Of a stretch of DNA of 64,000 nt, positions 1 to 64,000 are shown piece after piece. Under the pieces are notes generated by a model. The model ran no database searches, was not told the DNA's origin, and was given only the letters and a program-made list of their open reading frames with translations. Made by a program: the position numbers and the translations under genes. Numbering within the stretch: position 1 is the first letter of the stretch; each line of letters opens with the position of its first letter. Source of the stretch: Candidatus Blackburnbacteria bacterium (GTDB taxonomy: Bacteria > Patescibacteriota > Microgenomatia > UBA8517 > UBA10165). The stretch covers positions 293,241-357,240 of the forward strand of contig JACPEJ010000001.1 of NCBI GenBank assembly GCA_016183565.1. Direction: 5' to 3'.

Positions 1-13
1 GATTACCTTGGGA

Positions 14-50
14 TTTCCACATCGGGAGTGGAACAGGTTTGCACATCGGG
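14..50. repeat. 37-nt direct repeat, copy A (tttccacatcgggagtggaaCaggtttgcacatcggg); 36/37 identical to 1740..1776
   Basis: Compared the two stretches directly: one C/T mismatch. On the minus strand the repeat encodes MCKP[V/I]PLPMWK plus leader, i.e. the start of an ORF running off the left window edge. Confidence 0.8.
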
Positions 51-82
51 GAATTCTGCTTTTCATGCTACTGATTTGAACC

Positions 83-418
83 TTAGGACAATGTGAATAG
101 TCTACGAACTTTTTGTAAAATCACATTTTTAATCTTTGTAGTTAACTTCCCTGCGATATTCTTAATAATAGATGCATCGGCTGTGAATAATTTATCTGGT
201 CTGACAAAGCTTACAACTGGTAGACCTCCTTGGGTAAAATCAGATGGTTTAATACAGATTGCTGTTTTACTGGAGTAAGGCTTTGAAGTGATTTGACATA
301 AAATCAAGTTATCGAATTCAACTTGAGCTAAAACCAGAGCTGGGCGGATTTTCTTACCCTTTAAATTAGAAAAAGGGAAAGTAACCAAAACAACACTACC
401 TACTGTAAACTTGCCCAT
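83..418 (-). CDS. mazF: MazF/PemK-family type II toxin (mRNA interferase)
   Basis: 111 aa; PemK/MazF-like sequence (GSVVLVTFPFSNLKGKKIRPALVL...). 19-nt overlap with the upstream antitoxin ORF. Confidence 0.7.
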   Translation of the reverse strand: MGKFTVGSVVLVTFPFSNLKGKKIRPALVLAQVEFDNLILCQITSKPYSSKTAICIKPSDFTQGGLPVVSFVRPDKLFTADASIIKNIAGKLTTKIKNVILQKVRRLFTLS

Positions 419-639
419 GCTTTATCCTCTTCTGGTTTATTCCAATCAGCTCCAAGTGTTTTTTCTGCCAGTAAAAGAATATCGTTTGCAGGACTCTTTT
501 TTTTGGGAGCTGCAATAATTCTTATTTCACCCTTTTTTACCTGTATCTCAACATCATTACCCAAACCACTTTCATTAAGAAGCGGTTTTGGAATACGGAC
601 ACCACGGGAATTTCCTATTGGAATTAATGTAGTTATCAT
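400..639 (-). CDS. mazE: AbrB/MazE-family antitoxin (SpoVT/AbrB swapped-hairpin domain)
   Basis: 79 aa; IGNSRGVRIPKPLL motif typical of the AbrB/MazE fold. Translationally coupled to the mazF-like ORF. Confidence 0.65.
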   Translation of the reverse strand: MITTLIPIGNSRGVRIPKPLLNESGLGNDVEIQVKKGEIRIIAAPKKKSPANDILLLAEKTLGADWNKPEEDKAWASLQ

Positions 640-844
640 AAGTAATTACATTGTACATACACGTAAAAAGGATGTCAAGTTTTCCTGTTGACTATATGGG
701 AACTTATTATTCCTCTTTTTCTTACTGGCTGGACAAATGGAACGATTTTAGGTTAGCAAACTGGTTAGACATCCTGGAATTTCTAGAAATAACACTGAAA
801 TTTACCCAGCAACTTCTGGCAGTAGCTTAAAATGCTTACAACAA

Positions 845-1510
845 TTAAAGCAGACCGCCCCTTAATAGCCTAAACTCCTTTTTGGTATTCCAGACCTTCT
901 GCAACTCCTCAAAATTGTCATCTGGCTTCTGCATGAGCTTTGCAAGACTATCAATCTCTGCTAATTGCTCTTCAGGAAGTTTTTCAAACTTTCCAAAGTG
1001 AGTTATTTCTGGAGTGTGGAAGTAAATAACTTCATCGTTCATTAGACAGTGGAAGTCATAGAACAGTCCCCATGCGATAACAATTAAGCCACCGTTGCCT
1101 CCAGCATTCCAAAAATGCTGACCATTAACTTTGCCACTTCTCACTGAAAGCCAAGCATCAGCAGAAAAGTCAAAAGTGCCTTCAGGAATATCGTATAGGT
1201 CAAACTTGATATAATTTTCCAAGCTCCTATCAACATCAATCATCACCCAGCGTGAGTCCTGCCCATTCCAATACTGGTTAATCCAATGGTCATCGCTTTT
1301 ACCGCCAGGCGACCCTTCAACCTTAAAATATGGGGCAAAACCAGAACGGACACGAGCTGGAGTACCCTTTATTTTCAAAAGCGAAGCCATAAGGATTGAT
1401 GTGAATCTGCAAGTAAGAATAAGTTTATTATCTGCTGCTCTATCCAAAGTGCCCCTTGGGGTCTCTTCGATACAACTCGGCAAGCATTGCTGAGGCGGTG
1501 ACGAAAACAT
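845..1510 (-). CDS. Transglutaminase-like cysteine protease superfamily protein (catalytic part)
   Basis: TCRFTSILMASLLKIKGTPARVRSGF matches the transglutaminase-core Cys motif (C..[FA]..L....R..GIPAR.V.G[FY]), followed by DHW (His) and DVD (Asp). Confidence 0.6.
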   Translation of the reverse strand: MFSSPPQQCLPSCIEETPRGTLDRAADNKLILTCRFTSILMASLLKIKGTPARVRSGFAPYFKVEGSPGGKSDDHWINQYWNGQDSRWVMIDVDRSLENYIKFDLYDIPEGTFDFSADAWLSVRSGKVNGQHFWNAGGNGGLIVIAWGLFYDFHCLMNDEVIYFHTPEITHFGKFEKLPEEQLAEIDSLAKLMQKPDDNFEELQKVWNTKKEFRLLRGGLL

Positions 1511-1772
1511 CGTCCTCTGGTTGCCTATACCAGGGAATTTTGGTCATGTCGCCATATCTCAAATCCTTATTTGATCCCGTATTGCCATTTTTCAGAGTCA
1601 TCCTGTGAATGAGCTGCTTTCTTACCAATAAACCAATCTCTCTAACATCATCAGGTAAGGTTTTTTTGAGAACATCACCATATAATCCAGGGTTAGTATA
1701 CTGGCTAAATTGAAGATAAAAGTCTTGATTTTTTGAGAGTTTCCACATCGGGAGTGGAATAGGTTTGCACAT
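1440..1772 (-). CDS. N-terminal segment of the same transglutaminase-like gene, in a different frame (probable frameshifted gene)
   Basis: 110-aa ORF overlaps the downstream 221-aa ORF by 70 nt. 1772-845+1 = 928 is not a multiple of 3. Its start codon lies inside repeat copy B. Confidence 0.45.
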   Translation of the reverse strand: MCKPIPLPMWKLSKNQDFYLQFSQYTNPGLYGDVLKKTLPDDVREIGLLVRKQLIHRMTLKNGNTGSNKDLRYGDMTKIPWYRQPEDDVFVTASAMLAELYRRDPKGHFG

Positions 1773-1776
1773 CGGG
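1740..1776. repeat. 37-nt direct repeat, copy B; 7 nt from the 3' end of tRNA-Gln
   Basis: Direct comparison with 14..50. Confidence 0.8.
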
Positions 1777-1783
1777 AGGTGAG

Positions 1784-1854
1784 TTCCGGGACAGGGAGTT
1801 GAACCCCAATTTCCGCTTCCAGAGAGCGGCGTCCGACCATTAGACGATCCCGGA
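1784..1854 (-). tRNA. tRNA-Gln (anticodon CTG)
   Basis: Reverse complement folds as a cloverleaf. Acceptor TCCGGGA/TCCCGGA; D stem GTCT/GGAC; anticodon stem CCGCT/AGCGG with loop CTCTGGA (U33, CTG, G37); T loop TTCAACT; T stem has two G-U pairs. Plus strand is GC-rich in an AT-rich region. Confidence 0.7.
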
Positions 1855-1863
1855 GTATATCTA

Positions 1864-1872
1864 ATTTTACCA
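1864..1872 (-). promoter_or_regulatory. Extended -10 (TGgTAAAAT) about 9 nt upstream of the tRNA-Gln 5' end
   Basis: Reverse complement of 1864..1872 reads CATGGTAAAAT. Confidence 0.35.
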
Positions 1873-1918
1873 TGTATGAGGTTGGAACGGAAGTATTGGG
1901 GTGTGGTAGACTGGGTTT

Positions 1919-2317
1919 ATGGAAAAGCCTAAGGCGCATTCGAAATCACTTCGTCTGTTTTTCTTTTGGTCAGGAATAATTGCGACGTTTGCTTATCGTA
2001 TTATCGTAGTGGTTAATAATTACAGTAAGTTTTGGGCACAGATAGCTTGGTATGTTGGAACGATAGGTTTTGTAATTTACTTTGCACATCGGTATCAGAT
2101 TTCTGAGAAACGGGCTCGGCTTATTAAAGAACACGGTTTGGAGGAGAAAATTAGCAAGGTTAGTTCTCTTAGTGAGGACGATCGTCTTATTATGTCTTAT
2201 ATTTTTTCTACTCTCAAGACTTCTTTGGAGAAGTGGAACTATATATTTATATTTGCAGCTTCAGCAGTTGCTTTATTTTTGGGGGTATACCTGGATTTTC
2301 TTCGACCCTTGCTCTAA
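1919..2317 (+). CDS. Hypothetical small membrane protein (3 predicted TM helices)
   Basis: 132-aa ORF with hydrophobic helices; converges on the LPXTG gene. Confidence 0.45.
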   Translation: MEKPKAHSKSLRLFFFWSGIIATFAYRIIVVVNNYSKFWAQIAWYVGTIGFVIYFAHRYQISEKRARLIKEHGLEEKISKVSSLSEDDRLIMSYIFSTLKTSLEKWNYIFIFAASAVALFLGVYLDFLRPLL

Positions 2318-2688
2318 TTTTTCTTGAAGCTGGAGAGTTTGAGGCCGCCTCCAAGGGCTAGGAGTAACACAGGGATTGCAAGGACTACTGGAAAGCCTGT
2401 TTTTGGGAGGTTTGATGTTACAGCTGTGGGTGTAGGTGTTGCTGTAGGTGTACCTCCTAGACTAATAGTTGCTTTTGGTTGTTCTGATTCTCCAAGAGGA
2501 GTGGGTGTAGGAGTGAGCGAAAGTCCTAATTGGTTTGGAGTGGGTTCTCCCACTTTGGGAAGGTTTCTCCAAACAGTATACCCTCCTACCAATAACAATA
2601 GGATAACGACAGCTCCGATTACTCTTGGCCCGTAGTAAGGCCAGCCTTCTACTAGCTGCTGCCTGACTATTTGAAATCTTTCTCGCAT
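2314..2688 (-). CDS. Small LPXTG-anchored cell-surface protein with Pro/Thr-rich linker
   Basis: N-terminal TM/signal (VIGAVVILLLLVGG). C-terminal sortase signal: LPKTG, then hydrophobic FPVVLAIPVLLLALGGGL, then basic tail KLSSFKKN. Confidence 0.6.
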   Translation of the reverse strand: MRERFQIVRQQLVEGWPYYGPRVIGAVVILLLLVGGYTVWRNLPKVGEPTPNQLGLSLTPTPTPLGESEQPKATISLGGTPTATPTPTAVTSNLPKTGFPVVLAIPVLLLALGGGLKLSSFKKN

Positions 2689-2818
2689 ATAGTCTTATGG
2701 CAGGTTAAAAGTATTATACCCCTCTTTTTTAAAATATCAAGCACTAGGCTTTTTTGTAAAATTGTCAAATTTGACAACTCGCAATAGAAGTCCTTACTAT
2801 GGAAGGCGAGGGGAAAAC

Positions 2819-3514
2819 GTGTCCAAATTTTTTAAGAAATCCTTTTTGTTTTTACTGCTCCCTGTTGTTTTAGTTGTTGCATTGGGAGTGTTGGTATTAA
2901 GTGGTCGTAGTACTGCGACTGTGACCACAGGTTGTACTTCATCTGATTTTTCGGGTCTTTTTAAGCCGGATGATAAACTAGCTTACATTGGAAGTGAGAG
3001 TGCTAAAGTTCCTCCGGAGGAGAAAGTTGGAAGAGAGGGTACGGAGATAGCAAGAGTTCTATCTTCTACTTCATTTTTAGGAGAACGTTGGGTTGAGGTG
3101 GATTTGTCGGAGCAAAAACTTACAGCTTGGGAAGGTGATAAGATGTTTTTAACTACGTCGATTTCTTCTGGTTTGCCTTGGACGCCGACCCCACAGGGAG
3201 AGTTTAAGGTTTGGATTAAGGTACGTTACACAAAGATGGAGGGCGGCGAGGGTAGATATTACTATTACTTACCCAATGTTCCTTATGTTATGTTTTTTGA
3301 GAATGGGGCAACTCCGGGGTTTCGCGGGTATGGTTTACATGGTACATATTGGCACAATGATTTTGGTACACCAAGGAGTCATGGTTGTGTGAATTTGCCC
3401 ACGCCAATTGCTAAGGAGATTTTCTATTGGTTGGGGCCAGTTTTGCCAGATGGTAAGTCTATTGTGAAGGCAAGTACTGATAATCCTGGTGGACGGATTG
3501 TTATTCACGATTAA
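2819..3514 (+). CDS. L,D-transpeptidase (YkuD domain) with N-terminal membrane anchor
   Basis: Catalytic motif HGT...SHGCVNL. The start is more likely GTG 2819 (GGAAGGCGAGGGG RBS just upstream) than the TTG at 2762 used by the ORF track. Confidence 0.8.
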   Translation: MSKFFKKSFLFLLLPVVLVVALGVLVLSGRSTATVTTGCTSSDFSGLFKPDDKLAYIGSESAKVPPEEKVGREGTEIARVLSSTSFLGERWVEVDLSEQKLTAWEGDKMFLTTSISSGLPWTPTPQGEFKVWIKVRYTKMEGGEGRYYYYLPNVPYVMFFENGATPGFRGYGLHGTYWHNDFGTPRSHGCVNLPTPIAKEIFYWLGPVLPDGKSIVKASTDNPGGRIVIHD

Positions 3515-3537
3515 CCTCTAATGTCCCAATTGATCCC

Positions 3538-3566
3538 TTGACACATAGCACTCATTATGCTAGACT
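3538..3566 (+). promoter_or_regulatory. Sigma70-like promoter for lon (TTGACA-N17-TAGACT)
   Basis: Seen in sequence 16 nt upstream of the lon ATG. Confidence 0.4.
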
Positions 3567-3581
3567 GCTAATCGTTTACAT

Positions 3582-6026
3582 ATGGCAGAAGTATCTCAAG
3601 ACCCAAAGGAATTTGTACTTCCAATAGTTGCTCTGCGCGGTTCTGTTGTTTTTCCCCGGACTGAGGCTATTTTAACTTTTGGTAGGTCGAAGACGAAGCT
3701 TGCTGTGAATGCCTCTTTCTCAGGCGATAGACTTCTGGGTATATTTACACAAAAGGATGCAAGGATATCTGATCCTGTTGCTGGTGATCTGTACCCTGTT
3801 GGAACTCTAGTTTCTATAAGTCAATTGATGCCAACTGAGAATGAAATTCATGTGTTGGTGCAGGGGAAATCAAGAATAAGGATAAAGGGAGTGGTGTCTC
3901 ATGATCCGTTTGCTATTTATAGAATAGAGGTTCTTCAGGAAAATATCGAGAGTTTTGGTGAAGAAGAAACGCAAGCTAAGCATTTGGTTGGACTTTTTGA
4001 AAAGGCTATTCGTTTAGGAAAGGCTGCTGATGTGCAAACGGTTATGCGGCTTCTTTCTAATAAAATTGATCCGGCAGAGCTTGTTGATCAAATTGCATAT
4101 CTTCTTGATATAAAAACTCCCCAAAAGCAGGAACTTCTAGAAACTTTGTCTTTGGAAACAAGACTTAAGAAAGTGGCTGACAATCTTTCTCGGGAAGTTG
4201 GGATATTGGAACTTGAGCGGACAATTTCCAGTAAAACCCAAAAGAGATTTGAGGAGCAGATGCGCAAGGCCATGTTGAAGGAGCATCAGAAGACTATTGA
4301 ACAGGAACTGAAGGGGTTAGGTGAGGAGGGAGGGGATGATGAGGCAGAGGAGTTAAGAAAGAGGGTAAGGGAAGCGCAAATGCCTAAGGATGTGCGCAAG
4401 AAGGCAGAGAAAGAACTTAAACGGCTTATACAAATGTCGCCAAACCATCCCGAAAGTGGTTATGTGAGGAATTATTTGGATTGGCTTGTTGATATGCCTT
4501 GGAGCAAGAGGACTCCCAACAATATTTCTATAAGACACGCTGCGACGATTTTAGATCAAGATCACTATGCTTTAGAGAAAACCAAAGAGAGAATATTGGA
4601 GTTTTTGGCGGTTATGAAACTTAAGAGTAGTCGTCCTGTGAAGGAAGATGTTGGTGAGTTAGAAAAAGGTATGGAGGGCGGAACTCCGACTATACTTTGT
4701 TTTATTGGGCCTCCTGGAGTGGGAAAAACCTCGATTGGTCGTTCAATAGCTCGTGCTTTGGGAAGGAAGTTTGTAAGAGTGTCTCTTGGGGGCGTGAGAG
4801 ATGAAGCGGAAATTAGAGGTCATAGGAGGACATATGTTGGGGCACTTCCTGGAAGGATTATACAGGGTATTAAAAATGTTGGGACTAAAAATCCTGTGTT
4901 TATGCTTGATGAGATTGATAAGTTAGGCAATGACTTTAGAGGAGATCCTTCTTCGGCACTTTTAGAGGTTTTAGATCCCGAGCAAAACAAAGAGTTTTCA
5001 GATCATTACCTTGAGGTGCCATTTGATCTTTCTGAGGTAATGTTTATATGTACTGGTAATGTTTTGGATACTATTCCTCCTGCTCTTCGTGATAGGATGG
5101 AGATAATTAGGTTTGCTGGTTACACTGAAGATGAGAAATATAATATTGCAAGGAGCTTTCTTTGGCCGAAGCAACTAAAGAATAATGGTTTGACTTCTAA
5201 TATTCAAATGACACCTTCGGCGTTTCGGGAGATAATAAATCGGTACACCCGGGAAGCTGGTGTAAGAAGTTTGGAAAGAAATCTTGCTACTGTGGCAAGA
5301 AAAATCGCAAGGGAAGTAGCGGAGGGTAAAAAGGCTCTAAAGATAATTCAAAAAGAAAATATCCGAAGGCTTTTGGGGCCAGCTCAGTTCTCTTCTCTTT
5401 TGGCTGAGAAAAAGGATGAGGTTGGAATTGCGACTGGACTTGGGGTGACTCCTGTTGGAGGGGAGATAATGTTTATTGAAACAGCCCTGATGCCTGGGAA
5501 GGGAAGTCTTACCTTGACGGGTCAGCTTGGTGACGTTATGCGCGAGTCTGCGATGGCGACCTTTTCTTATGCCAGGAGTCATTGGAAAGAGCTGGGGATA
5601 GATAATGAATTTGCAAAACGGACTGATGTGCATGTGCACGTTCCGGAGGGTGCGGTTCCGAAAGATGGTCCATCGGCAGGTGTTGCAATGGCAACTTCTC
5701 TAATTTCGGCTCTAACGGATGTTAAAACCAGAAAGGATATTGCGATGACAGGAGAGATTACGCTTAGAGGTAGGGTGATGGAAATAGGTGGAGTTAAGGA
5801 TAAGGTAATTGCTGCACACAGAGCTGGAATAAAGGTGGTTATTTTACCCAAAGATAACAGAAAAGATATGGAAGATGTGCCGGAGAAGGTAAAGAAAGAT
5901 ATAAAATTTGTTTTTGTAAATCACTTGGATCAGGTGCTTGATGTAGCGCTCCCTGGGTTTGCACAGCGGCAAATTCAACGGAAGATATCTACTCCGTCTC
6001 ATACCCCAACTTTTCTTGCAGGGTAG
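3582..6026 (+). CDS. lon: ATP-dependent protease Lon (La)
   Basis: 814 aa. Lon N-domain, AAA+ Walker A GPPGVGKTS, protease domain with PKDGPSAGVAMATSL catalytic Ser and downstream Lys. Confidence 0.95.
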   Translation: MAEVSQDPKEFVLPIVALRGSVVFPRTEAILTFGRSKTKLAVNASFSGDRLLGIFTQKDARISDPVAGDLYPVGTLVSISQLMPTENEIHVLVQGKSRIRIKGVVSHDPFAIYRIEVLQENIESFGEEETQAKHLVGLFEKAIRLGKAADVQTVMRLLSNKIDPAELVDQIAYLLDIKTPQKQELLETLSLETRLKKVADNLSREVGILELERTISSKTQKRFEEQMRKAMLKEHQKTIEQELKGLGEEGGDDEAEELRKRVREAQMPKDVRKKAEKELKRLIQMSPNHPESGYVRNYLDWLVDMPWSKRTPNNISIRHAATILDQDHYALEKTKERILEFLAVMKLKSSRPVKEDVGELEKGMEGGTPTILCFIGPPGVGKTSIGRSIARALGRKFVRVSLGGVRDEAEIRGHRRTYVGALPGRIIQGIKNVGTKNPVFMLDEIDKLGNDFRGDPSSALLEVLDPEQNKEFSDHYLEVPFDLSEVMFICTGNVLDTIPPALRDRMEIIRFAGYTEDEKYNIARSFLWPKQLKNNGLTSNIQMTPSAFREIINRYTREAGVRSLERNLATVARKIAREVAEGKKALKIIQKENIRRLLGPAQFSSLLAEKKDEVGIATGLGVTPVGGEIMFIETALMPGKGSLTLTGQLGDVMRESAMATFSYARSHWKELGIDNEFAKRTDVHVHVPEGAVPKDGPSAGVAMATSLISALTDVKTRKDIAMTGEITLRGRVMEIGGVKDKVIAAHRAGIKVVILPKDNRKDMEDVPEKVKKDIKFVFVNHLDQVLDVALPGFAQRQIQRKISTPSHTPTFLAG

Positions 6027-6061
6027 CTAAGGTCTCTTTTGCTTCTTAGTGGTGTGTTGAC

Positions 6062-6607
6062 TTGGGTTTGGAAAGATGGGTTAATCTAGTGGTGATGGGG
6101 AAAATTCAAGGGTGGTTTAAGGGAATGGGTGAGCATGGGAATTTGAGATTCATTGTTGGGGTTTCTTTGCTTTCTGTTTTTCTCAAGGTAGTAATACTGT
6201 CTGTTAGTGATACACTTTTTAGTTTGTTGGGTTTTGGGGAGCTTGTTGAGATTTCTTCGGATTTGCAAATACCGGACTTGACCATTTTTGACTTCTTTAT
6301 TTCTGTTTTGGCTGTGCCTCCTATAGAAACAATATTTGGTCAATGGCTTCCGATTGCTTTTGCTTCTATGTTTTCGAAGACTACGAGAGTGCTGGTGATT
6401 TTTTCAGCATCAGTTTTTGCACTTTTGCATTATCCGGCGATAGCGTTTTTCCCCGGTGCTTTTGTTGTTGGTTTGTTTTTAGCTTGGAGTTGGGTATTAA
6501 GACGTAAGAATGGTCGCTGGGAGGCGTTTTGGGTAACTACTTCTATACACATGACGCACAACCTGCTTGCTTTCCTTGCTCTTTTCCTTTTGGCTTCTTT
6601 GGAGTAA
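6062..6607 (+). CDS. CPBP-family (CAAX/Abi-like) intramembrane metalloprotease
   Basis: Polytopic. Motifs FALLHY (FxxxH) and HMTHNLLAF (HxxxN). The true start is probably an internal Met. Confidence 0.55.
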   Translation: MGLERWVNLVVMGKIQGWFKGMGEHGNLRFIVGVSLLSVFLKVVILSVSDTLFSLLGFGELVEISSDLQIPDLTIFDFFISVLAVPPIETIFGQWLPIAFASMFSKTTRVLVIFSASVFALLHYPAIAFFPGAFVVGLFLAWSWVLRRKNGRWEAFWVTTSIHMTHNLLAFLALFLLASLE

Positions 6608-7036
6608 GTTTGGTTACTTTGTGTCAACTAACTCTATTTTTTCCGCTGACTAAATCTATTTCAATAATGAGGTTGCCAACTATTGGATTGGCTTTTATCT
6701 AAATGCAGGGTTGGGCTCCATCGTTGCCTGTTGTCCAAGAGCCAGTGTGGTCCTGTAGCTTACCTTCTTCGTAATTGTCAACATCTTCCCCAAGGTACCA
6801 AACGTTTCCCTTTTTGTCTTGGGCTAAATAATCCCTAATGTTTTAACACCCACAATCTCTTTTGTCTTGTTTGTTACTGATTCTATAAAAGGTAAGGAAA
6901 GGATGTGGAACTATTCTTTCTCTATCTTCTGCCTCTTTTCCAAACACTGACAAAACTTCTTGGGTGACCCCGGAGGGATTTGCCCTCGCTGCAGGCGAGC
7001 CGAGCGAAGCGATTTACCCTCAGTCTGCTAAGTTTG

Positions 7037-7109
7037 TGACGCTACTGGGATTTGAACCCGGGTTTGTAGGATGAGAACCTACTGTCCTGGACCACTAGAC
7101 GATAGCGCC
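7037..7109 (-). tRNA. tRNA-Glu (anticodon CTC)
   Basis: Reverse complement GGCGCTATCGTCTAGTGGTCCAGGACAGTAGGTTCTCATCCTAC...TTCAAAT...TAGCGTCA. Its D-arm sequence (TCGTCTAGTGGTCCAGGACA) is close to the canonical tRNA-Glu D arm. Anticodon loop TTCTCAT. One C-A mismatch in the T stem. Confidence 0.75.
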
Positions 7110-7120
7110 TCACGCTCCCA

Positions 7121-7149
7121 ATTATATCTCTAATTTACTTTCCAGACAA
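7121..7149 (-). promoter_or_regulatory. Sigma70 promoter for tRNA-Glu (TTGTCT-N17-TATAAT)
   Basis: Read on the minus strand; the -10 ends about 11 nt before the tRNA 5' end. Confidence 0.5.
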
Positions 7150-7164
7150 ATTTTTGCCTTGATC

Positions 7165-7240
7165 TTGACACATCAAACGGATAGTCTTACAATATCCCTC
7201 TGTGGCACTCTTGACTTTTCTTAGGAGTTAAGCCTAATAT
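7165..7240 (+). promoter_or_regulatory. Two tandem sigma70-like promoters upstream of greA (TTGACA-N17-TACAAT and TTGACT-N18-TAATAT)
   Basis: Seen in sequence. P1 shares the extended -35 TTGACACAT with the lon promoter. Confidence 0.45.
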
Positions 7241-7351
7241 TAATTTTGTTTGGATTCACTTATTCTATAGCGTCAGTAAAATACAGGAACTAGTTTTCTT
7301 CTTAAGATTCCCTGATGTAAATGATTATTATATTGCCCTAATTTAGCTAAT

Positions 7352-7822
7352 ATGAACAAATTGAAAGGAATACAAATAACACGAGAGGGATACGAAAGGT
7401 TAAAAAAGGAACTCGATGAGCTAGTCAATAAAAAAAGACCGCTAGCTGTTGATCGGCTTTCTCATGCTCGTTCAATGGGAGATTTAGCAGAGAACAATGA
7501 TTATCATCAAGCTAAAGAGGCTTTAGAGTTCATAGATGGGAAGATCTCGGAACTAGAAAGCGTTATTGGACAGGCAGTTGTGATACGTTCTAATTCTGGT
7601 AAAAGGGCAGCGGTGGAGGTTGGTGCAAAGGTTAAAGTTGGTATAAACGGCAATCAGCAAACTTTTCATATTGTTGGTGAGTGGGAAGCAGATCCGAAGG
7701 AAAAAAAAATTTCTCATGAGTCGCCTCTTGGTAAGGCTTTAGTTGGTCGAAGAGTAGGCGAGAAAGTAATGGTTGAGGCTCCGGTTGGGAGTGTGGAATA
7801 CACTATTTTGGAGATAGAGTAG
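7352..7822 (+). CDS. greA: Transcription elongation factor GreA
   Basis: 156 aa; N-terminal coiled coil and C-terminal FKBP-like domain typical of GreA. Confidence 0.9.
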   Translation: MNKLKGIQITREGYERLKKELDELVNKKRPLAVDRLSHARSMGDLAENNDYHQAKEALEFIDGKISELESVIGQAVVIRSNSGKRAAVEVGAKVKVGINGNQQTFHIVGEWEADPKEKKISHESPLGKALVGRRVGEKVMVEAPVGSVEYTILEIE

Positions 7823-7857
7823 CTTTAGAAATTTCCCCCTGGTATACTATTCACGCT

Positions 7858-9300
7858 GTGGCAAAAAGACTGGATAATTTGCGAGAAGTGCGTCTGGCTA
7901 AGCTCCAAAAAGCACAAGCACGAGGTATTAACCCTTATCCTGCGAGTTATAACAAAACTCATACTGTTTTGGATGCTCGCGAGGTTTTGGGAGAGATTGT
8001 TAGTGTTGCTGGTAGGGTTTGGGGGTGGAGGGAGCATGGAGCTTTTGTTTTTGCAGATATTAGGGATGAGACAGGACAGATGCAACTTTGGTTTCAGAAA
8101 GGTGTACTTGGAGAAGATTTTGAAACACTTGAGCTTTTTGATATAGGGGATTTTATTGGAGTAAAAGGAGAAGTTGTTAAGACGCAGGCTGGAGAGGTAA
8201 CTATTAATGTTTCAACTTTTGCGCTTTTGGCGAAAGGTCTTCGGCCGCTTCCGTCTTCTTGGTATGGTCTAAAAGATGTAGAAGAGCGGTATAGAAAAAG
8301 ATACTTGGATCTTCTTTTGAATCCTGAGGTTCGTGAGAGATTTAATGTACGGACAAAACTTGTTCGGGAAACAAGGAGATATTTGGATAATTTGGGCTAC
8401 TGGGAAGTTGAGACGCCTGTTCTTCAACCTCTTTACGGAGGTGCTAATGCTAAACCTTTTAAGACCCATGTTAATGTGCTAGATGAGGATTTTTATTTGC
8501 GAATAGCTCCGGAGCTTTATCTCAAGCGATTGATTGTTGGAGGGTATGAGAAGGTTTATGAAATTGCAAAAGATTTTCGAAACGAGGGTATGGATTTAAC
8601 CCACAATCCGGAATTTACAATGATTGAGTATTACGAAGCGTACGTAGATTATCGACGTATGATGCAGGTGACGGAGGGTTTGTTCAAGCAGCTTGCAAAA
8701 GTAATTTTTGATGATACTAAAATGCAGGTAGGAGAGCATATGGTAGATATTGGTAAAGAATGGAGAAAAATTACGATGGTTGAACTTATGAAGGAGCAAT
8801 TGGGTATTGATGTGGAGAGTGCCACAGAGGAAGAACTGGTAGAGTATTGCCGAAAAGAGGAGATTGCTCTTTTAGGAGGAGAGACTAGGGGGCAGCTTAT
8901 TTTTGTTATTTTTGAACACAAGATTCCGGGGAGTTTAATAGAGCCAACCTGGGTGTTGGATTATCCGAAGGATGTTAGTCCTTTGGCCAAGGATCATCCG
9001 GTAAAAGAGGGTTGGGTGGAAAGGTTTGAAGGTTATATAGGTGGTAAGGAAATTTGTGATGGATGGTCAGAGTTGACAAACCCTATTGAACAAAGGGCGC
9101 GATTTGAGCGAGATGTTAAAGCGGCGAGGAAAGATAGGGAAGAAGCGCAGTATACGGATGAGGATTTTTTGGAGGCTATGGAGTATGGGATGCCTCCTCT
9201 TGGGGGAATAGGGATAGGGATTGATAGATTATCTATGTTTTATACGAACACTTGGTCAGTTAAGGAACTTATTTTATTTCCTACAATGCGCAAAAGATAA
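7858..9300 (+). CDS. lysS: Lysyl-tRNA synthetase (class II)
   Basis: 480 aa; OB-fold anticodon-binding domain plus class II core with motifs 1-3. GTG start; TGgTATACT extended -10 at 7841..7849. Confidence 0.95.
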   Translation: MAKRLDNLREVRLAKLQKAQARGINPYPASYNKTHTVLDAREVLGEIVSVAGRVWGWREHGAFVFADIRDETGQMQLWFQKGVLGEDFETLELFDIGDFIGVKGEVVKTQAGEVTINVSTFALLAKGLRPLPSSWYGLKDVEERYRKRYLDLLLNPEVRERFNVRTKLVRETRRYLDNLGYWEVETPVLQPLYGGANAKPFKTHVNVLDEDFYLRIAPELYLKRLIVGGYEKVYEIAKDFRNEGMDLTHNPEFTMIEYYEAYVDYRRMMQVTEGLFKQLAKVIFDDTKMQVGEHMVDIGKEWRKITMVELMKEQLGIDVESATEEELVEYCRKEEIALLGGETRGQLIFVIFEHKIPGSLIEPTWVLDYPKDVSPLAKDHPVKEGWVERFEGYIGGKEICDGWSELTNPIEQRARFERDVKAARKDREEAQYTDEDFLEAMEYGMPPLGGIGIGIDRLSMFYTNTWSVKELILFPTMRKR

Positions 9301-9864
9301 ATGATTAGAGAAGAAGCTTTAAAAATTCTTCATGACAATATGCAGTTTGTTAATCTGCGTCGACATTGTTATGCAGTTGAAGCGGTTATGCGGGCATTAG
9401 CAGGGCGCTTGGGTGGAGATATGGCGAAGTGGGGAGTTGTTGGATTGTTACACGATGGAGATTACGAAAAAACCAAAGACACAGCAGGAGAACATACACT
9501 TTTGATGCATGAGTGGCTTAAAAATGCTGGTGAGACTGATGAGGAGATATTAAATGCAATTCTCTCTCATAATTATTCAGTTACAGGTAAAAGAGCGCCT
9601 GGTTCAAGAATGGAATGGGCGTTGTACTGTTGTGATGAGTTAACTGGATTTATTGTTGCTGTAGCTCTGGTCCGGCCAGACAGGAAATTGGCGTCTGTTA
9701 CTGTTGAGTCTATAATGAAAAAGTGGGATCAACTTGCGTTTGCAGCAGCAGTTGATAGAAAGCAAATAGAGATGTGTGAAGAAAAATTGGGCATACCTTT
9801 GCAGGAGTTTGTAGGGATTGCTTTAGGAGCTATGCAGGGCATAGCTAATGATTTGGGATTGTAG
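9301..9864 (+). CDS. HD-domain (HDIG-type) phosphohydrolase
   Basis: RHCYAVE (His) and LLHDGDYE (HD) motifs. Starts right after the lysS stop. Confidence 0.65.
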   Translation: MIREEALKILHDNMQFVNLRRHCYAVEAVMRALAGRLGGDMAKWGVVGLLHDGDYEKTKDTAGEHTLLMHEWLKNAGETDEEILNAILSHNYSVTGKRAPGSRMEWALYCCDELTGFIVAVALVRPDRKLASVTVESIMKKWDQLAFAAAVDRKQIEMCEEKLGIPLQEFVGIALGAMQGIANDLGL

Positions 9865-9875
9865 CATATATTTTT

Positions 9876-11126
9876 ATGATCGATATTAATCTTATTAGAG
9901 AGAATCCGGAAAAGGTAAAAGAAGGAGTTAGGAGAAAACAGTATGATCCTTCTGTTGTTGACTGTGTTTTAGAACTTGACAAGAGGAGGTTGGGTTTACT
10001 TCAACAGACTGAAGAGCTGCGTCGTGAGAGGAATGAGATTAGCAAGGAAAAATCTGAGGAAAACATAGCAAGAGGCAAGGAAATTAAGGCGAAACTTCAG
10101 GAGTTAGAACCGCAACTTAAGGTTTTAGAAGGGGAGTATGTTGAGGCTTTAGCTGAGGTGCCAAACTTGCCGTTTGAAGATGTTCGAGTTGGGAAAGGGG
10201 AAGAGGAAAATGTGGAAATTAGAAAGTGGGGAGAAGTTCCGCAGTTTTCTTTCAGTCCAAAAGATCACGTAGATCTAGGTCGGCAATTGGACATAATCGA
10301 CTTTGAGGCAGGAGCTAAGGTTGCCGGGTCTGGATTTTATTATTTGAAAAACGAGGGAGCTTTGCTAGAAGTAGCATTAGTGCAGTACGGCTTTCAATTT
10401 TTGGTTAAGAAAGGTTTTACACCAATTGTTACACCCGATCTTGCTAAAGAAAGGTTTTACTTGGGGACTGGATATCAACCCCATGGGGAAGAGGCGCAGA
10501 CCTTTACTGTAATAGACTCTGATTTGGGGTTGATAGCAACAGCAGAGATAACACTTGCTGGTTACCATGCTGATGAGGTTTTGAATAAAAAAGATTTACC
10601 AAGAAAATATGCGGGCTATTCTCATTGTTTTCGTCAAGAGGCAGGGGCGTATGGAAAGTACTCAAAGGGTCTTTATAGAGTGCACCAGTTTACTAAGGTA
10701 GAGATGTTTGCTTTTACAACCCTTTATGGATCGCAAAAGGTGCATGAGGAGTTTCTAGCTCTTGAAGAAGAATTTTGGAAGAGTTTAGAGATTCCTTATC
10801 GAGTGATTGAGATGTGTACGGGGGATTTGGGTGCACAAGCTGCTCGGAAGTATGATTTGGAAGCTTGGATGCCTGGACGGAAAGATTATGGTGAGGTTAC
10901 TTCGACTTCTAATACGACCGATTACCAAGCAAGAAACTTGGGTGTAAGATATCGCGATGGAGATGAGACAGAGTATGTGCATACACTAAACGGAACTCTT
11001 GTTGCGACATCCCGTGCAATAATCGCGATTCTTGAAAACTACCAGCAAGAAGATGGATCTGTTGTTGTTCCTGAAGCTCTTCGCCAGTATATAGGTAAGG
11101 ATAAAATTATTCTACCTTCTGCTTGA
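9876..11126 (+). CDS. serS: Seryl-tRNA synthetase
   Basis: 416 aa; N-terminal coiled-coil arm plus class II catalytic core. Confidence 0.95.
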   Translation: MIDINLIRENPEKVKEGVRRKQYDPSVVDCVLELDKRRLGLLQQTEELRRERNEISKEKSEENIARGKEIKAKLQELEPQLKVLEGEYVEALAEVPNLPFEDVRVGKGEEENVEIRKWGEVPQFSFSPKDHVDLGRQLDIIDFEAGAKVAGSGFYYLKNEGALLEVALVQYGFQFLVKKGFTPIVTPDLAKERFYLGTGYQPHGEEAQTFTVIDSDLGLIATAEITLAGYHADEVLNKKDLPRKYAGYSHCFRQEAGAYGKYSKGLYRVHQFTKVEMFAFTTLYGSQKVHEEFLALEEEFWKSLEIPYRVIEMCTGDLGAQAARKYDLEAWMPGRKDYGEVTSTSNTTDYQARNLGVRYRDGDETEYVHTLNGTLVATSRAIIAILENYQQEDGSVVVPEALRQYIGKDKIILPSA

Positions 11127-12387
11127 GTTTGTTGGTGATGTATTTTTTACCTTTCAGTTTTTCTGGCAAGTAATTTATTTCAGATTTCTTTTCCCCAGTT
11201 GGGCTGTGGTAATAGTCATAATTTTTGCCGTATCCTAGTTCTTTCATAAGTTTTGTGGGAGTATTTCTTATATGCATGGGTACTGGTAAGTTACCATGCT
11301 GATGGACATCTGCTGCGGCTTGGTTGTATGCCATGTATAAAGCATTTGATTTAGGCGCTTTAGCCAAATAAACAACCGCTTGGGCTAAAATTACATTACA
11401 TTCCGGCATTCCGATTTTGTTGCACGACTCAAAAGCTGTGTTTGTTATCGCAAGTGCTTGAGGATCAGCAAGCCCAATGTCTTCCGCAGCAGCGCGTATA
11501 AGTCTCCGTGCAATATACAGAGGATCTTGTCCTGCTTCTAACATTCGGGCAAGCCAGTAAAGAGCAGCATCCGGGTCGGAACCGCGAATAGATTTGTGCA
11601 ATGCAGAGATTGTGTTGTAGAACTCTTCTCCTTGTAGGTCAAAAGATAGCTGTCTTTTCTGTAAAGCTTGTTCAAGTGTGGTAAGAGAAATTGGAGAACT
11701 GGGGGAAATTTGGACAGAAATTTCAAGGACATTGAGCATAACCCGAGCGTCGCCGTTTGAAGATCCAATTAAAAAGTTGTGTGCGTTTTCTTCGAGGGTA
11801 ACTTCTAGGTGTTTAGTCGCACGACTTAGAATGTTTTCTAAGTCTTCTGTGGAATGCTGATTTAAAACTAAAACACGGGTTCGAGATAAAAGTGGACCAA
11901 TAACTTCAAAGGAGGGGTTTTCTGTTGTTGCCCCAATAAATATCAAGTTTCCTTTTTCAATATGAGGAAGTAATTTATCTTGTTGAGCTTTGTTGAATCT
12001 ATGGATTTCGTCAATGAAAATCAGTGGTGGCTGCAGGACGCTTGTTGGGGAAGTAGGAGAAGAGAGCATTTCTAATTGGGGAGATGGATACCCTCGGACA
12101 GTGGGATGTTGGGGGCGCGGAATCACATTTTCGATTTCCTTGGTTGATGTATTGACCGCTGAGAATTCGTAAAAGGTTGTGCCTAGTTCTTTTGCAATAA
12201 GGCGTGCAAGAGTTGTTTTCCCTGTGCCAGGAGGACCCCAGAAAATTAGGGAAGGGAAACTGCCTGTTTTTTTTGCGTGATTTAGGAGTTTTGAGATGAT
12301 TGCATTTTTGCCTACTAGGTGCTCTTGGCCTGCATACTCGGAAAGAGTTTTTGGACGTAGTTGTTCTGCTAGGGGTGCTTGTGTCAT
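11107..12387 (-). CDS. rarA: Replication-associated recombination protein A (RarA/MgsA AAA+ ATPase)
   Basis: Walker [10 protein letters not shown], Walker [16 protein letters not shown], conserved C-terminal MgsA domains. About 30-aa Pro/Ser/Thr-rich insertion between Walker A and Walker B. Confidence 0.9.
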
Positions 12388-12461
12388 ATTTATATTGTAT
12401 ACCCCAAGAAAAGGCGAAGCAATGCCAGCTGTTTATGATTTTGTGGTAAACTCAAAGACGT

Positions 12462-13091
12462 ATGTCTTTGTTTTTTAAAGTTTTAGAAGAAATTGATTCG
12501 CCTTATAACGGTAATATAAGAGTAGTAAGCAACCTTGAGGGGGTTAGGATTTTAGTGGGAGGGATTTCGCAAAGCGGGTGGCTTGTAAGGAAAATTTGGC
12601 AGGCAGCCATAAGGAGGATAGCCAAAGAGAAGGAGAGTGTTGGTAGGGTTCTTGTACTTGGATTAGGGGGTGGTTCGGTTGCAGAGCTTGTGCAAAGACA
12701 GTGGCCTAAGTCGAAAAAGGTGGGGATTGATATTGACGGGACGATGGTTGAATTAGGAAAGAAGTATTTGGGGTTGGGAGAGGTTCAAAACTTGAAGGCA
12801 GAGATATTGGATGCAAGGAAGTGGTTGCGAGATAACAAGAACAAGAAGTTTGATCTTGTGCTGGTGGATATTTATAAAGGTGAAGATATTCCACAGGAGT
12901 TTAGGAAAGAAGGTTTTATAAGAGATGTTTTGAGGGTGTTAAAGAAAGACGGTATAGCTGCTTTTAATCACCTTTATTCAGCTAGGGAACGCAGGGGTGC
13001 GAATGAGTTTTCGCAAAAGTTGCATCATGTTTTTCCTTCTGTTACGGTAGTTACCCCAGAAGCAAATATTATCTTCCTCTGTCGTAGTTAA
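12462..13091 (+). CDS. Spermidine-synthase-family (polyamine aminopropyltransferase-like) methyltransferase-fold protein
   Basis: VLVLGLGGGSVAELV ... VGIDIDGTMVELGKKYL ... FDLVLVDIY pattern of the spermidine synthase family. Confidence 0.5.
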   Translation: MSLFFKVLEEIDSPYNGNIRVVSNLEGVRILVGGISQSGWLVRKIWQAAIRRIAKEKESVGRVLVLGLGGGSVAELVQRQWPKSKKVGIDIDGTMVELGKKYLGLGEVQNLKAEILDARKWLRDNKNKKFDLVLVDIYKGEDIPQEFRKEGFIRDVLRVLKKDGIAAFNHLYSARERRGANEFSQKLHHVFPSVTVVTPEANIIFLCRS

Positions 13092-13259
13092 AAAGATCGC
13101 ACTTTAAGGTATTTTGTTCCACCAATCATTTTAGGATCATTAAAGGTCAAAAAGGAACAAATATTATCAGACTAGTACTTTGATTGCTATTTCAATGGCC
13201 TATTACTTACGGACTGATTTGTCGCCCCGTTTGAGCTACTTTTGCCTCGGTGTTTTTTG

Positions 13260-13289
13260 TTGACATGAATTTCGAATAACTCGTTAAAT
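13260..13289 (+). promoter_or_regulatory. Sigma70-like promoter (TTGACA-N18-TTAAAT) upstream of the 26-aa basic peptide gene
   Basis: Seen in sequence. Confidence 0.35.
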
Positions 13290-13313
13290 GAATATGGAAA
13301 GGAGGATTGTTTA

Positions 13314-13394
13314 ATGCCTGCACGAAAGAAGCGCGCAACACGAAAGCGCACAACAACAAAAAAGAGAGCAACAACACGACGAAAGAGAAGATAA
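13314..13394 (+). CDS. 26-aa ultra-basic peptide (MPARKKRATRKRTTTKKRATTRRKRR); bS22-like ribosome-associated or protamine-like small protein candidate
   Basis: Not in the ORF track (under 60 aa). GGAGG RBS 8 nt upstream of the ATG. Own promoter upstream; strong intrinsic terminator follows at 13451..13482. Confidence 0.5.
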   Translation: MPARKKRATRKRTTTKKRATTRRKRR

Positions 13395-13450
13395 AGAGAT
13401 TTAGTCTTTTTCTTTCGTACACTCAAAAATATTTTTAGAGTGTTGTTTTT

Positions 13451-13482
13451 AGTGCCCGCAGAAAAGCGGGCACTAAGTTTTT
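13451..13482 (+). terminator. Rho-independent terminator (AGTGCCCGC-AGAAAA-GCGGGCACT followed by AAGTTTTT)
   Basis: 9-bp GC-rich stem plus T-tract, seen directly. The T-tract is on the plus strand only. Confidence 0.6.
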
Positions 13483-13504
13483 AAAAACAAGGTATAATTG
13501 GAGG

Positions 13505-16231
13505 ATGTTAAACATATTTTTTAGTGCATTTGACGCGAACAAAAGAGAAGTAGATCGGCTTACAGTAGTTCTTGAAAAAATAAACAGTTTTTCAAGCAAG
13601 GCTGAGGAGCTCAAAGGAGAGGATTTTTTGGAAAAAACTCAGGAGTTTAGGAGAAGGATTCAGAAAGGGGAAGTCTTAGAGGAGATTTTACCGGAGGTGT
13701 TTGCGGTGGGGCGTGAGGCGTCGTGGAAGGCTATTGGTCTTAGGCATTATGATACTCAGCTTATTGCAGGTGTTGCACTATCGCAAGGGAAGATAGCTGA
13801 GCAAAGAACCGGGGAGGGTAAGACGTTGTCGGCAATACTTCCTTTGTATTTACATGCGTTGACGGGTAAGAATGTGCATCTTGTTACTGTAAATGATTAC
13901 CTTGCAAGATTGGGAGCCGGGTGGAACGGCCCTGTGTTTAGTTTGCTTGGGATTTCTGTGGGGATAATAGTCCAAGAGGGAAAATCCTTTTTATATGATC
14001 CTGGTTACACGGACGACTCACACGGAGATGAACGTTTAGCACATCTCCGTCCTGTAGAAAGGCAAGAAGCGTACAAAGCAGACATTGTTTATGGAACTAA
14101 TAATGAATTTGGTTTTGATTATCTTCGTGACAATATGGTTTCGGATCTTTCGCAAATGGCTCAACGGGGTCATTACTATGCGATTGTTGATGAAGTTGAC
14201 TCGGTTTTGATTGATGAGGCTCGTACTCCTTTGATAATTTCTGCGCCAGACACTGAGCCTACTGATAAGTATTATAAATTTGCAGAGATTATAAATAGGT
14301 TGTCTTCTGATACAGATTACGTGATTGACGAGAAACTAAAAACTGCGAATTTAACAGAGCATGGAGTTACAAAGGTAGAAAAGATTCTTGGGGTAGATAA
14401 TCTTTATGAAAAAGATTTTGATGTTATCCACCATATTGAGAATGCATTGCGAGCAAGAACCTTATTTCTTATAGATAGGGACTATGTAGTTAAGGATGAT
14501 CAAGTTACTATAGTTGATGAATTTACAGGTAGGTTGATGTTTGGTCGACGCTGGAGTGATGGATTGCACCAGGCTGTTGAGGCAAAGGAAGGTGTTTCTA
14601 TACAACAGGAGAGTAAGACTCTTGCAACCATATCGTTTCAAAATTACTTTAGGATGTACGAGAAATTAGCAGGAATGACTGGTACTGCAGCAACTGAGGC
14701 AGAAGAATTTCACAAGATATATGGGTTAGATGTTGTAGTAGTTCCCACTTACAAACCGGTGGTTAGAAGAGATTATCCTGATGTTATATATAAGACTACT
14801 GGGGCTAAATATTCTGCGATCGTTGATGAAATAATTGAAGTTATAAAACTTGGTAGACCTGTCTTGGTGGGTACCACCTCTATTGAGAAAAATGAGATAG
14901 TTTCTAGTTTCTTAAAGAAAAAAGGTATTCGCCACAACGTACTTAATGCTAAGAATCACGAGAGAGAGGCCTTGATTATTGCGGAGGCGGGAGAGCCGGG
15001 TGCTGTAACAGTTGCTACAAATATGGCAGGTCGCGGGGTGGATATTATACTTGGTGGTGCAAAGCCGGATGTTCCTCCTGGAGTAGATCGAGAAAGGTAT
15101 AAAGAGAGTAAGGAGTATAAACAGTGGGAGAGTGATCATGAAAGTGTTGTTAGTAGAGGAGGCTTGCATGTTATTGGAACAGAGAGACATGAATCAAGAA
15201 GAATAGACAATCAACTTCGGGGAAGATCAGGTCGACTTGGTGATACTGGTTCTAGTAAGTTTTTCTTAGCACTTGATGATGATTTAATGCGAATATTTGG
15301 TGGAGAAAAAATTGCATCTCTTATGACTACCCTTCAGATACCGGAAGATCAACCTATAGAAAACGGTTTAATAACTCGAGCGATTCAACAAGCGCAAGTT
15401 AAAGTTGAGACTTTTCATTTTGATGCTAGAAAAAGGGTTGTAGAATATGACGACGTTGCTAACCAACAGCGTGAGATTATCTATAAACTTAGGAAGCAAG
15501 TATTAGAGGAGGAAAACTTTAAGGATAAAGTTGAAGGTAAACTGGAGGAACAAGTAAAAGGAGTAGTTAACCTTGTTTATTCAAACAAAGAGGATAAAAT
15601 AGGTAACGAACAACTTCTTTTGATGTTTTTGGAAATAGTTCCTTTTGATGATCAGTCTCATAAGTCATTGCTTCAGCAACTTGACCAGATTACGAGTGAA
15701 CAAAAAGCAGAGAAGTTCTTACTTCAATTAATTAAACAAGCGTATGAGTCGCGAGAGAAACAATTGGGATCTAACTGGATGCGACAAGTTGAAAGGTTTG
15801 CATATCTTTCAGCGATTGATTCGTTGTGGATTGAGCACTTGACTAATCTTGATGATTTAAGAGAAGGGGTGGGGTTGCGTGGATATGGCCAGAAAGATCC
15901 TCTTGTAGAGTTTAAAAATGAAGCGTTCGAATTGTTTGATAAGTTGATGGTGGATATTGATGCTGGCTTGGCTCGTAGGTTGTTTAGGATTGTTCCCGCA
16001 AATACTGCTTCTCCTACGATAGGTATTGATGAAGCGCAAACAAATATGGATACTGCGGATGACACGGGTTTGATGGAGACTCCTATCACGAAGACACTTT
16101 CGAAGAATAGTAATAATCAACAATCGAAAAAATTGGGTAGGAATGATCCTTGTTGGTGTGGGAGAAAAGATGCGAGTGGAAAGCCTATCAAGTGGAAGAA
16201 GTGTCATTATCCACAACTATCTTCTGGGTAA
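13505..16231 (+). CDS. secA: Preprotein translocase ATPase SecA
   Basis: 908 aa; DEAD-like motor domains and C-terminal zinc-binding CWCGRKDASGKPIKWKKCH. Confidence 0.97.
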   Translation: MLNIFFSAFDANKREVDRLTVVLEKINSFSSKAEELKGEDFLEKTQEFRRRIQKGEVLEEILPEVFAVGREASWKAIGLRHYDTQLIAGVALSQGKIAEQRTGEGKTLSAILPLYLHALTGKNVHLVTVNDYLARLGAGWNGPVFSLLGISVGIIVQEGKSFLYDPGYTDDSHGDERLAHLRPVERQEAYKADIVYGTNNEFGFDYLRDNMVSDLSQMAQRGHYYAIVDEVDSVLIDEARTPLIISAPDTEPTDKYYKFAEIINRLSSDTDYVIDEKLKTANLTEHGVTKVEKILGVDNLYEKDFDVIHHIENALRARTLFLIDRDYVVKDDQVTIVDEFTGRLMFGRRWSDGLHQAVEAKEGVSIQQESKTLATISFQNYFRMYEKLAGMTGTAATEAEEFHKIYGLDVVVVPTYKPVVRRDYPDVIYKTTGAKYSAIVDEIIEVIKLGRPVLVGTTSIEKNEIVSSFLKKKGIRHNVLNAKNHEREALIIAEAGEPGAVTVATNMAGRGVDIILGGAKPDVPPGVDRERYKESKEYKQWESDHESVVSRGGLHVIGTERHESRRIDNQLRGRSGRLGDTGSSKFFLALDDDLMRIFGGEKIASLMTTLQIPEDQPIENGLITRAIQQAQVKVETFHFDARKRVVEYDDVANQQREIIYKLRKQVLEEENFKDKVEGKLEEQVKGVVNLVYSNKEDKIGNEQLLLMFLEIVPFDDQSHKSLLQQLDQITSEQKAEKFLLQLIKQAYESREKQLGSNWMRQVERFAYLSAIDSLWIEHLTNLDDLREGVGLRGYGQKDPLVEFKNEAFELFDKLMVDIDAGLARRLFRIVPANTASPTIGIDEAQTNMDTADDTGLMETPITKTLSKNSNNQQSKKLGRNDPCWCGRKDASGKPIKWKKCHYPQLSSG

Positions 16232-16233
16232 TT

Positions 16234-16261
16234 TCCTACACTCCTACGTAGGAGTGTAGGA
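16234..16261. repeat. Perfect 28-nt palindrome (TCCTACACTCCTAC|GTAGGAGTGTAGGA) 3 nt after the secA stop; possible terminator or protein-binding site
   Basis: Seen in sequence. No clear T-tract on either side. Confidence 0.4.
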
Positions 16262-16393
16262 TAAGATTTATACGTAGCTGAAGACAAATTCCGATTTGTT
16301 TTATGACCTTGTGATTAATACGCAGGAATTGAATCCGCGAGCTGTTGCCCAAAGGGTGAAAGAGAAGGTTGATCAGCTTCTCTCATTCTAATG

Positions 16394-17929
16394 TTATATT
16401 TTCTGGCGTTTTTGAACAGTTACGGTTCCAAAGCTTTTTTCTTCTTCGATCCGTGTAAAGTAATTCTCCTCTTCAAAGAATTTTTCTATGGTTTGGTTTC
16501 TTATGCCAACAGTGGGCTCGATGATTAGAAATTGTGTTGAGGGCAAGGAAGATCTATTGTCTATAACAGGAATGTTTCCTGGGTACCCTTTTGCAACAGG
16601 TCCTATCCATAGTGGTAGTTTGCCGTATTTTTTATTCCCATACCATTCAAAAATGTAACTCCAGGTAGTATTTATATTAAACGGTATTGTTAAGCTGCGG
16701 ACGGCAAATGGTTCTCCTTTAGTATTTGTATAGATGTAATCTAACGCTTGTTTTTCGGAGGATAAAAGCATGCCGGGTTGAATAACTATATCGGAGTTTG
16801 GTCCTTTGTGGTTTATGGTTGATATTAGGTAAATATTGTTAACAATGATACCTATGGTAATTGTTAATGCAACTATTGAATATCTTTTGTAAAGCTTGTG
16901 GATTAGGTAGGCTGCCAACAAAAACAAGCTGACTGATGCAGCGGCGCTGTAATAGTAACTAGGGGTGCCAGATAGAAAATATGGGAGTAGTCCTCCTAAG
17001 AGCCAAATACATAGAAATGCCAGTTTTTTCCTAGTTTCTTTTTTGAAAAGAAGAAGACTAGCAGAGACTATAAGGAGGATACCTGGAATAAAAGTTAATG
17101 AGAAATTTGCGAGAAAACTGTCATGTAAAAATCGGTTTGTTGTAAAAATAATGGAACTAGGGTATATATCTGGACCGGATGTATTGCTTGTGGTGAACTT
17201 TGTTAGAAACCCTGAAAATAGTTCTAAGGTAAGGCGAAAATCAAATTTTATTTCAGACAAGATATATGTACTTACTGTTGTTAGAAAAGTGAATACTGAG
17301 ATGATGATGATTTTGTGGTTAATTCTTGGGAGCTTATGACGGAAAAGCAGAGCGAGGAGAAAGAGGCCTACTCCCAGAAGAATGTATACGTAGTGAAACT
17401 GTATTGATGTTCCCCAACCGAGGGTTGTTAAGATTAGACCTCGTTTGTCTTTTTTAAAAAATAGTAAATTTAAACCGAGATAAAATATTAGTACCGGAAT
17501 GACTGCCAATGGTTGGTGGCTAATAAAAAGAGAATACTGTGATTGTTCATATGAGACTGCAAAAAACAAAGCAGTTATTAAACCAATGTATCGGTTGAAC
17601 ATTAAGGAGCCAATAAGAAAGACCAGGAATATTCCTAATGCATTAAAGATTCGCAGGAATGCTGCTACTATCTCCGGGCTGTTTCCTCCGAGCCAGTATA
17701 GTGGTGCATAAACGTAAAAGATTAATGGACCAGGAAAGAGTTTGTCGCTTGCTGCAGAGGGAGGGCCGACTATCTTAAAATCTCCTTTTAAGATTTCTAG
17801 AGATGTGAAAGAATCACGTGCTTGGTCATACGCGAAGTAAATATTTTGGGGGAAGTACAAAAAGCGGATTATCAATCCAATGAAGAAAATTAGAAATATT
17901 AATTTGTTGTTTCTTGGGAAGTTTCTCAT
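16394..17929 (-). CDS. GT-C glycosyltransferase, GT39/PMT/ArnT-like polytopic membrane protein; paralog of 62064..63602
   Basis: 511 aa. N-terminal FxYDQARD...GPP...GPL motif shared with 38488, 41071 and 62064. Full-length similarity to 62064..63602, including C-terminal IEPT.G.R motifs. Confidence 0.75.
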   Translation of the reverse strand: MRNFPRNNKLIFLIFFIGLIIRFLYFPQNIYFAYDQARDSFTSLEILKGDFKIVGPPSAASDKLFPGPLIFYVYAPLYWLGGNSPEIVAAFLRIFNALGIFLVFLIGSLMFNRYIGLITALFFAVSYEQSQYSLFISHQPLAVIPVLIFYLGLNLLFFKKDKRGLILTTLGWGTSIQFHYVYILLGVGLFLLALLFRHKLPRINHKIIIISVFTFLTTVSTYILSEIKFDFRLTLELFSGFLTKFTTSNTSGPDIYPSSIIFTTNRFLHDSFLANFSLTFIPGILLIVSASLLLFKKETRKKLAFLCIWLLGGLLPYFLSGTPSYYYSAAASVSLFLLAAYLIHKLYKRYSIVALTITIGIIVNNIYLISTINHKGPNSDIVIQPGMLLSSEKQALDYIYTNTKGEPFAVRSLTIPFNINTTWSYIFEWYGNKKYGKLPLWIGPVAKGYPGNIPVIDNRSSLPSTQFLIIEPTVGIRNQTIEKFFEEENYFTRIEEEKSFGTVTVQKRQKI

Positions 17930-17936
17930 TCTGTTG

Positions 17937-18662
17937 TTATCTAGCGAAGAACTTGCCTCCTAGGCTTAGGTAGATTGCTAAATCGCGTAGAATTGAAAGT
18001 CCGTATACAAGTGATCTAGTGAGGTTTATAGAAGAGGCTTCAGGGAAGTATCGTACTGGGACTGGAGTTTCTCCGATTCTGGCGTTTCTGGCGATTGCGC
18101 CGAAAAGGATTTGTTGGTCGAAAACAAAATCATCTGAATATTTATGAAAGGGAATCTTTTGAAGGATTTCTCGACTGTAAGCTCTGAATCCGGTGTGGTA
18201 CTCAGAAAGATTCTGGCCTAATACGAGGTTTTCCGCAAGGGTTAAGAACCTGTTGGCAGTGTATTTCCAGGCGGGCATCCCTCCTTTTAATGCTTCTTCT
18301 CTGGTTCTGATTCGTGATCCCAGCATGACATCAAATCTTTTTTGCAAGATTGGGCGGATTAATTCGCCGGTTAGACTACTGTCATATTGGTAGTCCGGAT
18401 GGATCATTACCACAATGTCTGCTCCTTCGGAAAGTGCTAGTGTGTAGCAGGTTTTTTGATTTCCTCCGTATCCTCTGTTTTGGGGATGAACTGTGACCTT
18501 AAGACCAAGTTTTTTGGCGATTTTTACTGTGTGGTCGCTTGACCCATCATCTACAACTATTACTTCATCCACGGTGCCTTTGGGTATGTCTTTATATGTC
18601 TTAGCTATGGTTCTTGCGGCGTTATATGCTGGCATTACTGCGATGATTTTAGGTTTTCGCAT
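17937..18662 (-). CDS. GT2 glycosyltransferase, polyprenol-phosphate sugar synthase (DPM1/GtrB-like)
   Basis: AVMPAYNAA...VVDDGSSD...D.D motifs of a GT-A fold GT2 enzyme. Confidence 0.8.
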   Translation of the reverse strand: MRKPKIIAVMPAYNAARTIAKTYKDIPKGTVDEVIVVDDGSSDHTVKIAKKLGLKVTVHPQNRGYGGNQKTCYTLALSEGADIVVMIHPDYQYDSSLTGELIRPILQKRFDVMLGSRIRTREEALKGGMPAWKYTANRFLTLAENLVLGQNLSEYHTGFRAYSREILQKIPFHKYSDDFVFDQQILFGAIARNARIGETPVPVRYFPEASSINLTRSLVYGLSILRDLAIYLSLGGKFFAR

Positions 18663-20328
18663 GATTTTTCCTCCATAGGAAGAGGAGGGCTAGTATTGAA
18701 AAGATGCTAGTTAGTTTACTTATCTTTATTAAAAATGTCTCTTCGAATTTTACCACTATATTGTGCTGTCCGGCTTGGGTCTCAAATTGGATCCTTCCAC
18801 TTTTTTCTTTTGTAAAGGCCTTTTTTTGTTCGTCTTCATAGAGAACTATACCGGGAAAGACTAGGTGTTTAATGGTTACTGTTGTTTTTTCTGGAGCAGA
18901 AAAGGAAAACGCTAGAAGATTTGTGTTTCTTATTATTTTTTCTGGTTTAATATTTTCTGGTTCTATTAGAGGTACCTGGGGACCATAGATTAGGTTTAAG
19001 TTAGCAGTAAGTGGGAGGTATTCATGGAAAGAGTTTGTTGTTGTTTCTGCTGCAACATAGTCGGGAACAGAAAACGAAGTATACATATTGACTCTCAGAT
19101 GGTTGCGGTTTGTATAAAATGCTATAGCAAGCAAACTTGTGAATAAAAGAATTTTAAGTTTTTTGTTGGTAATAACATAGAGCGTTCCGCTCAAGATTGA
19201 TGCTGTAAAAGTTGCAGGCAGCATAAACATAGTTGGAGAATCTAGAGTGATGACTTTACTTAGAAGATCCCAAGCGGGGTGTGAGTAGTCGAGTATTGCG
19301 AAAATACTAAGTGCAAATCCGACTAATGAAGAAAGGATTAAGGGTGTAAATTTTTTATAGATCGATTCATTGACTAAGAATGTAAAAGTGGTTTTTAGTT
19401 TTTTGAACTCTTTAAATAAGAGAAACCACGTTACTACTAGTACTGAACTTAAAACAGTTAGCCATTGAGCGATGCCGATTTGCAGAGAGAAAGCACCTTC
19501 TTTGATGCTTTCTTTGTAAATTCCATAACCCCATTTGGAATAGATAAGTTGTGAGAAGTTTGCAAATCCGTGTTGGTAAAGATTGTCAAATGCGCCGGTT
19601 GAGACTTGTGTGAATTTACTGTAATAAACTGCGGGTATTAGATAAAAAGCTGACAGGCCGATTCCTAGAAGTAGCCCTTTTCCCGTAGCGGCTTTGTTGG
19701 TTTTTTGTGAAGACAGAATGAACAAAAATAGTATAGGAATAATTGAGAGGGTGGTCATCAGATGGGAAAGCAGTAGAGTACTTAATCCTACTGCTGTGAG
19801 TATTATTCCCGATCGTGTGGTTTTGTTGTTTGAAGTTTTTAATATTCCCAAGAACAGGAGAGGTAGGAAAGTGAATATGAAGGCTGTGCCGATAGAGCCG
19901 TAGACAAAAATAGTAACAAACCTGTAGGGTGCCCAGAGATAGAGCAGACTTGAAAGCAGGCTTGCCAATTTATTTTTAAGTAGATTGAATGCAAATATGT
20001 ACATAAAGATGCCAGATAGTAAATAGGAGATTACAAAGAGGGTTTTTAGGGAAATGGGTATGCTGTTGCTGATCCACAAGATGGGTAAGCCTATTATCCA
20101 GGGTAGATGGTAGGAGAAGAAAAATAGAGGGTAACCTAACCCGTGAGCTAGTGTTCCAATCCAGTAGGGTGGGTATTGACCTTCGCTTACTGCTTTTTGG
20201 TAGTGGTAAAACCGTGCAACTTGATGCCAGATATCGTGGGCTGAAAAAAGGCTGGTATGGAAGAGGGCCTTTGTGCCTATTAAGGCAAAGACTAAGATTA
20301 AGGTGAGAGGAATAGTGTGCTTTCTCAC
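18649..20328 (-). CDS. Polytopic membrane protein, YfhO/GT-C-like (HD..H..R...G.YP..W motif family)
   Basis: 559 aa, more than 10 TM helices. N-terminal loop HDIWHQVARFYHY...GQYPPYWIG...GYPLFFFSYHLP resembles the loop in 44900..46615 and YfhO proteins. Confidence 0.45.
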   Translation of the reverse strand: MRKHTIPLTLILVFALIGTKALFHTSLFSAHDIWHQVARFYHYQKAVSEGQYPPYWIGTLAHGLGYPLFFFSYHLPWIIGLPILWISNSIPISLKTLFVISYLLSGIFMYIFAFNLLKNKLASLLSSLLYLWAPYRFVTIFVYGSIGTAFIFTFLPLLFLGILKTSNNKTTRSGIILTAVGLSTLLLSHLMTTLSIIPILFLFILSSQKTNKAATGKGLLLGIGLSAFYLIPAVYYSKFTQVSTGAFDNLYQHGFANFSQLIYSKWGYGIYKESIKEGAFSLQIGIAQWLTVLSSVLVVTWFLLFKEFKKLKTTFTFLVNESIYKKFTPLILSSLVGFALSIFAILDYSHPAWDLLSKVITLDSPTMFMLPATFTASILSGTLYVITNKKLKILLFTSLLAIAFYTNRNHLRVNMYTSFSVPDYVAAETTTNSFHEYLPLTANLNLIYGPQVPLIEPENIKPEKIIRNTNLLAFSFSAPEKTTVTIKHLVFPGIVLYEDEQKKAFTKEKSGRIQFETQAGQHNIVVKFEETFLIKISKLTSIFSILALLFLWRKNHAKT

Positions 20329-22098
20329 AAGGTAATTCTACTCTTTTGTGATTTGCTGAGGTATTATATTTTTATGATGGTGGAGAAGATTGACTCCTTA
20401 AAAACTTCTACTGTGGTACTTATTATCGCAATTGTTGGGTTTTTGGCTTTTGCGAATATGCTTGGCAATGAGTTTGTATGGGATGACGAGGAACTTATTG
20501 TCGGAAATTCTGCACTTTTGCAACTTAGAAACGTGCCAGCTCTTTTTTCTCAATCAGTGTTTAATACTGGTGGGCCGAGCCTTTCAGGATGGGTTTATCG
20601 CCCGTTGCTTATGACCTTTTTCTCGTTGATTAATAGTTTGTTTGGATTGTGGCCGCCTGGTTTCCATCTAGTTCAACTTGCTTTTCATCTTACTAATGCG
20701 AGTCTCTTGTTTGTTCTATTAAAGAGGCTTTTGGGAGAGGTGAATAGGAAATTTGCAAAACCAGTTGCTTTTTTAATGGCGTTGATTTTTGCTGTTCATC
20801 CGGCTGGTGTCGAGGCAATATCTTATATTGCTCAACTTCCAGAATCTCTTCATACTTTTTTTGTGTTACTCTCATTTATCTTACTGCTTAATTCACTAGA
20901 CTGTCCTTCGAGGAATCGCTTGGTTGTGGTAGGATTTCTTTTTTTGCTTGGGTTGTTAACTAAAGAAAATGCGGTTGTATTTTTACCCATAGTTTTTTTC
21001 TATTTATTTTTGTTTGCAAGGGAAAAGCTTAAGGTATGGGGGTCTCTTTTTGTCGGTAGTTTTATTACCTACCTTGGAATAAGATTTGTTTTTTACGGGA
21101 TTCAAACTGAAAGACCACATTTTATTGCGCCGATATCTGATGCAAGTTTTTTTGAGAGATTGCTGACAGCTCCTTTTATATTCTTTACTTATTTAAAGAT
21201 ATTCTTTTTCCCTAATGTCTTATCAATTGCACAACATAATGTTATAAAGGACATGGTAGATAGTTCCTTTTTGGTTTCTCTGGTAGTTGTAGTTTTGTTT
21301 TGTTTAGTTTGCTTAGGGATTATATACAAGAAAAAATCTAAACTCGGGCTTTTCTTTTTTGTTTCTTTTCTTATCTCGCTTGGACCAACTCTTAATATAA
21401 TAATGCCTCTTGATATGTCTATAGCGGAACATTGGTTTTATTTTCCAATGACTCTCTTGATTGGGTTTTTGAGTGTGGTAGTGATTTCGACTAAGTTTTT
21501 GGTAAAACATTCTTCGGTTTTTGTAGTGGTTCTGTCAATGTTAATTGTTTTATTGGCAGGAAGAACCGTTGTGCGCAATGCAAACTGGAAAAATGGCCTT
21601 ACGCTTTACGGACATGATTTGCAATATCAACCAAATAATTTTGATTTAGAGAATAATTATGGTGTTGAAATTTTTAGAGTGGGGAGAGCGGAGGAGGCAT
21701 TAGTTCATTTTCAAAAGTCAGTAGAATTGCGTCCTCAATGGGATGTGTCAAATAATAATTTGGGGGCGGTATACGAACGTTTAGGAGACATTGGAAACGC
21801 GAAAGTTTATTACAAGCGATCAGTGCAACTTTCAGATTACTATATTGCTTATGATAATCTTTCTTCTTTGTTTGCTAAAACAGAGGAGCCGGATGAGGCG
21901 TTGAAATTTTTGGATGTGGCAATACGCAAGTTTCCGAACAGCGAACGTGTGAATAGTGCTTTGGCAATTACTTATTATAAAAAAGGTAATGTTGAGTCTG
22001 CTCTATACTTTGCTCGACAGGCAGTTTCTGTTTCTCCTACACAGCAGAATTTGTTTATATATGACACTATACTAAATAAGAAGAAGCTTGAGTTGTGA
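20317..22098 (+). CDS. TMTC/PMT-like GT-C membrane glycosyltransferase with C-terminal TPR repeats
   Basis: N-terminal FVWDDEELIVGN motif (DUF1736/PMT-like loop), multiple TM helices, then TPR-like repeats. Confidence 0.55.
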   Translation: MLSHKVILLFCDLLRYYIFMMVEKIDSLKTSTVVLIIAIVGFLAFANMLGNEFVWDDEELIVGNSALLQLRNVPALFSQSVFNTGGPSLSGWVYRPLLMTFFSLINSLFGLWPPGFHLVQLAFHLTNASLLFVLLKRLLGEVNRKFAKPVAFLMALIFAVHPAGVEAISYIAQLPESLHTFFVLLSFILLLNSLDCPSRNRLVVVGFLFLLGLLTKENAVVFLPIVFFYLFLFAREKLKVWGSLFVGSFITYLGIRFVFYGIQTERPHFIAPISDASFFERLLTAPFIFFTYLKIFFFPNVLSIAQHNVIKDMVDSSFLVSLVVVVLFCLVCLGIIYKKKSKLGLFFFVSFLISLGPTLNIIMPLDMSIAEHWFYFPMTLLIGFLSVVVISTKFLVKHSSVFVVVLSMLIVLLAGRTVVRNANWKNGLTLYGHDLQYQPNNFDLENNYGVEIFRVGRAEEALVHFQKSVELRPQWDVSNNNLGAVYERLGDIGNAKVYYKRSVQLSDYYIAYDNLSSLFAKTEEPDEALKFLDVAIRKFPNSERVNSALAITYYKKGNVESALYFARQAVSVSPTQQNLFIYDTILNKKKLEL

Positions 22099-22152
22099 TT
22101 TAGGGTGGTGCTTGATGAATGTTCTTAAGTGCGGTAACATTGTGGTGTAAAT

Positions 22153-23382
22153 ATGCGATATTCAGATCTTTTTCCAAAGACGCGAAGAAATGCACCTAAA
22201 GAAGCGGAGTCTTTGAACCATCGGATTCTTGTTCGCGGGGGTTTTATAGATCAACTTATGAGTGGTTCTTGGACCCTTCTTCCGTTGGGTTTTAAAGTGG
22301 TTCAAAAGGTAGTCGATATTATTCGGGAGGAGATGAATGCAACGGGTGCACAAGAAGTTTTAATGCCCCTGTTGCATCCTAAGGAGATTTGGAATCAGAC
22401 AGGTAGGTGGGAAACGGCTCGTGATGTGATGTATCAGTTTAAGGATTCTAGAGACCGTGAGTATGCACTTTCGTTTACACATGAAGAAGTCGTAATGGAC
22501 TTAGTAAGAAAACACCTTCGATCATACAAGGATTTGCCAATTAAGATTTATCATTTTTCTACTAAGTTTAGAAATGAACCAAGAGCAAGATCTGGTATAT
22601 TACGAGGTCGAGAGTTTCTTATGAAAGATTTGTATAGTGTTCATTCTAATGAAGAAGATATGTATAAGTACTACTGGGAAGTGAAAGATGCATATCTTCG
22701 ATCTTTTGGAAGAATTGGTTTTAAGGACGTTAAGGTGGTGGAGGCAGCGGGCGGTGTTTTTACAGATAAACATACTCACGAATTTCAGGTGTTATCAGAA
22801 GGTGGGGAGGATGTTGTTTATTATTGCGACAGATGCGATTGGGCGCAGAATAAAGAAATTTTTCAAGATAAAGCTGGAGATTCTTGTCCGTCCTGTAAAA
22901 AAGGAAAGGCTGTAGAAGCTCGTTCTATTGAGGTGGGGAATATTTTTCCACTGGGTGTATGGTATGCAGAGAAGATGGGTGTTTATTTCATTGACGAGGA
23001 TGGGAGACAAAAGCTTCCTTGGTTTGCAAGTTATGGTATAGGTCCTTCGAGGATACTGGGTACGTTGGTTGAAGTTTACGGTACTGAAAAAGGGATGCTT
23101 TGGCCCGATTCAGTATCTCCCTTTACTGTTCACCTTATAAACATTAACACAGATGCCTTGTTTGTGTATGAGCAGTTGCAGAAGGTAGGTATAGATGTTC
23201 TATATGATGATAGAGATGTTTCTGCTGGGGAGAAATTTGCCGACAGTGATCTTATAGGGATTCCGATAAGACTTGTTGTTTCCAAAGAGACAGGCGAGAA
23301 AATTGAATGGAAGAGACGAGATACTGAGGAAATAGAAATTTTGGGAATTGAAGATGTGATAGAAAGATTAAAAAACAAGTAA
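22153..23382 (+). CDS. proS: Prolyl-tRNA synthetase, minimal form without INS editing domain
   Basis: 409 aa, collinear with bacterial ProRS catalytic core motifs. No editing-domain insertion. Cys cluster CDRCDW...CPSCKKG. Confidence 0.9.
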   Translation: MRYSDLFPKTRRNAPKEAESLNHRILVRGGFIDQLMSGSWTLLPLGFKVVQKVVDIIREEMNATGAQEVLMPLLHPKEIWNQTGRWETARDVMYQFKDSRDREYALSFTHEEVVMDLVRKHLRSYKDLPIKIYHFSTKFRNEPRARSGILRGREFLMKDLYSVHSNEEDMYKYYWEVKDAYLRSFGRIGFKDVKVVEAAGGVFTDKHTHEFQVLSEGGEDVVYYCDRCDWAQNKEIFQDKAGDSCPSCKKGKAVEARSIEVGNIFPLGVWYAEKMGVYFIDEDGRQKLPWFASYGIGPSRILGTLVEVYGTEKGMLWPDSVSPFTVHLININTDALFVYEQLQKVGIDVLYDDRDVSAGEKFADSDLIGIPIRLVVSKETGEKIEWKRRDTEEIEILGIEDVIERLKNK

Positions 23383-23400
23383 TGCAAGATTTTTCTAGAG

Positions 23401-24573
23401 ATGTTATCGAAAACAATAACTTCCTCTTGCTGGAAAAGGAGTGGATGCAGTAAAAAGAGTTTAGTGATTCCTTACTCTAAGCTAGGAAAGTATTTTATAG
23501 CCTCAAGAATCCTTTTTCTTCTTTTTGCCTTTCTTGCGATTTTTTTTGTTCCACTTCAGGAGGGGTATATCGGGAGGCAAGTTTCTACTCAGGAAGCTTC
23601 CTTTTTAACGTGGTCTTGGGCTAATTTTGATGGTAGGCATTTTATAAATATTGCAAGGCTTGGCTATAGAAATTTTGATTTTGCATACTTTCCTTTATAC
23701 CCGATCTTGATTTCCTTACTTGGTTATATAGTACCGCATGTTTGGGCGGGAATTATTATTTCCACTGTTGCCTTGGTGTTGGCAATTTATGTTGTATATA
23801 AACTAATTGAACTTGATTTTAGCAAGGAGACTGCCAATTTAGCAGTGTTTTTAATTCTTCTTTTTCCATTAAGTTTTTTTTATCATTCGGTTTATCCGGA
23901 TTCACTTTTCTTGCTTTTTTCAACTACCTCTTTTTATTTTGCAAGGAAAGACAAATGGTGGTTGGCTGGGATTTTTTGCGGGTTGACTATCGTAACAAGA
24001 TTATCGGGTGTTGCACTAGTAACCGCTTTAGCAGTTGAGTGGTATCTGCAATACAAGAATAGACCTCTTTATTTAAATAAACTGGTTGGTGCCTTGACAC
24101 TAGGAACATCGGGCCTTGTTGGTTACATGGTTTACCTGTGGTACTACTTTGGTGACCCGCTTCTGTTCCAAAAATCGATGAGTGCTTGGAATCAAGGTGC
24201 TTGGGTGTTTCCTCCACAGGTAGTTTTTAGATATCTTAAGATTTTCTTTTTCGTTAACAAAAATCTTGTAGTTTATTGGATAGCAGCTTTGGAATTTGTA
24301 AGTTTTTTTGCTTATTTGCTACTCGCGTTTTTTGTGTATAAGAGAGTAAGGAGGTCTTATGGGGTGTTTATGTTTGTTCTTCTTTTATTGGTAACTTTTA
24401 CAGGAACTTTTGCGGGAACTCCACGCTACATGCTTCATCTTTTCCCAGGTTTTATAGGAATGTCTTTGATTTTTCAAAAAAGTAATGTGGTGAAGTATGG
24501 CTTATTAGTATTATTCTTGGCGCTTGGTTTTGTGTTGACAGGCTTATTTACTCGGGGCTATTTTGTTGGGTAA
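23401..24573 (+). CDS. GT-C-type polytopic membrane protein (PIG-V/DUF2029-like mannosyltransferase family)
   Basis: 390 aa. FLTWSWANFDGRHFINIARLGY...YFPLYPILI pattern; 9-10 TM helices. Confidence 0.4.
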   Translation: MLSKTITSSCWKRSGCSKKSLVIPYSKLGKYFIASRILFLLFAFLAIFFVPLQEGYIGRQVSTQEASFLTWSWANFDGRHFINIARLGYRNFDFAYFPLYPILISLLGYIVPHVWAGIIISTVALVLAIYVVYKLIELDFSKETANLAVFLILLFPLSFFYHSVYPDSLFLLFSTTSFYFARKDKWWLAGIFCGLTIVTRLSGVALVTALAVEWYLQYKNRPLYLNKLVGALTLGTSGLVGYMVYLWYYFGDPLLFQKSMSAWNQGAWVFPPQVVFRYLKIFFFVNKNLVVYWIAALEFVSFFAYLLLAFFVYKRVRRSYGVFMFVLLLLVTFTGTFAGTPRYMLHLFPGFIGMSLIFQKSNVVKYGLLVLFLALGFVLTGLFTRGYFVG

Positions 24574-24595
24574 TACAAAAGTGCTAAAATGAAAT

Positions 24596-25042
24596 GTGAT
24601 AGATTCACTGCCCCAGGATATACTAGTTAATTTGCCTGCATTTGAAACCCTAGATCCCTCTGTTCTTAAGATAGCGTTTGTTGTAGTGTTTGTTTTTATT
24701 TTCCTCCTTCTTCTTGCTTTCACTCGTCATCATATAATTCACACGTCGCTTAAGGGGTTGAGAGCTGGGTTGATAACGGGAGTTCTTGGTGTACTTATTA
24801 TAGAGGGTGCTCTTCTTGTTGTGGTTAAAGATTATATTCTTGGAGAAAAAGCCGCTGTATTGCCTCAGAATGTGCAGACTGTTCTTGAAGATAGCAGGTC
24901 TAGTGTGACTAAGGTTATGGGTACAAGCACTGAGAGAAAGAGGCCGACTGCGCAAGAAGTAGTTTCTGATTATAAGATTTTGTCTCCAATAGACGCGGAG
25001 CTTGTTCGGAGTTCTGTTTGTAAACAAGAAGATGGGTATTGA
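24596..25042 (+). CDS. Hypothetical membrane protein
   Basis: 148 aa with 2 strong TM helices. Confidence 0.3.
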   Translation: MIDSLPQDILVNLPAFETLDPSVLKIAFVVVFVFIFLLLLAFTRHHIIHTSLKGLRAGLITGVLGVLIIEGALLVVVKDYILGEKAAVLPQNVQTVLEDSRSSVTKVMGTSTERKRPTAQEVVSDYKILSPIDAELVRSSVCKQEDGY

Positions 25043-25373
25043 TTTTGTCTGGAAAGCTTTATTATTATTGTCAGCTGGTGCGTTGGGTGCTTTGGTGTTG
25101 GTTAAGGTTTTGTCTCCAGGTTCTACCAATCCGGTTCTGGGTCAGAAGGTTTCGATTAGTGAGCGAGTAAGAAGTACTGTGCAAAAGCAAGAGAAAGATC
25201 AGATAAATTCTATTAAGAGTAGAATTGTGGATAAAGTTTTGCCAGCAATTACTGAAAATCCTATTCTTTCACCAATTCTCCGGACGTCGCGGGAAGTAGA
25301 GGAAGCGGTCCAAACGGTTAGGAGTTTACCTGACGACCAAAAGAATGCGATTTGTCAGCAAGTTTGTCAGTAG
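25002..25373 (+). CDS. Hypothetical membrane-anchored protein
   Basis: ORF with one TM; probable start at the internal Met (MGIDFVW...). Confidence 0.3.
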   Translation: MFGVLFVNKKMGIDFVWKALLLLSAGALGALVLVKVLSPGSTNPVLGQKVSISERVRSTVQKQEKDQINSIKSRIVDKVLPAITENPILSPILRTSREVEEAVQTVRSLPDDQKNAICQQVCQ

Positions 25374-25414
25374 CCTCTCTTGCTTGTTGTATTAGGTGGT
25401 AAAATGTCATTCAT

Positions 25415-26494
25415 ATGGAATCGTTGCGCGAAAAATTAGGTGAGTTGAGGGGCCGTTTGGGTGTGCTTCTTACTGCTTCAGATTTGGACCAGAAGCGCAA
25501 AAGTTTGCGGGAACTTGAAGCGCGAGCGATAAAACCTGACTTTTGGGATGATGCTGAACAAGCAAGAGGGGTGATGTCGGAGATAAGCGTGCTTCAAGAG
25601 GAAATTGCGATTCTAGAGGGTTTGGAGCAGCAAATTTCGGATGCTTTTTCTGTTGTAGATGAGCCTGAACTTGAGCAAGAGTTATACGAAGCGATTGGAA
25701 AAATAAATAGAGATATTTCCCGGCTTGAGGTTTCTACTTTTCTTTCTGGTGAATACGATAAGAATGATGCGATTCTTGCAATTCATTCTGGCCAGGGTGG
25801 AACGGAAGCTATGGATTGGGCACAGATGCTTTTTCGTATGTATGTGAGGTATGCACAGAGTAGAGATTGGAAAGTGGAGGTTTTGGAAGAGAATTCGGGT
25901 GAGGAAGCTGGAATAAAATCTGCAACTCTTCTTGTCTCTGGTCGTTGGGCGTATGGTTATTTACGGGGAGAATCGGGTACTCATCGGCTTGTTCGACAAT
26001 CACCTTTTAATGCGGATAAATTGCGTCAAACATCGTTTGCTTTGGTTGAAGTGTTGCCGAAGATTGAGGAGGCCCCGGATATAGAGATAAAGGAGGATGA
26101 TCTCGAGTGGCAGTTCTTCCGCGCCTCAAGCCAGGGTGGGCAGAATGTGCAAAAGGTTTCAACAGCTGTAAGGGTTGTACACAAGCCAACTGGAATTATT
26201 GTTACTTCTCAGACTGAGAGATACCAGGAACAAAACAGGAAGATAGCCTTGAGTCTTTTGCGGGCAAAGCTTTGGTTGCGACAAAAGATACAGAGGGAGG
26301 AGAATCTTAAGGAGATTAAGGGGGATTATCGTCCTGCTGCTTGGGGTACACAAATTCGTTCGTATGTGCTGCATCCATACAAAATGGTTAAGGATTTGCG
26401 TACTAGCGTTGAGACTGGTGACACAGAGGGAGTTTTGGATGGGAAACTTGATGAGTTTATCGATGCAGAGCTTCGCTTATTGGCCGGTGTTTAA
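25415..26494 (+). CDS. prfB: Peptide chain release factor 2; contiguous ORF, no programmed +1 frameshift
   Basis: SPF tripeptide motif (RQSPFNA), GGQ motif (SSQGGQNVQKV). Collinear with E. coli RF2. Confidence 0.9.
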   Translation: MESLREKLGELRGRLGVLLTASDLDQKRKSLRELEARAIKPDFWDDAEQARGVMSEISVLQEEIAILEGLEQQISDAFSVVDEPELEQELYEAIGKINRDISRLEVSTFLSGEYDKNDAILAIHSGQGGTEAMDWAQMLFRMYVRYAQSRDWKVEVLEENSGEEAGIKSATLLVSGRWAYGYLRGESGTHRLVRQSPFNADKLRQTSFALVEVLPKIEEAPDIEIKEDDLEWQFFRASSQGGQNVQKVSTAVRVVHKPTGIIVTSQTERYQEQNRKIALSLLRAKLWLRQKIQREENLKEIKGDYRPAAWGTQIRSYVLHPYKMVKDLRTSVETGDTEGVLDGKLDEFIDAELRLLAGV

Positions 26495-26519
26495 AAGGGT
26501 GTTGTTGCAATTTCTTTAA

Positions 26520-26984
26520 TTGTGGTATATTAAAGTGATGGTAGATCAAAATGTTCCTTTGGGATCAGTTCCCCAGGAGGGAAATTTGCTAAAAGATATT
26601 CTGTTGCCTTCTGTACTTATACTTTTTGTGATAACAGTAGGGATAGGAACTGGTTGGAAGCTGTCGGGGAGTACGAGTTTCATTCCTGGTTCTGTGTTGA
26701 ACTCTAATGCGAAAGCCCCTGATCCGGGGAAAGAAGTTGGGTCTAAGGATGAGAAGACTTTTAGGGATAGGGCGGAGGGTGTTATGGAAAAGGGGGGAGT
26801 GGATGGAGAGGGGACACATCATTTGACTCGAGATGGTGGACCGTCACAAAATGTTTACTTAACATCTTCGGTGGTTGATCTTGACCAGTTTGTGGGTAAA
26901 AAGGTTGAAGTTTGGGGAGAAACGTTTAATGGTGAGAAAGCTGGGTGGTTGATGGATGTGGGGCGAATTAAAGTTTTAGAGTGA
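26520..26984 (+). CDS. Hypothetical membrane-anchored protein
   Basis: 154 aa; one TM then a soluble domain. Confidence 0.35.
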   Translation: MWYIKVMVDQNVPLGSVPQEGNLLKDILLPSVLILFVITVGIGTGWKLSGSTSFIPGSVLNSNAKAPDPGKEVGSKDEKTFRDRAEGVMEKGGVDGEGTHHLTRDGGPSQNVYLTSSVVDLDQFVGKKVEVWGETFNGEKAGWLMDVGRIKVLE

Positions 26985-27007
26985 GCCTCCTTAAGTAGAA
27001 TATATGT

Positions 27008-27691
27008 TTGTGTATGATCAAGTTCGAGAATGTAACGAAAAAGTTTGGTTCTACTGTAGCACTTGAAGATATTTCCTTCGAAATAGAAAAGGGAGAGTTT
27101 GTATTTTTGACTGGTCATTCTGGTAGTGGAAAAACTACCCTGATTCGTCTTTTATTGAGGGAACTTTCTCCGACTTCAGGCAAGATTTTAATAGAAGGTA
27201 AAGAGTTGGGTATGGTGAGAAAGCATGAACTCCCTTTTTACAGGAGAAAGGTAGGTGTTGTTTTTCAGGACTTCAAGTTGTTATCTAATATGACGGTTTA
27301 TGAGAATGTGCGTTTGGCTTGTGAGATTGATGGCCACGTAAGCGATGTTGAAGAGAAAAAGATTCAAGAGGTGTTGCACGAGGTTGGTATGACAGCTAAG
27401 CAAGGTCTTTTTCCACGACAGCTTTCTGGGGGTGAAACACAACGGGCGGTTATTGCTCGAGTTTTGGTTATGCAGCCGAAAGTGATTTTGGCTGATGAAC
27501 CCACTGGCAATCTAGATCCTCAAACTGCACGGCAAATTATCGATCTTCTTGAAAAAGCCAGTGAAGGGGAGACTACGGTTCTTGTTGCTACACACAACGC
27601 TCTTATAGTTAATGATCTCAAGCGTCGTGTAATACAGCTTAAAGAAGGTAAGTTAGTTGGAGATTGTAAAAAGGGAAAGTATATTGATTAA
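27008..27691 (+). CDS. ftsE: Cell-division ABC ATPase FtsE
   Basis: Walker [13 protein letters not shown] signature LSGGETQR, Walker [12 protein letters not shown]. Confidence 0.9.
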
Positions 27692-28592
27692 TATGCATAC
27701 TGCCTGGAAACATATTAGGCGTTCTCCTTATCAAGCACTTACTGCGGTGTTTATAATGACGCTGACCTTTTTTGTAGCAACTGTGTTGGTTGTGTTGGCT
27801 TACGGTACTTCGACTGTTTTGCGTTACTATGAAACTCGGCCTCAAGTTATAGCCTATCTTAAGGCGGACGTAACTCCTTCTGATGTTTCTTCGCTCCAGG
27901 TGAAACTTGAGTCGGATTCGAGGGTGGAGGGAGTGAAGTATGTTTCAAAAGAGCAAGCTTTGGATATATATAAGCAAGCTACTTCTAGTAATCCACTCCT
28001 TGCGGAATTTGTAAGTCCTAAGATATTTCCTGCTAGCTTGGAGTTTTCTGTTCGTGATCTTGCTTTTGCGCAAGAAGTTATTTCCCAGCTTGGTGAAGAA
28101 GCGACAATAGAGGAAGTTGCGTTTACTGCTAATTTAGGTGATTCTAAAAATTTAAATCAAGTTGTGGAGAGATTAAGTAGTGTGGCTAATTACGTTAGGA
28201 TAGGAGGAGCAGTGGTTTTGGGCTTTCTTCTTGCGTCATCCTTTCTTGTACTTTTGATAATTATTGGGATGCGGATATCTTCTAGGCGGGAGGAGATAGA
28301 AATACTTCAGTTGATAGGGGCAACCTCTGGTTTTATCAGGAGCCCTTTTATTCTAGAAGGCATGTTTTATGTTGTTGTGGGAAGCGTTGTTGGTTGGCTT
28401 TTGACTCTTTTGCTAACTCTTTATGTGTCGCCGTCGTTGATTTCCTTTTTTCAGGGAGTTCCTTTTTTACCACAGGATCTTTTTTCTTTGTTGGAACTTT
28501 TTGGGGTAGTGCTTGCTGGAGAGTTTTTGCTTGCTATAATACTGGGTGCTTTAGGTAGTTTAATAGCGATTAAGAGATATCTTAAAATATGA
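27657..28592 (+). CDS. ftsX: Cell-division permease FtsX
   Basis: N-terminal TM, periplasmic domain, 3 C-terminal TMs. Overlaps and is coupled to ftsE. Confidence 0.85.
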   Translation: MEIVKRESILINMHTAWKHIRRSPYQALTAVFIMTLTFFVATVLVVLAYGTSTVLRYYETRPQVIAYLKADVTPSDVSSLQVKLESDSRVEGVKYVSKEQALDIYKQATSSNPLLAEFVSPKIFPASLEFSVRDLAFAQEVISQLGEEATIEEVAFTANLGDSKNLNQVVERLSSVANYVRIGGAVVLGFLLASSFLVLLIIIGMRISSRREEIEILQLIGATSGFIRSPFILEGMFYVVVGSVVGWLLTLLLTLYVSPSLISFFQGVPFLPQDLFSLLELFGVVLAGEFLLAIILGALGSLIAIKRYLKI

Positions 28593-28593
28593 T

Positions 28594-29790
28594 ATGGGTT
28601 TTCGAAAAATTCATTTAAACAGAATACTTCTTGTAGTTTTTACCTCATTTGCAATTGCACTTTTGTCATTTTCTCAGGTAATAGATCCGCCTCTAACTTT
28701 GGCGCTGGAGAATGAGTCGCCCGACCAAAAACTTGAGAGGATAAGAAAGCAGATTGAGGAAGCACAAAAGCTTCTTGATCAAACAAAACTTCGGAAAGTA
28801 ACTCTTCAAAACGAGATTGTATACCAGGATCAGCAAATTCAGCTGACTACACTTAAGATTCAAGAAACCGAGGAGGAAATAACTGCTCTTACGGGACAGA
28901 TTAGTCGCTTGGAGAACGCGTTGACAGACTTGTCGGAGATTTTTACACAACGTGTTGTAGAGACTTACAAAATAAAGAGGTTGGGGGATTCTCTTACATT
29001 ACTTATTTCTTCGAGTAATGTTTCAGATTTTATTTCGCGTTTTTATTACCTTCAAAAAATTGCTCAACAGGATAGAAATACTTTAATCCAGATGCAGACC
29101 ACTCAGACAAATTACGAGGGACAGAGAGAGAAGAGAGAGGAGTTACGTAAAAAGTTGGAGGGTCAAAAAACTCAATTGGCAGCTCAAAAGATCCAAAAAC
29201 AGAATCTTTTGGAGGTTACAAAAAATGACGAGAAGCGCTTCCAACAAATGTTATCGGCGGCTAGGGCGGAGCTGGAGGCTATTCAGGCAATTATTGCTGG
29301 TCGGGGGAAGGAGACAGAGGTGGGTAAAGTTAGTGCGGGGCAAAGGATTGCTTCGATGATACCTGGTACTTCCTGTAATTCTAGTGGGACCCACCTCCAT
29401 TTTATAGTTAGTCAAAATGGGGCAACGCAAAATCCGTTTGGGCATCTAAGGGGAGGAATAGATTATGAAAATTGTTCGGGTTCAGGTGCTTGTTCGGAAG
29501 GGGATCCATTTAATCCTAGTGGTTTTTGGGATTGGCCGATAAGTCCCAAAATCCGCTTTTTCCAAGGTTACGGATCTACGTGGGCGGTTACAAATACTTG
29601 GGTTGGAGGTATTTATAAGTTTCACAATGGTATTGATGTAAATAGTGCATCTTCTAGTGAAGTAAGAGCAGTAAGGTCTGGAACACTTTATAGGGGAAGT
29701 TATGCTGGTAGTAGTTGTAGTCTAAGGTACGTTCGGGTAGATCACGAAGATTCAGATTTAGATACGTTTTATTTGCATGTGGATTATTAG
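28594..29790 (+). CDS. EnvC/PcsB-like coiled-coil protein with C-terminal M23/LytM-like domain
   Basis: Long N-terminal coiled coil. C-terminal SGTHLHF... M23-like motif. Immediately downstream of ftsEX. Confidence 0.65.
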   Translation: MGFRKIHLNRILLVVFTSFAIALLSFSQVIDPPLTLALENESPDQKLERIRKQIEEAQKLLDQTKLRKVTLQNEIVYQDQQIQLTTLKIQETEEEITALTGQISRLENALTDLSEIFTQRVVETYKIKRLGDSLTLLISSSNVSDFISRFYYLQKIAQQDRNTLIQMQTTQTNYEGQREKREELRKKLEGQKTQLAAQKIQKQNLLEVTKNDEKRFQQMLSAARAELEAIQAIIAGRGKETEVGKVSAGQRIASMIPGTSCNSSGTHLHFIVSQNGATQNPFGHLRGGIDYENCSGSGACSEGDPFNPSGFWDWPISPKIRFFQGYGSTWAVTNTWVGGIYKFHNGIDVNSASSSEVRAVRSGTLYRGSYAGSSCSLRYVRVDHEDSDLDTFYLHVDY

Positions 29791-30648
29791 GTGAGAATGC
29801 TGAAACTTTTTAGGGCGACAATAATAAGTGGAATATTATTTTTTTTGATGGTTTCTCCTGCTTTTGCTGCTTTCGCCATCAGCGGTGTACCTGCAAGTAT
29901 AACTTCTGAGCAGGAGTTCCAGGTTACGGTTTCACTATCCATTAGCGGTTCTGCTGGTAACGTCTACTACTTGAGAGCTGCCTTTGCTCATCTGGACACC
30001 CCGAGTTCATATTTTGGTTACACAAAGGATAATGTCGGTGCTTGGTACAATGGAACACCATCGATCGATCACACAAAGTTTTACCAAGTTACAATGGACT
30101 CTTCAGGAACTTGGAATGGAACTGTTTCAGTTAAACCGGATTCACAAAGTTCTGCTTTCAAAGGTTCTGGAGATTATACACTTAAGGTGGGGAGGTATAC
30201 GGCGGCAGGTAGTGGTCCAACTTGGTCTGATGATTCGGTAACCATAACGATCTCTGCACCACCCACTTCTACTCCTACACCAACATCTACCCCGACGCCT
30301 ACTTCCGGGCCTACGTCAACTCCTACTCCGACTAATACTCCCACCCCTACGATGGGAAGTTTGGCGACTCCGACGCCTACTCGGGTGCCTACGAAAAAAC
30401 CGACTCCTACTCCGACTAAAGAATCCGTTGAGGAAGAGGACGGAGAAGTCTTTGTACTTGGTGCTCAAGACGTAAGTGCTTCTGTGACATCTACGCCGGA
30501 AGTAGTGGTTGAGGCGACAACTTCTGCGCAAGGAAAGAATTGGAAAACTCCTGTGTTTGCTGGTGTTTTGATAGTTGCTGGTGTTTCTCTTATTGGAATT
30601 TCTGCTTATTCCTTCCTTGCGAAGGGTAAAACTGGTAGAATTATGTGA
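29791..30648 (+). CDS. Secreted/cell-surface protein with signal peptide, Pro/Thr-rich repeat linker and C-terminal TM anchor
   Basis: Signal peptide ending PAFAAFA. (PTxTPT)n linker encoded by imperfect 18-nt repeats. C-terminal hydrophobic helix plus KGKTGR. Confidence 0.55.
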   Translation: MRMLKLFRATIISGILFFLMVSPAFAAFAISGVPASITSEQEFQVTVSLSISGSAGNVYYLRAAFAHLDTPSSYFGYTKDNVGAWYNGTPSIDHTKFYQVTMDSSGTWNGTVSVKPDSQSSAFKGSGDYTLKVGRYTAAGSGPTWSDDSVTITISAPPTSTPTPTSTPTPTSGPTSTPTPTNTPTPTMGSLATPTPTRVPTKKPTPTPTKESVEEEDGEVFVLGAQDVSASVTSTPEVVVEATTSAQGKNWKTPVFAGVLIVAGVSLIGISAYSFLAKGKTGRIM

Positions 30649-31061
30649 GTATGAAGCATGTGGTGTATTGGGTGCCGGTTTTTGTTTGGGCCGGCGTTAT
30701 TTTTTTCTTTTCATCTTTGCAGGTGGAGATTTCTCCTGAGTTTGATTTGCAAGATTTTTTGGTTAAGAAGACTGCTCACATTATTGAATATGCAATTCTT
30801 TTTACACTTATCTATAGAGCTTTAATCAATGCGGCTGGTTTTACTGTTAGCAAGTCATTCAAGGTTGCATTTATACTTATTTTTCTTTATGCAATAAGTG
30901 ATGAGTATCATCAATCGTTTACTCCAGGGAGAACTCCAAGCATACGAGATGTTGGTTTTGACAGTTCAGGGGCTGTTCTTGCGTGGATAGGATTATGGAA
31001 GTATTTACCAAAAGCGCCCAAGAAACTTTTGAGTTGGGCAAGAACTTTGCAGCTTCTTTAA
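30645..31061 (+). CDS. VanZ-family membrane protein
   Basis: 138 aa; conserved DEYHQSFTPGR and D.GFD..G motifs of the VanZ-like family. Confidence 0.6.
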   Translation: MSMKHVVYWVPVFVWAGVIFFFSSLQVEISPEFDLQDFLVKKTAHIIEYAILFTLIYRALINAAGFTVSKSFKVAFILIFLYAISDEYHQSFTPGRTPSIRDVGFDSSGAVLAWIGLWKYLPKAPKKLLSWARTLQLL

Positions 31062-31459
31062 AAGGCGGGGAGGTAGTAGCTCTTGTGGGAGATTTAGGGA
31101 GCGGTAAGACTACATTTGTTCAAGGTCTTGCTCGTGGTTTAGGAATAAAAGAGAGAATTTTGAGCCCCACTTTTATTTTGATGCGCCAGTACGATATAAA
31201 AACCAAAAATCAAAACAAAAATGCTTCCTTCGGAAGGGCAAAACTTAAAAATTTGTACCATATTGACTTGTACCGATTGGTTGGGAATATTGAGCAAGAA
31301 TATAGAAGTCTTGGGTTGGAAGAAATTGTAGGGGAGAAGGAAAATATAGTTGTGATTGAGTGGGCGGAGAAGGTGAGGGGGTTGCTGCCTGCTGATACGA
31401 TTTGGATTAGGTTTGGGATTGTGGGTGAGGATGGCAGAAAGATTATTATTAAGCGATAA
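30983..31459 (+). CDS. tsaE: tRNA t6A37 threonylcarbamoyl-adenosine biosynthesis ATPase TsaE (YjeE) with about 14-aa inserted segment
   Basis: Walker A GDLGSGKTTF, SPTFILM, LYHIDLYRL motifs. Inserted segment DIKTKNQNKNASFGRAKLKN is encoded by the repeat element 31197..31254. Confidence 0.8.
   Translation: MDRIMEVFTKSAQETFELGKNFAASLKGGEVVALVGDLGSGKTTFVQGLARGLGIKERILSPTFILMRQYDIKTKNQNKNASFGRAKLKNLYHIDLYRLVGNIEQEYRSLGLEEIVGEKENIVVIEWAEKVRGLLPADTIWIRFGIVGEDGRKIIIKR
31197..31254. repeat. Repeat element copy 1: 22-nt hairpin core TGCTTCCTTCGGAAGGGCAAAA flanked by degenerate CAAAA(A)T heptamers, inside tsaE
   Basis: Core 31222..31243 is identical to 38519..38540. Stem CTTCC/GGAAG. Confidence 0.7.
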
Positions 31460-31460
31460 C

Positions 31461-31500
31461 GCTATGGAGCTATAGAGCTATGAGGCTATGAAGCTATATA
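31461..31500. repeat. Tandem 8-nt repeat (GCTATRRR x5) at the tsaE/tsaB junction, overlapping the tsaB start codon
   Basis: gctatgga gctataga gctatgag gctatgaa gctatata. The ATG of tsaB (31488) lies inside the 4th unit. Confidence 0.7.
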
Positions 31501-31799
31501 TAGATACAAGCAATTCTGAAGAGATTGTTGTGGGTGTAGATCATGAGCTTATTCACGACACGGCTCGAGAGCAGAGAGCGCAAAGGCTTTTGGGTTTGAT
31601 AAGAGAAGAACTAGAAAAAAGGAATTTGGGGTTAGAGGATGTAACTGAGATAAAAGTTAATACTGGCCCAGGTTCTTTTACAGGTCTTAGAGTTGGTGTG
31701 GCAGTTGCTAATTCCCTAGGGTGGTCTTTGGGAGTGCCTGTTAACGATAAAGATATCAGTGGGGATGGTCCAATAGAGCCGCGATACGCAAACACTTAA
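31488..31799 (+). CDS. tsaB: TsaB (YeaZ) homolog, N-terminal domain only (103 aa)
   Basis: GPGSFTGLRVGVAVANSLGWSLGVPV motif of YeaZ/Kae1 family N-lobe. About half the length of E. coli YeaZ. Confidence 0.65.
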   Translation: MKLYIDTSNSEEIVVGVDHELIHDTAREQRAQRLLGLIREELEKRNLGLEDVTEIKVNTGPGSFTGLRVGVAVANSLGWSLGVPVNDKDISGDGPIEPRYANT

Positions 31800-31822
31800 A
31801 GTGTGCTATAACTTATAAAGAG

Positions 31823-32689
31823 ATGTCTTTTTTCGGAACATTAGTCCATCTTTTTATACCGCATTCAAGTAACAACCATAGAGCCAAATTTCTTCATCCT
31901 TTCTTTGTCGGGATTTTTATTTCTGTTTTTGTAGGTAGCCAGTTACTCGCATCATTTTTGCCTTTTTTTGCGCCTATTGTTTTAGGATATTCCTCGAAAA
32001 TAACACCGGAGAAGATAGTTGAGCTTACTAACCAAGAAAGGACAAAAAGTGGCCGGAAGGTTTTGCAGATGGACGATGATCTTAATAGAGCTGCTCTTCT
32101 TAAGGCTGCGGATATGTTCGCGAGGGACTATTGGGCTCACAACTCGCCAGATGGGCAAGAACCTTGGCATTTTTTTATAGAGGCTGATTATCAGTATAAA
32201 TATGCGGGGGAAAATTTAGCTCGGGATTTTACGAAAGATGAAGATGTGGTTCTAGCTTGGATAGCATCTCCTTCTCATAAGGAAAACTTGCTTTCGTCAC
32301 GTTATGAGGATATGGGGATTGCTGTTGTTGAAGGGGAGTTGGGGGGGATAAAGACAACGCTAGTTGTTCAGTTATTTGGAACAAGGATTAATTTGGCGGC
32401 TGTGTTGCCGAGAGTAGAGGCTCAGACTGAGAAATCTTCGGTTGTACCATATTTGAATTTGGGCAGCGAGCAAGTAGCAGGTAAAATTGTGAGTATTTCG
32501 CCGTTTTCTATTAAAAAGTCTTTGGCGATTTTCCTTATTTCTGTTTTTGTTTTTATTTTTGTTTTAGACATACTTCTTATTTCCAGGAACAATGTACAAA
32601 GACGCTCGTCAAGAAGTTTTGCACATCTTTCCTTTTTGGTAGTGATACTTGCAATAGTTTTGCTTTCGCGTTCGGGGGTTATAATGTAG
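31823..32689 (+). CDS. CAP-domain (SCP/PR-1-like) protein with N- and C-terminal TM segments
   Basis: DYWAHNSPDG...YAGENLAR...W..SP.H..N CAP signature motifs. Confidence 0.65.
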   Translation: MSFFGTLVHLFIPHSSNNHRAKFLHPFFVGIFISVFVGSQLLASFLPFFAPIVLGYSSKITPEKIVELTNQERTKSGRKVLQMDDDLNRAALLKAADMFARDYWAHNSPDGQEPWHFFIEADYQYKYAGENLARDFTKDEDVVLAWIASPSHKENLLSSRYEDMGIAVVEGELGGIKTTLVVQLFGTRINLAAVLPRVEAQTEKSSVVPYLNLGSEQVAGKIVSISPFSIKKSLAIFLISVFVFIFVLDILLISRNNVQRRSSRSFAHLSFLVVILAIVLLSRSGVIM

Positions 32690-32702
32690 AAGCTATTTCA
32701 AA

Positions 32703-32966
32703 ATGAAAAATGTTTTTCACGATATTACTCGTCATATGCCCCATTATCTGAGTCTTTTTGGGATAGTTGGGCTGGGGTGCTTAGGGCTTATAGTCTTTTC
32801 TTATGATCAGGGTTTTCGAATGGCGGTGACTGTTGCCTTGGGTGCGGCCTTTGTTGCTTGGGGGGTGGTTCATCATTGGTTGCACGATGACTTGCATTTT
32901 AAGATTGTACTTGAATACCTTTTTACAGCGATCTTGGGAGTTATTGTTCTTCTTTCGCTCATTTGA
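32703..32966 (+). CDS. Small hypothetical membrane protein (3 TM)
   Basis: 87-aa hydrophobic ORF. Confidence 0.3.
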   Translation: MKNVFHDITRHMPHYLSLFGIVGLGCLGLIVFSYDQGFRMAVTVALGAAFVAWGVVHHWLHDDLHFKIVLEYLFTAILGVIVLLSLI

Positions 32967-33001
32967 AAGGAGATGTGAAGTAGGCGATTTAGCTTCGAAA
33001 T

Positions 33002-33529
33002 ATGCTATACTACTCTTATCTTAATATGGGTGGTGATACGGGTGAAAAATTTATTAGTCCTACCTTGGGTGAGTTATCGATAAGTGAAGTTGTTAATGAG
33101 GTCTGCAAGTTTGTAGGTCTTGATTGCTATGCTTTCTACCGTCTTATTATAGGTACTGACTCTCAAACCAGAAAATCAAACAGCGAGGCAGAGATTGATT
33201 TTGTTACTGCAATTGTTATTCATAGACGAGGGAGCGGAGGCCGTTATTTTTGGATACGAGAAAGACAGAGGAAACACTACGTGCTAAGGCAAAAGATATA
33301 TACCGAGACTGCCAAGTCGCTTGCGCTTGCCGAGGAACTTGTGCCTTTGATAAGAAGTAAGATACCTCCGGGTGTCTATGATTTGGAAATTCATATAGAC
33401 GTAGGGACTGTGGGGCCGACGAGGGAGATGATAAAAGAGGTTGTGGGAATGGTTACTGGTAGTGGTTATACTGCAAAAACAAAACCTGAGTCATATGGGG
33501 CTTCATCTGTTGCGGATAGACATACATGA
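33002..33529 (+). CDS. DUF458/YkuK-like RNase-H-fold protein
   Basis: IGTDSQ....A.VIHRRG.GG..F pattern. Confidence 0.45.
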   Translation: MLYYSYLNMGGDTGEKFISPTLGELSISEVVNEVCKFVGLDCYAFYRLIIGTDSQTRKSNSEAEIDFVTAIVIHRRGSGGRYFWIRERQRKHYVLRQKIYTETAKSLALAEELVPLIRSKIPPGVYDLEIHIDVGTVGPTREMIKEVVGMVTGSGYTAKTKPESYGASSVADRHT

Positions 33530-33537
33530 TGAGTTAG

Positions 33538-34245
33538 CTATTTTAGGAGGTCTGGGCGGTTTTGACGAGTTCGTTCGATTGAAGCGCTCTTTTTCCACCC
33601 CTCAATTTTTTTGTGGTTCCCTGACAGAAGAGTTTCTGGTACTTTCCACCCTTTAAAATCTTCAGGTCTTGTGTACTGTGGATACTCCAGTAAACCACTC
33701 GCTTTGCTCGGGACTGTTTTCTGCGAAAATAAATTTTCAGTTAATCCAGAAAATGACTCGAACTGTGTGGCCTCGACTTTTGCAAGAACCCCAGGGATTA
33801 ACCTGACTACTGCGTCGACGATTACCATTGCGGGGAGTTCTCCGCCTGTTAGAACATAGTCTCCTATTGAAATTTCTTCGTCTATCAGGTGTTCGCGTAC
33901 TCTGTGATCGACTGTTTCATAGTGACCTGCGATAAGGATTAGGTGGTCAAGTTGTGCAAACCCTCTTGCTTTTTCCTGGTTAAAAACTTTTCCACCGGGA
34001 TCAAGTAGAATTGTTTTTCGTTTTGCCTTTTTCGTTTTGCGTTTTAGCTCTGTGAGAGCTTTATATAAGGGTTCTACCATTAAGACCATGCCAACTCCAC
34101 CTCCGTAGGGTTTGTCGTCCACTGTTTTGTGTCGACCTTTAGCCCAATCTCGTAGATTGTGGATATTGATTTCCACTAGTGACCTGTCCTGCGCTCGCCG
34201 GATAATACTTTCCCTGAACGGACCCTCAAACATTTCAGGAAACAA
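33538..34245 (-). CDS. trmD: tRNA (guanine37-N1)-methyltransferase TrmD
   Basis: SPOUT knot motifs (DPGGK, ILIAGHYETVDHRV, TGGELPAMVIVDAVVRLIPGVL). True N-terminus extends about 8 codons upstream (in-frame ...YIDILTLFPEMF, non-ATG start). Confidence 0.9.
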   Translation of the reverse strand: MFPEMFEGPFRESIIRRAQDRSLVEINIHNLRDWAKGRHKTVDDKPYGGGVGMVLMVEPLYKALTELKRKTKKAKRKTILLDPGGKVFNQEKARGFAQLDHLILIAGHYETVDHRVREHLIDEEISIGDYVLTGGELPAMVIVDAVVRLIPGVLAKVEATQFESFSGLTENLFSQKTVPSKASGLLEYPQYTRPEDFKGWKVPETLLSGNHKKIEGWKKSASIERTRQNRPDLLK

Positions 34246-34334
34246 TGTTAGGATATCTATATATTGCGTATGGTATATTTTACCATTACCGTTGGTACTT
34301 GTGATACATTTGGTGTCTGTGTTACCTTTCTATC

Positions 34335-35291
34335 ATGCGACTTGTGATAGTTATTCCCACTTATAACGAGAAAGAGAATATAGTAAACCTTTTGCACAGG
34401 ATCAATTTAACTTTTCGTGATATACGCGGTTGGACGTTGCGGGTTTTGATTGTTGATGACAATTCTCCTGATGGAACTGCGGATGCTGTGAGAGATGTTA
34501 TGAGACGTAATAGAAAAGTGTTTTTGTTATCTCGGAGTAAAAAAACTGGTTTAGGAGGGGCATACTTTTCGGGTATGGAAAGGGCGTTTAAGGAGATGGG
34601 TGCTGATGTAGTTGGGATAATGGACGCTGATTTATCGCACAACCCTGCCTATATTCCCGCTTTCTTAGGGAAGATACAGAGAGGATATGAGTTTGTGGTT
34701 GGGGCTCGGTATGTTCGAGGGGGTTCGATTCCTTCTGATTGGCCGTTATATCGGAAATTTCTTTCGGTATTTGGTAATACTATGGTTTCGGTTTTTCTTG
34801 GTAAGACTACACTAACTGATTGGACGTCCGGATATCGCTTTTTTAATAAAGACGTGTATGTGAAGGTGAGGCCTGAGATAATTGAAGATCGTGCGGAGTA
34901 TAGGGGGTATACGTTTAACATTTCTTTTGCGTATCATGCTGTGAGTGAGGGTTTTAAGATTGGCCAGGTTCCTATTAAGTTTTCCGATAGGAAAAAGGGG
35001 AAATCGAAACTTGGGTTGGAGTATCTTTTCCACACCCCTATTTTTTTATTGAAGACTCGACTTTCTATATTGAGAAAAGGTATAGTGAAAAGATCGAGAG
35101 TTGTAATTAGAGTTTGTTCCAGAACTCAATCTGTGGGGCCTGTCGGGAGCTCGTCCTCGGCCCGTATATCCTCGTCCGCCAGCTGGCGGACTGCGGGCGC
35201 TCGGCGGGACTCCTCGTTCGAGTCTGAGCCTGAGGGCTCATCCCTCAGAGTCGAAGACCTCCGCTCCCGACACCCACTTAGAAATTTTTAG
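34335..35291 (+). CDS. GT2 polyprenol-phosphate mannose/glucose synthase (DPM1/Ppm1-like), 3' end replaced by a GC-rich element; probably truncated
   Basis: VIVIPTYNEKENI...VDDNSPDGT...DAD motifs. Collinear with 35293..36519 to about residue 255, then a low-complexity Ser/Arg/Ala tail encoded by the GC-rich element. Lacks the paralog's GtrA-like TM domain. Confidence 0.75.
   Translation: MRLVIVIPTYNEKENIVNLLHRINLTFRDIRGWTLRVLIVDDNSPDGTADAVRDVMRRNRKVFLLSRSKKTGLGGAYFSGMERAFKEMGADVVGIMDADLSHNPAYIPAFLGKIQRGYEFVVGARYVRGGSIPSDWPLYRKFLSVFGNTMVSVFLGKTTLTDWTSGYRFFNKDVYVKVRPEIIEDRAEYRGYTFNISFAYHAVSEGFKIGQVPIKFSDRKKGKSKLGLEYLFHTPIFLLKTRLSILRKGIVKRSRVVIRVCSRTQSVGPVGSSSSARISSSASWRTAGARRDSSFESEPEGSSLRVEDLRSRHPLRNF
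35133..35278. other. GC-rich (~65%) palindrome-dense structured element; candidate ncRNA or small inserted element
   Basis: 10-bp closing helix TGTCGGGAGC (35141..35150) / GCTCCCGACA (35263..35272). Internal hairpins: perfect 16-nt palindrome TCCGCCAGCTGGCGGA (35175..35190), GACTC/GAGTC (35208..35224), CTGAGGG/CCCTCAG (35230..35248). Translation in the host ORF frame is low-complexity. Confidence 0.45.
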
Positions 35292-35292
35292 T

Positions 35293-36519
35293 ATGAAAAT
35301 TGTTGTTATTATTCCAACTTACAATGAGCGAGAAAATATTGGCCGGATGCTTGATATTTTGGTGAAAGATGAATTTTCCAAGATTAAAAACCATAAGATG
35401 GAGGTGTTGGTAGTTGATGGTCAATCCCCTGATGGTACCTCGGAGGTAGTTAATGAGAAGATGAAGAAATATAAGCAGGTTAATCTTCTTTTGACTAATA
35501 AGGGTGGTTTGGGTGCTGATTATGCGAAGGGAATGAAATATGCTATTGAGAAAATGAAAGCGGATGCGGTGTTTGAGTTTGATGCGGATTTTCAGCATGA
35601 CCCAGGGGATATAAAGCGGTTAGTTGCGGCAATGGATCTTGGTGCTGATTATGTTATTGGATCTCGGTATATTCCCGGGGGGGCAATACCGAAAGAGTGG
35701 GGGATGCATAGAAAGTTCTTAAGTTTTTTTGGAAGTCTTTTTGCGCGAGTAGTTCTTCTTATGCTTAATGTTCATGATATGACTTCTGGTTTTAAGTTAA
35801 CCAAGACTGAGTTTTTGAAGAAGGTGGATTTGGATCATTTGTTGTCAAGGTATTATGCGTACAAGATTCATATATTGCACGATGTAGTGAAACTTGGGGC
35901 CAAGATTGTGGAGGTGCCGATTGTTTTTTACGAAAGGAAAGAAGGTTCAAGCAAGATAAGTCGGAAGGATTTGTTTGACTCTTTTCGTGTGGTGATTTTG
36001 TTGAGGCTGCGTGATTCTAAACGTTTTATCAAGTTTGGCATAGTTGGGACGGTCGGTTATATGTTGAATGCTCTTGGGTTAGAGTTTTTCTCTGGGGTGA
36101 AGGTTACCCAGGATTTGGCAAATTTCTTTCTTGAGTGGAAGGGAAGTTGGCCTCTTAGTATAGCTTCTGAGCCTTCGGCTTGGGCGGCGGCTTTTGCCGC
36201 GGAGGTAGCTATATTGTCTAATTTTATCCTGAACAATTATTGGACGTTTGCTTCTAAGAGAATTACAAATCCTTTGCGTTTCCTTTGGAAGTTTAGCCAT
36301 TTTAATTTGACGTCGGCGGGTGCTGTTGTGATACAGTTTTTGGTTGTTGGTTTAGCTGTTAGTTTGTTTGGTGACACTCCACTTGTGCGTCAGCTTTCTT
36401 TGGTTGTTGCAGTAGGGGTGTTTATCGTTCCGTATAACTATACGATGTACAATGTTTTTATCTGGAAAACATGGAAAGTTCCAGGGCTTCGGTGGCTACA
36501 GAATCGCAGAGTGGATTAG
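35293..36519 (+). CDS. GT2 polyprenol-phosphate mannose synthase (Ppm1-like) with C-terminal GtrA-like TM domain
   Basis: 408 aa. VVIIPTYNERENI...VVDGQSPDGT...DADFQHDP GT2 core plus 4 C-terminal TMs. Tandem paralog of 34335. Confidence 0.8.
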   Translation: MKIVVIIPTYNERENIGRMLDILVKDEFSKIKNHKMEVLVVDGQSPDGTSEVVNEKMKKYKQVNLLLTNKGGLGADYAKGMKYAIEKMKADAVFEFDADFQHDPGDIKRLVAAMDLGADYVIGSRYIPGGAIPKEWGMHRKFLSFFGSLFARVVLLMLNVHDMTSGFKLTKTEFLKKVDLDHLLSRYYAYKIHILHDVVKLGAKIVEVPIVFYERKEGSSKISRKDLFDSFRVVILLRLRDSKRFIKFGIVGTVGYMLNALGLEFFSGVKVTQDLANFFLEWKGSWPLSIASEPSAWAAAFAAEVAILSNFILNNYWTFASKRITNPLRFLWKFSHFNLTSAGAVVIQFLVVGLAVSLFGDTPLVRQLSLVVAVGVFIVPYNYTMYNVFIWKTWKVPGLRWLQNRRVD

Positions 36520-37697
36520 AGCAGGGGTCCCCAGTCTGCAATTGGAGTTACGTTGTTTGTTATAAAAGTAATAGAAAAAAGATAGATTGGTAGGAGTAGT
36601 AGTAATGAGATCCACTTGAATTCTGGGCTTTCTAGGACTTTGTGAAATGCTATAAAAAGGAATGGTATTATTGGTAGACTGTAACGTGCTATGTCTCTGT
36701 GGGATACAAATAAGAGAGATAGGAAGAATATGCCTACAAAGGATGCTATAGCGATTTGTTTCTGTTTAATTAAATAAACTACTCCTACTGCTGCGAATAG
36801 ATAGATCCATATGACTTCTTCCAGCCAAAAAGTTCCCACCCAAGTTTGTTTGGGGTTGAAAATTTGAAAAGGTGGAAACATTAGGTGGACATTGTCGCCC
36901 GAGTTGAAATAGGCAAAAAAGTTGCCATATTGTTTGCCGTACCAAAAATAAAGTCCAACCAGACTTAAGGGAATTAAGAGAAGTGGGTAGGATTTCCACG
37001 GTAGTTTTTTGACCCATGCTGCTGCATTAGTTAGAGCTAGTTGATTCCAGGAGGAAACTATTATGGCTACAGTGTAAGAAAAGAATAAAAGTATTGCTGG
37101 AGGTTTAGTCCATTGGGCTAGAATTCCAAAAAGTGCGGCGAGCCAGAAGTTGTTTTTTCTAAAAAAGAAAATAGACGCCATGATTACCAGTAGGAACAGT
37201 GGTTCAGGAGAGCCGATGGAGCGGGTGATTAGCCAACGTGCAGGAAAAAATGAAAACAAAGTTGCTAACCATAAGCTGTGTTTTTGTAGTCCAATGTCTT
37301 CTAGTAAGAAGTAGAACATCCAGACTGCTAATATTGATGTTACTACTGTTACTGTGATCATTGCATATGGGTAACCCATAAAAGGAAAGGCTGTGGTGAC
37401 ACTTCTTATTAAGAGAGGGAAAAGAGGATAGTGTGCTGAGTAATAGATAGAGGGAAGGGGAAAAGAGAAGTTATTTTCGATTTGTTCAGGATTATAGAGG
37501 GTTTTTGCGGCAACTATATAGTAGGGTCCGTCGTAATTGCGAATTATAGTTGCCATACCCTCTTGGTTTAGTTTAATTCCCCAAATGGTAGGAATGTTTA
37601 ATATAAAGGGTAACCACAGAGCCATAATTCCTGCCAAGGATACGATAGCTAAGAGTAGGGGATTTTGGAATTTGATAAAAATTTCAGAAATCTTCAT
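36516..37697 (-). CDS. Polytopic membrane protein (about 11 TM), probable GT-C-type glycosyltransferase
   Basis: 393 aa, highly hydrophobic, in a glycosyltransferase context. No definitive motif. Confidence 0.4.
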   Translation of the reverse strand: MKISEIFIKFQNPLLLAIVSLAGIMALWLPFILNIPTIWGIKLNQEGMATIIRNYDGPYYIVAAKTLYNPEQIENNFSFPLPSIYYSAHYPLFPLLIRSVTTAFPFMGYPYAMITVTVVTSILAVWMFYFLLEDIGLQKHSLWLATLFSFFPARWLITRSIGSPEPLFLLVIMASIFFFRKNNFWLAALFGILAQWTKPPAILLFFSYTVAIIVSSWNQLALTNAAAWVKKLPWKSYPLLLIPLSLVGLYFWYGKQYGNFFAYFNSGDNVHLMFPPFQIFNPKQTWVGTFWLEEVIWIYLFAAVGVVYLIKQKQIAIASFVGIFFLSLLFVSHRDIARYSLPIIPFLFIAFHKVLESPEFKWISLLLLLPIYLFSITFITNNVTPIADWGPLL

Positions 37698-37771
37698 ACT
37701 AGCTAAGTATACAACAGCACGGAGAGTTTGTGATGGCCTGACGGCTTTTTGTGTGGTATGATTTTTGAAGT

Positions 37772-38515
37772 ATGGCTCAGAAACTTACGTTGAGTGTTAT
37801 TTTGCCTGTTTATAATGAGGAGAAGGATGTACCTAGAAATGTTCCTATTCTCTATAAGTATCTGAAAGAGAATTTTACTCAATATTCTTGGGAACTTATC
37901 ATTGCTGATAATGGTCCTTCTAAAGATAGAACTCCGGAAATCTCGAAAGAACTAACTAAGAACTATAGGAGTTTGTTTTATATTTGTATTCCACGGCCAG
38001 GGCGTGGGGGTGCGTTAAAAGAAGTTTGGCAAAAGCGAAAAAGTGACTACCTTTGCTATATGGATGTTGATTTGTCTTCAGATCTTTCCTTTTTGTCTCA
38101 ACTTATTTCCTTTCTAGAGAATGGTGCTGATATTGCTATCGGTTCACGTCTTAAGAGGGGGGCTAAGGTGTATGGTCGGACACTCTTACGTGAGATAATG
38201 TCCAGAGGCTATAATATCTTGATCCGAACCTTCTTTTGGACAAGCTTCTGCGATGCTCAGTGTGGATTCAAAGCGATTAGAAAAGAAGCAGCGATGAAGC
38301 TTTTACCGTATGTGGAGGATAAAGGTTGGTTTTTTGATTCAGAACTTTTGATAACTGGCGAGAAAGCGGGGTTTAAAATTAAAGAAGTTCCTATAGTTTG
38401 GCGTGATGATCCTGCTTCAACTGTTAAGGTTGCAAAAACTGCTTGGGGGGATATTAAGGGACTAGCAAGGCTTTTTATCACCAGGCCATGGAAAAAAATT
38501 CAAAATTCAAAATAA
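37772..38515 (+). CDS. GT2 glycosyltransferase (DPM/DPG-synthase-like); last 7 codons and stop lie in heptamer repeats
   Basis: ILPVYNEEKD...IIADNGPSKD...DVDLS motifs. C-terminus ...PWKKIQNSK* is encoded by AAAATTC repeats. Confidence 0.85.
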   Translation: MAQKLTLSVILPVYNEEKDVPRNVPILYKYLKENFTQYSWELIIADNGPSKDRTPEISKELTKNYRSLFYICIPRPGRGGALKEVWQKRKSDYLCYMDVDLSSDLSFLSQLISFLENGADIAIGSRLKRGAKVYGRTLLREIMSRGYNILIRTFFWTSFCDAQCGFKAIRKEAAMKLLPYVEDKGWFFDSELLITGEKAGFKIKEVPIVWRDDPASTVKVAKTAWGDIKGLARLFITRPWKKIQNSK

Positions 38516-40074
38516 AATTGCTTCCTTCGGAAGGGCAAAATTCAAAATTAAAATTCAAAATTCAAAATTTTCAGAAGTGGATGTCAACAAACAGATATGA
38601 ATTTGCTCTTCTAGTTTTTATCCTCATTCTGGCCACCCTTTTTAGACTTTGGAGAATAGATGAGTACTTGCCATTTTTAGGTGACGAGGGGCGAGACGTA
38701 AGGGTAGTAAGACGTTTTGTGACGGATTTTGATTTGATGTTTATAGGGCCGAGAACTTCGATTGGTGATATGTACCTTGGCCCCTTGTTTTACTATCTTA
38801 TTGCCCCTGGGCTTTTGTTTGCTAATTTCTCACCAGCTGGCCCAGCTACCACTGTAGCACTTTTTGGTGTTGCAACGGTTTTTTTGATTTGGCGGGTTGC
38901 TCGCGAATGGTTTGGTAGGGAAGCTGCAATTATTTCATCTTTTCTTTTTGCGATTTCTCCCTTGGTGGTAAATCTATCGAAGCATTCCTGGAATCCGAAC
39001 ATCATGCCCTTTTTTGCTCTTTTGTCAGTTTATAGTATTTGGAGGGTGTGGAGTAAAGGAGAGTATCTGTGGTTTTTAGTACTTGGAGGAGCGTACGCTT
39101 TTGTTCTTCAGTCTCACTATCTGGGTTTGCTTCTGGGACCTGTGTTAGGGCTGTCGGGGTTGTTAGGGTGGTTGGGAGCAAGAAGGGCACGCACAACAAA
39201 AAGTTTTCTTGTTTTCTTGTTTTCAGGTTCCTTAGTTTTTATCGTTTTAATGTCCCCTTTGTTTATTTTTGATTCCAAGCATGGTTGGCATAATACGCAG
39301 GCTATAGCCACTTTTTTTACCAAGAGACAAGAAACTGTTTCTGTCAAGCCGTGGAATGCTGTACCTCTAACATGGCCTATTTGGAAAGATAAGGTTGTTA
39401 ATGATCTTTTGACAGCTGGTAATCAAAACCTGGCTTTATATGTAGCGTTAGGTTTGTTGCTTGCTTGTCTTTGTGTGTTTCTCGAAAGCAGGAGAAAGCT
39501 TTCCTCTCTTGTACCTTTTGGTCTGACTGTTTTTTGGATATTAGTGGGTCTTTTGGGTTTGGGGTCTCTTAAACAAAATGTTTATAGCCATTATTTTGGA
39601 TTTATGTTTCCGGCGGTATTTCTTTTGATTGGGGCTATTACCGGGTTTTTTTGGAAAGGCAGGACGAGATGGGTGGTTGTACTTGCTATAGCTGTGTTGA
39701 TAACGATCAACTTACAAAAAAATCCCCTTTTCCTGCCTCCCCAGAGGCAGATGCAGAGAGTTCAAGAAATTGATAAAAAAATTCTCAAAGAAGCGGATAG
39801 CGAGCCCTTTAATTTTGCTTTAATTGCTAAGAGAAATTATGAGGAAGGTTATCTTTATTTCTTTGAATTATGGAATTCGCCGGTTCGGGAAATCAACGCT
39901 CAGAATACTCGTGATACTTTAACTGAGCAACTTTTTGTTGTTTGCGAAGACCCTGTTTGTGAGCCGATTAATAATGCTAAAGCTGAAATTGCGAATTTTG
40001 GTTGGGCGAAAATAGAAAGTGAAGAGCAAATTGGGGGTGTAAAATTGTACAAACTAGTTCACACAAAACAATGA
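38488..40074 (+). CDS. GT-C glycosyltransferase, GT39/ArnT-like
   Basis: FLGDEGRD...IGP.TSIGD...GPLFYYLIAPG motif and 11+ TMs. The ATG at 38488 adds a Lys-rich 31-aa leader from the repeat element; the native start may be the Met at ~38581 (MSTNRYEF...). Confidence 0.75.
   Translation: MEKNSKFKIKLLPSEGQNSKLKFKIQNFQKWMSTNRYEFALLVFILILATLFRLWRIDEYLPFLGDEGRDVRVVRRFVTDFDLMFIGPRTSIGDMYLGPLFYYLIAPGLLFANFSPAGPATTVALFGVATVFLIWRVAREWFGREAAIISSFLFAISPLVVNLSKHSWNPNIMPFFALLSVYSIWRVWSKGEYLWFLVLGGAYAFVLQSHYLGLLLGPVLGLSGLLGWLGARRARTTKSFLVFLFSGSLVFIVLMSPLFIFDSKHGWHNTQAIATFFTKRQETVSVKPWNAVPLTWPIWKDKVVNDLLTAGNQNLALYVALGLLLACLCVFLESRRKLSSLVPFGLTVFWILVGLLGLGSLKQNVYSHYFGFMFPAVFLLIGAITGFFWKGRTRWVVVLAIAVLITINLQKNPLFLPPQRQMQRVQEIDKKILKEADSEPFNFALIAKRNYEEGYLYFFELWNSPVREINAQNTRDTLTEQLFVVCEDPVCEPINNAKAEIANFGWAKIESEEQIGGVKLYKLVHTKQ
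38494..38572. repeat. Repeat element copy 2: AAAATTC-type heptamer repeats on both sides of the hairpin core TGCTTCCTTCGGAAGGGCAAAA (38519..38540)
   Basis: Seen in sequence. Spans the stop of GT2 37772..38515 and the first ~28 codons of ORF 38488..40074. Confidence 0.75.
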
Positions 40075-41069
40075 CGACCTACAATGAGGCAAAACCGATT
40101 TTGGGAAAAATTAGGGCTGCGCGAAGGATTTTGCTTTCCTTGCATCGTAGTCCAGACGCTGATAGTGTTGGTTCGAACCTAGCCTTGCTGTTGGCCCTTG
40201 AAAAAATTGGCAAAACAGACGTGGAGGTAATTTCTCCTGATAAAGTACCAGAGTATGTTTTGTTTTTGCACGGTGCAGATAGGGTTAGACAGGAGGATAT
40301 TGTTTATAAGGATTTGCAGGGTTTTGACCTTTTTATAACTCTTGACGCATCTGCTCCTCATATGCTGACTCGTAATGTTGCAGTGCCCACTTTTCCGGAT
40401 ACTTTGGCAGTTATCGTTATTGACCATCACGCCACAAACACAAAATACGGTCAAATTAACCTAGTTGATGATAAGGTTAGTTCAACGTCGGAGTTGTTGT
40501 TTAATTTGACTGACCAGTGGAATGTTGAACTGGATAAGGATATAGCAACATGCTTGTTGACAGGTATAGCTGGGGATACAGGAACTTTTAGGTGGGCTAT
40601 AACAAAGGATACGTTATCTGCTGCGGGTAGTCTCTTAGAGTGTGGAGCTGACTTTGGGGAAATTAACTTTAACCTTTACCAGAGGGTACCAATTGAATGT
40701 TTTCGCTTTGCTGCAAAGGTTTTTGAAAAGCTTCAATTTGAGAAGATGGGAAAGTGCACTTTTGCTTGGGTTTCTATTTCAGCAGCAGAGGGGGACGGAC
40801 GGGTGGAAAAAGACAGTTCGTTTAGAGTTATTGATCTTCTAAAAAGCATAGAGGGGGTGGATTTTGCCTTACTGGTTACACAAGATAAAGATGAGCCGGG
40901 GCTTATAAAAGGCAATTTGCGTTCGAGAACTGATTTTGATGTGTCCAAGATTGCAGTTTCTTTGGGTGGAGGGGGGCACAAGGCAGCGGCCGGTTTTGCA
41001 ATAAGGGGAGAGTTTGAAGATGTTGTTAAGAGAGTTTTGGGGACAATCAAAGATGTTGTGAAAGGTTGA
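40071..41069 (+). CDS. nrnA: DHH-family phosphoesterase NrnA (oligoribonuclease / pAp phosphatase)
   Basis: DHH motifs (PDADSVGS, DHHATN) and DHHA1 GGGGH motif. Confidence 0.8.
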   Translation: MTTYNEAKPILGKIRAARRILLSLHRSPDADSVGSNLALLLALEKIGKTDVEVISPDKVPEYVLFLHGADRVRQEDIVYKDLQGFDLFITLDASAPHMLTRNVAVPTFPDTLAVIVIDHHATNTKYGQINLVDDKVSSTSELLFNLTDQWNVELDKDIATCLLTGIAGDTGTFRWAITKDTLSAAGSLLECGADFGEINFNLYQRVPIECFRFAAKVFEKLQFEKMGKCTFAWVSISAAEGDGRVEKDSSFRVIDLLKSIEGVDFALLVTQDKDEPGLIKGNLRSRTDFDVSKIAVSLGGGGHKAAAGFAIRGEFEDVVKRVLGTIKDVVKG

Positions 41070-41070
41070 T

Positions 41071-42633
41071 ATGATTGAGAAAACAGCGAGAGGGTGGCAA
41101 AAATCTTTAGGGAAAGAAATTTCTAGAAATAAGCTTTTGTATTTTTTGCTCTTTTTGGTTTTGGCCTTAGGGTTTTTCTTCCGGGTTTATCGAACAGATG
41201 AGATTTTGGGTTTTTATTATGATCAGGGTCGGGATGGTTTAGTTATCTGGGACTTTTTGCATAAAGGTAAGCTGTTTTTGATAGGACCAACAACAGGGAT
41301 AGAGGGAATTTTTAGAGGGCCTTGGTACTACTGGCTTATTGCGCCTTTTTACTTCTTCGGAGGAGGTGATCCTGTTTGGCCAGCAGTGTTTTTGGCGTTT
41401 ACCACTATTGTTGCCACAATACTAGCTTATTACTTTGGAACTCTAATATCAGGAAGGCTTACGGGTTTTGTCGCTGCGGTAATCTCTGCTTTCTCCTTTT
41501 TCTTTATAGTTGGGGCCCGGTGGCTTTCAAACCCAACTCCAATGTTTCTTATAAGTATGCTTTTTGTTTGTTCGCTTTTTCTTATTATGACAGGCAAGCG
41601 TTGGGCATGGATTGCTGTTGGGTTTTTCTTGGGTATGGCAATGCAATTTGGGAGTGCAGCGGAAATATTTTACTTTCCTGTTGTATTAGGGTTTGCTGTT
41701 TGGCTCGCCTCGCGAAGCGGGCAAAGACGGAATTTGCCATCCTTGAGAGTGCTGGTTGTGGCTTTGGCAGCGTTTGTTGTAGCTTTTCTTCCTCAGATAG
41801 TTTTTGACTTAAAGCACGATGGTGTTTTGAGTGTAGCTATTAAAAAGTTTTTGTTTAGCGGGGAAAGTTTTAAGTTGTCATTTTGGGAAATAGTGAAAGT
41901 TCGTTCTTTGTTCTACTTTACGACTTTTTCTGCGAAACTATTTCCGACGAATTCTGAACTTAGGGAGATTTTTGGTTGGTTTCTCATTCCGATTTTTTTG
42001 ATAAATATAAAATCTTTATTCAGAAACTCACGTTTTGTGTTGGTGTTGGCTTTGTTGGTTACTCCTATGGTTGGTATGTTTTTTTTCCAGGGGAATTACA
42101 AAAATGTTTATGACTATTATTTTACTGGTTATTATTTGATCTTTGTTCTTGTTTTTTCGGTCATTTTGACAAGCTTTGGCAAAAGAGAGATAACGAAATT
42201 GTTAGTTGGATTATTTTTAGTATTTTTCTTATTTGACAACTTATCTATGGTTAAAAAGCTTATTTATACGGATGTTAACCGTGAGACAAGTATCGTACTA
42301 GGTAGTCAGCTTCAAGCTATCACTTGGGTTTTTAATAATTCACGAGGAGAGCTTTTTAATGTGGATGTTTATGTACCTCCTGTTATTCCTTGGGCGTACG
42401 ACTATCTTTTTCTGTGGCAGGCAAACAGACGCTGTGGCCAAAACCTATGTCAAATGCAGATGGTCGAGCAAGCCCCGTTACTATATACTTTATACGAGAT
42501 TGACCCGCCACATCCCGAGAGACTTGAGGCATGGCTTGAGAGACAAAGGGGGATAGGGAAAGTTGAGGATAGAATCAAGTTTGGCGGGATTACTGTTGAA
42601 AGGAGAACTCGTTTAGTAAATGTCCAAGAGTAA
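41071..42633 (+). CDS. GT-C glycosyltransferase, GT39/ArnT-like (paralog family of 38488/16394/62064)
   Basis: FYYDQGRD...IGPTTGIEG..GPWYYWLIAP motif; 12+ TMs. Confidence 0.75.
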   Translation: MIEKTARGWQKSLGKEISRNKLLYFLLFLVLALGFFFRVYRTDEILGFYYDQGRDGLVIWDFLHKGKLFLIGPTTGIEGIFRGPWYYWLIAPFYFFGGGDPVWPAVFLAFTTIVATILAYYFGTLISGRLTGFVAAVISAFSFFFIVGARWLSNPTPMFLISMLFVCSLFLIMTGKRWAWIAVGFFLGMAMQFGSAAEIFYFPVVLGFAVWLASRSGQRRNLPSLRVLVVALAAFVVAFLPQIVFDLKHDGVLSVAIKKFLFSGESFKLSFWEIVKVRSLFYFTTFSAKLFPTNSELREIFGWFLIPIFLINIKSLFRNSRFVLVLALLVTPMVGMFFFQGNYKNVYDYYFTGYYLIFVLVFSVILTSFGKREITKLLVGLFLVFFLFDNLSMVKKLIYTDVNRETSIVLGSQLQAITWVFNNSRGELFNVDVYVPPVIPWAYDYLFLWQANRRCGQNLCQMQMVEQAPLLYTLYEIDPPHPERLEAWLERQRGIGKVEDRIKFGGITVERRTRLVNVQE

Positions 42634-43375
42634 TTTACCATTTTTGTCTGTTGTTGTACCAGCATATAACGAAGAACAGAACATTAGGAAAGGTGCTCCT
42701 GATCGGCTGATCTCGTATTTGGAAAAGCAGAACTATTCTTGGGAGGTACTTTTCGTTGATGACGGCTCGGTTGATGATACAGCAAAACTTCTTGAGAAAT
42801 ATAAAGACAAGAATAAGCGAATTTGTCTGATTAAAAATGCTCACCAAGGCAAGGCGGCGACAGTAATGACAGGGGTTATGGCTGCAACAGGACAGATTAT
42901 TTTGTTTACGGACACAGATCAGGCAACCCCAATAAAAGAGGTTGAAAAGTTCCTGCCTTATTTTGAGCAAGGATATGATGTGGTTATTGGTTCAAGACAC
43001 GGCAGGGCAGGGATGCCGTTTTTAAGAAAGGTAATGGCGTATGGATTTGTGATTCTAAGGACATTGGTATTGCGGCTTCCGTTTAAAGATACGCAAACTG
43101 GGTTTAAAGCTTTTTCAAAAGTTGCTGCTCATAAAATATTTAAGTCCTTGAGAATTTTTGGGCAAAGTGGAGTTATTAAAGGGGCTGCAGTGAAGGCAGG
43201 ATTTGACATAGAAATTCTTTTTGTGGCGAGAAAATTAGGACATAAAATTAGAGAAGTGCCTGTTGAGTGGCACCATCCTGGAACTACGAGAGTAAACCCC
43301 CTGAAGGATTCTATTGAGGCCTTAGGTGATATGCTACGTATTCGCTGGTATGCTCTTAGAGGTGAGTACAAATGA
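42620..43375 (+). CDS. GT2 polyprenol-phosphate sugar transferase (ArnC/DPM-like)
   Basis: VVVPAYNEEQNI...FVDDGSVDDT...DTDQ motifs. Directly upstream of and overlapping the ArnT-like GT83 gene. Confidence 0.85.
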   Translation: MSKSNLPFLSVVVPAYNEEQNIRKGAPDRLISYLEKQNYSWEVLFVDDGSVDDTAKLLEKYKDKNKRICLIKNAHQGKAATVMTGVMAATGQIILFTDTDQATPIKEVEKFLPYFEQGYDVVIGSRHGRAGMPFLRKVMAYGFVILRTLVLRLPFKDTQTGFKAFSKVAAHKIFKSLRIFGQSGVIKGAAVKAGFDIEILFVARKLGHKIREVPVEWHHPGTTRVNPLKDSIEALGDMLRIRWYALRGEYK

Positions 43376-44946
43376 GGAAAGCTGCTTTGCCCAATTTGTT
43401 CGATCACTGGAAAGAATTTACTATCGTAGGAGTTGGTATTTTGGTAGTTGCTTTCTTTCTTCGTACTTATAACTTGCTGTCAATTCCGATTTTTGCTGAT
43501 GAGGCAATTTATGTTCGTTGGGCTCAAGTTATGAAAGCGGAGCCTGCACTCCGTTTCTTGCCGCTTTCTGATGGGAAACAACCTTTGTTTATGTGGGTCA
43601 CTATGCCCTTTTTTAAGATCTTCTCTGATCCTTTGGTGGCAGGAAGGATGGTTTCGGTTTTTGCTGGAATGGGGAGTATAGTGGGATTATTTTTGGTAGG
43701 TTTTTTTCTTTTTCGTAGTTTAAGGGTTGGGATTTTGGCATCACTTCTTTGGTCTGTTTCTCCCTTTTCTGTATTTTTTGACAGAATGGCTTTGGTTGAT
43801 GCTTTGCTTGCATCTTTTGGGATTTGGGTATTGCTTTTTGCTGTTTTGACAGCACGGACTATGCGTCTTGATTTTGCAATGATAACTGGTTTTTTTCTAG
43901 GGGGTGCTTGGCTTACGAAATCTCCTGCGATTTTCTTTCTTCTTCTTTTGCCTTCCACTGCTTTAGTGGCTGATTGGACCAAACGGTGGAGGTGGGGGAG
44001 ATTAGGGAAGTTGGGGGGATTATGGATAGTTTCTTGGGTTATAGCTTTTGCGATGTATAATATTTTGCGCCTTGGAACGAATTTCCATATGATAGCTCTT
44101 CGCAACAAGGATTATGTTTTTGGTTTTGAGGAAGTTTTAAAGCATCCCCTTGATCCGTTCCAATTCCATGTAAAAGAGATAGTCCAGTGGTTTTGGATAC
44201 TTTTGCCGGGTACTGTTTTAATTGCTTTTCTTGTGGGTTTGTTTTTATGTTATAGAAAATATTGGAGAGAGATTCTACTTCTTCTTTCTTGGATGCTGTT
44301 TCCGCTTTTGGTTCAATCAGAGTTTGCAAAAGTGTTTACTGCTCGCTATATATTGTTTACGAGTCCCCCTTTGTTTTTGATTGCGGCGCTTGGTTTGACC
44401 TATATTCCCAAGAAGTTTTTCCTACCTCTTGTTCTTCCTATGCTTATTGTGCCTTTGTATCTTGATTATCTTTTATTGGTTCAGACAGAGAAGGCGTTGT
44501 TGCCGCGGGTTGAACGGTCCGGATATCTTGAGGAGTGGACATCTGGGACGGGAATTCGCGAGGTTGCAACTTATGTCAAGAAAGAGAGGGAGCAAAACCC
44601 TAATCAGAAAATAATAGTTGGTACTGAGGGTTTTTTTGGTACTCTGCCTGATGGACTTCAGATTTATGTTTCGGATATACCGGGTGTAGTTGTAAAAGGA
44701 GTTGGGATTTCTATATCAGAGGTTGATGAGTCCCTAGTGAATGCTAAAAAAGCAGGGGATAGAGTGCTCCTTGTAGTTAATTCTTCTAGGTTTAACGTTG
44801 TGAAGCCGGAGGATATTGGGACACAGCTTCTAGAGTCATATCATAAGGCGCAGAGGCCAAATGGTACTCGTGATAGTTTATTGTTGCTGGAAGTAACAAA
44901 TGAGGCTATTAAATTTTATGATATTAAACATGGTAAAACTGGTTAG
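43372..44946 (+). CDS. GT83 ArnT-like lipid-linked glycosyltransferase
   Basis: PIFADEAIYVRWAQ motif (ArnT DEaxY loop); 12+ TMs; C-terminal soluble domain. Confidence 0.8.
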   Translation: MRKAALPNLFDHWKEFTIVGVGILVVAFFLRTYNLLSIPIFADEAIYVRWAQVMKAEPALRFLPLSDGKQPLFMWVTMPFFKIFSDPLVAGRMVSVFAGMGSIVGLFLVGFFLFRSLRVGILASLLWSVSPFSVFFDRMALVDALLASFGIWVLLFAVLTARTMRLDFAMITGFFLGGAWLTKSPAIFFLLLLPSTALVADWTKRWRWGRLGKLGGLWIVSWVIAFAMYNILRLGTNFHMIALRNKDYVFGFEEVLKHPLDPFQFHVKEIVQWFWILLPGTVLIAFLVGLFLCYRKYWREILLLLSWMLFPLLVQSEFAKVFTARYILFTSPPLFLIAALGLTYIPKKFFLPLVLPMLIVPLYLDYLLLVQTEKALLPRVERSGYLEEWTSGTGIREVATYVKKEREQNPNQKIIVGTEGFFGTLPDGLQIYVSDIPGVVVKGVGISISEVDESLVNAKKAGDRVLLVVNSSRFNVVKPEDIGTQLLESYHKAQRPNGTRDSLLLLEVTNEAIKFYDIKHGKTG

Positions 44947-46615
44947 AGATCCTCTTTTGATACTAGTGGTATTGCTTGGTCTATGGGCTGGGTGGTGGCT
45001 TCTTAAACCTGGCTATTTTAATATGCACGATGATCTTCAAATGATGAGACAGCTTGCCATGGAGGGGTGTTTTAAAGACTTGCAATTCCCCTGTCGGTGG
45101 ACACAATATATGGGTTATGGTTTTGGTTTTCCCCTTTTTAATTATTATCCGCCACTCCCCTATCTAGTAGGGGAGGTAATCAGGCTTGCAGGATTTTCTT
45201 TTGTGACGACCGTCAAGATAACTTTTTTGTTGTCGGTTGTTATTTCAGGTGTGGCAATGTATATATTTGTGCGTGAGCTTTGGGGTCGTCTTGGTGGTTT
45301 GGTGTCGGCAGCTTTCTATATTTGGGCGCCTTATCATTCTTTGGATGTGTTTGTGAGAGGGGCAATGAATGAGGCGTGGGCGCTTTCTTGGTTTCCGCTT
45401 ATTCTTTGGTCCTCGTATAAATTAGTTAAAGAACATCGATTTAAATACATTGTTATTCTCGCCTTGTCGTGGTTTGCATTGTTTACGTCGCACAATCTTA
45501 TGGTGATGATCTTCGCTCCTGTTTTTGCTGGGTGGGTTTTACTTTGGCTTGTGCGAGAAAAGGCGTGGTTTGTTATCCCTCGGCTTGTAGTTTCGGGAAT
45601 TTGGAGTTTTGGCCTTGCTGCGTTTTTTACCCTACCGGTGTTTTTAGAAAAAGGGTTAGTTAAGGTCGAAAGCATGTTTGTTGGCTATTATGAATATGTT
45701 GCGCACTTTGCGAGTATTCGCCAGCTTCTATTTTCCCGCTTTTGGGGTTATGGTGCATCGGCCTGGACAGAAGCCGATGGTATGTCTTTTTATGTGGGTC
45801 ATACCCATTGGGTTTTGGCTATTGTCATATTTCTTTTGGTACTATTACGTTATCTTAAAAGAAGAAAGCTGGACAATTTGTTACTTATTACTTGTTATTT
45901 TTTTGCTCTAGGTTGGTTTGCAACCTTTATGGCTCATTCGCGTTCGACGCCGATTTGGCTGGCCTTCCCTTTTCTTAAGTTTGTTCAGTTCCCGTGGCGT
46001 TTTATAACTTTGTCTATATTTTCTTTCTCTATTTTGGCTGGTGGCTTAATTATGCTCTTGCAGAGTTTGAAAAGGTCGACTTTGCTTGGGTTTGTTACGG
46101 TGGTTTTAGTTGTTACTGTAATTGTTGCCAACAGAGAGTTTTTTCGCCCTGAGAAAATGGGGCCTTTGACTGATAAGGAGAAATTTTCGGCGGCTGCTTG
46201 GGAGTTGCAGCAGACAGCTGGTATTTATGATTATCTTCCAAGAGGTGCGAAAACTGCTCCTAAAGAATCACAGAAAACGGTTGCTGACGTGATTTATAGC
46301 GAAGGCCAGATAACTGATTCCTCGCAAGGGACTAGCTGGGCAAAATTTAATGTAAATATTGGAAGCGATGAAGCGAAAGTGAGAATTAATATTTTTCAAT
46401 TTCCAAATTGGAAAGTTTTTGTTGACAAGAAGGAGGTAGAGACTTATATCGACGAGAAGGAGGAATGGGGGCGTATGTATATAACTATTCCTCAAGGTGA
46501 ACATGAGATTGCTGTGCATTTATATAACACTCCTGTTCGAACTCTAGGAAATACTATCTCTCTAGTTTCTTGGCTTGCACTTTTGACGGCTCCTGTTTGG
46601 AGAAAAAAGAGGTAG
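44900..46615 (+). CDS. Polytopic membrane protein, YfhO/GT-C-like
   Basis: MHDDLQMMRQLAME...GYGFGFPLFNYYPPLPYLVG loop resembles 18649..20328. C-terminal extracytoplasmic beta-rich domain. Confidence 0.45.
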   Translation: MRLLNFMILNMVKLVRDPLLILVVLLGLWAGWWLLKPGYFNMHDDLQMMRQLAMEGCFKDLQFPCRWTQYMGYGFGFPLFNYYPPLPYLVGEVIRLAGFSFVTTVKITFLLSVVISGVAMYIFVRELWGRLGGLVSAAFYIWAPYHSLDVFVRGAMNEAWALSWFPLILWSSYKLVKEHRFKYIVILALSWFALFTSHNLMVMIFAPVFAGWVLLWLVREKAWFVIPRLVVSGIWSFGLAAFFTLPVFLEKGLVKVESMFVGYYEYVAHFASIRQLLFSRFWGYGASAWTEADGMSFYVGHTHWVLAIVIFLLVLLRYLKRRKLDNLLLITCYFFALGWFATFMAHSRSTPIWLAFPFLKFVQFPWRFITLSIFSFSILAGGLIMLLQSLKRSTLLGFVTVVLVVTVIVANREFFRPEKMGPLTDKEKFSAAAWELQQTAGIYDYLPRGAKTAPKESQKTVADVIYSEGQITDSSQGTSWAKFNVNIGSDEAKVRINIFQFPNWKVFVDKKEVETYIDEKEEWGRMYITIPQGEHEIAVHLYNTPVRTLGNTISLVSWLALLTAPVWRKKR

Positions 46616-46618
46616 AAA

Positions 46619-47209
46619 TTATTCAACTTTCAGGAGTTCTACTTCGAAGATAAGTGGGGAATTTGGAGGGATGTTGCCCACGCCTCTTTCGCCGTATGCG
46701 AGATTAGCAGGGATTAAAAGTTTTCTTTTGCCTCCGACCTTCATTCCCAAAACTCCCATGTCCCAACCTTGTATAACTTCGCCTGCTCCCAGATTGAAAG
46801 TAAAAGGAGCGTTTCGGTCATAGGAACTATCGAATTTTTGTCCGTTTGTCAGAGTTCCTACATAATTTACTGTAACTCTTGCGCCGGAGGTTGCTTCGGG
46901 TCCTTCTCCGACTACAAGGTCTGCGGCTTTTAGTTGGGTAATTTGTTCTTCTGTTTTCATTTCTTTGTCTGGTTCTGGTGTGGTTTTATTTTTTTGACTG
47001 GTTTGGTTTTGCTCGGCGGATAACTGGGTGGACAAGACAGGATTTGCTGATGCATTGGTGGATTCTTCTCCAAGTATAGTACTTGGCTGTTTTTTAGTAC
47101 TGTTTTGTCCGAAAACAAGTGCTCCAATGCCTCCAATTGCAATAATCATTACGAGGATCAGTATGGTATTTCTTGCAACTTGATCCGATCTTGATTCCTC
47201 CACGCTCAA
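46619..47209 (-). CDS. FKBP-type peptidyl-prolyl cis-trans isomerase with N-terminal TM anchor
   Basis: C-terminal FKBP domain (GQKFDSSYDRNAPFTFNLGAGEVIQGWDMG...LIFEVELL). Confidence 0.85.
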   Translation of the reverse strand: MSVEESRSDQVARNTILILVMIIAIGGIGALVFGQNSTKKQPSTILGEESTNASANPVLSTQLSAEQNQTSQKNKTTPEPDKEMKTEEQITQLKAADLVVGEGPEATSGARVTVNYVGTLTNGQKFDSSYDRNAPFTFNLGAGEVIQGWDMGVLGMKVGGKRKLLIPANLAYGERGVGNIPPNSPLIFEVELLKVE

Positions 47210-47247
47210 AATACTATCACTATTTCTTTTTCTTAGGAAGTGGTAAA

Positions 47248-48099
47248 TTAGGTAATGATGAAAATGTCTTGTTTTGAGTCACTTGTTCCTATGAATTCTC
47301 CTCCTCTACGATAGACTATCTCGAAGGGTTGGCATACGAAACAACCCACCTCTCCTTTTGGACACTTAAAACTTTGAAGTTGTCTTGCGAGTTTCATCCT
47401 TTTTGCAGTTTCGAGGACTTTTTCGTAGGCTTCGCTTGCATTGGGTAATCCAACTTCTTTTGGTGTGTTTTCTCGATCTAGGTACCAGTAACTTGCTTTG
47501 CTGACTTTTCTTTTTTGGAGGTTTGTTGCAAGGAGAAGATAGATGGGTAGTTGTAGAGAGTTTTCATCTTCGTCATGCTTCCCAGTTTTGAAGTCAACAA
47601 CATGGACGCTATCCTCTTCTTGTAGATATTCTAACCAATCGATTTTTCCACAAAGGATGATATTGTCTTTTTCCGATAGTAAGTAGTGTGGAGGGAGCCC
47701 TGAATCTTGTTTAATCTTTATGGCTTTATTGAGGAGCATACCGGGGTTTTCTAAAACTCTTTTTATCATACCCTTACCTCTTTCTTTGTACTCTGACTCC
47801 TCGTTCTCGTTTTTAAACCCTCCCGCTTTTCCTGAGATTTTACTCCACACTTCCTCAAATTGGTTGTGAAGCGATCTGTTAAGTCGCTGTTGGGCAGGTA
47901 GAACTGATAAGGATTCCAGTACGTCATGAACTGCTTGGCCTAAAGCCAGAGGTGGTTGCATTATGCTTATTCGATTGCCTGTTTTTGGGTTTTTGTAAAC
48001 GTGAGCAAGATAGTAGGCGCGCGGACACTGAAGGAACTTTACGATTGATGAGTGCGATACCCAGACAGTAGAATAGGGGTCCCGATTCACAAGCCTCAA
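47248..48099 (-). CDS. Cas4-like / RecB-family PD-(D/E)XK nuclease with 4-Cys (Fe-S) cluster, stand-alone
   Basis: N-terminal Cys in VKFLQCPRAYYL. Motifs IDWLEY and VVDFKTGK (D...D/ExK). QLPIYLLL (QhxxY). C-terminal CPKGEVGCFVC. No CRISPR array nearby. Confidence 0.6.
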   Translation of the reverse strand: MRLVNRDPYSTVWVSHSSIVKFLQCPRAYYLAHVYKNPKTGNRISIMQPPLALGQAVHDVLESLSVLPAQQRLNRSLHNQFEEVWSKISGKAGGFKNENEESEYKERGKGMIKRVLENPGMLLNKAIKIKQDSGLPPHYLLSEKDNIILCGKIDWLEYLQEEDSVHVVDFKTGKHDEDENSLQLPIYLLLATNLQKRKVSKASYWYLDRENTPKEVGLPNASEAYEKVLETAKRMKLARQLQSFKCPKGEVGCFVCQPFEIVYRRGGEFIGTSDSKQDIFIIT

Positions 48100-48250
48100 T
48101 TTACTCTTGGATTAATCAACCGTCAATTGGGTCAAACTGGGTCTTTTTAGTGCATTGACTGGGTGGTTTTAGACCGTTCGGGGAGTAAACAGGTAGACTA
48201 GAACCCCGAGGGCTAATACAACTCGTTTCAAAACTTGTAGATTAGTCTTA

Positions 48251-48451
48251 TTAGATTTTTTGAAACGAGATTGGAGAATTGGTTCTGATTATCATGATTG
48301 GTATTTCATTGTCTGATGTAATCACGACCGGTCTATCGAGCCCAGGCCTGTCATATATTAGATGGTCCCCTTTTGTTCTTTTTAATTTACACCCGATAAA
48401 CTTAAGAAACTTTTCAAATTTTCTTCTTTTGATTGGGGACAGCTGAGGCAT
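48251..48451 (-). CDS. hicA: HicA-family type II toxin (mRNA interferase)
   Basis: FLKFIGCKLKRTKGDHLIYDRPG...PVVIT resembles the HicA KGSHxxY core. 1-nt gap from the upstream hicB-like gene. Confidence 0.65.
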   Translation of the reverse strand: MPQLSPIKRRKFEKFLKFIGCKLKRTKGDHLIYDRPGLDRPVVITSDNEIPIMIIRTNSPISFQKI

Positions 48452-48452
48452 T

Positions 48453-48743
48453 TCAACAAGTTGGGTGGATTGTAAAATCTTGAGTTGCGCTTTCTACTAC
48501 GATTGGAGGGACCCACTCTTTCCTCTGTTTTTGCCAGCCTAGTTCAGACAGGACTTTATTGAGAGTACCCTTTTCTGATAACTCCTCGAGAAATACTTCG
48601 ACAACTTCTGCAAATCTTTTTTTCGCCTGGCCGAATGTTTTTCCTGAAGTGGCAAGATCCAGAGCTGGTGTATAGGCAACATAGTGTTTGCCTTCCTTAA
48701 GGACTAGAACGTGCAGAGAGATGTTGTAGTTTAACTGTGGCAT
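48453..48743 (-). CDS. hicB: HicB-family antitoxin (UPF0150 RNase-H-like fold)
   Basis: VLKEGKHYVAYTPALDLATSGKTFGQAKKRFAEVVEVFLEEL matches the HicB N-domain pattern. TTATACT -10 just upstream. Confidence 0.65.
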   Translation of the reverse strand: MPQLNYNISLHVLVLKEGKHYVAYTPALDLATSGKTFGQAKKRFAEVVEVFLEELSEKGTLNKVLSELGWQKQRKEWVPPIVVESATQDFTIHPTC

Positions 48744-48927
48744 GGTGAGTTTAGTATAACACTGGTTTGTAAGGATTGCATTTTTATCGTACCTGGAACC
48801 CTAATTTAAACCTTTTCCACATGTCTTCGGAGACTACGGAGACCTCCTCGCCGTCTACCCTAATTGCGTCTTGATCGTCGGGAGCATAGAAAGTTAAGGG
48901 TTGGGTTAGAATTTGGTAAGTACGTGG

Positions 48928-49737
48928 CTAATTTTTCTTTTGAAGATTTATCTTAAGCTGGTTAAGCCTTTTTATAGATAGGTCTAGATATTTTTGATTT
49001 ACGTCAATTCCTACAAACTTTCTGCCGTAAAGGTATGCTTCAAGGCCTGTGGTTGAGCTGCCGGTAAAAGGATCAAGGACGAGATCGCCTTGAAGGGTCG
49101 ATGCAAGAATGATTCTTCGCAAAAGTGCTGTGGGTTTTTGAGTTGGGTGTTTTCCAAATTTTTGCTCTTCTGGTCTAACGGAGTTTATTGCCCAAACACT
49201 TCTCATTTGCTCTCCAGGACTTTTTAGAAAATCTTCATTCCAGTTTGCATCTTTTACATATTTGTAATTGAATCTGTGTTTGGCGTTTTTATTTTTCTTT
49301 GCCCAGATGAGGGTTTCGTGGCTTGCTGTAAAAAACCTTTGACTTAAGTTGTAAGGAGCATTGGGTTTATACCACACAATTTCATTTAGTATGTGGAACC
49401 CTAGTTTTTGGAGCGCAAAGCCACAGGTGTGGATTGAGTGATAAGTGCCGCTTACCCAGATAGTGCCGTTGGGCTTTAAAACTCTTTGGCATTCCTTGAG
49501 CCAGGTCCGGTGGAATTCGAAATCTTTCTCTAGTCCTTGGCTCTTGTCCCATCCTCCCTTGTTGACAATTGTTTTGTGTCCAGAGTAAACACTAAATCCG
49601 TTATTTGATAGTCTATATGGAGGATCGACAAAGATAAGATCGAATTGTTCTCCAGTAAAATGGGGTAGTAGTTTTATGCAATCGCCAAGATAGAGTTTGA
49701 AGTTGTTGTTTTCAAAGTATGCTTTTGGCATGCTCAA
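48928..49737 (-). CDS. Beta-class DNA methyltransferase (N6-adenine or N4-cytosine), orphan
   Basis: Motif IV FVDPPY precedes motif I DPFTGSSTTG (beta-class order). ParB-less MTase_D12/N6_N4 family. Confidence 0.85.
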   Translation of the reverse strand: MSMPKAYFENNNFKLYLGDCIKLLPHFTGEQFDLIFVDPPYRLSNNGFSVYSGHKTIVNKGGWDKSQGLEKDFEFHRTWLKECQRVLKPNGTIWVSGTYHSIHTCGFALQKLGFHILNEIVWYKPNAPYNLSQRFFTASHETLIWAKKNKNAKHRFNYKYVKDANWNEDFLKSPGEQMRSVWAINSVRPEEQKFGKHPTQKPTALLRRIILASTLQGDLVLDPFTGSSTTGLEAYLYGRKFVGIDVNQKYLDLSIKRLNQLKINLQKKN

Positions 49738-49745
49738 ATATATAA

Positions 49746-51290
49746 TTGTGTCCAGTTATTGTCAAAGTGATGCTAAAATTAAGTGTGAGGAAAATATTAC
49801 CTTTTGTTGTAATTTTTGGTGTGGTTCTAGCGTTTTATTATCCGGCTCTTTCTACTTTTTTTAGCCAGGATGATTTCTTTCATATTAAGATAAGTCAAAC
49901 TGATGGGAGTATTAAAAGTTTTCTTGGTCTTTTTGGTTTTTACCCTTTTGAAGAAAAAGGGATTGCTTTTTACAGACCGGTTTTTCGTGAACTCTTGTTT
50001 AATGTTTTTTATTCCATTTTTGGTTTAAATCCTTTTCCGTATAGGGTTTTATCTTTTGGAATACATTTTATAAACATTATTCTTGTTTATTGTTTGATCA
50101 AAAGACTTTTTAACAAAACTGCCATTTCTTTGTTTACTGCTTTTTTCTTTAGCATAAGTTCGGCAAACGTTGCGACTTTTTATTACTTCACTGGAGGTAT
50201 ACAGATATTAGGGGCAACAATGTTCATGCTTTTGGCTTTGATTTTGTTTTGGGATTACCTAAAAACAAATAATAAAAATAGGAAGAAGCTTGCATTAGCT
50301 CTATCGATACTTGCACTGGGTTCTCACGAACTTTCTGTTGTTACGCCCGTTTTGTTGTCGGGGATGATTTTCATATTTAAACCTTTTAAGAAGACATTAA
50401 GGCAGATAGTAAAGGACTTGTGGCCGCTTGGAGTTTTAATTATTATATATCTGTGGTTAGAGGTAAATGTAATTGGTTTTTCTAAAGCAGAGGAACAGTA
50501 CCAAACTGTTTTTTCAATTAAAAGAACCCTAAATACTTTATCTTGGTATTATGTTTGGGCGTTAGGATTGCCTGAGATGTTGATAGATTTTGTTTTTCCA
50601 GGGTTGAAGTTAAATCCCAGCCTGATAAGATACTGGGGTGGATATTTTAAAATAATTTTCCCAACTTTTTTTGTATCTACTATAATTTTTTTGTCTTCGT
50701 GTTTTTATTTGCTTTCTAAACACTTTTCTGTTTTAAAAAACAGGCGATTGGTTTTTTTGGTAGTTTGGTTTCCTTTGGTAATGTTGCCTGTTCTTTTATT
50801 GCCACTTCATAAATCCACATATTATCTGATGCCGGCATTGACTGCTTTTTGGGGAGTAGTTGGGTTTATTACCCTTTCAGCCTACTCTTTATTTTCGAAG
50901 AAGTGCCGAATGTTAGGAAGGTTTATATTGGGGGTTCTTTTGGTAGCGCTTTTTCTTTTGTCTGGAACATCTGCGGTTCTTGGTCGAACTACTTATTGGG
51001 CGGCATCTAGGGGTAAAATTGCCGCGGGAATTATTGGGCAAGTGAAATCTCTTTATCCAGATATTCCAAAAGGGAGTGTTTTTTATTTTACTAACGACCC
51101 CTCTTATCCTTTTGTTGCAAAAGATTGGGGAGGGACATCAAAGCAAGCCGCGTTTGTTTTAAATGGAAGTGATGCCTTACAGCTTCTTTACAAAGATCCC
51201 ACTATTCAAGTTTTTTATGAAGATCTAGGTAAACCTTCTTTTTATATTCCTCCGGAGAAGATATATACGCTGGTTGCCAGGATCCGGTAG
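49746..51290 (+). CDS. GT-C-type polytopic membrane protein (PMT/TMTC-like DD motif)
   Basis: FSQDDFFHI motif in the first loop (compare FVWDDEEL in 20317). 12+ TMs. Confidence 0.45.
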   Translation: MCPVIVKVMLKLSVRKILPFVVIFGVVLAFYYPALSTFFSQDDFFHIKISQTDGSIKSFLGLFGFYPFEEKGIAFYRPVFRELLFNVFYSIFGLNPFPYRVLSFGIHFINIILVYCLIKRLFNKTAISLFTAFFFSISSANVATFYYFTGGIQILGATMFMLLALILFWDYLKTNNKNRKKLALALSILALGSHELSVVTPVLLSGMIFIFKPFKKTLRQIVKDLWPLGVLIIIYLWLEVNVIGFSKAEEQYQTVFSIKRTLNTLSWYYVWALGLPEMLIDFVFPGLKLNPSLIRYWGGYFKIIFPTFFVSTIIFLSSCFYLLSKHFSVLKNRRLVFLVVWFPLVMLPVLLLPLHKSTYYLMPALTAFWGVVGFITLSAYSLFSKKCRMLGRFILGVLLVALFLLSGTSAVLGRTTYWAASRGKIAAGIIGQVKSLYPDIPKGSVFYFTNDPSYPFVAKDWGGTSKQAAFVLNGSDALQLLYKDPTIQVFYEDLGKPSFYIPPEKIYTLVARIR

Positions 51291-51305
51291 TGGTACAATC
51301 ATTCT

Positions 51306-52796
51306 GTGGTACAAGTTGAGGCTGCCTCGCATCTTGATTCTGTGGAAGTTTCTTTGGATGTTGTTAAAAAAAGAGCGATTTCTGGTGTATTGACGCTTAC
51401 TGGAAGAACATTTATTTTACAAGCTGTTAATCTTGTGGCGTTTTCCTTGCTCACGGTCTTCTTGGATCCAGTACAGTATGGGTTGTTTTTTTTGATTTCT
51501 GCGGTGGTGAACTTTTTTAATTATTTTTCCGATGTTGGCCTGGCGGCGGCACTTATTCAAAAGAAAGATAGAGTTACAAAAGAGGATTTACGAACAACTT
51601 TTACTGTTCAACAGGTGCTTATTGGGGTTTTGCTGATTGCTGTTTTTTTGCTTACTCCACTGTTTCGTCGATGGTACAACTTAGAAAATGAAGCAGTGTC
51701 TCTTCTTTGGGTACTTGCCTTTTCTTTGTTCTTGTCGTCACTAAAGACAATTCCATCTGTTCTTCTTGAGAGGCGTCTTGATTTTAACAAACTTGTTCTA
51801 CCACAAATAGTTGAAACTATACTTTTTAATGTTGTGGCAGTTTACCTTGCTTGGAAGGGATTTGGCATAACAAGTTTTACTATTGCTGTTTTAGTTAGAG
51901 GGATTTCTGGTCTTGTGTTGATTTATGTACTCCAGCCATGGGTTCCAGGTTTTGGGTTTGCAAAAGACTCTCTTAAGGGCTTGTTGCGATTTGGACTTCC
52001 TTATCAGGTAAATACATTTTTGGCACTTCTGAAGGATGATGGAATTACAATAGTGTTAGGGGGAATATTAGGACCTGCGGGAGTTGGACTGTTGGGCTGG
52101 GCACAGAAATGGGCTTTTGCTCCTTTGCGTTTTTTTATGGATCAGGTTATAAAAGTCACTTTTCCTGCGTTTTCTAGGATGCAGGATGGCAAGGAGGCTT
52201 TAATTCGAGCTGTTTCTCATGCAATCTTTTTTGTCTGTTTTTTAGTTTTTCCATCTTTGGTGGGTCTTTTGACTGTTGCGCCACTTTTGACGGAAATTAT
52301 TCCTCGGTATGAAAAGTGGCAGCCGGCGCTTGTTGCATTGGGGCTTTTTGGTGTTAACGCTGCCTTTGCTGCTATTACAACCCCCTTGACTAATATGTTT
52401 AGTGCAATTGGGAAAATAACTACTACGTTTCGGTTGATGATTATGTGGACTATTTTGACTTGGCTTTCTGTTCCGATACTGGCTATAAAGATGGGAGTTA
52501 ATGGAGCTGCTTGGGGAGCTGCCCTTGTTGGCTCAAGTTCGATAGTTGCTATTTGGATTGCTTATCGAGTTGTTCGGTTTAATTTTCTCTCTTCGGTTGG
52601 CAAGCCCTTTCTTGCGTCCGTCGTTATGGGTTTGGCTGTTTTGACTGCTCGTTCTGTACTTCCTGTTTCTGGTTATTCGGTAGCTGTAATTATTTTTTTG
52701 GGTATGTCTATATATAGTATAGTGAGTTTTGTTTTGATTGGGCCTACTTTGGTTTTGGATGCCAGAAAGGTTTGGAATGCGGTTCTTAAGAAGTGA
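51306..52796 (+). CDS. Wzx-like polysaccharide/oligosaccharide flippase (MOP/PST family)
   Basis: 496 aa, 12-14 TMs, typical PST-family topology and charged loops. Confidence 0.75.
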   Translation: MVQVEAASHLDSVEVSLDVVKKRAISGVLTLTGRTFILQAVNLVAFSLLTVFLDPVQYGLFFLISAVVNFFNYFSDVGLAAALIQKKDRVTKEDLRTTFTVQQVLIGVLLIAVFLLTPLFRRWYNLENEAVSLLWVLAFSLFLSSLKTIPSVLLERRLDFNKLVLPQIVETILFNVVAVYLAWKGFGITSFTIAVLVRGISGLVLIYVLQPWVPGFGFAKDSLKGLLRFGLPYQVNTFLALLKDDGITIVLGGILGPAGVGLLGWAQKWAFAPLRFFMDQVIKVTFPAFSRMQDGKEALIRAVSHAIFFVCFLVFPSLVGLLTVAPLLTEIIPRYEKWQPALVALGLFGVNAAFAAITTPLTNMFSAIGKITTTFRLMIMWTILTWLSVPILAIKMGVNGAAWGAALVGSSSIVAIWIAYRVVRFNFLSSVGKPFLASVVMGLAVLTARSVLPVSGYSVAVIIFLGMSIYSIVSFVLIGPTLVLDARKVWNAVLKK

Positions 52797-54480
52797 TTTT
52801 TCAGCAATATGCTTGGTTCTCCTCGGCTCTCTTGTATGGAGCCTTACTATGGTTAAGAGCGGTTGGGTTTACTCTTTTGGTATGGGGTTTTGGGGACCGA
52901 ATGGACACGATGGTGTTTGGCATTTGGCGCTTATTAATCATCTGGCTAAAAATTCTTTTCAGATGCCTGTTTTTGCAGGTGAAGTTTTGAAAAATTACCA
53001 CATTGGTTTTGATTTGTTACTAGCTCTGATTTATAAACTTACGCGTGTGCCTGTCAATATCCTGTACTTTCAGTTAATCCCTGTTTTTATAGCGGTTTCG
53101 ACTGGGGTATTAACGTACAAGTTCACCTATTTTTGGAGAAAATCCAATATTCAGGCATTTTGGGCAACTTTCTTTGTTTACTTTGGTGGAAGTTTTGGAC
53201 CATTTGTTACTCTAGCAAGAAGTGGAGAAATTGGTGGGGAGTCTATGTTTTGGGCTCAACAGTCTATCTCGACTTTGTTGAATCCTTCTTTTGCGCTTTC
53301 GTTTATTCTTTTATTAGCAGGACTGTTTATTTTATTGAAGTACGAGAGCCAACGGACAAGCAAGTTGTTGTTTTTAGCAGTTGTAGTTTTTGGGATTTTA
53401 GGACAAGTAAAAGTATATGCGGGTATTCTTTCGTTAGGGGCTCTTTTTATGGCTGGTGTTTTTCAGTTTTTGAAAGATAAGCGATTTGAATATTTAAAAG
53501 TTTTTGTTGGGTCCAGTGTATTTTTTGTACTTTTGTTTATTCCCTTAAACAGGAGTTCTTCGTCTCTTGTAGTTTTTCAACCATTTTGGTTTTTGGAAAC
53601 GATGATGGCAGTCTCTGATCGCTTTAGTTGGCCGAAGTTTTATGAGGCGATGATAAATTATCGGTTTGGAAATATTTGGTACAAGGCGTTTCCTGCATAT
53701 GTTATTGCATTTCTTATTTTTTGGATTGGGAATATGGGCACTAGGTTAATTAATGTATTTGCGGTTTTGGAGTGGGTAAAAAATCCTAAAAAGTTACTGC
53801 CGATTGAGATTTTTGTTTTGACAGTTATTGTTGCCGGGGTTATTTTTCCTATGCTATTTCTTCAGCGTGGAACTCCTTGGAATACAATTCAATTCTTTTA
53901 TTATTCCTTAATGCTTTCAGGTATCCTTGCCGGAATTGCCTTTGGGAATTGGGTTGACAAGAAAAGCAGTAGTGTGAGGAAAGCGAGTATAGTACTCTTG
54001 CTTGTTCTGACATTGCCGACTACTTATGCAACTCTTAAGCACTACTTGCCTTCACGTCCGCCGGCTAAATTATCTCAGGGCGAACTTGAGGCACTAAACT
54101 TTTTACGCAAACAGAAAGACGGTGTTGTTCTTACTTATCCGTTTGATTCTCATGCTTCTTCGGAGGCAGTTTCTAATCCTCCGAGGCCGCTTTATCTTTA
54201 TGAGTCGACTGCCTATGTTGCTGCTTTCTCTGGAAAGTCGGTTTTTCTTGAGGATGAGGTTAATTTAAATATCACTGGGTATGATTGGCGATCCCGACGC
54301 GAACAGACAGAGACATTTTTAGAGAGTTTGGATCAAGGAGAAGTAAGAAAATTCCTTGGAGAGAATGATATACGTTATATATATTGGATTGGGAAGCAGC
54401 GAGCAAGGTTGGGGGAAACTCAGCTGGGGATTACGCAAATTTTTGAAAACAAGGAAGTAAAGATTTACCAAGTTAACTAA
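52738..54480 (+). CDS. Large polytopic membrane protein with C-terminal soluble domain; candidate polymerase/ligase or GT-C
   Basis: 580 aa. N-terminal GFWGPNGHDGVWHLALINHL loop, 12+ TMs, in the glycan cluster next to Wzx. Confidence 0.4.
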   Translation: MGLLWFWMPERFGMRFLRSDFSAICLVLLGSLVWSLTMVKSGWVYSFGMGFWGPNGHDGVWHLALINHLAKNSFQMPVFAGEVLKNYHIGFDLLLALIYKLTRVPVNILYFQLIPVFIAVSTGVLTYKFTYFWRKSNIQAFWATFFVYFGGSFGPFVTLARSGEIGGESMFWAQQSISTLLNPSFALSFILLLAGLFILLKYESQRTSKLLFLAVVVFGILGQVKVYAGILSLGALFMAGVFQFLKDKRFEYLKVFVGSSVFFVLLFIPLNRSSSSLVVFQPFWFLETMMAVSDRFSWPKFYEAMINYRFGNIWYKAFPAYVIAFLIFWIGNMGTRLINVFAVLEWVKNPKKLLPIEIFVLTVIVAGVIFPMLFLQRGTPWNTIQFFYYSLMLSGILAGIAFGNWVDKKSSSVRKASIVLLLVLTLPTTYATLKHYLPSRPPAKLSQGELEALNFLRKQKDGVVLTYPFDSHASSEAVSNPPRPLYLYESTAYVAAFSGKSVFLEDEVNLNITGYDWRSRREQTETFLESLDQGEVRKFLGENDIRYIYWIGKQRARLGETQLGITQIFENKEVKIYQVN

Positions 54481-54490
54481 TTAGGCTACA

Positions 54491-55408
54491 ATGGCATATC
54501 AAATGGCAAAAATTTCAGTTGTAATAAATACAAGAAATGAAGAGAATAACCTCCCGCGTGCACTTGCTTCAGTTAGAAAATTGGCCGATGAGATTGTGGT
54601 TGTGGATATGGAGTCTTCAGATAAAACTGTTGAGATAGCAAAAGAAGAAGGAGCTAGGGTATGGAACCATCCGCAACTTGGATATGTTGAACCGGCAAGG
54701 AATTTTGCAATTGGGAAAGCTGTTGGAGATTGGATTTTAATACTTGATGCGGATGAGGAGATTGGACCAACTCTTATTAAAAAGTTGAGGGAAATTGTCT
54801 CAAAGAAGAAATCAGCAGACTTTTACCGTTTACCTCGGAAGAATTTGATTTTTGGTAAGTGGATAAGGCATGCAAGATGGTGGCCGGATTATAACATTAG
54901 GTTTTTTAAAAGAGGTGTAGTTTCTTGGAGCGAGATTATTCATTCTGTACCTGAGACCCATGTGGAAGGGATGGACCTGTTGGCACAGGAGAAGTTTGCT
55001 ATTATTCATCACAATTATACGACTGTTTCTCAGTACTTGGAGAGGATGATGCGGTATACAGATATACAGGCAAAGTTTCAGGTAAAAGATGGGTATGTTT
55101 TTGCGTGGCAGGATTTGATTAAAAGACCGGCAAGTGAATTTATTAGTCGCTTTTTTGCAGGTGGGGGTTATAAAGATGGAACACATGGACTTGTCTTGGG
55201 TATTTTGCAGGCTTTTTCGGAAGCAGTGGTGTGTGTAAGAGTGTGGGAGATTCAGAAATTCAGGGATATGCCCATAAAAGATGAAGATCTAAACAAAGAA
55301 TTGAATAAGATTGCTTTGGAATTTGATCATTGGCTAATACAAACAGGCATGAAGACGTATACTTTAACGAATCGCTTCTTAAGAAAACTTCTGAGTACCG
55401 GAAACTAA
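54491..55408 (+). CDS. GT2 glycosyltransferase
   Basis: SVVINTRNEENNL...VVDMESSD...DADEE motifs. Confidence 0.85.
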   Translation: MAYQMAKISVVINTRNEENNLPRALASVRKLADEIVVVDMESSDKTVEIAKEEGARVWNHPQLGYVEPARNFAIGKAVGDWILILDADEEIGPTLIKKLREIVSKKKSADFYRLPRKNLIFGKWIRHARWWPDYNIRFFKRGVVSWSEIIHSVPETHVEGMDLLAQEKFAIIHHNYTTVSQYLERMMRYTDIQAKFQVKDGYVFAWQDLIKRPASEFISRFFAGGGYKDGTHGLVLGILQAFSEAVVCVRVWEIQKFRDMPIKDEDLNKELNKIALEFDHWLIQTGMKTYTLTNRFLRKLLSTGN

Positions 55409-55414
55409 TCTAAT

Positions 55415-56335
55415 ATGATTAAAGTTTTTGCTGTTATCCTAAATTGGAACAGAAAGCAGGATACTATTGAATGTCTCGAGAGTATTAAAAAGTTAACTAT
55501 TTCTGGTTTTCAGTTTTCGGTTGTAGTTGTAGACAATGGTTCGATGGATGGATCTTGGGAGGTTCTTCAGTCTATCAAACTGCCGAGGATAGATTATCAC
55601 TTTATAGAAAACAAAGAGAATCTTGGGTATGCTGGGGGAAATAATGTTGGAATGAAGTATGCGCTTGACGCGGGGGCTGATTATGTTTTGGTGCTTAACA
55701 ACGATACTATTGTTAGTAGGGATTTAGTTGCCAATTTTTTGAATGCTGCAGAAGAACATAAAGAAGTGGGGATATTTTCACCCAAGATCTATTTTGCTCC
55801 TGGGTTTGAGTTTCATCAGGAAAGATACAAGAAGGATGAAACCGGAAGAGTTATTTGGTATGCAGGTGGTAAGTTTGATTGGAAGAATATTTTAGGGACA
55901 AACAGGGGGGTGGATGAGGTTGATAAAGGGCAATATAACAAGAGGATCAAGATAGATTTTGCCACAGGTGCATGTATGTTTATACGAAGAGAGTTGTTGG
56001 AGGCAGTGGGGTTATTTGATGAGAAGTATTTTTTGTATCTCGAGGATGTTGATCTTTCTAGTAGAGCAAAAAGACACAACTGGAAAATACTTTATTTGCC
56101 TAAAGCCCAACTTTGGCATAAAGTTTCTAGAAGTTCTGGTATTGGCAGTCAATTGAATGATTATTATATAACTCGTAACCGTCTCTTGTTTGGCAGGCGG
56201 TATGCTTCCTTCAGAGCTAAAATTGCATTGTTTCGTGAAGCTTTAGTGTTGCTTGTTTTTGGGCGAGAGTGGCAAAAGATTGGTGTTGCTGATTTTCTTT
56301 TGGGAAAGTTTGGTAGAGGCAGTTATTCTCCATGA
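55415..56335 (+). CDS. GT2 glycosyltransferase (rhamnosyltransferase WbbL-like)
   Basis: AVILNWNRKQDT...VVVDNGSMDGS...NNDT motifs. Confidence 0.85.
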   Translation: MIKVFAVILNWNRKQDTIECLESIKKLTISGFQFSVVVVDNGSMDGSWEVLQSIKLPRIDYHFIENKENLGYAGGNNVGMKYALDAGADYVLVLNNDTIVSRDLVANFLNAAEEHKEVGIFSPKIYFAPGFEFHQERYKKDETGRVIWYAGGKFDWKNILGTNRGVDEVDKGQYNKRIKIDFATGACMFIRRELLEAVGLFDEKYFLYLEDVDLSSRAKRHNWKILYLPKAQLWHKVSRSSGIGSQLNDYYITRNRLLFGRRYASFRAKIALFREALVLLVFGREWQKIGVADFLLGKFGRGSYSP

Positions 56336-57093
56336 AGACCAATGTGTCTGTGATTATTATTGCCAAAAATGCTGCAGATAAAATAGGTGATGCGATAGAT
56401 TCTGCAAAGGGTTTAACTTCTGATGTAGTTGTACTGGAGGGCGGTTCAGTCGATCAAACAGTTATGGTGTCTAAGAGTCATAATGCTCGTGTTGTAAAAC
56501 AGACTGGAAAGAATTTTTCGGAGTGGAGAAATCAGGGTATGGAAATATCTAAGGCCCCTTGGGTTCTTTATCTAGATCATGATGAGCGATTGATACCAGA
56601 GCTCAAGACGGAGGTAGAGAAACAGATAGAGGGCAGCAAGTTTGTGGCTTATGCTATACCAAGAAGGAATTTTATTTTAGGGAGAGAGTTTAAACATGGA
56701 GGTGAGTGGCCAGATTACCAACAACGATTGTTTTTTAGGGAAAGGTTTAAGAGGTGGGAAAAAGAATTACACGAGGAACCTCGGTTTGAGGGTAAACTTG
56801 GGTATCTTAAAAGCCCACTTATTCACTTGAAGCATGATAGTATTTCTGAGATGGTGGAGAAAACTAACAATTGGTCTGAAGTTGAGGCAAAACTACTTTT
56901 TGGGGCGAAGCATCCTCGGATGTCTTGGTGGAGATTTATACGGATTATGCTGATGGAGTTGTGGGATAGGTTGATATTGAAAAAAGGGATTTTAGATGGC
57001 GGAGAAGGGGTGGTATATTCACTTTATCAAATGTGGAGTAGGTATTTGACATATGCTAAATTGTGGGAAATACAACAAGGAGGTGGTAGGTGA
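56332..57093 (+). CDS. GT2 glycosyltransferase
   Basis: SVIIIAKNAADKI...YLDHDE motifs. Confidence 0.8.
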   Translation: MKTNVSVIIIAKNAADKIGDAIDSAKGLTSDVVVLEGGSVDQTVMVSKSHNARVVKQTGKNFSEWRNQGMEISKAPWVLYLDHDERLIPELKTEVEKQIEGSKFVAYAIPRRNFILGREFKHGGEWPDYQQRLFFRERFKRWEKELHEEPRFEGKLGYLKSPLIHLKHDSISEMVEKTNNWSEVEAKLLFGAKHPRMSWWRFIRIMLMELWDRLILKKGILDGGEGVVYSLYQMWSRYLTYAKLWEIQQGGGR

Positions 57094-58123
57094 TATGCGT
57101 GCTGTAATTTATGATCCCTATCTTGATACTGGTGGTGGCGGGGAGCGTTATATTTTAACTGTTGCCAGCCTTTTAATAAAAAAGGGTTGGCAGGTTGACG
57201 TATGCTGGCCGGATCCTAAGATAGGCAATTGGCTTAAGGAAAGACTAGGTATCGATCTTTCAAAAGTTACTTTTGTAGACAATACGTCACGAGGGGCTGG
57301 TTATGATTTAGTTTTCTGGCTTTCGGATGGGAGCATTCCTTTGTTGTTTGGTAAGAAAAATATTTTACACTTTCAGACGCCTTTTCAAAATGTAGGAGGT
57401 AAATCTATTTTAAATAAGGTAAAGTTCTTAAGGGTTAGTAGTGTTGTTTGTAATTCAAAGTTTACAAAGAGTTTTATAGATAAGGAATATGGAGTAACGA
57501 GCGTTGTTGTTTACCCGCCGGTTGATACCGAATTATTTAAACCGGGGAGGAAAGAAAATATTATTCTTTTTGTTGGTAGGTTTTCCCAATTGCAACAGTT
57601 AAAGCGCCAGGATGTTTTAGTTGAAAATTTTGGAAGGATGTGTGGTGCGGGTCTTAAGAATTGGAGACTGGTTTTGATTGGTGGTAGTGAAGTTGGTGGT
57701 AGGGAGTATGTTAAAGAACTAAGAGAGAAGGCAGTTTCTTTGCCGATTGATATCCTTGAGAATTTGCCTCTTCAAGAGGTGCAAAAATATTATGCTGAGT
57801 CAAAGATATTTTGGTCTGCTGTTGGGTATGGGGTAGATGAATTAGAATCACCTTATCAAGTCGAGCATTTTGGAATGAGTGTTGTGGAGGCACAGGCGGC
57901 TGGTTGTGTTCCTGTGGTTATTTCTAAGGGTGGACACAAAGAGATAATAGTAAATGGAGAGAATGGGTTGTTGTGGGTGGAAGACGGGGAGTTGAGAGAA
58001 GCAACACTTCAATTGATTAAAGACGAAAGGAGGATGAGAGAAATTGCCAAGAAAGCAAAAGAGGATGCGGAGAGATTCTCAGTCCAAGAGTTCAAGAGGA
58101 AAATTTTGGAAACTATTAGTTAG
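57053..58123 (+). CDS. GT4 glycosyltransferase (GT-B fold)
   Basis: C-terminal E...FGMSVVEAQAAGCVPVVISKGGHKEII GT4 signature. Confidence 0.85.
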   Translation: MLNCGKYNKEVVGDMRAVIYDPYLDTGGGGERYILTVASLLIKKGWQVDVCWPDPKIGNWLKERLGIDLSKVTFVDNTSRGAGYDLVFWLSDGSIPLLFGKKNILHFQTPFQNVGGKSILNKVKFLRVSSVVCNSKFTKSFIDKEYGVTSVVVYPPVDTELFKPGRKENIILFVGRFSQLQQLKRQDVLVENFGRMCGAGLKNWRLVLIGGSEVGGREYVKELREKAVSLPIDILENLPLQEVQKYYAESKIFWSAVGYGVDELESPYQVEHFGMSVVEAQAAGCVPVVISKGGHKEIIVNGENGLLWVEDGELREATLQLIKDERRMREIAKKAKEDAERFSVQEFKRKILETIS

Positions 58124-59207
58124 AATATGGCCGACATTTGCAATTATCGCAGTTGTATTAATTTTCTTCTATCCTGTTTGGGTTAAAAATTTAATACCTC
58201 TTCCTGCTGACTTTGTTGTGGGTGTTTATTATCCTTGGCTTGACTATAAGTGGGGGTTTTCTGTAGGGGTACCGGTTAAGAACCCCATGACTACGGATGT
58301 TGTTTCGTTTGTATATCCAATGCAAATGTTGGCTATTGATCTTATTAAGAGTGGACAATGGCCTTTGTGGAATCCTTATATCTTAACCGGAACTCCTCTT
58401 CTTGCTAATTTTCAGTCAGCTCCGTTTTCTCCAACGAACTTTGTTTATTTCCTTTTTGACAGATTGACGGCGTGGAGTGTGCAGGTTGCTTTGCAGCATT
58501 TTTTGGCGGCGATATTTACCTATCTCCTGCTTCGTTACTGGAAAGTTTCAAGATTGTCATCTGTTTTAGGAGGTGTGATTTTTGCTTTTAGCGGATTTAA
58601 TACTATTTGGTCTCAGTGGAATGGGCATGCCTTATCAGGAGCGTTTATACCTTTATTAATTCTTCTTGAAGATAGGTGGTTAAAAATTGGCAAATGGCGA
58701 GATGGTGCGTTGTTTTCGGTTGTACTATCGGCACAAATCTTGTCAGGTTATCCACAAGTGGTTTTTTATACAGGAGTTGCGTTAGTGTTATTGGCAATTT
58801 TTAGGTTTGAGAAAACAACAAGATGGTTGGGAAGATTGGGTGGATTGGGGATATTTGGATTGTTGGGAATTGGGTTGTCGTCTTTTCAAATTTTACCCGG
58901 TGCGGAGCTTCTTTCTCTATCTCAGCGAGAGATAGAGCCACATCCTTATGGGTGGGCTTTTTTGCCTTGGGTTAAAATAATTACATTTTTGGCTCCTGAT
59001 TACTTTGGAAATCATGCAACTCAGAATTACTGGGGGCCTCAAGATTATACGTCAAATACTGGTTTTGTAGGGGTAGTGGCATTTAGCTTAGCTGTGGCGG
59101 GAGCTATGCTATTGAGAAAAAAGCGAGAAGTTATTTACATTGTGCTTGTGTTAGTGTTTGCACTCCTTTTATCTTTTCCTACCCCAATCTCAGTGTTTTT
59201 ATGGTAA
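58044..59207 (+). CDS. YfhO-family membrane protein, N-terminal part (ends at in-frame TAA 59205..59207)
   Basis: GQWPLWNPYILTGTPLLANFQSAPFSP matches the YfhO LPLWNPY..G.P motif. Confidence 0.6.
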   Translation: MPRKQKRMRRDSQSKSSRGKFWKLLVRIWPTFAIIAVVLIFFYPVWVKNLIPLPADFVVGVYYPWLDYKWGFSVGVPVKNPMTTDVVSFVYPMQMLAIDLIKSGQWPLWNPYILTGTPLLANFQSAPFSPTNFVYFLFDRLTAWSVQVALQHFLAAIFTYLLLRYWKVSRLSSVLGGVIFAFSGFNTIWSQWNGHALSGAFIPLLILLEDRWLKIGKWRDGALFSVVLSAQILSGYPQVVFYTGVALVLLAIFRFEKTTRWLGRLGGLGIFGLLGIGLSSFQILPGAELLSLSQREIEPHPYGWAFLPWVKIITFLAPDYFGNHATQNYWGPQDYTSNTGFVGVVAFSLAVAGAMLLRKKREVIYIVLVLVFALLLSFPTPISVFLW

Positions 59208-59279
59208 AGCGGTCTCTTTGGTTTTCAAGCTGCGTCAGCACATAGGGCGTTAGTCCTATTTAATTTAAGTGTTGCTCTT

Positions 59280-60512
59280 TTGGCAGCGTTTGGAGCGGAC
59301 TGTTTTTTGGAGACAGGAAAACTGCGACTGAGAACACTTTTGCCGGCTTTTTCGATTTTGATAGTTTTTAGTGTTATATCTGTCTATTTTTATCTTAACC
59401 CTCCTTCTGTTATTGATCCTACCAACAACAATCTTTTTGGGGCGGAGCGGGCTGATTACCGGGTAGGATTGCGGAACTTAGTTTTGCCAATTCTTGCATT
59501 TTTTTCGTCTCTCCTGGTTTTTAAGGTGACTGGTGGCGTGAACAGAGTTCGTCAGTTGAGTCTTGTACTAGTTTTTTTGATTATGCTAACAGAGCTTTAC
59601 TGGTTTTGGGCGAAATTTACGCCTTTTTCTCCAAGAAGGATTGTATTCCCCAAAACACCAGTTTTAGAGTTTTTGGAAAAACAGGAAAAGCCCTTTAGAA
59701 CTACTGGTTATAAAGTAATTCCGATAAACATGAGGATGCCGTACAAAATTGAAACTTTAGAAGGTTATGATGCAATCTATCCACTTTCGCTATCGCAGTT
59801 TGTTGCCGCTATAACTAGTGGAAAAAGTGGGACTCAGCCTGTTGGTAGGTATGCCACAATAGGTGACGAAACGGTCAAAGCGTTGGATTTGGTGAATGTT
59901 AAGTATGTTATTGCTGTAAAAAGAGATGAGCGGAGTAGGCCGTCTCCCGAAGGGAAGATTGCTTCCTCTTTGGAGAATCCAAAGCTGCAATTGGCTTACG
60001 AGGATAAATCAGTTGTAGTTTTGGAGAGCCGGAATGTTTTACCTCGTGCTTTTGTGGTTTACTCTTGGGAAAGGTCATTAGGGAACAAGACGCTAGATCG
60101 TTTTCTTGATCCAGATTTTCCGATTAGTGAAAAAGTTTTTCTAGAGGAAGAACTTGGGTTTGTAAATAAGGCAGCAGGAAAAGGAGAATCTAGTGTGCTC
60201 TACGAAAAATATAGTGATCAAGAAAGTATGTTTAAGGTGAGAACCTCAAAGGATGGTCTTTTGTTTGTTTCTGATACATACTATCCAGGTTGGAAGGCAT
60301 ATGTAGATGATGTTGAAACGAAGATATATAAGGCCAATTTCGCGTTTAGGGCTATAGCAGTTCCAGCTGGAGAGCATGTTGTGAAGATGACTTATAAACC
60401 TGACTCCTTTTTTAATGGATTGAGGCTATCAGCTATTTCTTTGACGTTTCTTTTGTTGGGTGGAGTTACTAAGGTACTTATTGGCAGGAAACATGGAAAA
60501 GCCTATACTTGA
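59280..60512 (+). CDS. YfhO-family membrane protein, C-terminal part; same frame as 58044..59207
   Basis: 59280-58044 = 1236 = 3x412. No other stop between 59208 and 59279 (SGLFGFQAASAHRALVLFNLSVALLAAFGA...). Combined length 822 aa is typical for YfhO. Confidence 0.55.
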   Translation: MAAFGADCFLETGKLRLRTLLPAFSILIVFSVISVYFYLNPPSVIDPTNNNLFGAERADYRVGLRNLVLPILAFFSSLLVFKVTGGVNRVRQLSLVLVFLIMLTELYWFWAKFTPFSPRRIVFPKTPVLEFLEKQEKPFRTTGYKVIPINMRMPYKIETLEGYDAIYPLSLSQFVAAITSGKSGTQPVGRYATIGDETVKALDLVNVKYVIAVKRDERSRPSPEGKIASSLENPKLQLAYEDKSVVVLESRNVLPRAFVVYSWERSLGNKTLDRFLDPDFPISEKVFLEEELGFVNKAAGKGESSVLYEKYSDQESMFKVRTSKDGLLFVSDTYYPGWKAYVDDVETKIYKANFAFRAIAVPAGEHVVKMTYKPDSFFNGLRLSAISLTFLLLGGVTKVLIGRKHGKAYT

Positions 60513-60520
60513 ACAGTTAA

Positions 60521-61195
60521 ATGGGGAACTTAGCTGTTTCGGTAACTTACAAGAGAGCTGTAGATTTGCATCAACACGTGCCTCCTGATTGGTATGCAAG
60601 ATCTATTAAAGAGAATGTCCTTCAATGGTTTTGGCACACAACGAGGTTTAAGGAAGTGAGTGGTTTAATTGAGAAGGCTGGAGGTAGGGTACTTGATATT
60701 GGTTGTGCAGATGGAACTTTTACAAAGGTAGTTCTTAGTCAGTCTGGTGCTTCGGAAGTTGTGGGTATAGATATACTTCCAAAGTCGGTTGCTTATGCAA
60801 AACGTCGTTTTGCCCGAAGCAAAAAACTTTCTTTTAGGGTTGCTGATGCTCATAAGTTGCCATTTCCCAGTAGATCCTTTGATGCTGTATTTTGTCTTGA
60901 GACGCTGGAACATGTAGCAGATCCGGATATGGTAATTTCTGAAATCTACAGAGTTTTAAAAGATGATGGTTATGCAATAATTTTAGTACCCTCCGAAAAT
61001 CTTATTTTTCGCTTTGCGGTCTGGCCTCTGTGGACGCTTTGGCGTGGTAGAATCTGGAAAGGTACCCATATACAAAATCTATCTACAAAGGAGCTTCTTG
61101 CAAAAATGGATAACGGAAAATTTGAGATTAAGGAATATAAAAAGTTTTTATTGGGGATGCTTCAAGTAATTAAAGTAGCCAAAAAACAGTTATGA
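60521..61195 (+). CDS. Class I SAM-dependent methyltransferase
   Basis: VLDIGCADGTF (motif I), DAVFCLETLEHVADP. Confidence 0.8.
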   Translation: MGNLAVSVTYKRAVDLHQHVPPDWYARSIKENVLQWFWHTTRFKEVSGLIEKAGGRVLDIGCADGTFTKVVLSQSGASEVVGIDILPKSVAYAKRRFARSKKLSFRVADAHKLPFPSRSFDAVFCLETLEHVADPDMVISEIYRVLKDDGYAIILVPSENLIFRFAVWPLWTLWRGRIWKGTHIQNLSTKELLAKMDNGKFEIKEYKKFLLGMLQVIKVAKKQL

Positions 61196-62070
61196 CAACT
61201 GTAGTTGTAATTCCAAATTGGAATGGTCTGGTGCTTTTAGAAAGGAACCTGCCGGCGGTAATGAAGCTAAAAGCTGACGAGATTATTGTTGTTGATGATT
61301 GCTCTTCTGATGAAAGTGTTGCTTTTTTGGAAAAGAATTATCCTCAAGTTATTCTGATTAAAAATGAGAAAAATTTAGGGTTTTCGAGAAGCGTCAACAA
61401 AGGAGTATTGGCAGCTTCTTCAGACATAGTGTTTTTACTTAACTCTGATGTTATTCCAAGTTTGGGAATTGTAAAACCTGTTCTTGCTCATTTTAAAAAG
61501 CCCGATGTTTTTGGTGTGTCGTTTGCGGAGGTTGGGTATTCTTGGGCGAAGCCGAAGCTCACGCATGGTTATTTAGGGCATGAGTCTGGCGAGAAGACAA
61601 ACAAAGCGCATGACACTTTTTGGGTAAGTGGTGGTAGTGGAGCTTTCAGGCGATCTATGTGGTTAGAACTTGGTGGGATGGATACTCTTTTTACCCCATT
61701 TTATTGGGAGGATGTTGATCTTTCTTTAAGGGCTCTTAAAAAGGGGTGGAAACTTATTTGGGAGCCTAAGGCGATAGTGGAACACAAACACGAGTCAACG
61801 ATTAATACTACTTACTTTTCCAGAAGATATTTGCATTATATTAAAGAAAGAAACGAGCTTTTGTTTAATTGGAAATACTTAGACAAAAAATATCTTTTTC
61901 GACAGCATTTTCCAGGGATTATTTGGAGGTTGAAACATCCGGGTTATTTGATAGTTTTATTGTTGGCTCTTTCCAAATTGCCTTTTGTTTTACGCCAGCG
62001 AGTACTGGTGAGACAAGAGAGCTTCTTGAGTATTAAGGATGTATTGTTGAAATTTGGTGTTAAATGTTAA
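61192..62070 (+). CDS. GT2 glycosyltransferase
   Basis: VVVIPNWNG...VVDDCSSDES...NSD motifs. Confidence 0.85.
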   Translation: MTTVVVIPNWNGLVLLERNLPAVMKLKADEIIVVDDCSSDESVAFLEKNYPQVILIKNEKNLGFSRSVNKGVLAASSDIVFLLNSDVIPSLGIVKPVLAHFKKPDVFGVSFAEVGYSWAKPKLTHGYLGHESGEKTNKAHDTFWVSGGSGAFRRSMWLELGGMDTLFTPFYWEDVDLSLRALKKGWKLIWEPKAIVEHKHESTINTTYFSRRYLHYIKERNELLFNWKYLDKKYLFRQHFPGIIWRLKHPGYLIVLLLALSKLPFVLRQRVLVRQESFLSIKDVLLKFGVKC

Positions 62071-63602
62071 AAAGCAAAAGCTGTTTTCTTCTTTTGGCAA
62101 TATTTATACTAGGTGTTGTCCTGCGAGTTTTATTTTTTCCTGGGAATATTTATTTTGGTTTTGATCAAGCAAGAGATGCATACGAGTCCCAAAATATTTA
62201 CGAAAACTTTGACTTAAAGTTAATTGGACCGTCGACAGCTTTGGAAAACCTATTTCATGGTCCTCTTTACTGGTATTTGATTGGTCCATTGTATCTGATG
62301 GGGAATGGAAATCCAGAATTTCCTGCGCTTTTTCTTTTGATTCTTAATGCCGTTGGGGTGTTTATAATTTATTGTATTGGTGCTGTTTTGGCAAATAAAC
62401 TAGTTGGGTTTTTGGCAGCTTTCCTTTACGCTGTTTCTTTTGAACAAACGCAATATGCCCTTTATTTTGGCAACCCTGGCCCTGCGGTTATCTGCATACT
62501 TTTGTTTTATTTGGGCATCTTGCTTTTTGGGATTAGGAAAAAATGGTGGGGTATTCCTCTTTCGATGTTTGCATGGGGAATGTCGATCCAGTTTGAGTTT
62601 TTCCTTGTATATCTAGGTGTTATTTTTTTGGCGTTGGTTTTTGTTTTCAGGAGAAGGTTACCAGTGGTTCTTAGGCCATCGAGAATTTTTGTTTCTGTCC
62701 TCTCTTTTTTAGTTCCACTTTCCACTTTTATACTGGCGGAGATTAAATATGGTTGGAGGACTGTATTGACGCTAGCTCATTTGATAAGTAGTAGTGGGGG
62801 TTCTAGAGATTTGGGCAAGATAATAACAGTTTACTTTTCTAATTTGACTTTGCACATACGGCACAATCTCTTTTCCTTTAATGAAAATTTAGCACGAGTG
62901 GTATTGATTTTTTTGGTGGGTTTGGGATTTTACTTTTTGTTAAGGAGAGGAAAAGAGAGACGAGTAGCTGTGTTTTTGTTAATTTGGTTTTTTTCGAGTA
63001 GTGTTATATTAATATTTGGCAATCCTGAGTTGTATTATTCTGATATCGGTGTTTCGGCGGGAGTATTGCTTTTAGTGGCATATTTTCTTGTAAAATTGTT
63101 TAAGAAAAGCGTGTTAATTTCTAGCGTTTTATTGGGAGTTTTAGTTATAAGTAATTTCTCTTTGATTCGTAAGCAGAATCCGCAGGGAATAATAAATGGT
63201 ATTTATGTTCAGGAAGGGATGTTGTTGTCTAGGGAAAAAGAGATGATAGATTACATCTATAGGGAGGCCCGTGGTCGACCAATTGTGGTTTCTGGGAGCA
63301 CGATGCCTTTGAAAATCAACACAACTTGGGCGTATTTGTTTAACTGGTATGGAAAGGGGGAATATGGATATTTACCGTACTGGACAGGAGAGGTGGCACT
63401 TGGATATCCGGGTAGTTTGCCTTCTTGGAAGTCCCAAGAAACGGAGTATGTGATGTTTAGCATAATAGAGCCTACAAGAGGTGTGAGAGGAGCGTTTATA
63501 GAAAACTTTTTAGTGGAACAAGAACAATATGGTGTTGTACGAGAAGAGAGGATTTTTGGCGTGAATCCCCAAGCGCAGTTTGTTGTGCAAAGAAGGCAAT
63601 AA
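62064..63602 (+). CDS. GT-C glycosyltransferase GT39/ArnT-like; inverted paralog of 16394..17929
   Basis: FGFDQARD...IGPSTALENLFHGPLYWYLIGP and C-terminal IIEPTRGVRG motifs, collinear with 16394..17929. Confidence 0.75.
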   Translation: MLKSKSCFLLLAIFILGVVLRVLFFPGNIYFGFDQARDAYESQNIYENFDLKLIGPSTALENLFHGPLYWYLIGPLYLMGNGNPEFPALFLLILNAVGVFIIYCIGAVLANKLVGFLAAFLYAVSFEQTQYALYFGNPGPAVICILLFYLGILLFGIRKKWWGIPLSMFAWGMSIQFEFFLVYLGVIFLALVFVFRRRLPVVLRPSRIFVSVLSFLVPLSTFILAEIKYGWRTVLTLAHLISSSGGSRDLGKIITVYFSNLTLHIRHNLFSFNENLARVVLIFLVGLGFYFLLRRGKERRVAVFLLIWFFSSSVILIFGNPELYYSDIGVSAGVLLLVAYFLVKLFKKSVLISSVLLGVLVISNFSLIRKQNPQGIINGIYVQEGMLLSREKEMIDYIYREARGRPIVVSGSTMPLKINTTWAYLFNWYGKGEYGYLPYWTGEVALGYPGSLPSWKSQETEYVMFSIIEPTRGVRGAFIENFLVEQEQYGVVREERIFGVNPQAQFVVQRRQ

Positions 63603-64000
63603 TGAAGGAACTATCTGTAGTAATTGTTAATTATAATACTGGTGAGTTGTTGGGAAAATGTGTTGATTCAGTCAAAAAAACAGCAGGGTTCGCTGAAATT
63701 ATAGTTGTTGATAATGCATCGACTGATGGATCGGGCCGCGCTTTGCGGAATTTTCAATTTTCAATTTTCAATTTTCAATTTATAGAAAACAAAAAGAACT
63801 TGGGGTTTGCAAGGGCTGTAAATCAGGGAATAAAAAAAGCGAAGGGGGAATATATTCTGCTTCTCAACCCTGATACTGTTGTTGAGCCAAAGGCGATTGA
63901 TAATATGCTTCAGTTTGCAAAGCTGGAACCTTCTGTGGGTGCAATAGGTGCTAGGTTGTTGAATCCAGACGGTTCGGTTCAGGGGTCTGTTATGCACTTT
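63602..64000 (+). CDS. GT2 glycosyltransferase (3'-truncated by window edge) containing an in-frame heptanucleotide repeat tract
   Basis: ATG at 63602 overlaps the upstream TAA (TAATG). MKELSVVIVNYNTGELL...VVDNASTDGS...ENKKNLGFARAVNQG. Not in the ORF track because there is no stop within the window. Confidence 0.8.
   Translation, partial: MKELSVVIVNYNTGELLGKCVDSVKKTAGFAEIIVVDNASTDGSGRALRNFQFSIFNFQFIENKKNLGFARAVNQGIKKAKGEYILLLNPDTVVEPKAIDNMLQFAKLEPSVGAIGARLLNPDGSVQGSVMHF
63740..63772. repeat. Heptanucleotide tandem repeat (AATTTTC)x4 plus a partial unit inside the GT2 coding sequence
   Basis: Encodes NFQFSIFNFQF between the DGS and ENKKNLGFA motifs. Unit length is not a multiple of 3. Confidence 0.85.

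What the first reader, a model, noticed from the sequence alone, without database searches (positions are those of the whole stretch)
14..1854. 37-nt direct repeat brackets a mazEF plus transglutaminase cassette next to tRNA-Gln
tttccacatcgggagtggaa[C/T]aggtttgcacatcggg occurs at 14..50 and 1740..1776 (36/37 identical). The second copy ends 7 nt from the 3' end of tRNA-Gln(CTG). The 1.7 kb between the copies carries a MazE/MazF pair and a (frameshifted) transglutaminase-like gene. tRNA-adjacent direct repeats are the hallmark of integrated elements, but no integrase lies between them. Alternatively each repeat is the shared leader and first 11 codons (MCKP[V/I]PLPMWK) of two adjacent same-strand genes whose sequences diverge immediately afterwards. 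That would point to a conserved recombination or regulatory site (cassette-like organisation) rather than ordinary paralogy.
Basis: seen in the sequence. Interest (0 to 1): 0.5.

Follow-up and report, generated by a model that had tools for sequence, protein, structure and literature searches.

The report
Transposase-linked hairpin repeat, two copies
The 37-base repeat is real, but it is neither an integration scar nor a shared gene start: it is a short hairpin-forming DNA element of a kind that, in related uncultured bacteria, flanks the gene of a single-strand (Y1/HUH) transposase and also occurs alone between genes.

Summary
A 37-mer lies at 14..50 and 1740..1776 (36/37 identical, none expected by chance, no third copy in 64 kb). 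It flanks MazEF plus a decayed transglutaminase-like gene, 6 nt past the 3' end of tRNA-Gln(CTG).

The coding reading is refuted:
- Homologues of the transglutaminase-like protein are 299 aa and start downstream of the repeat.
- A second allele of the same strain has a stop codon and the true ATG after the repeat.
- No protein in 5.8 billion starts like the left-hand 'peptide'.

The att reading is not supported. There is no integrase, and the repeat does not overlap the tRNA. The same motif occurs at unrelated loci.

In other groundwater contigs this motif is a TCCCGATGTG box, a spacer of about 8-10 nt, and the hairpin TTCCAC-TCCCGAT-GTGGAA. There it flanks genes for 216-224 aa Y1 (IS200-like, RAYT-like) transposases. 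One case is 36/37 identical to the window's repeat. The motif also occurs alone, for example between mraY and ftsW.

I conclude it is a REP-like, or IS200/IS605-end-like, element in Microgenomates (source: a Candidatus Blackburnbacteria MAG). It is atypical: no GTAG head, a duplicated box, and only two copies in the 64 kb examined.

It remains open whether the pair bounds a mobilisable cassette. The sequence left of the window could not be reached.

The parts
1740..1776 (-). REP-like element, copy 2. On the - strand it reads CCCGATGTGCAAACCTATTCCACTCCCGATGTGGAAA. Box 1 is at 1768..1777. The hairpin has arms 1741..1746 and 1754..1759 and loop 1747..1753. It lies 6 nt 3' of tRNA-Gln and just upstream of the transglutaminase-like pseudogene.
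   Evidence: Covariance model R1 scores it at 66 bits. It is identical in Logan contigs L001-L007.
14..50 (-). REP-like element, copy 1, with one A-to-G difference in the spacer. Hairpin 15..33; box 1 at 42..50. It lies 32 nt 3' of the mazF stop codon. Only 13 nt of sequence are available to its left.
   Evidence: R1 scores it at 63 bits. It is seen only in the source MAG, because the independent contigs end at 403.
1783..1854 (-). tRNA-Gln(CTG)
   Evidence: ARAGORN; Rfam RF00005, 53 bits.
845..1735 (-). Transglutaminase-like pseudogene of a 299-aa family with a Cys-His-Asp core. In the window allele a 15-nt deletion between 1735 and 1736 removed the start codon and an upstream TAG. A 2-nt deletion between 1450 and 1451 shifts the frame.
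   Evidence: The alignment with allele L003 is 100% identical apart from three indels.
680..710 (-). 'R' site, AATAAGTTCCCATATAGTCAAC... This second conserved short sequence sits at the upstream border of the MazEF module.
   Evidence: Model R2 gives a single hit in the window, 28 bits. The same site flanks MazEF in L096 and follows mazF and the next gene in L097.
650..678 (-). Promoter-like site of mazEF: TTGACA, 17 nt, TACAAT (11 of 12 consensus positions). It is conserved in the homologous modules.
400..639 (-). mazE (AbrB/MazE-type antitoxin, 79 aa)
   Evidence: PF04014.
83..418 (-). mazF (PemK/MazF toxin, 111 aa). It is identical to NCBI MBI2268128.1 from a Candidatus Blackburnbacteria MAG.
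   Evidence: PF02452.
51..82 (-). 3' tail of the MazEF module. It is homologous to the tails in L096 and L097 up to ...TTCC. At that point those loci continue with R, whereas the window continues with copy 1.

Best explanation
What it is. The two 37-mers are copies of a short non-coding DNA element associated with a Y1 (HUH) single-strand transposase. This is the class that includes REP sequences with their RAYT/TnpA-REP genes and the subterminal hairpins of IS200/IS605 elements.

Anatomy. On the - strand the element consists of:
- a box, (T/C)CCCGATGTG;
- an 8-10 nt spacer;
- a 6-bp hairpin, TTCCAC-TCCCGAT-GTGGAA, whose loop and 3' arm repeat the box.

How it most likely works (inferred from the family). 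The cognate transposase is a 216-225 aa protein with the motifs MPNHFHLL (HUH) and RYIHLNP (Tyr). It is encoded outside this window. It would bind the folded hairpin on one DNA strand, then cut and rejoin next to it. That would seed copies just past the 3' ends of genes, here tRNA-Gln and mazF.

The local genes. 'MCKP(V/I)PLPMWK' is an accidental open frame through the element. In this allele a 15-nt deletion fused it to the dying transglutaminase-like gene. MazEF is a separate portable module with its own promoter and its own border sequence (R). The region left of tRNA-Gln is an accessory patch where such pieces collect.

Shown versus inferred.
- Shown: the repeat itself, its non-coding nature, and family membership by sequence and architecture.
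- Shown: the association with Y1 transposase genes in relatives, the solitary intergenic copies elsewhere, and the modular nature of MazEF.
- Inferred: that a transposase acts on these two copies, and that they arrived independently rather than as the two ends of one unit.
For: - A relaxed two-box search of JGI metagenomes returned 73 loci. Seven of them are low-GC contigs that look like candidate-phyla-radiation (CPR) bacteria and carry the full architecture, which the pattern did not require.
- L128/L175 carries TCCCGATGTGCAAACCTATTCCA[T]TCCCGATGTGGAAA, 36/37 identical to copy 2. The motif lies on both sides of a 224-aa gene that hits PF01797 Y1_Tnp (E 4e-10). That gene's best NCBIfam hit is REP_Tyr_transpos.
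- L159/L135 has a 47%-identical homologue with the motif on both sides, 713 nt apart.
- More distant homologues in two Amesbacteria (L042, L036) sit at the same place after lon. They are flanked by their own hairpins, which share the apex: CAC-ACCGGGA-GTG in L042 and CAC-CTCGGGG-GTG in L036.
- The HUH and Tyr motifs are invariant in the four proteins.
- Solitary copies occur between mraY and ftsW (L147, L171) and between two other genes (L141).
- The hairpin pairs in 96% of cells, with two compensatory pairs. Slid controls give 28-67%.
- The element is non-coding here.
- Published descriptions of REPtrons and of REPs clustering near tnpA: PMC2817692, PMC6006769, PMC8266576.
Against: - Only two copies lie in 64 kb, and both are in one 1.8-kb accessory patch. 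Classical REPs number tens to hundreds per genome.
- No Y1 transposase gene lies in the window, and the rest of the 686-kb contig could not be read.
- There is no conserved GT[AG]G head.
- The transposases score below NCBIfam's RAYT cut-off (56 and 47 bits against 80).
- The hairpin is weak (-7.3 kcal/mol, z about -2).
- One family member (L116) lies in frame inside a recO ORF.
- Copy 1 could lie inside a + strand gene entering from the left.
- Two copies in direct orientation exactly bracketing accessory genes is also what the two ends of one mobile unit would look like.
Confidence: 0.7

Rival explanations
1. The two same-orientation copies are the working left and right ends of one non-autonomous IS200/IS605-like unit. 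That unit carries the transglutaminase-like gene and MazEF as cargo, and a Y1 transposase moved it in trans to the tRNA-Gln flank.
For: - In L159 and L042 the transposase gene is flanked by two copies in direct orientation, 690-720 nt apart. That is the geometry of IS200/IS605 ends.
- The window pair is also direct and has sharp borders.
- Neither cargo gene occurs in the syntenic region of any of the 80 lon-anchored relatives.
Against: - The transglutaminase-like gene and MazEF are not a recurrent pair. Each occurs alone in other contexts.
- MazEF has its own borders (R).
- In L175 the flanking copies are inverted.
- Solitary copies show that the 37-45 nt unit spreads on its own.
- No empty site or second copy of the 1.7-kb unit is known.
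Confidence: 0.12
2. One resident copy next to tRNA-Gln served as a patch of homology. A circular or incoming DNA carrying the transglutaminase-like gene, MazEF and one copy recombined with it. The recombination could have been RecA-dependent or a transposase strand transfer. It left the insert flanked by direct repeats.
For: - The repeats are 36/37 identical against totally unrelated flanks.
- Homology of the MazEF module ends exactly where copy 1 begins, at the point where L096 and L097 carry the R site instead.
- The region is variable among relatives.
Against: 37 nt is near the lower limit for homologous recombination. No donor or empty site has been seen. This reading cannot be told apart from independent insertion with the data at hand.
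Confidence: 0.1
3. Classical integrative islet: the 37-mers are attL and attR made by a tyrosine integrase acting at the tRNA-Gln flank. The integrase has since been lost, or lies left of the window.
For: - The repeats are direct and adjacent to a tRNA.
- L060, a Blackburnbacteria relative, has a large serine recombinase gene overlapping tRNA-Gln.
- In L097 an 87%-identical MazF lies in a 1.3-kb integrase-less islet. That islet is bounded by repeats of the tRNA-Gln(TTG) 3' end.
Against: - The repeat does not include any tRNA sequence.
- There is no integrase between the copies or within 12 kb to the right.
- The same sequence family flanks Y1 transposase genes and lies between mraY and ftsW elsewhere.
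- Serine recombinases do not produce 37-nt direct repeats (established knowledge).
Confidence: 0.06
4. The repeat is the shared leader and first 11 codons of two adjacent genes.
For: An ATG lies in the element, and an open frame, MCKP(V/I)PLPMWK, continues into the 110-aa fragment. NCBI annotation calls that fragment from this ATG.
Against: - 120 listed homologues are about 299 aa. They cover 93-97% of the query, and the 12 inspected begin MxxKxxxxYLQFSQYT.
- Allele L003 reads ...MWKL-stop and then ATG AAC ACA AAA.
- No protein among 5.8 billion shares three 5-residue words with MCKPVPLPMWKSQGN, although all four proteins of the source MAG that were looked up are in that database.
Confidence: 0.01

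Closest known systems
REP/BIME sequences with their RAYT (TnpA-REP) genes, known as 'REPtrons', in E. coli, Pseudomonas, Stenotrophomonas and Marinomonas (PMC2817692, PMC3116915, PMC6006769, PMC8266576)
   Same: - A short hairpin-forming repeat, mostly between genes and just past gene ends.
- It flanks a Y1/HUH transposase gene longer than an IS200 TnpA. The flanks are inverted in L175.
- Repeat and transposase vary together between lineages.
- The transposase gene sits at a conserved chromosomal place in two Amesbacteria.
- Sub-units are amplified in tandem next to the gene.
   Different: - No GT[AG]G head.
- Instead there is a 10-nt box identical to the loop plus the 3' arm.
- The stem is only 6 bp.
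- Only 2 copies in 64 kb.
- In L159 and L042 the copies flank the gene in direct orientation.
- The proteins fall below NCBIfam's RAYT cut-off.
- The hosts are Patescibacteria (Microgenomates). I found no paper in the searched library that describes REP/RAYT systems there.
IS200/IS605 family insertion sequences (IS608, ISDra2) and their transposase-less derivatives
   Same: - A Y1_Tnp domain (PF01797, above threshold).
- Weak direct similarity to ISDra2 TnpA around the HUH motif.
- Similar hairpins on the same strand at both sides of the gene in L159 and L042.
- Short transposase-less copies occur elsewhere.
   Different: - The transposase is 216-225 aa, with a conserved C-terminal extension.
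- There is no tnpB.
- No evidence of multiple identical full copies.
- The flanks are inverted in L175.
- No conserved target tetranucleotide is evident beside the copies.
tRNA-linked genomic islets bounded by att direct repeats
   Same: Direct repeats bracket accessory genes, including a toxin-antitoxin pair, beside a tRNA gene at a break in synteny.
   Different: The repeat excludes the tRNA, no integrase is present, and the repeat family is dispersed in unrelated contexts.
Integron gene cassettes with attC sites
   Same: Small, often promoterless or toxin-antitoxin cassettes, each followed by a short conserved site. The R sites around MazEF and the next gene in L097 look superficially like this.
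   Different: The 37-mer contains no GTTRRRY-type core site (read directly from the sequence). No integron integrase or attI was seen in the 12 kb to the right. R has no clear palindrome.

Membership tests
REP / RAYT (REPtron) systems | Short (about 20-65 nt) imperfect palindrome able to form a stem-loop | tested here: met
   A 6-bp stem and 7-nt loop, -7.3 kcal/mol. Across 9 family members 96% of cells pair and 2 pairs show compensatory change.
REP / RAYT (REPtron) systems | Copies flank a Y1 (HUH plus Tyr) transposase gene | tested here: met
   Met in relatives: L128/L175, L159/L135, L042 and L036. Not met in the window itself, which has no Y1_Tnp homologue in 64 kb.
REP / RAYT (REPtron) systems | Conserved GT[AG]G tetranucleotide at the 5' foot of the palindrome | tested here: not met
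   The four bases 5' of the stem vary (CCTA, CCTG, TCGC, TCAT, GCTA, ACAA). The invariant parts are the TCCCGATGTG box and the loop.
REP / RAYT (REPtron) systems | Many dispersed extragenic copies per genome | tested here: inconclusive
   Two copies in 64 kb, both within 1.8 kb. Solitary intergenic copies exist in other genomes (L141, L147, L171). One copy lies inside a recO ORF (L116).
REP / RAYT (REPtron) systems | Transposase reaches the curated family score (NCBIfam NF047646 REP_Tyr_transpos, cut-off 80 bits) | tested here: not met
   56 and 47 bits. It is the best and only NCBIfam hit.
REP / RAYT (REPtron) systems | Transposase gene is single-copy and vertically inherited | tested here: inconclusive
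   The homologues in two Amesbacteria species both sit directly after lon, each with its own hairpins. No whole genome was available to count copies.
IS200/IS605 insertion sequences | Y1_Tnp domain transposase | tested here: met
   PF01797, 43 and 40 bits against a cut-off of 23.
IS200/IS605 insertion sequences | Compact TnpA (about 130-155 aa), often with tnpB, and several identical copies per genome | tested here: not met
   The proteins are 216-225 aa with a conserved C-terminal part, and there is no neighbouring tnpB. Copy number was not testable.
IS200/IS605 insertion sequences | Similar subterminal hairpins on the same strand at both ends | tested here: inconclusive
   Direct in L159 and L042, inverted in L175.
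tRNA-targeting integrative element (attL/attR) | Integrase gene inside or beside the bracketed segment | tested here: not met
   None between the copies and none within about 12 kb to the right. The left side is unknown.
tRNA-targeting integrative element (attL/attR) | The direct repeat contains the 3' end of the tRNA | tested here: not met
   The repeat starts 6 nt after the tRNA.
tRNA-targeting integrative element (attL/attR) | Empty site in relatives | not testable with these tools
   The closest available relatives (lon 76-77% identical) have different content and no 37-mer. The source genome is absent from the DNA collections.
Protein-coding leader / paralogous N-termini | The repeat is translated as the start of both genes | tested here: not met

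The most novel reading that the evidence does not exclude
Small accessory cassettes in Microgenomates are shuffled by a single-strand (Y1) transposase system. Under this reading the two same-orientation 37-mers are working ends that make the 1.7-kb segment (transglutaminase-like gene plus MazEF) mobilisable. They would act together with the R sites that border MazEF and its neighbour genes. The result would be an integron-like cassette patch next to tRNA-Gln genes that works without any integrase.
Probability: 0.1. Interest if true: 0.65.

Novelty: new variant of a known kind. Interest (0 to 1): 0.38.

Why it matters
REP-like elements and their domesticated Y1 transposases are best known from Proteobacteria. 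In the paper library I searched, nothing describes them in the tiny, repeat-poor genomes of Patescibacteria (CPR).

This family has an unusual design: the box repeats the loop and the 3' arm, and there is no GTAG head. It offers a compact test case for how Y1 transposases choose their sites.

On the practical side, the finding explains three things: a spurious N-terminal extension in the public annotation, a pseudogene, and a 'cassette' look that could be mistaken for an integrated element.

Tried and rejected
Searches that led nowhere:
- Exact 35-mer scans of genome contigs, metagenome contigs and viral contigs gave 0 hits. The 20-nt hairpin in viral contigs also gave 0.
- The relaxed motif in viral contigs gave one hit (L095). 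It is a coding Thr/Ser/Gly repeat and was dismissed.
- Most of the 73 metagenome hits are tandem or coding repeats. Only 7 share the architecture.
- Attempts to reach the DNA left of the window all failed. MazF and P0121 are not on record as genes. Every contig carrying MazE, the 132-aa protein or Lon stops at window position 403.
A tripled peptide found nothing.
- Rfam found only the two tRNAs at E up to 1.
- The repeat shows no promoter-like or terminator-like signal. The only strong promoter-like site belongs to mazEF.

Ideas considered and rejected:
- Tandem duplication of the 1.7-kb unit. The 13 nt left of copy 1 do not match the sequence after copy 2, and the window holds no second transglutaminase-like gene or MazEF.
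- Assembly artefact at a contig end. The locus tags put the window about 320 genes into a 686-kb contig. Copy 1 nonetheless lacks independent confirmation.
- Covariance models of the motif (R1) and of R (R2) found no convincing further copies in about 1 Mb of lon-anchored Microgenomates loci. The best extra R1 hit was a 22-bit palindrome in L025.
Full report
OBSERVATION

The 37-mer TTTCCACATCGGGAGTGGAA[C/T]AGGTTTGCACATCGGG lies at 14..50 and 1740..1776 (36/37 identical). Shuffled sequence gives no match. No third copy exists in the 64-kb window, whether allowing 3 mismatches, by BLAST, or with a covariance model. The borders are sharp and the flanks on both sides are unrelated.

All features lie on the - strand, in this order:
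- tRNA-Gln(CTG), 1854..1783;
- 6 nt;
- copy 2;
- a transglutaminase-like gene in two frames (1772..1440 and 1510..845);
- mazE, 639..400;
- mazF, 418..83 (Pfam);
- 32 nt;
- copy 1;
- 13 nt;
- the window edge.

No integrase lies between the copies.

SOURCE AND REACH

MazF is identical to NCBI MBI2268128.1 (HYU80_01615) from a Candidatus Blackburnbacteria MAG, on a 686,250-bp contig. The window is therefore not at a contig end.

The record's DNA is absent from every collection I could search. Independent Logan assemblies of the same strain cover the tRNA, copy 2, the pseudogene and mazE. All of them stop at window position 403. Copy 1 and whatever lies to its left therefore rest on the MAG alone. 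The left flank stayed out of reach.

THE REPEAT IS NOT CODING

- The transglutaminase-like protein belongs to a large family. 966 proteins match at E <= 0.001, and the top hits are 62-88% identical.
- The 120 listed homologues are about 299 aa and cover 93-97% of the query. The 12 I inspected begin MxxKxxxxYLQFSQYT. The 12 residues MCKPIPLPMWKL are extra.
- A second allele of the same strain (L003, run SRR4343435) is 100% identical over 540 nt except for three indels.
- That allele keeps 15 nt after the repeat, AGTGAATTATGAACA. These give ...MWKL-TAG and then ATG AAC ACA AAA, so MNTKNQDF. This is the N-terminus of homologue P0002.
- It also keeps the 2 nt whose loss shifts the frame in the window. 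It has its own 1-nt deletion elsewhere.

So the window allele lost the real start codon and became fused, by accident, to an ATG inside the repeat. Both alleles are pseudogenes with different lesions.

For copy 1, no protein among 5.8 billion shares even three 5-residue words with MCKPVPLPMWKSQGN. All four proteins of this MAG that I looked up are in that database.

WHAT THE REPEAT IS

On the - strand it reads CCCGATGTG-CAAACCTR-TTCCAC-TCCCGAT-GTGGAA-A. That is a 10-nt box, a spacer, and a 6-bp hairpin whose loop and 3' arm repeat the box.

A relaxed search for two boxes 12-16 nt apart in JGI metagenomes gave 73 loci. Most are unrelated tandem or coding repeats. Seven low-GC contigs that look like candidate-phyla-radiation (CPR) bacteria show the whole architecture, including the complementary 5' arm, which the pattern did not ask for. 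What they carry:
- L128, and its longer twin L175 from a groundwater metagenome, carry the sequence at 36/37 identity. There are one and a half tandem copies upstream and one copy downstream, in inverted orientation. They flank a 224-aa gene that hits Pfam Y1_Tnp (IS200-like transposase). Its best NCBIfam hit is the REP-associated tyrosine transposase model, below cut-off.
- L159/L135 carries a 47%-identical homologue with the motif on both sides in direct orientation.
- L042 and L036 carry 44-46%-identical homologues from two Amesbacteria. Both sit directly after lon. Their own hairpins flank them and keep the same apex: CAC-ACCGGGA-GTG in L042 and CAC-CTCGGGG-GTG in L036. In L042 a 12-bp palindrome lies on both sides.
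- The four proteins share the invariant motifs MPNHFHLL (HUH) and SRYIHLNP.
- Solitary copies lie between mraY and ftsW (L147, L171) and between two other genes (L141, which also has an inverted box). One copy lies in frame inside a recO ORF (L116).
- Across nine copies the stem pairs in 96% of cells and shows two compensatory pairs. Slid controls give 28-67%.

This is the signature of the REP/RAYT and IS200/IS605 world. Such elements are hairpin repeats that flank a Y1 transposase gene and vary with it. They also occur as transposase-less copies in intergenic DNA (PMC2817692, PMC6006769, PMC8266576).

HOW IT DEPARTS FROM THE CLASSICAL KINDS

- There is no GT[AG]G head.
- The stem is short and weak.
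- Only two copies lie in 64 kb, and none in about 1 Mb of lon-anchored Microgenomates loci.
- No Y1 transposase gene lies in the window.
- The proteins are longer than an IS200 TnpA and have no tnpB partner, yet fall below NCBIfam's RAYT cut-off.
- Orientation relative to the gene varies: direct in L159 and L042, inverted in L175.

I therefore say it works like a REP or an IS200/IS605 end. I do not file it as a canonical member of either.

THE NEIGHBOURHOOD

MazEF is a portable module:
- Window positions about 55..679, including the promoter-like site TTGACA-17-TACAAT at 678..650, are 83% identical in DNA to modules in unrelated contexts, L096 and L097-L101.
- A second short conserved sequence, R (GTTCC[AC]A[CT]ATAGTCAAC...), lies on both sides of MazEF in L096. 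In L097 it follows mazF and the next gene.
- R occurs once in the window, at 680..710, just upstream of the mazEF promoter. It also occurs once in the variable region of another Blackburnbacteria (L011).
- Downstream of mazF the module homology runs to ...TTCC. There L096 and L097 continue with R, and the window continues with copy 1.

Neither the transglutaminase-like gene nor this MazEF occurs in the syntenic region of any of the 80 lon-anchored relatives.

The tRNA-Gln flank is variable in other ways too:
- In L060, a large serine recombinase gene overlaps tRNA-Gln.
- In L011 there is no tRNA-Gln at all.
- In L097, the MazEF homologue lies in a 1.3-kb integrase-less islet downstream of tRNA-Gln(TTG). 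Repeats of the tRNA 3' end bound that islet.

So the region left of tRNA-Gln is an accessory patch.

INTERPRETATION

Best-supported reading (0.7). The 37-mers are two copies of a Y1-transposase-associated hairpin element. Each sits just past a gene end. The coding appearance is an accident, and the cognate transposase is encoded elsewhere. It may lie immediately to the left, because such repeats can cluster near their gene (PMC8266576).

It remains open whether the pair is more than two solitary copies:
- They could be the two ends of a cargo-carrying unit (0.12).
- They could be the product of recombination at a resident copy (0.10).
- A classical att site is unlikely (0.06).
- The shared-leader idea is refuted.

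WHAT WOULD DECIDE IT

- The full source genome: copy count, presence of a Y1_Tnp gene, and the gene to the left.
- Read mapping for empty-site or circle junctions.
- Comparison of strains.
- Cleavage assays with the L175-type transposase.

VERDICT

A real repeat with a mundane but instructive identity. It is a new variant of a known kind of mobile element, in a lineage where I found no such system described in the searched literature. Interest is moderate.

Noticed in passing
window 680-710 (- strand); L096 1-32 and 664-695; L097 2184-2216 and 2677-2709; L011 1752-1783: A second conserved short sequence, 'R' (AATA[AG]GTTCC[AC]A[CT]ATAGTCAAC[CT]AGTGCCAGC). It marks the borders of the MazEF module and of a neighbouring 127-aa gene in different genomes. 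It has no clear palindrome, and its function is unknown. It looks like a cassette-border site.
   Followed up: partly
L097 1050-2965: An 87%-identical MazF homologue lies in a 1.3-kb integrase-less islet downstream of tRNA-Gln(TTG) at 1385-1456. A second tRNA-like copy (about 1470-1556) carries a 22-nt hairpin insert in the D-arm. A GIY-YIG gene follows a third tRNA-like 5' fragment. The tRNA 3' end (AATCCTAGTCCCGCAGC) is repeated at 2854-2870.
   Followed up: partly
L060 6973-8540: In a related Blackburnbacteria genome, a 518-aa large serine recombinase (Resolvase, Recombinase and Zn_ribbon_recom domains) reads into and overlaps tRNA-Gln(CTG). This suggests an element integrated at that tRNA.
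   Followed up: partly
L091 1671-3996 (also L092, L093): A transglutaminase-like homologue is cut off after ...PWYRQPED. It is followed by a 174-aa gene and a 492-aa serine recombinase, so a recombinase element seems to have inserted into this gene.
   Followed up: no
window 845-1772; L003; L094 10-762: The 299-aa transglutaminase-like gene is repeatedly inactivated. Two alleles of one strain carry different indels and no substitutions, and a homologue in L094 has an in-frame stop. This suggests recent loss of selection on the gene.
   Followed up: partly
L116 704-748: One copy of the hairpin element lies in frame (15 codons, KNPDVQLQFHSRCGS) inside a recO ORF, right after the end of the RecO_C Pfam match.
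   Followed up: partly
window 403 (start of L001 and L005; end of L002, L006 and L007): All independent Logan contigs of this strain, from five runs, break at the same base, at the mazE stop and mazF start. No contig with this mazF is on record. The cause could be k-mers shared with other MazEF loci or population variation.
   Followed up: no
window 31198-31250 and 38495-38547: A 53-nt repeat, 87% identical, with a central GCTTCCTTCGGAAGGGC hairpin in A-rich flanks. It may be a two-way terminator.
   Followed up: no
L025 3937-3999: A palindromic element (CCTTATGTG...CCCACACCCGGTGTGTG...CACATAAGG) scores weakly with the motif model (22 bits). It may be a distant relative of the family.
   Followed up: no
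L128 346-420 and 1119-1205 (same locus as L175): Sub-units of the element are amplified in tandem next to the transposase gene: an 11-nt unit GTGGAAACCTT three times, and a 32-nt unit twice.
   Followed up: no

What the first reader, a model, noticed from the sequence alone, without database searches (positions are those of the whole stretch)
13260..13482. Strongly signalled 26-aa ultra-basic peptide gene (bS22-like or protamine-like) missing from the ORF track
ATG 13314..TAA 13394 encodes MPARKKRATRKRTTTKKRATTRRKRR (17 of 26 residues Arg/Lys, 7 Thr). It is preceded by a GGAGG RBS at optimal 8-nt spacing and a TTGACA-N18-TTAAAT promoter, and followed by a 9-bp GC stem plus T-tract terminator. 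Size and composition resemble ribosomal protein bS22 (the 33-aa actinobacterial/Bacteroidetes protein) or nucleic-acid-binding protamine-like peptides. Such a gene is easily missed by annotation pipelines.
Basis: partly seen in the sequence, partly recalled or inferred. Interest (0 to 1): 0.55.

Follow-up and report, generated by a model that had tools for sequence, protein, structure and literature searches.

The report
Hidden tiny polycationic peptide gene
A 26-codon gene with its own promoter, ribosome-binding site and terminator sits just upstream of secA in an uncultured Candidate Phyla Radiation (CPR) bacterium; it encodes a peptide made almost only of Lys, Arg, Thr and Ala, recurs in related genomes, and probably coats nucleic acids by charge, but it does not pass the tests for ribosomal protein bS22.

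Summary
ORF 13314..13394(+) encodes MPARKKRATRKRTTTKKRATTRRKRR. It has AAGGAGG 8 nt upstream, TTGACA-N18-TTAAAT, and a 12-bp terminator. Two counts need correcting: 15 of 26 residues are K/R, not 17, and there are 6 Thr, not 7.

The window comes from a Candidatus Blackburnbacteria genome (Microgenomates, CPR). The same promoter–SD–micro-ORF–terminator unit lies in the same spacer, between a methyltransferase gene and secA, in two other Microgenomates lineages:
- L081: MARKRKAARRTTKKRTTRRRR
- L113: MAKKKARKTAKKKTAKRKKRK

Eight or more related lineages lack it there. Similar stand-alone ORFs occur in two other CPR loci.

Only the ATG frame is free of acidic residues. K↔R swaps occur through multi-nucleotide codon changes, and the terminator stem shows a compensatory change. 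I conclude it is a real, translated, unannotated micro-gene.

Composition and length are conserved, but residue positions are not. Pfam, NCBIfam, PDB and two very large protein collections give no usable match. Resemblance to the structurally verified 'MP-type' bS22 is weak (p≈0.004–0.03), confined mainly to the window copy (marginal in L081, p≈0.04), and lacks bS22's invariant residues.

Best reading: a fast-evolving, protamine/H1-tail-like nucleic-acid-binding polycation. bS22-like ribosomal binding remains a live rival. Interest is moderate.

The parts
13260..13265 (+). -35 hexamer TTGACA of the micro-gene promoter
   Evidence: Read. Invariant in the orthologous units of L081 and L113 (alignment A4).
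13284..13289 (+). -10-like hexamer TTAAAT, 18 nt after the -35
   Evidence: It matches the consensus at 4 of 6 positions and was not listed by the scan. Orthologues have TTTAAT (L081) and TTTACT (L113) at the same 18-nt spacing.
13299..13305 (+). Shine-Dalgarno AAGGAGG, 8 nt before the ATG
   Evidence: L081 has AAGGAG 7 nt before its ATG. L113 has AGGTGGTGA 5 nt before its ATG.
13314..13394 (+). Micro-ORF of 26 codons plus TAA: MPARKKRATRKRTTTKKRATTRRKRR
   Evidence: Frame-specific composition: 15 K/R and 0 D/E in frame 0, against 3-6 D/E in the other two frames. Orthologues in L081 and L113.
13320..13391 (+). 72-nt T-free run that fills the ORF interior exactly
   Evidence: the only T-free run of 35 nt or more in 64 kb. 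All 6 Thr codons are ACA, against 29% ACA genome-wide. The run is not conserved in L113, so it is not a family feature.
13379..13418 (+). 17-bp hairpin pairing the last ORF codons and the stop codon with the 3'UTR
   Evidence: L081 has an analogous pairing of the ORF end with downstream sequence.
13419..13443 (+). Second 3'UTR hairpin
13448..13477 (+). Intrinsic terminator: 12-bp stem, 7 G-C pairs, followed by a T5 tail
   Evidence: The stem base AGUGCCCG/CGGGCACU is conserved, with a compensatory C-G to U-A change in L113 and a U.G pair in L081.
13146..13228 (+). Conserved non-coding blocks A (promoter-like TTATCA-N-TGCTA) and B upstream of the unit. These are context, not part of the micro-gene.
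   Evidence: Alignments A2 and A4. The blocks are present in all relatives, with or without the ORF.
13493..13507 (+). secA's own TATAAT (13493-13498), 6 nt before the secA ATG at 13505. This shows secA does not depend on the micro-gene transcript.
   Evidence: A -10-like hexamer lies 4-16 nt before the secA ATG in L081-L087.

Best explanation
The region is a real micro-gene. It is transcribed on its own from TTGACA-18-TTAAAT and ends at a strong intrinsic terminator. It is translated from a strong SD and ATG into a 26-residue peptide built only of Lys, Arg, Thr and Ala, plus Met and Pro at the N-terminus.

It belongs to a fast-evolving family in which composition is conserved but sequence is not. 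The family occupies the spacer between a Spermine_synth-like methyltransferase gene and secA in some Microgenomates (CPR). Look-alike genes occur elsewhere in CPR.

Selection keeps the charge, the lack of acidic or hydrophobic residues, and the length (21-26 aa). It does not keep residue positions. The peptide therefore most likely acts as a sequence-nonspecific polycation that binds and neutralises polyanionic nucleic acid. Models for this are protamines, histone-H1 tails and the small basic DNA-binding peptides ScvA and Hq1 of Coxiella.

Shown here: the anatomy, the conservation, the reading frame and the restriction to CPR. Inferred only: translation in vivo, nucleic-acid binding, and whether the target is DNA or RNA.
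For: **Anatomy.**

**Orthologous units at the same syntenic slot.** They occur in L081 (SecA 74% identical, neighbouring MTase 57%) and L113 (SecA 67%). Conserved features are the -35, the 18-nt spacer, the -10-like hexamer, the SD, the ATG, the stop codon and the terminator stem.

**Coding signature, window versus L081.**
- 21 aligned codons: 11 identical, 5 synonymous, 4 K↔R (two through 3-nt codon changes, CGC↔AAA and AAG↔CGA), and 1 T→A (read and the sequences).
- All length differences keep the frame.

**Frame-specific composition.**
- In all five ORFs only the ATG frame has zero D/E. The other frames have 2-10.
- Dinucleotide shuffles reach the observed K/R content with no D/E at p = 6e-4 for L081. 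L081 was found by synteny, not by composition.

**Terminator covariation.** CCCG/CGGG in the window becomes CUCG/CGAG in L113.

**Enrichment in CPR.** A uniform screen gave 5 hits in 338 kb of CPR DNA, 0 in 644 kb of non-CPR secA loci, and 0 in 158 kb of viral contigs.

**Positional turnover.** L081 versus L113 is about 24% identical ungapped although both are 21 aa. Verified bS22 is 87% identical between Flavobacterium and Porphyromonas.

**Precedent.** Small basic DNA-binding peptides are known in bacteria (PMC4766238).
Against: - There are no expression, proteomic or binding data.
- Only three syntenic copies are known. At least eight related lineages lack the ORF at this slot (L082, L083, L084/85, L086, L087, L114, L115, L116). 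The gene is therefore dispensable there, or has moved. I could not scan whole genomes.
- L066, L005 and L113 were found by a composition screen, so their composition statistics are circular.
- A purine-rich, A-rich RNA would also tend to encode K and R.
- The window copy does show a weak, above-composition resemblance to MP-type bS22.
- The DNA-versus-RNA target is pure inference.
Confidence: 0.45

Rival explanations
1. It is a lineage-specific tiny ribosomal protein that fills the 16S h44/h45-23S H68/H70 pocket. That would make it a CPR counterpart of bS22 (Bacteroidota/Borrelia type), functionally like eL41 and mS38.
For: - Size and basicity match: Borrelia bS22 is 61% K/R, about 30 aa, and was likewise unannotated. 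Its authors predict it will be found in other bacteria (PMC10618245).
- The window peptide aligns without gaps to Fjo, Pgi and Bbu bS22. It shares M1, P2, K6, R7, K11, T14, K16 and R25.
- The profile score exceeds composition-matched shuffles at p = 0.004 with Met fixed and 0.03 with Met-Pro fixed. L081 gives p = 0.04.
- The NCBIfam bS22 model does not recognise the verified Fjo and Bbu proteins either, so the absence of an HMM hit is uninformative.
- In L066 the look-alike ORF sits directly upstream of a 119-aa ORF (3486..3845) whose N-terminus I recognise from memory as HPF-like; that ORF was not scanned against any family library.
Against: - It lacks the residues invariant in verified MP-type bS22: G4, hydrophobic 12, H15, N24 and H26.
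- The orthologues start with MA, are 21 aa long, and differ in residue positions. L066 and L005 show no similarity beyond composition.
- It is absent from the slot in most relatives, which is unusual for a ribosomal protein.
- It has no hydrophobic anchor residue.
- There is no similarity beyond composition to actinobacterial bS22, eL41, bL37 or THX.
Confidence: 0.2
2. The unit is a small regulatory RNA. The conserved feature would be the transcript: an unstructured A/C/G-rich 5' part followed by three 3' hairpins. The ORF would be incidental, or the RNA would have a dual function.
For: - The 72-nt U-free run and exclusive ACA usage in the window suggest a nucleotide-level constraint.
- The 3' region is highly structured, z = -4.7 to -5.3.
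- A compact promoter-to-terminator unit of about 200 nt is typical of sRNAs.
Against: - An SD and ATG at proper spacing are conserved in three lineages.
- The U-free property is not conserved in L113.
- The nucleotide sequence of the ORF diverges while K/R/T/A composition in one frame is kept.
- K↔R swaps occur through triple-nucleotide changes.
- No Rfam family matches, even at E ≤ 10.
Confidence: 0.08
3. It is a cis-regulatory leader ORF for secA. This could be an attenuator-type leader peptide, or a SecM/MifM-like monitor whose translation controls read-through or translation of secA.
For: - The small ORF plus terminator lies immediately upstream of secA, downstream of a conserved promoter-like block.
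- Regulatory ORFs upstream of protein-export genes are a known theme (PMC12992588 abstract).
- The ORF end is sequestered in a hairpin.
Against: - secA has its own TATAAT 6 nt before its ATG, and relatives without the ORF keep a -10-like hexamer close to the secA ATG.
- The terminator forms both in the full transcript and in the 3'UTR alone, and no alternative antiterminator pairing was found.
- The peptide has no signal or transmembrane segment and no arrest motif.
- In L066 another gene separates the ORF from secA. In L005 the ORF lies on the opposite strand, 2.4 kb away.
Confidence: 0.06
4. It is a chance ORF in a low-complexity purine-rich spacer, with no function.
For: - A T-free sequence cannot contain stop codons.
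- Low-complexity A-rich DNA arises easily by slippage.
Against: - The promoter, SD, ATG, stop codon and terminator are conserved across lineages whose neighbouring protein is only 57% identical.
- The terminator shows a compensatory change.
- The composition is frame-specific.
- Such ORFs are enriched in CPR.
Confidence: 0.02

Closest known systems
bS22, Bacteroidota/Spirochaetota 'MP' type (PDB 7JIL chain 5 Flavobacterium johnsoniae, 9I5V Porphyromonas gingivalis, 8FMW chain V Borrelia burgdorferi)
   Same: - A very small (28-31 aa), roughly 60% K/R peptide encoded by an unannotated or 'hypothetical' gene.
- The window copy shares the MP start and eight ungapped identities, including T14 and K16.
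   Different: - It lacks the invariant G4, hydrophobic residue 12, H15 and the N-R-H motif.
- It is shorter (26 aa, or 21 aa in the orthologues).
- Residue positions are not conserved among its own orthologues.
- Its distribution is patchy.
- No structural evidence exists.
bS22 of Actinobacteria / mS38 (AURKAIP1/COX24, Pfam PF08213; NCBIfam NF047430) and eukaryotic eL41
   Same: Tiny helical polybasic peptides that are buried in rRNA at the subunit interface.
   Different: - No HMM hit.
- No similarity beyond composition: z = -0.5 against Msm bS22 and -1.1 against eL41.
Protamines and sperm nuclear basic proteins; histone H1 C-terminal tails; bacterial small basic DNA-binding proteins (Coxiella ScvA and Hq1, Chlamydia Hc1 and Hc2)
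   Same: - Made almost entirely of K/R with A/T/S/P spacers, and without acidic or hydrophobic residues.
- Rapid sequence and length turnover while charge is preserved.
- Expected to be disordered until bound to a polyanion.
   Different: - No sequence homology.
- At 21-26 aa it is shorter than the bacterial examples, as far as I recall their sizes; these were not checked here.
- DNA binding and nucleoid compaction have not been tested.
- No developmental context is known.
SecM / MifM / VemP-type regulatory nascent peptides and amino-acid-operon leader peptides
   Same: A short ORF located just upstream of a protein-export gene and followed by RNA hairpins.
   Different: - It has no signal or transmembrane segment and no arrest motif.
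- It has no antiterminator alternative structure.
- A strong terminator and an independent secA promoter separate it from secA.

Membership tests
bS22 (Actinobacteria type; NCBIfam NF047430 ribo_bS22 / Pfam PF08213 COX24_C) | Match to the family HMM above its cut-off | tested here: not met
   No family matches the window peptide or the L081, L066 and L005 peptides at E ≤ 10. The M. smegmatis bS22 control scores 62.6 bits against a cut-off of 34.
bS22 (Bacteroidota/Borrelia 'MP' type) | Conserved motif MPxG[KR]K[RK]K..K[VMI][AS]THK[RK]KK....NRHKK, length 28-31 aa | tested here: not met
   The window peptide keeps M1, P2, K6, R7, K11, T14, K16 and R25. It lacks G4, hydrophobic residue 12, H15, N24 and H26, and is 26 aa long. 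Orthologues are 21 aa and start with MA.
bS22 (Bacteroidota/Borrelia 'MP' type) | Sequence similarity beyond what composition gives | tested here: inconclusive
   Ungapped profile score against composition-matched shuffles: window p = 0.004 with Met fixed and 0.03 with Met-Pro fixed; L081 p = 0.04; L066, L005 and L112 p > 0.27.
bS22 (any type) | Strong positional conservation within and between orders | tested here: not met
   Fjo versus Pgi bS22 are 26/30 identical. Window versus L081 are 14/21 identical with indels. L081 versus L113 are about 5/21 identical ungapped (sequences).
bS22 (any type) | Occupies the 16S h2/h27/h44/h45 pocket of the 30S subunit | not testable with these tools
   This needs ribosome purification or cryo-EM from a Microgenomates organism.
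Protamine / H1-tail-like polycationic nucleic-acid binders (an analogy class, not a homology family) | At least 50% K/R, remaining residues small or polar, no acidic or aromatic residues | tested here: met
   All five peptides have 52-67% K/R, zero D/E and zero F/W/Y/C.
Protamine / H1-tail-like polycationic nucleic-acid binders | Composition conserved while sequence and length turn over quickly | tested here: met
   Compare the sequences of the window, L081 and L113. The neighbouring SecA is 67-74% identical and the MTase 57%.
Protamine / H1-tail-like polycationic nucleic-acid binders | Binds and condenses DNA or RNA | not testable with these tools
   This needs EMSA or condensation assays with the synthetic peptide.
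Attenuator leader peptide | Mutually exclusive antiterminator and terminator structures coupled to translation of the ORF, and a downstream operon that depends on read-through | tested here: not met
   The terminator forms both in the full transcript and in the 3'UTR alone. secA has its own TATAAT 6 nt before its ATG, and relatives lacking the ORF also keep a -10-like hexamer close to the secA ATG.
SecM/MifM/VemP-type arrest peptides | N-terminal signal or transmembrane segment plus a C-terminal arrest motif, with the ORF overlapping or sequestering the downstream SD | tested here: not met
   The peptide has no hydrophobic residue apart from Met1. A terminator and a promoter separate it from secA.
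Known RNA families (Rfam 15) | Match to a covariance model | tested here: not met
   No hit in the region at the gathering threshold. At E ≤ 10 the only matches are far below their gathering scores.

The most novel reading that the evidence does not exclude
CPR/Patescibacteria carry a hidden class of stand-alone micro-genes that annotation pipelines never see. The ORFs are 21-37 aa and made only of K, R, A and T. The peptides would act as genetically encoded protamine- or polyamine-like counter-ions that compact the nucleoid or neutralise RNA in these ultra-small cells. That would make them a new kind of bacterial nucleic-acid-packaging factor, not a ribosomal protein.
Probability: 0.25. Interest if true: 0.7.

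Novelty: new variant of a known kind. Interest (0 to 1): 0.45.

Why it matters
CPR bacteria make up a large share of bacterial diversity, and their cell biology is mostly unknown. This gene is invisible to standard annotation because it is shorter than the length I understand common gene callers to require. It is absent from collections of 5.8 and 1.8 billion proteins.

If the peptide is ribosomal, it would extend the bS22/eL41 niche to CPR and change the inventory of their 'reduced' ribosomes. If it is a protamine-like counter-ion, it would bear on how ultra-small cells pack DNA and RNA.

In either case it shows that screens based on composition and expression signals can recover conserved micro-genes that homology searches cannot find.

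Tried and rejected
- **Genome-contig scan with SecA.** The patterns hit universal SecA motifs, and the best relative was only 53% identical.
- **Direct peptide searches.** The search for homologous proteins needs at least 40 aa and the search for related loci rejects the 26-aa query.
- **Padded peptide searches.**
  - A padded 40-aa query found no candidate.
  - A padded L066 query scored nothing at E ≤ 1.
  - A 30-aa padded phmmer search against 1.84 billion representatives gave one spurious low-complexity hit in a 409-aa protein.
- **DNA-pattern scans.**
  - A loose pattern on viral contigs returned 20 hits. All were ordinary protein N-termini read in another frame ('..EEKI').
  - A stricter pattern on metagenome contigs returned 3 hits and no orthologue. 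One was an SD-less MARKRRVRRKRRVRRRRRR on a short contig that I judged, from its ORFs alone, possibly mobile-element-like.
- **Source record.** Look-up of the window's own record failed.
- **Negative searches.** Rfam, PDB, and Pfam/NCBIfam.
- **Basic ORFs after secA in Saccharibacteria loci.** They are in frame with secA, as checked in L071, and were not returned by the uniform screen. I treat them as the SecA C-terminal tail and rejected them.
- **Antisense and alternative-frame ORFs.** Rejected. They have TTG or GTG starts inside the promoter or SD and no ribosome-binding site. They are open only because the region lacks T on the + strand and A on the - strand.

Full report
**Observation**

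- ATG 13314 to TAA 13394 on the + strand encodes MPARKKRATRKRTTTKKRATTRRKRR.
- AAGGAGG (13299-13305) lies 8 nt before the ATG.
- TTGACA (13260-13265) is followed after 18 nt by TTAAAT (13284-13289).
- A 12-bp hairpin with 7 G-C pairs (13448-13477) is followed by TTTTT.

The peptide has 9 Arg + 6 Lys = 15 of 26 basic residues, not 17, and 6 Thr, not 7.

The -10 element matches TATAAT at 4 of 6 positions and lacks the A at position 2. For that reason the consensus scan did not list the promoter.

The feature is far from chance.
- It is the only small ORF in the 64-kb window with K+R above 55%.
- Its interior coincides exactly with a 72-nt T-free run (13320-13391), the only T-free run of 35 nt or more in the window.

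A T-free run cannot contain a stop codon in any + frame. The open frame alone therefore proves nothing, and the case for a gene has to rest on other evidence.

**Source and neighbourhood**

The downstream 908-aa ORF is SecA. The upstream 209-aa ORF is a Spermine_synth-like methyltransferase (MTase). Further upstream lie MgsA, SerRS, an HD-domain protein and a class II aaRS (tRNA-synt_2: D/K/N family).

The SecA is 100% identical to a protein of a Candidatus Blackburnbacteria MAG (Microgenomates, CPR) on a 686-kb contig. The nearest other SecA proteins are only 74% identical.

The MTase-to-secA order is conserved in most of the Microgenomates loci I fetched; L116 lacks the MTase gene, and L114 and L115 carry an extra gene between MTase and secA.

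**Orthologous units**

The spacer between MTase and secA holds the same kind of unit in two further lineages.

| Locus | SecA identity to window | Coordinates | Peptide |
|---|---|---|---|
| L081 | 74% (neighbouring MTase 57%) | 3204-3269 | MARKRKAARRTTKKRTTRRRR |
| L113 (Microgenomates Gr01-1014_5) | 67% | 9628-9693 | MAKKKARKTAKKKTAKRKKRK |

All three units share the following:
- a TTGACA -35 hexamer;
- an 18-nt spacer;
- a TT(T/A)A(A/C)T -10-like hexamer;
- an SD at 5-8 nt from an ATG;
- a stop codon;
- a terminal hairpin whose base is AGUGCNCG...CGNGCACU, followed by a U-rich tract.

The hairpin carries a compensatory change: CCCG/CGGG in the window, CUCG/CGAG in L113, and a U.G pair in L081.

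The slot lacks a basic ORF in L082, L083, L086, L087-89, L114, L115 and L116. L084 and L085 carry an unrelated insert behind a TTGACA at the same place. The gene has therefore been lost or relocated repeatedly, or it is accessory.

**Is it translated?**

In the window-versus-L081 comparison the 21 alignable codons divide as follows:
- 11 identical;
- 5 synonymous (GCA/GCT twice, AAG/AAA twice, CGA/CGC);
- 4 Lys↔Arg exchanges, two of them through changes at all three codon positions (CGC↔AAA and AAG↔CGA);
- 1 Thr→Ala.

There is no radical replacement, and the length differences preserve the frame (sequences; alignments).

In each of the five ORFs of this class, only the ATG frame is free of Asp and Glu. 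The other two frames contain 2-10 acidic residues. Dinucleotide-preserving shuffles reach the observed K/R content without acidic residues or stops at p ≈ 6e-4 for the window and for L081. L081 was found by synteny, not by composition, so its test is independent.

L113 has diverged almost completely at the nucleotide level and contains T at third positions. It still encodes only K, R, A and T in the same frame.

The exclusive use of ACA for Thr in the window (6 of 6, against 29% genome-wide) and the U-free run are not shared by L113. They are local peculiarities, not family features.

I conclude with about 80% confidence that the ORF is translated.

**Breadth**

- L066 (Patescibacteria): MAKKKVKRAKKVVKKAVKKAVKNVKKTKKAKKTRKRR. 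A 119-aa ORF lies between it and secA; its N-terminus looks HPF-like to me (from memory), but I did not run it against Pfam.
- L005 (Sungiibacteriota): MAAKRKKAAAKKTKKTTKRRS, 2.4 kb from secA on the opposite strand.

With one fixed definition (first-ATG ORF of 18-40 aa, K+R ≥ 50%, no D/E/F/W/Y/C) the screen gave:
- 5 hits in 338 kb of CPR DNA;
- 0 hits in 644 kb of non-CPR secA neighbourhoods;
- 0 hits in 158 kb of viral contigs.

All CPR sequence examined was centred on secA, so I cannot say whether the link to secA is real.

**Comparison with known families**

Database searches gave nothing usable.
- No Pfam or NCBIfam model matches.
- No PDB chain matches.
- No Rfam family matches.
- No protein in the 5.8-billion-sequence collection shares even three 5-residue words with the peptide.
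- An exhaustive phmmer search of 1.84 billion representatives gave one spurious hit.

The controls matter. NCBIfam's bS22 model recognises the mycobacterial protein, but not the structurally verified bS22 of Flavobacterium or Borrelia. The lack of an HMM hit therefore does not exclude bS22.

I retrieved the three verified 'MP-type' bS22 sequences from the PDB (see also PMC10618245 and PMC12123416):
- Fjo: MPSGKKRKRHKVATHKRKKRARANRHKKKK
- Pgi: MPNGKKRKRHKMATHKRKKRLKKNRHKKKK
- Bbu: MPCGRKRKLKKISTHKRKKKRRKNRHKK

The window peptide aligns to them without gaps and shares M1, P2, K6, R7, K11, T14, K16 and R25. Results of the shuffle tests:

| Peptide | p versus composition-matched shuffles |
|---|---|
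| Window, Met fixed | 0.004 |
| Window, Met-Pro fixed | 0.03 |
| L081 | 0.04 |
| L066, L005, L112 | > 0.27 |

There is no signal against mycobacterial bS22, eL41, bL37, THX, bL34 or bL36.

Several points count against bS22 membership.
- The peptide lacks every non-basic residue that is invariant in verified bS22: G4, hydrophobic residue 12, H15, N24 and H26.
- The orthologues start with MA and are 21 aa long.
- Residue positions turn over among orthologues. L081 versus L113 is about 24% identical ungapped, although both are 21 aa. Fjo and Pgi bS22, from different orders, are 87% identical.

A peptide that must fit an rRNA pocket should not behave in this way.

**Mechanism**

What is conserved is charge density, the absence of acidic, aromatic and aliphatic residues, small polar spacers (Thr/Ala), short length and strong expression signals. 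Peptides that work through non-specific electrostatic binding to polyanions evolve in this manner.
- From general knowledge, examples are protamines and H1 tails.

My best-supported explanation, at about 0.45, is that the unit makes an abundant polycationic peptide that coats and neutralises nucleic acid. Whether the target is the nucleoid or RNA and ribosomes is not resolved.

The specific bS22-like ribosomal role remains the main rival, at about 0.2.

A cis-regulatory role for secA is unlikely, at about 0.06.
- secA carries its own TATAAT 6 nt before its ATG, and relatives without the ORF also keep a -10-like hexamer close to the secA ATG.
- The terminator forms with or without the ORF region.
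- The peptide has none of the features of SecM/MifM-type monitors.

A purely RNA function (about 0.08) is disfavoured by the frame-specific constraint. A chance ORF (about 0.02) is disfavoured by the conservation.

**Novelty and verdict**

The library I could search contains no paper that links bS22 or any such peptide with Patescibacteria.

The finding is a real and probably functional micro-gene, and a member of a small CPR-restricted class that annotation misses. It resembles known tiny polycationic nucleic-acid binders in kind. It is not demonstrably a member of any known family, so I rate it a new variant of a known kind.

Interest is moderate (0.45). It is a concrete, testable candidate either for a missing CPR ribosomal component or for a bacterial protamine-like factor. 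The function is unproven and the distribution seen so far is patchy.

Noticed in passing
window 13146-13228 (block A 13146-13193, block B 13210-13228); also L081-L087, L113, L116: Two conserved non-coding blocks lie just downstream of the methyltransferase gene in every Microgenomates secA locus examined, whether or not the micro-ORF is present. Block A reads like a promoter (TTGTCA/TTATCA, about 16-18 nt, then TGCTA as an extended -10) pointing toward secA. Block B is a palindrome in relatives (CGATATATCG), which could be an operator or an RNA hairpin.
   Followed up: partly
window 13493-13507; L081 about 3385-3413; L083 about 1968-1985: secA has a TATAAT-like hexamer only 4-16 nt before its ATG in all relatives. 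That implies a leaderless or near-leaderless secA mRNA. The GGAGG at 13500-13504 abuts the ATG and cannot serve as a Shine-Dalgarno sequence.
   Followed up: partly
L084 2700-2990 and L085 2730-2990: The slot that holds the micro-gene in the window carries a different insert of about 250 nt in these relatives. It sits behind a TTGACA at the same position, has two clear hairpins and has no basic ORF. It may be a small RNA, and the spacer appears to be a variable insertion site.
   Followed up: no
L066 3274-3387 and 3486-3845: In this Patescibacteria contig a 37-aa K/A/V-rich ultra-basic ORF with its own terminator lies directly upstream of a 119-aa ORF whose N-terminus looks like HPF, the ribosome hibernation factor. 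That ORF is followed by secA. The HPF identification is from memory and was not checked against Pfam.
   Followed up: partly
L113 9800-10000: The leader of about 170 nt between a TATAAT and the secA ATG in this relative is full of short repeated CTGA(A/T)A-like motifs. Their meaning is unknown.
   Followed up: no
L026, L070, L071, L073 about 6480-6590: Saccharibacteria SecA proteins seem to end in a roughly 30-aa highly basic tail (for example ...ARKKKKSQRQNRKKSRR). The stretch is in frame with secA (arithmetic checked in L071), and it showed up as pseudo-'small ORFs' in the first composition screen.
   Followed up: partly
L112 166-225 (-): A short metagenome contig that I judged possibly mobile-element-like from its ORFs alone carries MARKRRVRRKRRVRRRRRR without an SD, divergent from a 290-aa ORF. 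It was found only because the search pattern demanded these features.
   Followed up: partly

Follow-up and report, generated by a model that had tools for sequence, protein, structure and literature searches.

The question raised by this locus is whether the glycan machinery crowded into positions 16394-64000 of the window (the whole 64,000-nt stretch analysed) of Candidatus Blackburnbacteria (Microgenomates/Patescibacteria), an ultra-small bacterium, represents a variable island of exchangeable modules, as a sequence-only reading had proposed, or a fixed part of the chromosome of this lineage. Gene content was checked by means of Pfam, NCBIfam and PDB sequence searches, BLASTP paralogy and two AlphaFold models, and the density claimed in that reading (at least 13 GT-C and at least 10 GT2 genes) was reproduced: the region encodes 13 GT-C membrane glycosyltransferases and ten GT2 enzymes (17937-, 34335+, 35293+, 37772+, 42620+, 54491+, 55415+, 56332+, 61192+ and the partial gene from 63602), together with the GT4, Wzx flippase and methyltransferase also claimed, each matched by HMM (Table 1). 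Glycan genes account for 32,297 of its 47,607 bases (68%), the block being broken up by approximately 15 housekeeping or defence genes, so that in such a compact genome adjacency need not mean common function. The region is probably a lineage-conserved chromosomal neighbourhood that holds several parallel extracytoplasmic glycosylation modules, which would fit the known multi-component transmembrane type, and one Wzx-dependent oligosaccharide branch.

Table 1 Features of the glycosylation region and candidate acceptors, in window coordinates.
Feature	Position	Strand	Basis
Small TP-rich protein, LPKTG sortase signal at end, candidate acceptor	2314..2688	-	sequence
GT-C, PMT_2 type, D-Q-x-R-D subfamily	16394..17929	-	PF13231 26.6 bits vs 26.1 cut-off; FAYDQARD
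GT2, synthase-like	17937..18662	-	PF00535 83.8 bits; no TM helix predicted
GT-C candidate, PTPS_related-like	18649..20328	-	10 TM segments predicted; paralogue of 44900+
GT-C with C-terminal TPR, TMTC-like architecture	20317..22098	+	PMT_2 22.4 bits, under 26.1 cut-off
Small GT-C, 390 aa	23401..24573	+	PMT_2 29.8 bits; paralogue of 36516-
Secreted protein, (T/S)P-rich linker, C-terminal TM anchor, candidate acceptor	29791..30648	+	sequence
GT2, polyprenyl-P-sugar synthase-like	34335..35291	+	PF00535 90.3 bits; best NCBIfam PgfS
DPMS-type synthase, GT2 fused to GtrA/DPMS TM domain	35293..36519	+	PF00535; PF04138 52.8 bits
Small "Gpi18-like" GT-C, 393 aa, highly conserved	36516..37697	-	predicted structure
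GT2, synthase-like, no TM helices	37772..38515	+	PF00535 86.4 bits; NCBIfam PgfS/AglJ-like
GT-C, PMT_2 type, D-E-x-R-D	38488..40074	+	PF13231 47 bits; FLGDEGRD
DHH/DHHA1 phosphoesterase (NrnA-like)	40071..41069	+	PF01368 + PF02272
GT-C, PMT_2 type, D-Q-x-R-D	41071..42633	+	PF13231 31.7 bits; FYYDQGRD
GT2, synthase-like, no TM helices	42620..43375	+	PF00535 102 bits
GT-C, PMT/ArnT-like	43372..44946	+	PMT_2 38.2 bits; D-E in first loop
GT-C candidate, PTPS_related family	44900..46615	+	PF10131 24.8 bits vs 26.4 cut-off
Membrane-anchored FKBP prolyl isomerase, Ser/Thr/Gln-rich linker, candidate acceptor	46619..47209	-	PF00254
GT-C, PMT_2 type	49746..51290	+	PF13231 28.6 bits
Wzx-type (MOP) flippase	51306..52796	+	Polysacc_synt_3 173.5 bits
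Pfam-less GT-C, OST/ArnT-like fold, AglB-like C-terminal domain	52738..54480	+	overlaps Wzx stop codon
Three GT2 (54491, 55415, 56332), oligo/polysaccharide-building type	54491..57093	+	PF00535
GT4 (GT-B fold) glycosyltransferase	57053..58123	+	PF00534, PF13439
YfhO-family GT-C	58044..60512	+	N- and C-terminal YfhO parts matched separately
SAM-dependent methyltransferase	60521..61195	+	Methyltransf_11 96 bits
GT2, MftF/EpsD-like	61192..62070	+	NCBIfam
GT-C, PMT_2 type, D-Q-x-R-D	62064..63602	+	PF13231 27.2 bits; FGFDQARD; paralogue of 16394-
GT2 5' part, leaves window	63602..64000	+	translation MKELSVVIVNYN...; resembles 55415+ (repeat D2)

The membrane proteins, which an HMM check might have assigned to unrelated transporters, are GT-C enzymes. 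Seven reach the Pfam cut-off for PMT_2 (16394-, 23401+, 38488+, 41071+, 43372+, 49746+ and 62064+), several PMT_2 scores lying at or under that threshold, and, YfhO apart (no such residue is evident there), all GT-C candidates examined have an acidic residue just after TM1. The loop motif F.[FY]D[QE].RD, followed by IGP...GP..Y, is real and present in 16394-, 62064+, 41071+ and 38488+ (the last with orthologues in six of six relatives) because these four paralogues are homologous (BLASTP E 1e-112 to 3e-6). Their earlier assignment to GT39 did not hold, as they match PMT_2 and none matches PF02366 (the GT39/PMT model), which is matched by 43372+ only and weakly (20.3 bits against a cut-off of 22.7); residues D43 and E44 of 43372+ are invariant, and its orthologues match PF02366. 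The orthologues of 44900+ do match PF10131 significantly, and 18649-, with zero matches in the Pfam search, is 25% identical to 44900+ over 569 aa (BLASTP E 2.5e-29). In 20317+, for which 12 TM segments are predicted, WDDEE follows TM1 and many TPR matches fall at residues 411-577. Protein 36516- has no Pfam match; the top 37 Foldseek PDB matches of its AF2 model (pLDDT 91.5, pTM 0.91) are all GT-C, while its homologues sporadically match PMT_2, PMT, GT87 or PIG-M and are in some cases labelled "Gpi18-like mannosyltransferase" by JGI. Its gene lies on the strand opposite to its neighbours, the 3' end overlapping the end of 35293+ and the 5' end facing 37772+.

The YfhO-like assignment was correct as to family, but both parts come from one gene, which a lone TAA interrupts in frame at 59205-59207, the two halves being in the same reading frame; in contig L092 of the same organism the codon is GAA and the 815-aa gene is intact. 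Together with the marginal scores of several HMM matches, this stop might suggest an assembly or binning error, or a decaying pile of paralogues, in a metagenome-assembled genome. Such an artefact has an almost negligible probability, since the stop reflects one G>T difference absent from another assembly, all other listed ORFs are uninterrupted, and the same genes in the same order are present in independent Logan assemblies (several runs), including those of the same organism, as well as in MAGs of related species at NCBI. In the central block (approximately 33.5-54.5 kb), gene order and 1:1 orthologues, 41-75% identical, are kept in six contigs of relatives, which belong to Blackburnbacteria or Woesebacteria or are unclassified; the site of the phosphoesterase gene 40071+ between two PMT_2 genes is kept in all relatives examined, and the Wzx orthologues in L090 and L091 are 53% identical.

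This conservation bears directly on the proposal that modules are swapped among strains and that the block is inverted or recombined by means of its outer GT39 paralogues, a proposal which is already largely refuted and which we regard as very improbable. In its favour, 16394- and 62064+ are opposite in orientation and mutual best matches (BLASTP), and some variation is indeed seen, consisting of a few paralogue gains or losses and a defence-gene spot: L089 has an additional PMT_2 paralogue and three PTPS-like copies, L090 an additional PMT_2 paralogue and a Bro-N insertion, and L087 has lost 34335+ from its tandem with 35293+ (38% identical). Against it, the modular variability that had been expected is largely contradicted by the conserved core order and 1:1 orthology. 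At the protein level the outer paralogues are 38% identical, no inverted DNA match is better than one of 46 nt at 72%, and GC skew stays uniformly positive throughout the region, minus-strand genes included, so that inversion is unsupported. Nor do these paralogues bound an island, given that another GT2 gene begins at 63602, glycosylation genes running past that position, and housekeeping genes are interspersed; no tRNA, integrase or transposase was found at the region edges. The stretch is thus a fixed, lineage-wide neighbourhood, and since every central-block enzyme has a 1:1 orthologue in six relatives, the set is likely to represent a fixed multi-step envelope pathway with a core function rather than a diversifying decoration system.

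How sugars would be supplied is indicated by five of the GT2 enzymes (17937-, 34335+, 35293+, 37772+ and 42620+), whose best NCBIfam matches are polyprenyl-phosphate-sugar synthases. Across this set, with the PDB searched for 35293+ and 42620+, the best-matched synthases are AglJ, PpgS, PgfS, ArnC, GtrB and DPMS; the NCBIfam matches are all far under the curated cut-offs, including those of 17937- to AglJ, PpgS and dolichyl-P-hexose transferase, and specific functions are therefore not transferable. In the PDB, 35293+ aligns over its full length to the archaeal DPMS of P. furiosus (5MLZ, E 5.5e-34), and 42620+ best matches ArnC, GtrB (5EKP) and DPMS. Four of the five adjoin or overlap GT-C genes, and four are without a predicted TM helix, three of the latter overlapping or abutting GT-C genes. 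Overlaps or gaps of at most 2 nt separate 37772/38488/40071/41071/42620/43372/44900, a seven-gene operon (37772-46615) in which the first gene overlaps the 38488 ORF and 42620+ overlaps a GT-C gene on each side; likewise 51306/52738 and the minus-strand trio 18649 > 17937 > 16394, of which 16394- is the final gene. This packing is naturally read as pointing to a lipid-linked monosaccharide that serves as donor on the outer face, and the pairs 17937/16394, 37772/38488 and 42620/43372 named in the sequence-only reading support it. The fourth, 61192/62064, is not a DPM-like pair because 61192+ is EpsD/MftF-like (NCBIfam), and the "six or more" DPM/ArnC-like enzymes are accordingly reduced to five.

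By homology, the five synthases, one of them DPMS-type and carrying its own GtrA-like membrane domain, would use a nucleotide sugar to glycosylate polyprenyl phosphate at the cytoplasmic face, after which the lipid-linked monosaccharide would be flipped across the membrane and twelve or thirteen GT-C enzymes would pass the sugar to acceptors outside it. Nucleotide-sugar synthesis genes are absent from the window. The 51306-63602 block would provide a lipid-linked oligosaccharide, made by its cytoplasmic GT2 and GT4 enzymes, to be flipped by Wzx, transferred or extended by the OST/ArnT-like 52738+ and possibly modified by YfhO, the PMT_2 protein 62064+ and the methyltransferase. The best NCBIfam matches of 54491+, 55415+ and 56332+ are EpsD and rhamnosyltransferase rather than synthases; a priming phosphoglycosyltransferase and a Wzy polymerase for this branch were not found in the window. 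An unexpected observation was that 52738+ belongs to a highly conserved GT-C family that has no Pfam model; in one protein, P0399 (1639 aa), Wzx, a middle domain and a GT-C are fused.

Likely acceptors are Ser/Thr/Pro-rich linkers in surface proteins that carry an anchor, a glycopolymer of the wall or membrane, or both. Both Pro/Thr-rich proteins that had been proposed as acceptors exist, that at 29791+ containing a tandem 12-nt periodic repeat (repeat D1). It is possible, though unlikely, that the GT-Cs work one after another on a single lipoglycan or wall polysaccharide, polymerising and branching it from polyprenyl-phosphate sugars much as mycobacterial LM, LAM or arabinogalactan is made, with no protein glycosylation. 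Many distinct GT-Cs, each with a conserved 1:1 orthologue, would suit such a multi-step pathway; AftA, AftB, PimE and Emb are among the structural neighbours, 36516- and 23401+ match the NCBIfam domain "cell surface glycopolymer formation protein", and the TM-less synthases are reminiscent of mycobacterial Ppm1, which requires a membrane partner. On the other side, the PMT-like 43372+ (D-E motif, orthologues matching PF02366) points to protein O-glycosylation, the TPR-bearing 20317+ suggests protein acceptors, and TP-rich surface proteins are encoded nearby. Glycopolymer synthesis and the parallel modules favoured here are not mutually exclusive.

Among known systems, those for multi-component LTA/WTA glycosylation (PMC8035078, PMC5836110) and the three-component glycosylation systems (PMC11127046) combine a GtrB/CsbB/ArnC-type GT2, a GtrA/GtcA flippase and a GT-C (GtrC, YfhO, ArnT) (PMC8035078, PMC5836110, PMC11127046). 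Shared with them are the adjoining synthase and GT-C genes, the YfhO and ArnT/PMT_2-type enzymes and a GtrA-family domain (35293+). The region differs in holding five synthases and 13 GT-Cs in 48 kb (the longest contig of this genome being approximately 0.69 Mb), compared to one to three systems; in the predominance of synthases without a predicted TM helix; in the phosphoesterase conserved within the operon; and in the GtrA-type flippase, for which no separate gene was found in the window, the sole GtrA domain being that fused in 35293+. Its genes belong to a syntenic core and have no phage or serotype association. The membrane and C-terminal domains of 52738+ resemble those of oligosaccharyltransferases, and, as with STT3/AglB/PglB, its gene adjoins a Wzx flippase and cytoplasmic glycosyltransferases; unlike these, it lacks the WWDYG motif and any STT3 match in Pfam or NCBIfam, and many of its homologues carry a large additional N-terminal domain.

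In streptococci, GtrB/PgfS and a GT-C (PgtC2/PgfM) O-glycosylate Ser/Thr-rich disordered regions, including those of the prolyl isomerase PrsA (PMC12041528), by likeness to which FKBP 46619- is a candidate acceptor. Of the five synthase-like GT2s, four have PgfS first or second among their NCBIfam matches, at scores far under the equivalog cut-off, and anchored proteins with Ser/Thr/Pro-rich linkers, a prolyl isomerase among them, are likewise encoded in or beside the cluster; here, however, the isomerase is of the FKBP and not the PrsA/parvulin type. The mycobacterial and corynebacterial PPM/DPA-dependent GT-C pathways, which assemble LM/LAM (PMC3485146) and arabinogalactan by means of Ppm1, PimE, MptA-C, AftA-D and Emb (PMC3485146, PMC3123699), belong to unrelated hosts, and sequence searches placed none of the proteins in GT87, GT85, GT53 or another mycobacterial family; nevertheless, apart from the structural neighbours named above, they share with this region soluble synthase domains, probably needing a membrane partner, and a large set of distinct, conserved GT-Cs supplied by polyprenyl-phosphate-sugar synthases.

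A Pfam scan was performed on 49 open reading frames (ORFs, named here by their start coordinate in the window and their strand) of 16394-64000 and on 10 upstream ORFs, and an NCBIfam scan on 20 glycosyltransferase ORFs. Together with paralogy and structure models, these scans identify 13 candidates for GT-C enzymes (membrane glycosyltransferases) and 10 genes of family GT2, nine of which are complete, in agreement with the counts and coordinates of the sequence-only reading. Pfam matches likewise bear out the GT4 gene, the Wzx flippase (Polysacc_synt_3, 173 bits) and the SAM methyltransferase that it had placed in the span. Although glycosylation genes occupy 68% of 16394-64000, they do not form the contiguous island, closed at 62064, which had been proposed: the partial tenth GT2 gene starts at 63602, and non-glycosylation genes are scattered throughout the span (see table).

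Features located in the window, with position where assigned
Feature	Position	Remark
TP-rich LPKTG protein	2314-	candidate acceptor
Secreted protein with (T/S)P-rich linker and C-terminal anchor	29791+	candidate acceptor
Membrane-anchored FKBP with Ser/Thr/Gln-rich linker	directly after operon 37772-46615	candidate acceptor
Class II aaRS	22153	in span, non-glycosylation
Release factor, TsaE, TsaD-domain fragment, TrmD		in span, other translation/tRNA genes
FtsE/FtsX, PcsB-like M23 protein, VanZ		in span, cell-division/wall genes
CAP-domain protein, RNaseH-like protein, DHH phosphoesterase, FKBP		in span, further non-glycosylation genes
PD-(D/E)XK nuclease, DNA methylase		in span, defence-type genes
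103-aa ORF	31488-31799	directly after TsaE
DHH/DHHA1 (NrnA-like) phosphoesterase	40071-41069	between two PMT_2 genes
Spot variable among relatives	46619-49737	
YfhO gene	58044-60512	ORFs 58044-59207 and 59280-60512; in-frame TAA at 59205-59207
GCTTCCTTCGGAAGGGC element, first copy	31198-31250	in frame inside TsaE
GCTTCCTTCGGAAGGGC element, second copy	38495-38547	at GT2 37772 / PMT_2 38488 junction
Short repeats with TTTGCACATCGGGAG	14-50, 1740-1776, 1764-1796, 2081-2113	
tRNA-Gln	1783-1854	

Among the GT-C candidates, seven (16394-, 23401+, 38488+, 41071+, 43372+, 49746+ and 62064+) match PMT_2 at or above the Pfam gathering score. The loop motif quoted for the four paralogues 16394-, 38488+, 41071+ and 62064+ is found in each of them, with DE in 38488+ and DQ in the other three; their assignment to GT39 is not supported, as all four match only PMT_2 (PF13231) and none matches PF02366. 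Soon after TM1 the remaining GT-C candidates have an acidic residue, which is not clearly seen in the YfhO-like protein. The ORF closest to PF02366 is 43372+, which scores 20.3 bits, under the 22.7 cut-off, while its orthologues do match this family; its first extracytoplasmic loop reads FADEAIY, in which D43 and E44 are invariant across seven orthologues. The supposed TMTC-like protein 20317+ does combine a GT-C enzyme with a C-terminal TPR array, but its PMT_2 score (22.4 bits) falls short of the cut-off of 26.1 and DUF1736 gave no match at E <= 0.01, so that TMTC membership is not upheld. For 44900+, PTPS_related scored 24.8 bits against a cut-off of 26.4, its orthologues matching at unmarked significance, and 44900+ has a full-length paralogue (E 2.5e-29) in 18649-, which is without a Pfam match.

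Because neither 36516- nor 52738+ has a Pfam match, both were modelled from alignments of their database homologues. The 36516- model (pLDDT 91.5, pTM 0.91) retrieved GT-C proteins as all of its top 37 Foldseek matches in the PDB (STT3, PglB, Pmt4, ALG9, ArnT, PIG-U, ALG6 and PimE), which confirms the GT-C fold. Membership in PIG-V/Gpi18 (PF04188) is not upheld: 36516- gave no Pfam match even at E <= 5, and the sole match of 23401+ is PMT_2, although some 36516- homologues are named 'Gpi18-like' by JGI. A phmmer comparison of the PMT_2 proteins with PDB sequences gave no match, and hhalign of shallow orthologue profiles returned weak or no signal for the three GT-C profile pairs (36516 vs 38488, probability 9%; 44900 vs 43372, 45%; 52738 vs 43372, 0.2%). 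Fold evidence was taken in its place.

Five of the GT2 proteins (17937-, 34335+, 35293+, 37772+ and 42620+) have polyprenyl-phosphate-sugar synthases as their best NCBIfam matches (AglJ, PpgS, PgfS, ArnC and dolichyl-P-hexose transferase), all of them far under the equivalog cut-offs. Full-length alignment of 35293+ with the Pyrococcus DPMS (polyprenyl-phosphate-sugar synthase type) 5MLZ includes the membrane domain (E 5.5e-34), and the PDB entries that match 42620+ best are ArnC, GtrB (5EKP) and DPMS. The C-terminal GtrA/DPMS transmembrane domain of 35293+ is the sole occurrence of PF04138 (GtrA/GtcA) in the window, the small ORFs scanned there giving no match to it. In four of the five synthase-like proteins no transmembrane helix is predicted, and three of these four genes overlap or abut GT-C genes. 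Since 61192+ resembles MftF, EpsD and PgaC rather than DPM or ArnC, the synthase-like GT2 proteins number five and not, as had been read, six or more.

Synthase-like and GT-C genes are adjacent in the sets 18649/17937/16394, 37772/38488, 41071/42620/43372 and 35293/36516, and the genes of 37772-46615 (GT2, PMT_2, DHH, PMT_2, GT2, PMT_2 and PTPS-like) overlap or lie <=2 nt apart. Homology supports the proposal that each pair would use a lipid-linked sugar donor, except for the pair containing 61192+, which is not DPM-like. The DHH phosphoesterase gene is wedged between its PMT_2 neighbours with stops and starts overlapping or abutting, a position kept in 6/6 relatives examined; the protein is possibly tied to the glycosylation operon, e.g. 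by hydrolysing a nucleotide by-product.

Relatives were chosen through homologues of the DHH protein (41-64% identity), and the ORFs of their contigs were matched to the window proteins. The resulting six contigs comprise three Blackburnbacteria-type relatives, one Woesebacteria MAG and two without a lineage name. The same order recurs in all six, the orthologues pairing 1:1 at 41-75% identity: (TrmD) - GT2:GtrA - small GT-C (opposite strand) - GT2 - PMT_2 - DHH - PMT_2 - GT2 - PMT_2, followed by PTPS-like GT-C(s), or by Wzx - 52738-like GT-C - GT2. Differences are few: one additional PMT_2 paralogue in each of the contigs L089 and L090, three inverted copies of the PTPS-like gene in L089, loss of the tandem GT2 in L087 and an inserted Bro-N gene in L090. 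The stretch that separates the PTPS-like GT-C from the following PMT_2/Wzx also varies: the window has the FKBP there, along with a PD-(D/E)XK nuclease, an N6/N4 DNA methylase and two small ORFs, of which one is weakly antitoxin-like. In L087, PD-(D/E)XK is accompanied by a type I restriction R subunit at this spot; L090 and L091 are without the insert. Independent assemblies of the same organism have the same arrangement. The idea of a modular variable island, for which synteny among relatives had been named as the check, is thereby mostly refuted: the neighbourhood is a vertically conserved core with modest paralogue turnover. A search of genome contigs with the DHH protein found nothing, and one with SecA found only distant bacteria (~45-54% identity), whose SecA gene has none of the 16-24 kb block's GT-C genes as a neighbour.

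Inversion of the block through its outermost paralogues is not borne out either. Although 16394- and 62064+ are mutual best matches, they share only 38% amino-acid identity, and their longest inverted DNA match, 46 nt at 72% complementarity, is too weak for homologous recombination; the GC skew does not reverse at either boundary, which speaks against a recent inversion. No tRNA, integrase or transposase was found at the island edges, the only tRNAs of the window being at 1.8 and 7.0 kb, and a repeat search found no long direct or inverted repeats. By repeats, tRNA/integrase content, composition and patchiness this is not a mobile or invertible island, its GC content being uniform and its synteny conserved. 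The window has ~40% GC; G makes up 24.7% and C 15.6% of its + strand (GC skew +0.23), and all 2-kb bins show a positive skew, as do the minus-strand genes; comparable G/C strand disparity is reported for other Microgenomates (PMC7143001).

Several small features were also recorded. A ~55-nt A-rich element with the hairpin GCTTCCTTCGGAAGGGC occurs in exactly two copies that are 87% identical (0 expected by chance); the copy in TsaE adds ~18 aa that the Pfam model lacks, and the two copies may represent a small insertion element that preserves the reading frame. The 103-aa ORF next to TsaE covers no more of the 264-position PF00814 (TsaD-family) model than positions 25-84 and may be a truncated TsaB/TsaD-like protein, a comparable 101-aa gene being called in L087. 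The TTTGCACATCGGGAG repeats surround tRNA-Gln and small ORFs upstream of the TP-rich LPKTG protein.

The Wzx-linked protein 52738+ belongs to a large family, for which the 90% database yields 1,420 homologues (E <= 1e-5) and the 50% library 1,550 clusters, yet Pfam and NCBIfam scans matched no family and its family profile gave nothing meaningful against PDB sequences and Pfam. The best homologues among the matches listed are 55-66% identical and the orthologues in L090 and L091 48-49%, the DHH proteins of most of these relatives being 41-46% identical. In the window, L090 and L091 alike the ORF overlaps the Wzx stop codon, and the NCBI start at 52849 probably cuts into TM1. Many homologues (e.g. 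P0361, P0370 and P0380) measure 1,000-1,160 aa, of which ~450-590 aa belong to an N-terminal domain that has no annotation. A Wzx fusion was rejected for most of them, these domains lacking Wzx similarity; among the long homologues only P0399 (1,639 aa) carries a Wzx domain, fused through a middle region to a 52738-type GT-C. Compared with STT3/AglB/PglB, 52738+ is oligosaccharyltransferase (OST)-like only in fold: no STT3 model of Pfam or NCBIfam matches it, and it was rejected as a canonical OST because the WWDYG motif is absent (neither WWD nor DYG occurs).

In the proposed scheme, the three GT2 proteins and GT4 of the Wzx block would build a lipid-linked oligosaccharide, Wzx would flip it and 52738+ would then transfer or extend it, while YfhO, 62064+ and the methyltransferase may modify the glycan. 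Of the Wzx/Wzy pathway, Wzx is present; no large ORF of the window matches Wzy_C/O-antigen ligase, and no priming phosphoglycosyltransferase was found in the window. The YfhO-like protein predicted earlier matches PF09586 in two ORFs of one frame, the first carrying the N-terminal part (profile 74-326) and the second the C-terminal part (profile 755-835, 59 bits), separated by a single in-frame TAA. A split gene was ruled out: the TAA is a strain polymorphism or consensus error, because L092, assembled independently from the same organism, reads GAA (Glu) at this site and carries an intact 815-aa gene annotated YfhO.

As for the product, the TPR-bearing 20317+ and the PMT-like 43372+ suggest protein acceptors, for which the table lists candidates. 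An equally serious explanation for part of the set is a glycopolymer assembly line of mycobacterial style (PMC3485146), which is compatible with protein glycosylation and not exclusive of it.

Taken jointly, these data allow a tentative reading which we consider rather doubtful as a whole. In Microgenomatia, ~5% of a genome smaller than a megabase would go to a conserved extracytoplasmic assembly line of GT-C enzymes, comparable in complexity to the mycobacterial LM/LAM/AG machinery, its product being an as yet undescribed major surface glycoconjugate or heavy O-glycosylation of anchored proteins. The transmembrane-less DPM1-like synthases might dock on the adjoining GT-C proteins and so channel the lipid-linked sugar. 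The 52738+ family would represent a new lineage of bacterial oligosaccharyltransferases or glycan ligases, because it joins an OST-like membrane domain to an AglB-like C-terminal domain while WWDYG is missing, and because the gene overlaps Wzx and retains 48-66% identity among relatives.

Patescibacteria are ultra-small, mostly uncultured and thought to be host-attached, and to our knowledge next to nothing is known of their surface chemistry. From the conserved grouping of 13 GT-C genes with five for lipid-sugar synthases, a heavily glycosylated surface is predicted, which may bear on attachment, phage resistance and envelope stability, and the Pfam-less, Wzx-linked 52738+ family is a target for biochemistry. 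No paper linking GT-C enzymes (or GT39, GT83 or PMT) with CPR/Patescibacteria was found in the literature searched, one Microgenomates genome paper merely mentioning '29 glycosyl transferases' (PMC7143001).

The enzyme classes are all of known kinds. Unusual are the concentration of five synthases and 13 GT-C genes within a single neighbourhood of a genome <1 Mb, the maintenance of this neighbourhood as a syntenic core among the examined relatives, the transmembrane-less synthases directly beside GT-C genes, the embedded DHH phosphoesterase, and a large OST-like GT-C family that is unannotated and linked with Wzx. The synthase/GT-C sets, in which a GT2 polyprenyl-phosphate-monosaccharide synthase (by homology) is encoded alongside a GT-C transferase, would follow the same logic as published multi-component transmembrane glycosylation systems (PMC8035078, PMC5836110, PMC11127046), the steps being inferred. 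In streptococci, GtrB/PgfS and a GT-C enzyme glycosylate disordered linkers like those of the candidate acceptors (PMC12041528); the prolyl isomerase PrsA is among their substrates, and the FKBP with its linker may be an analogue here.
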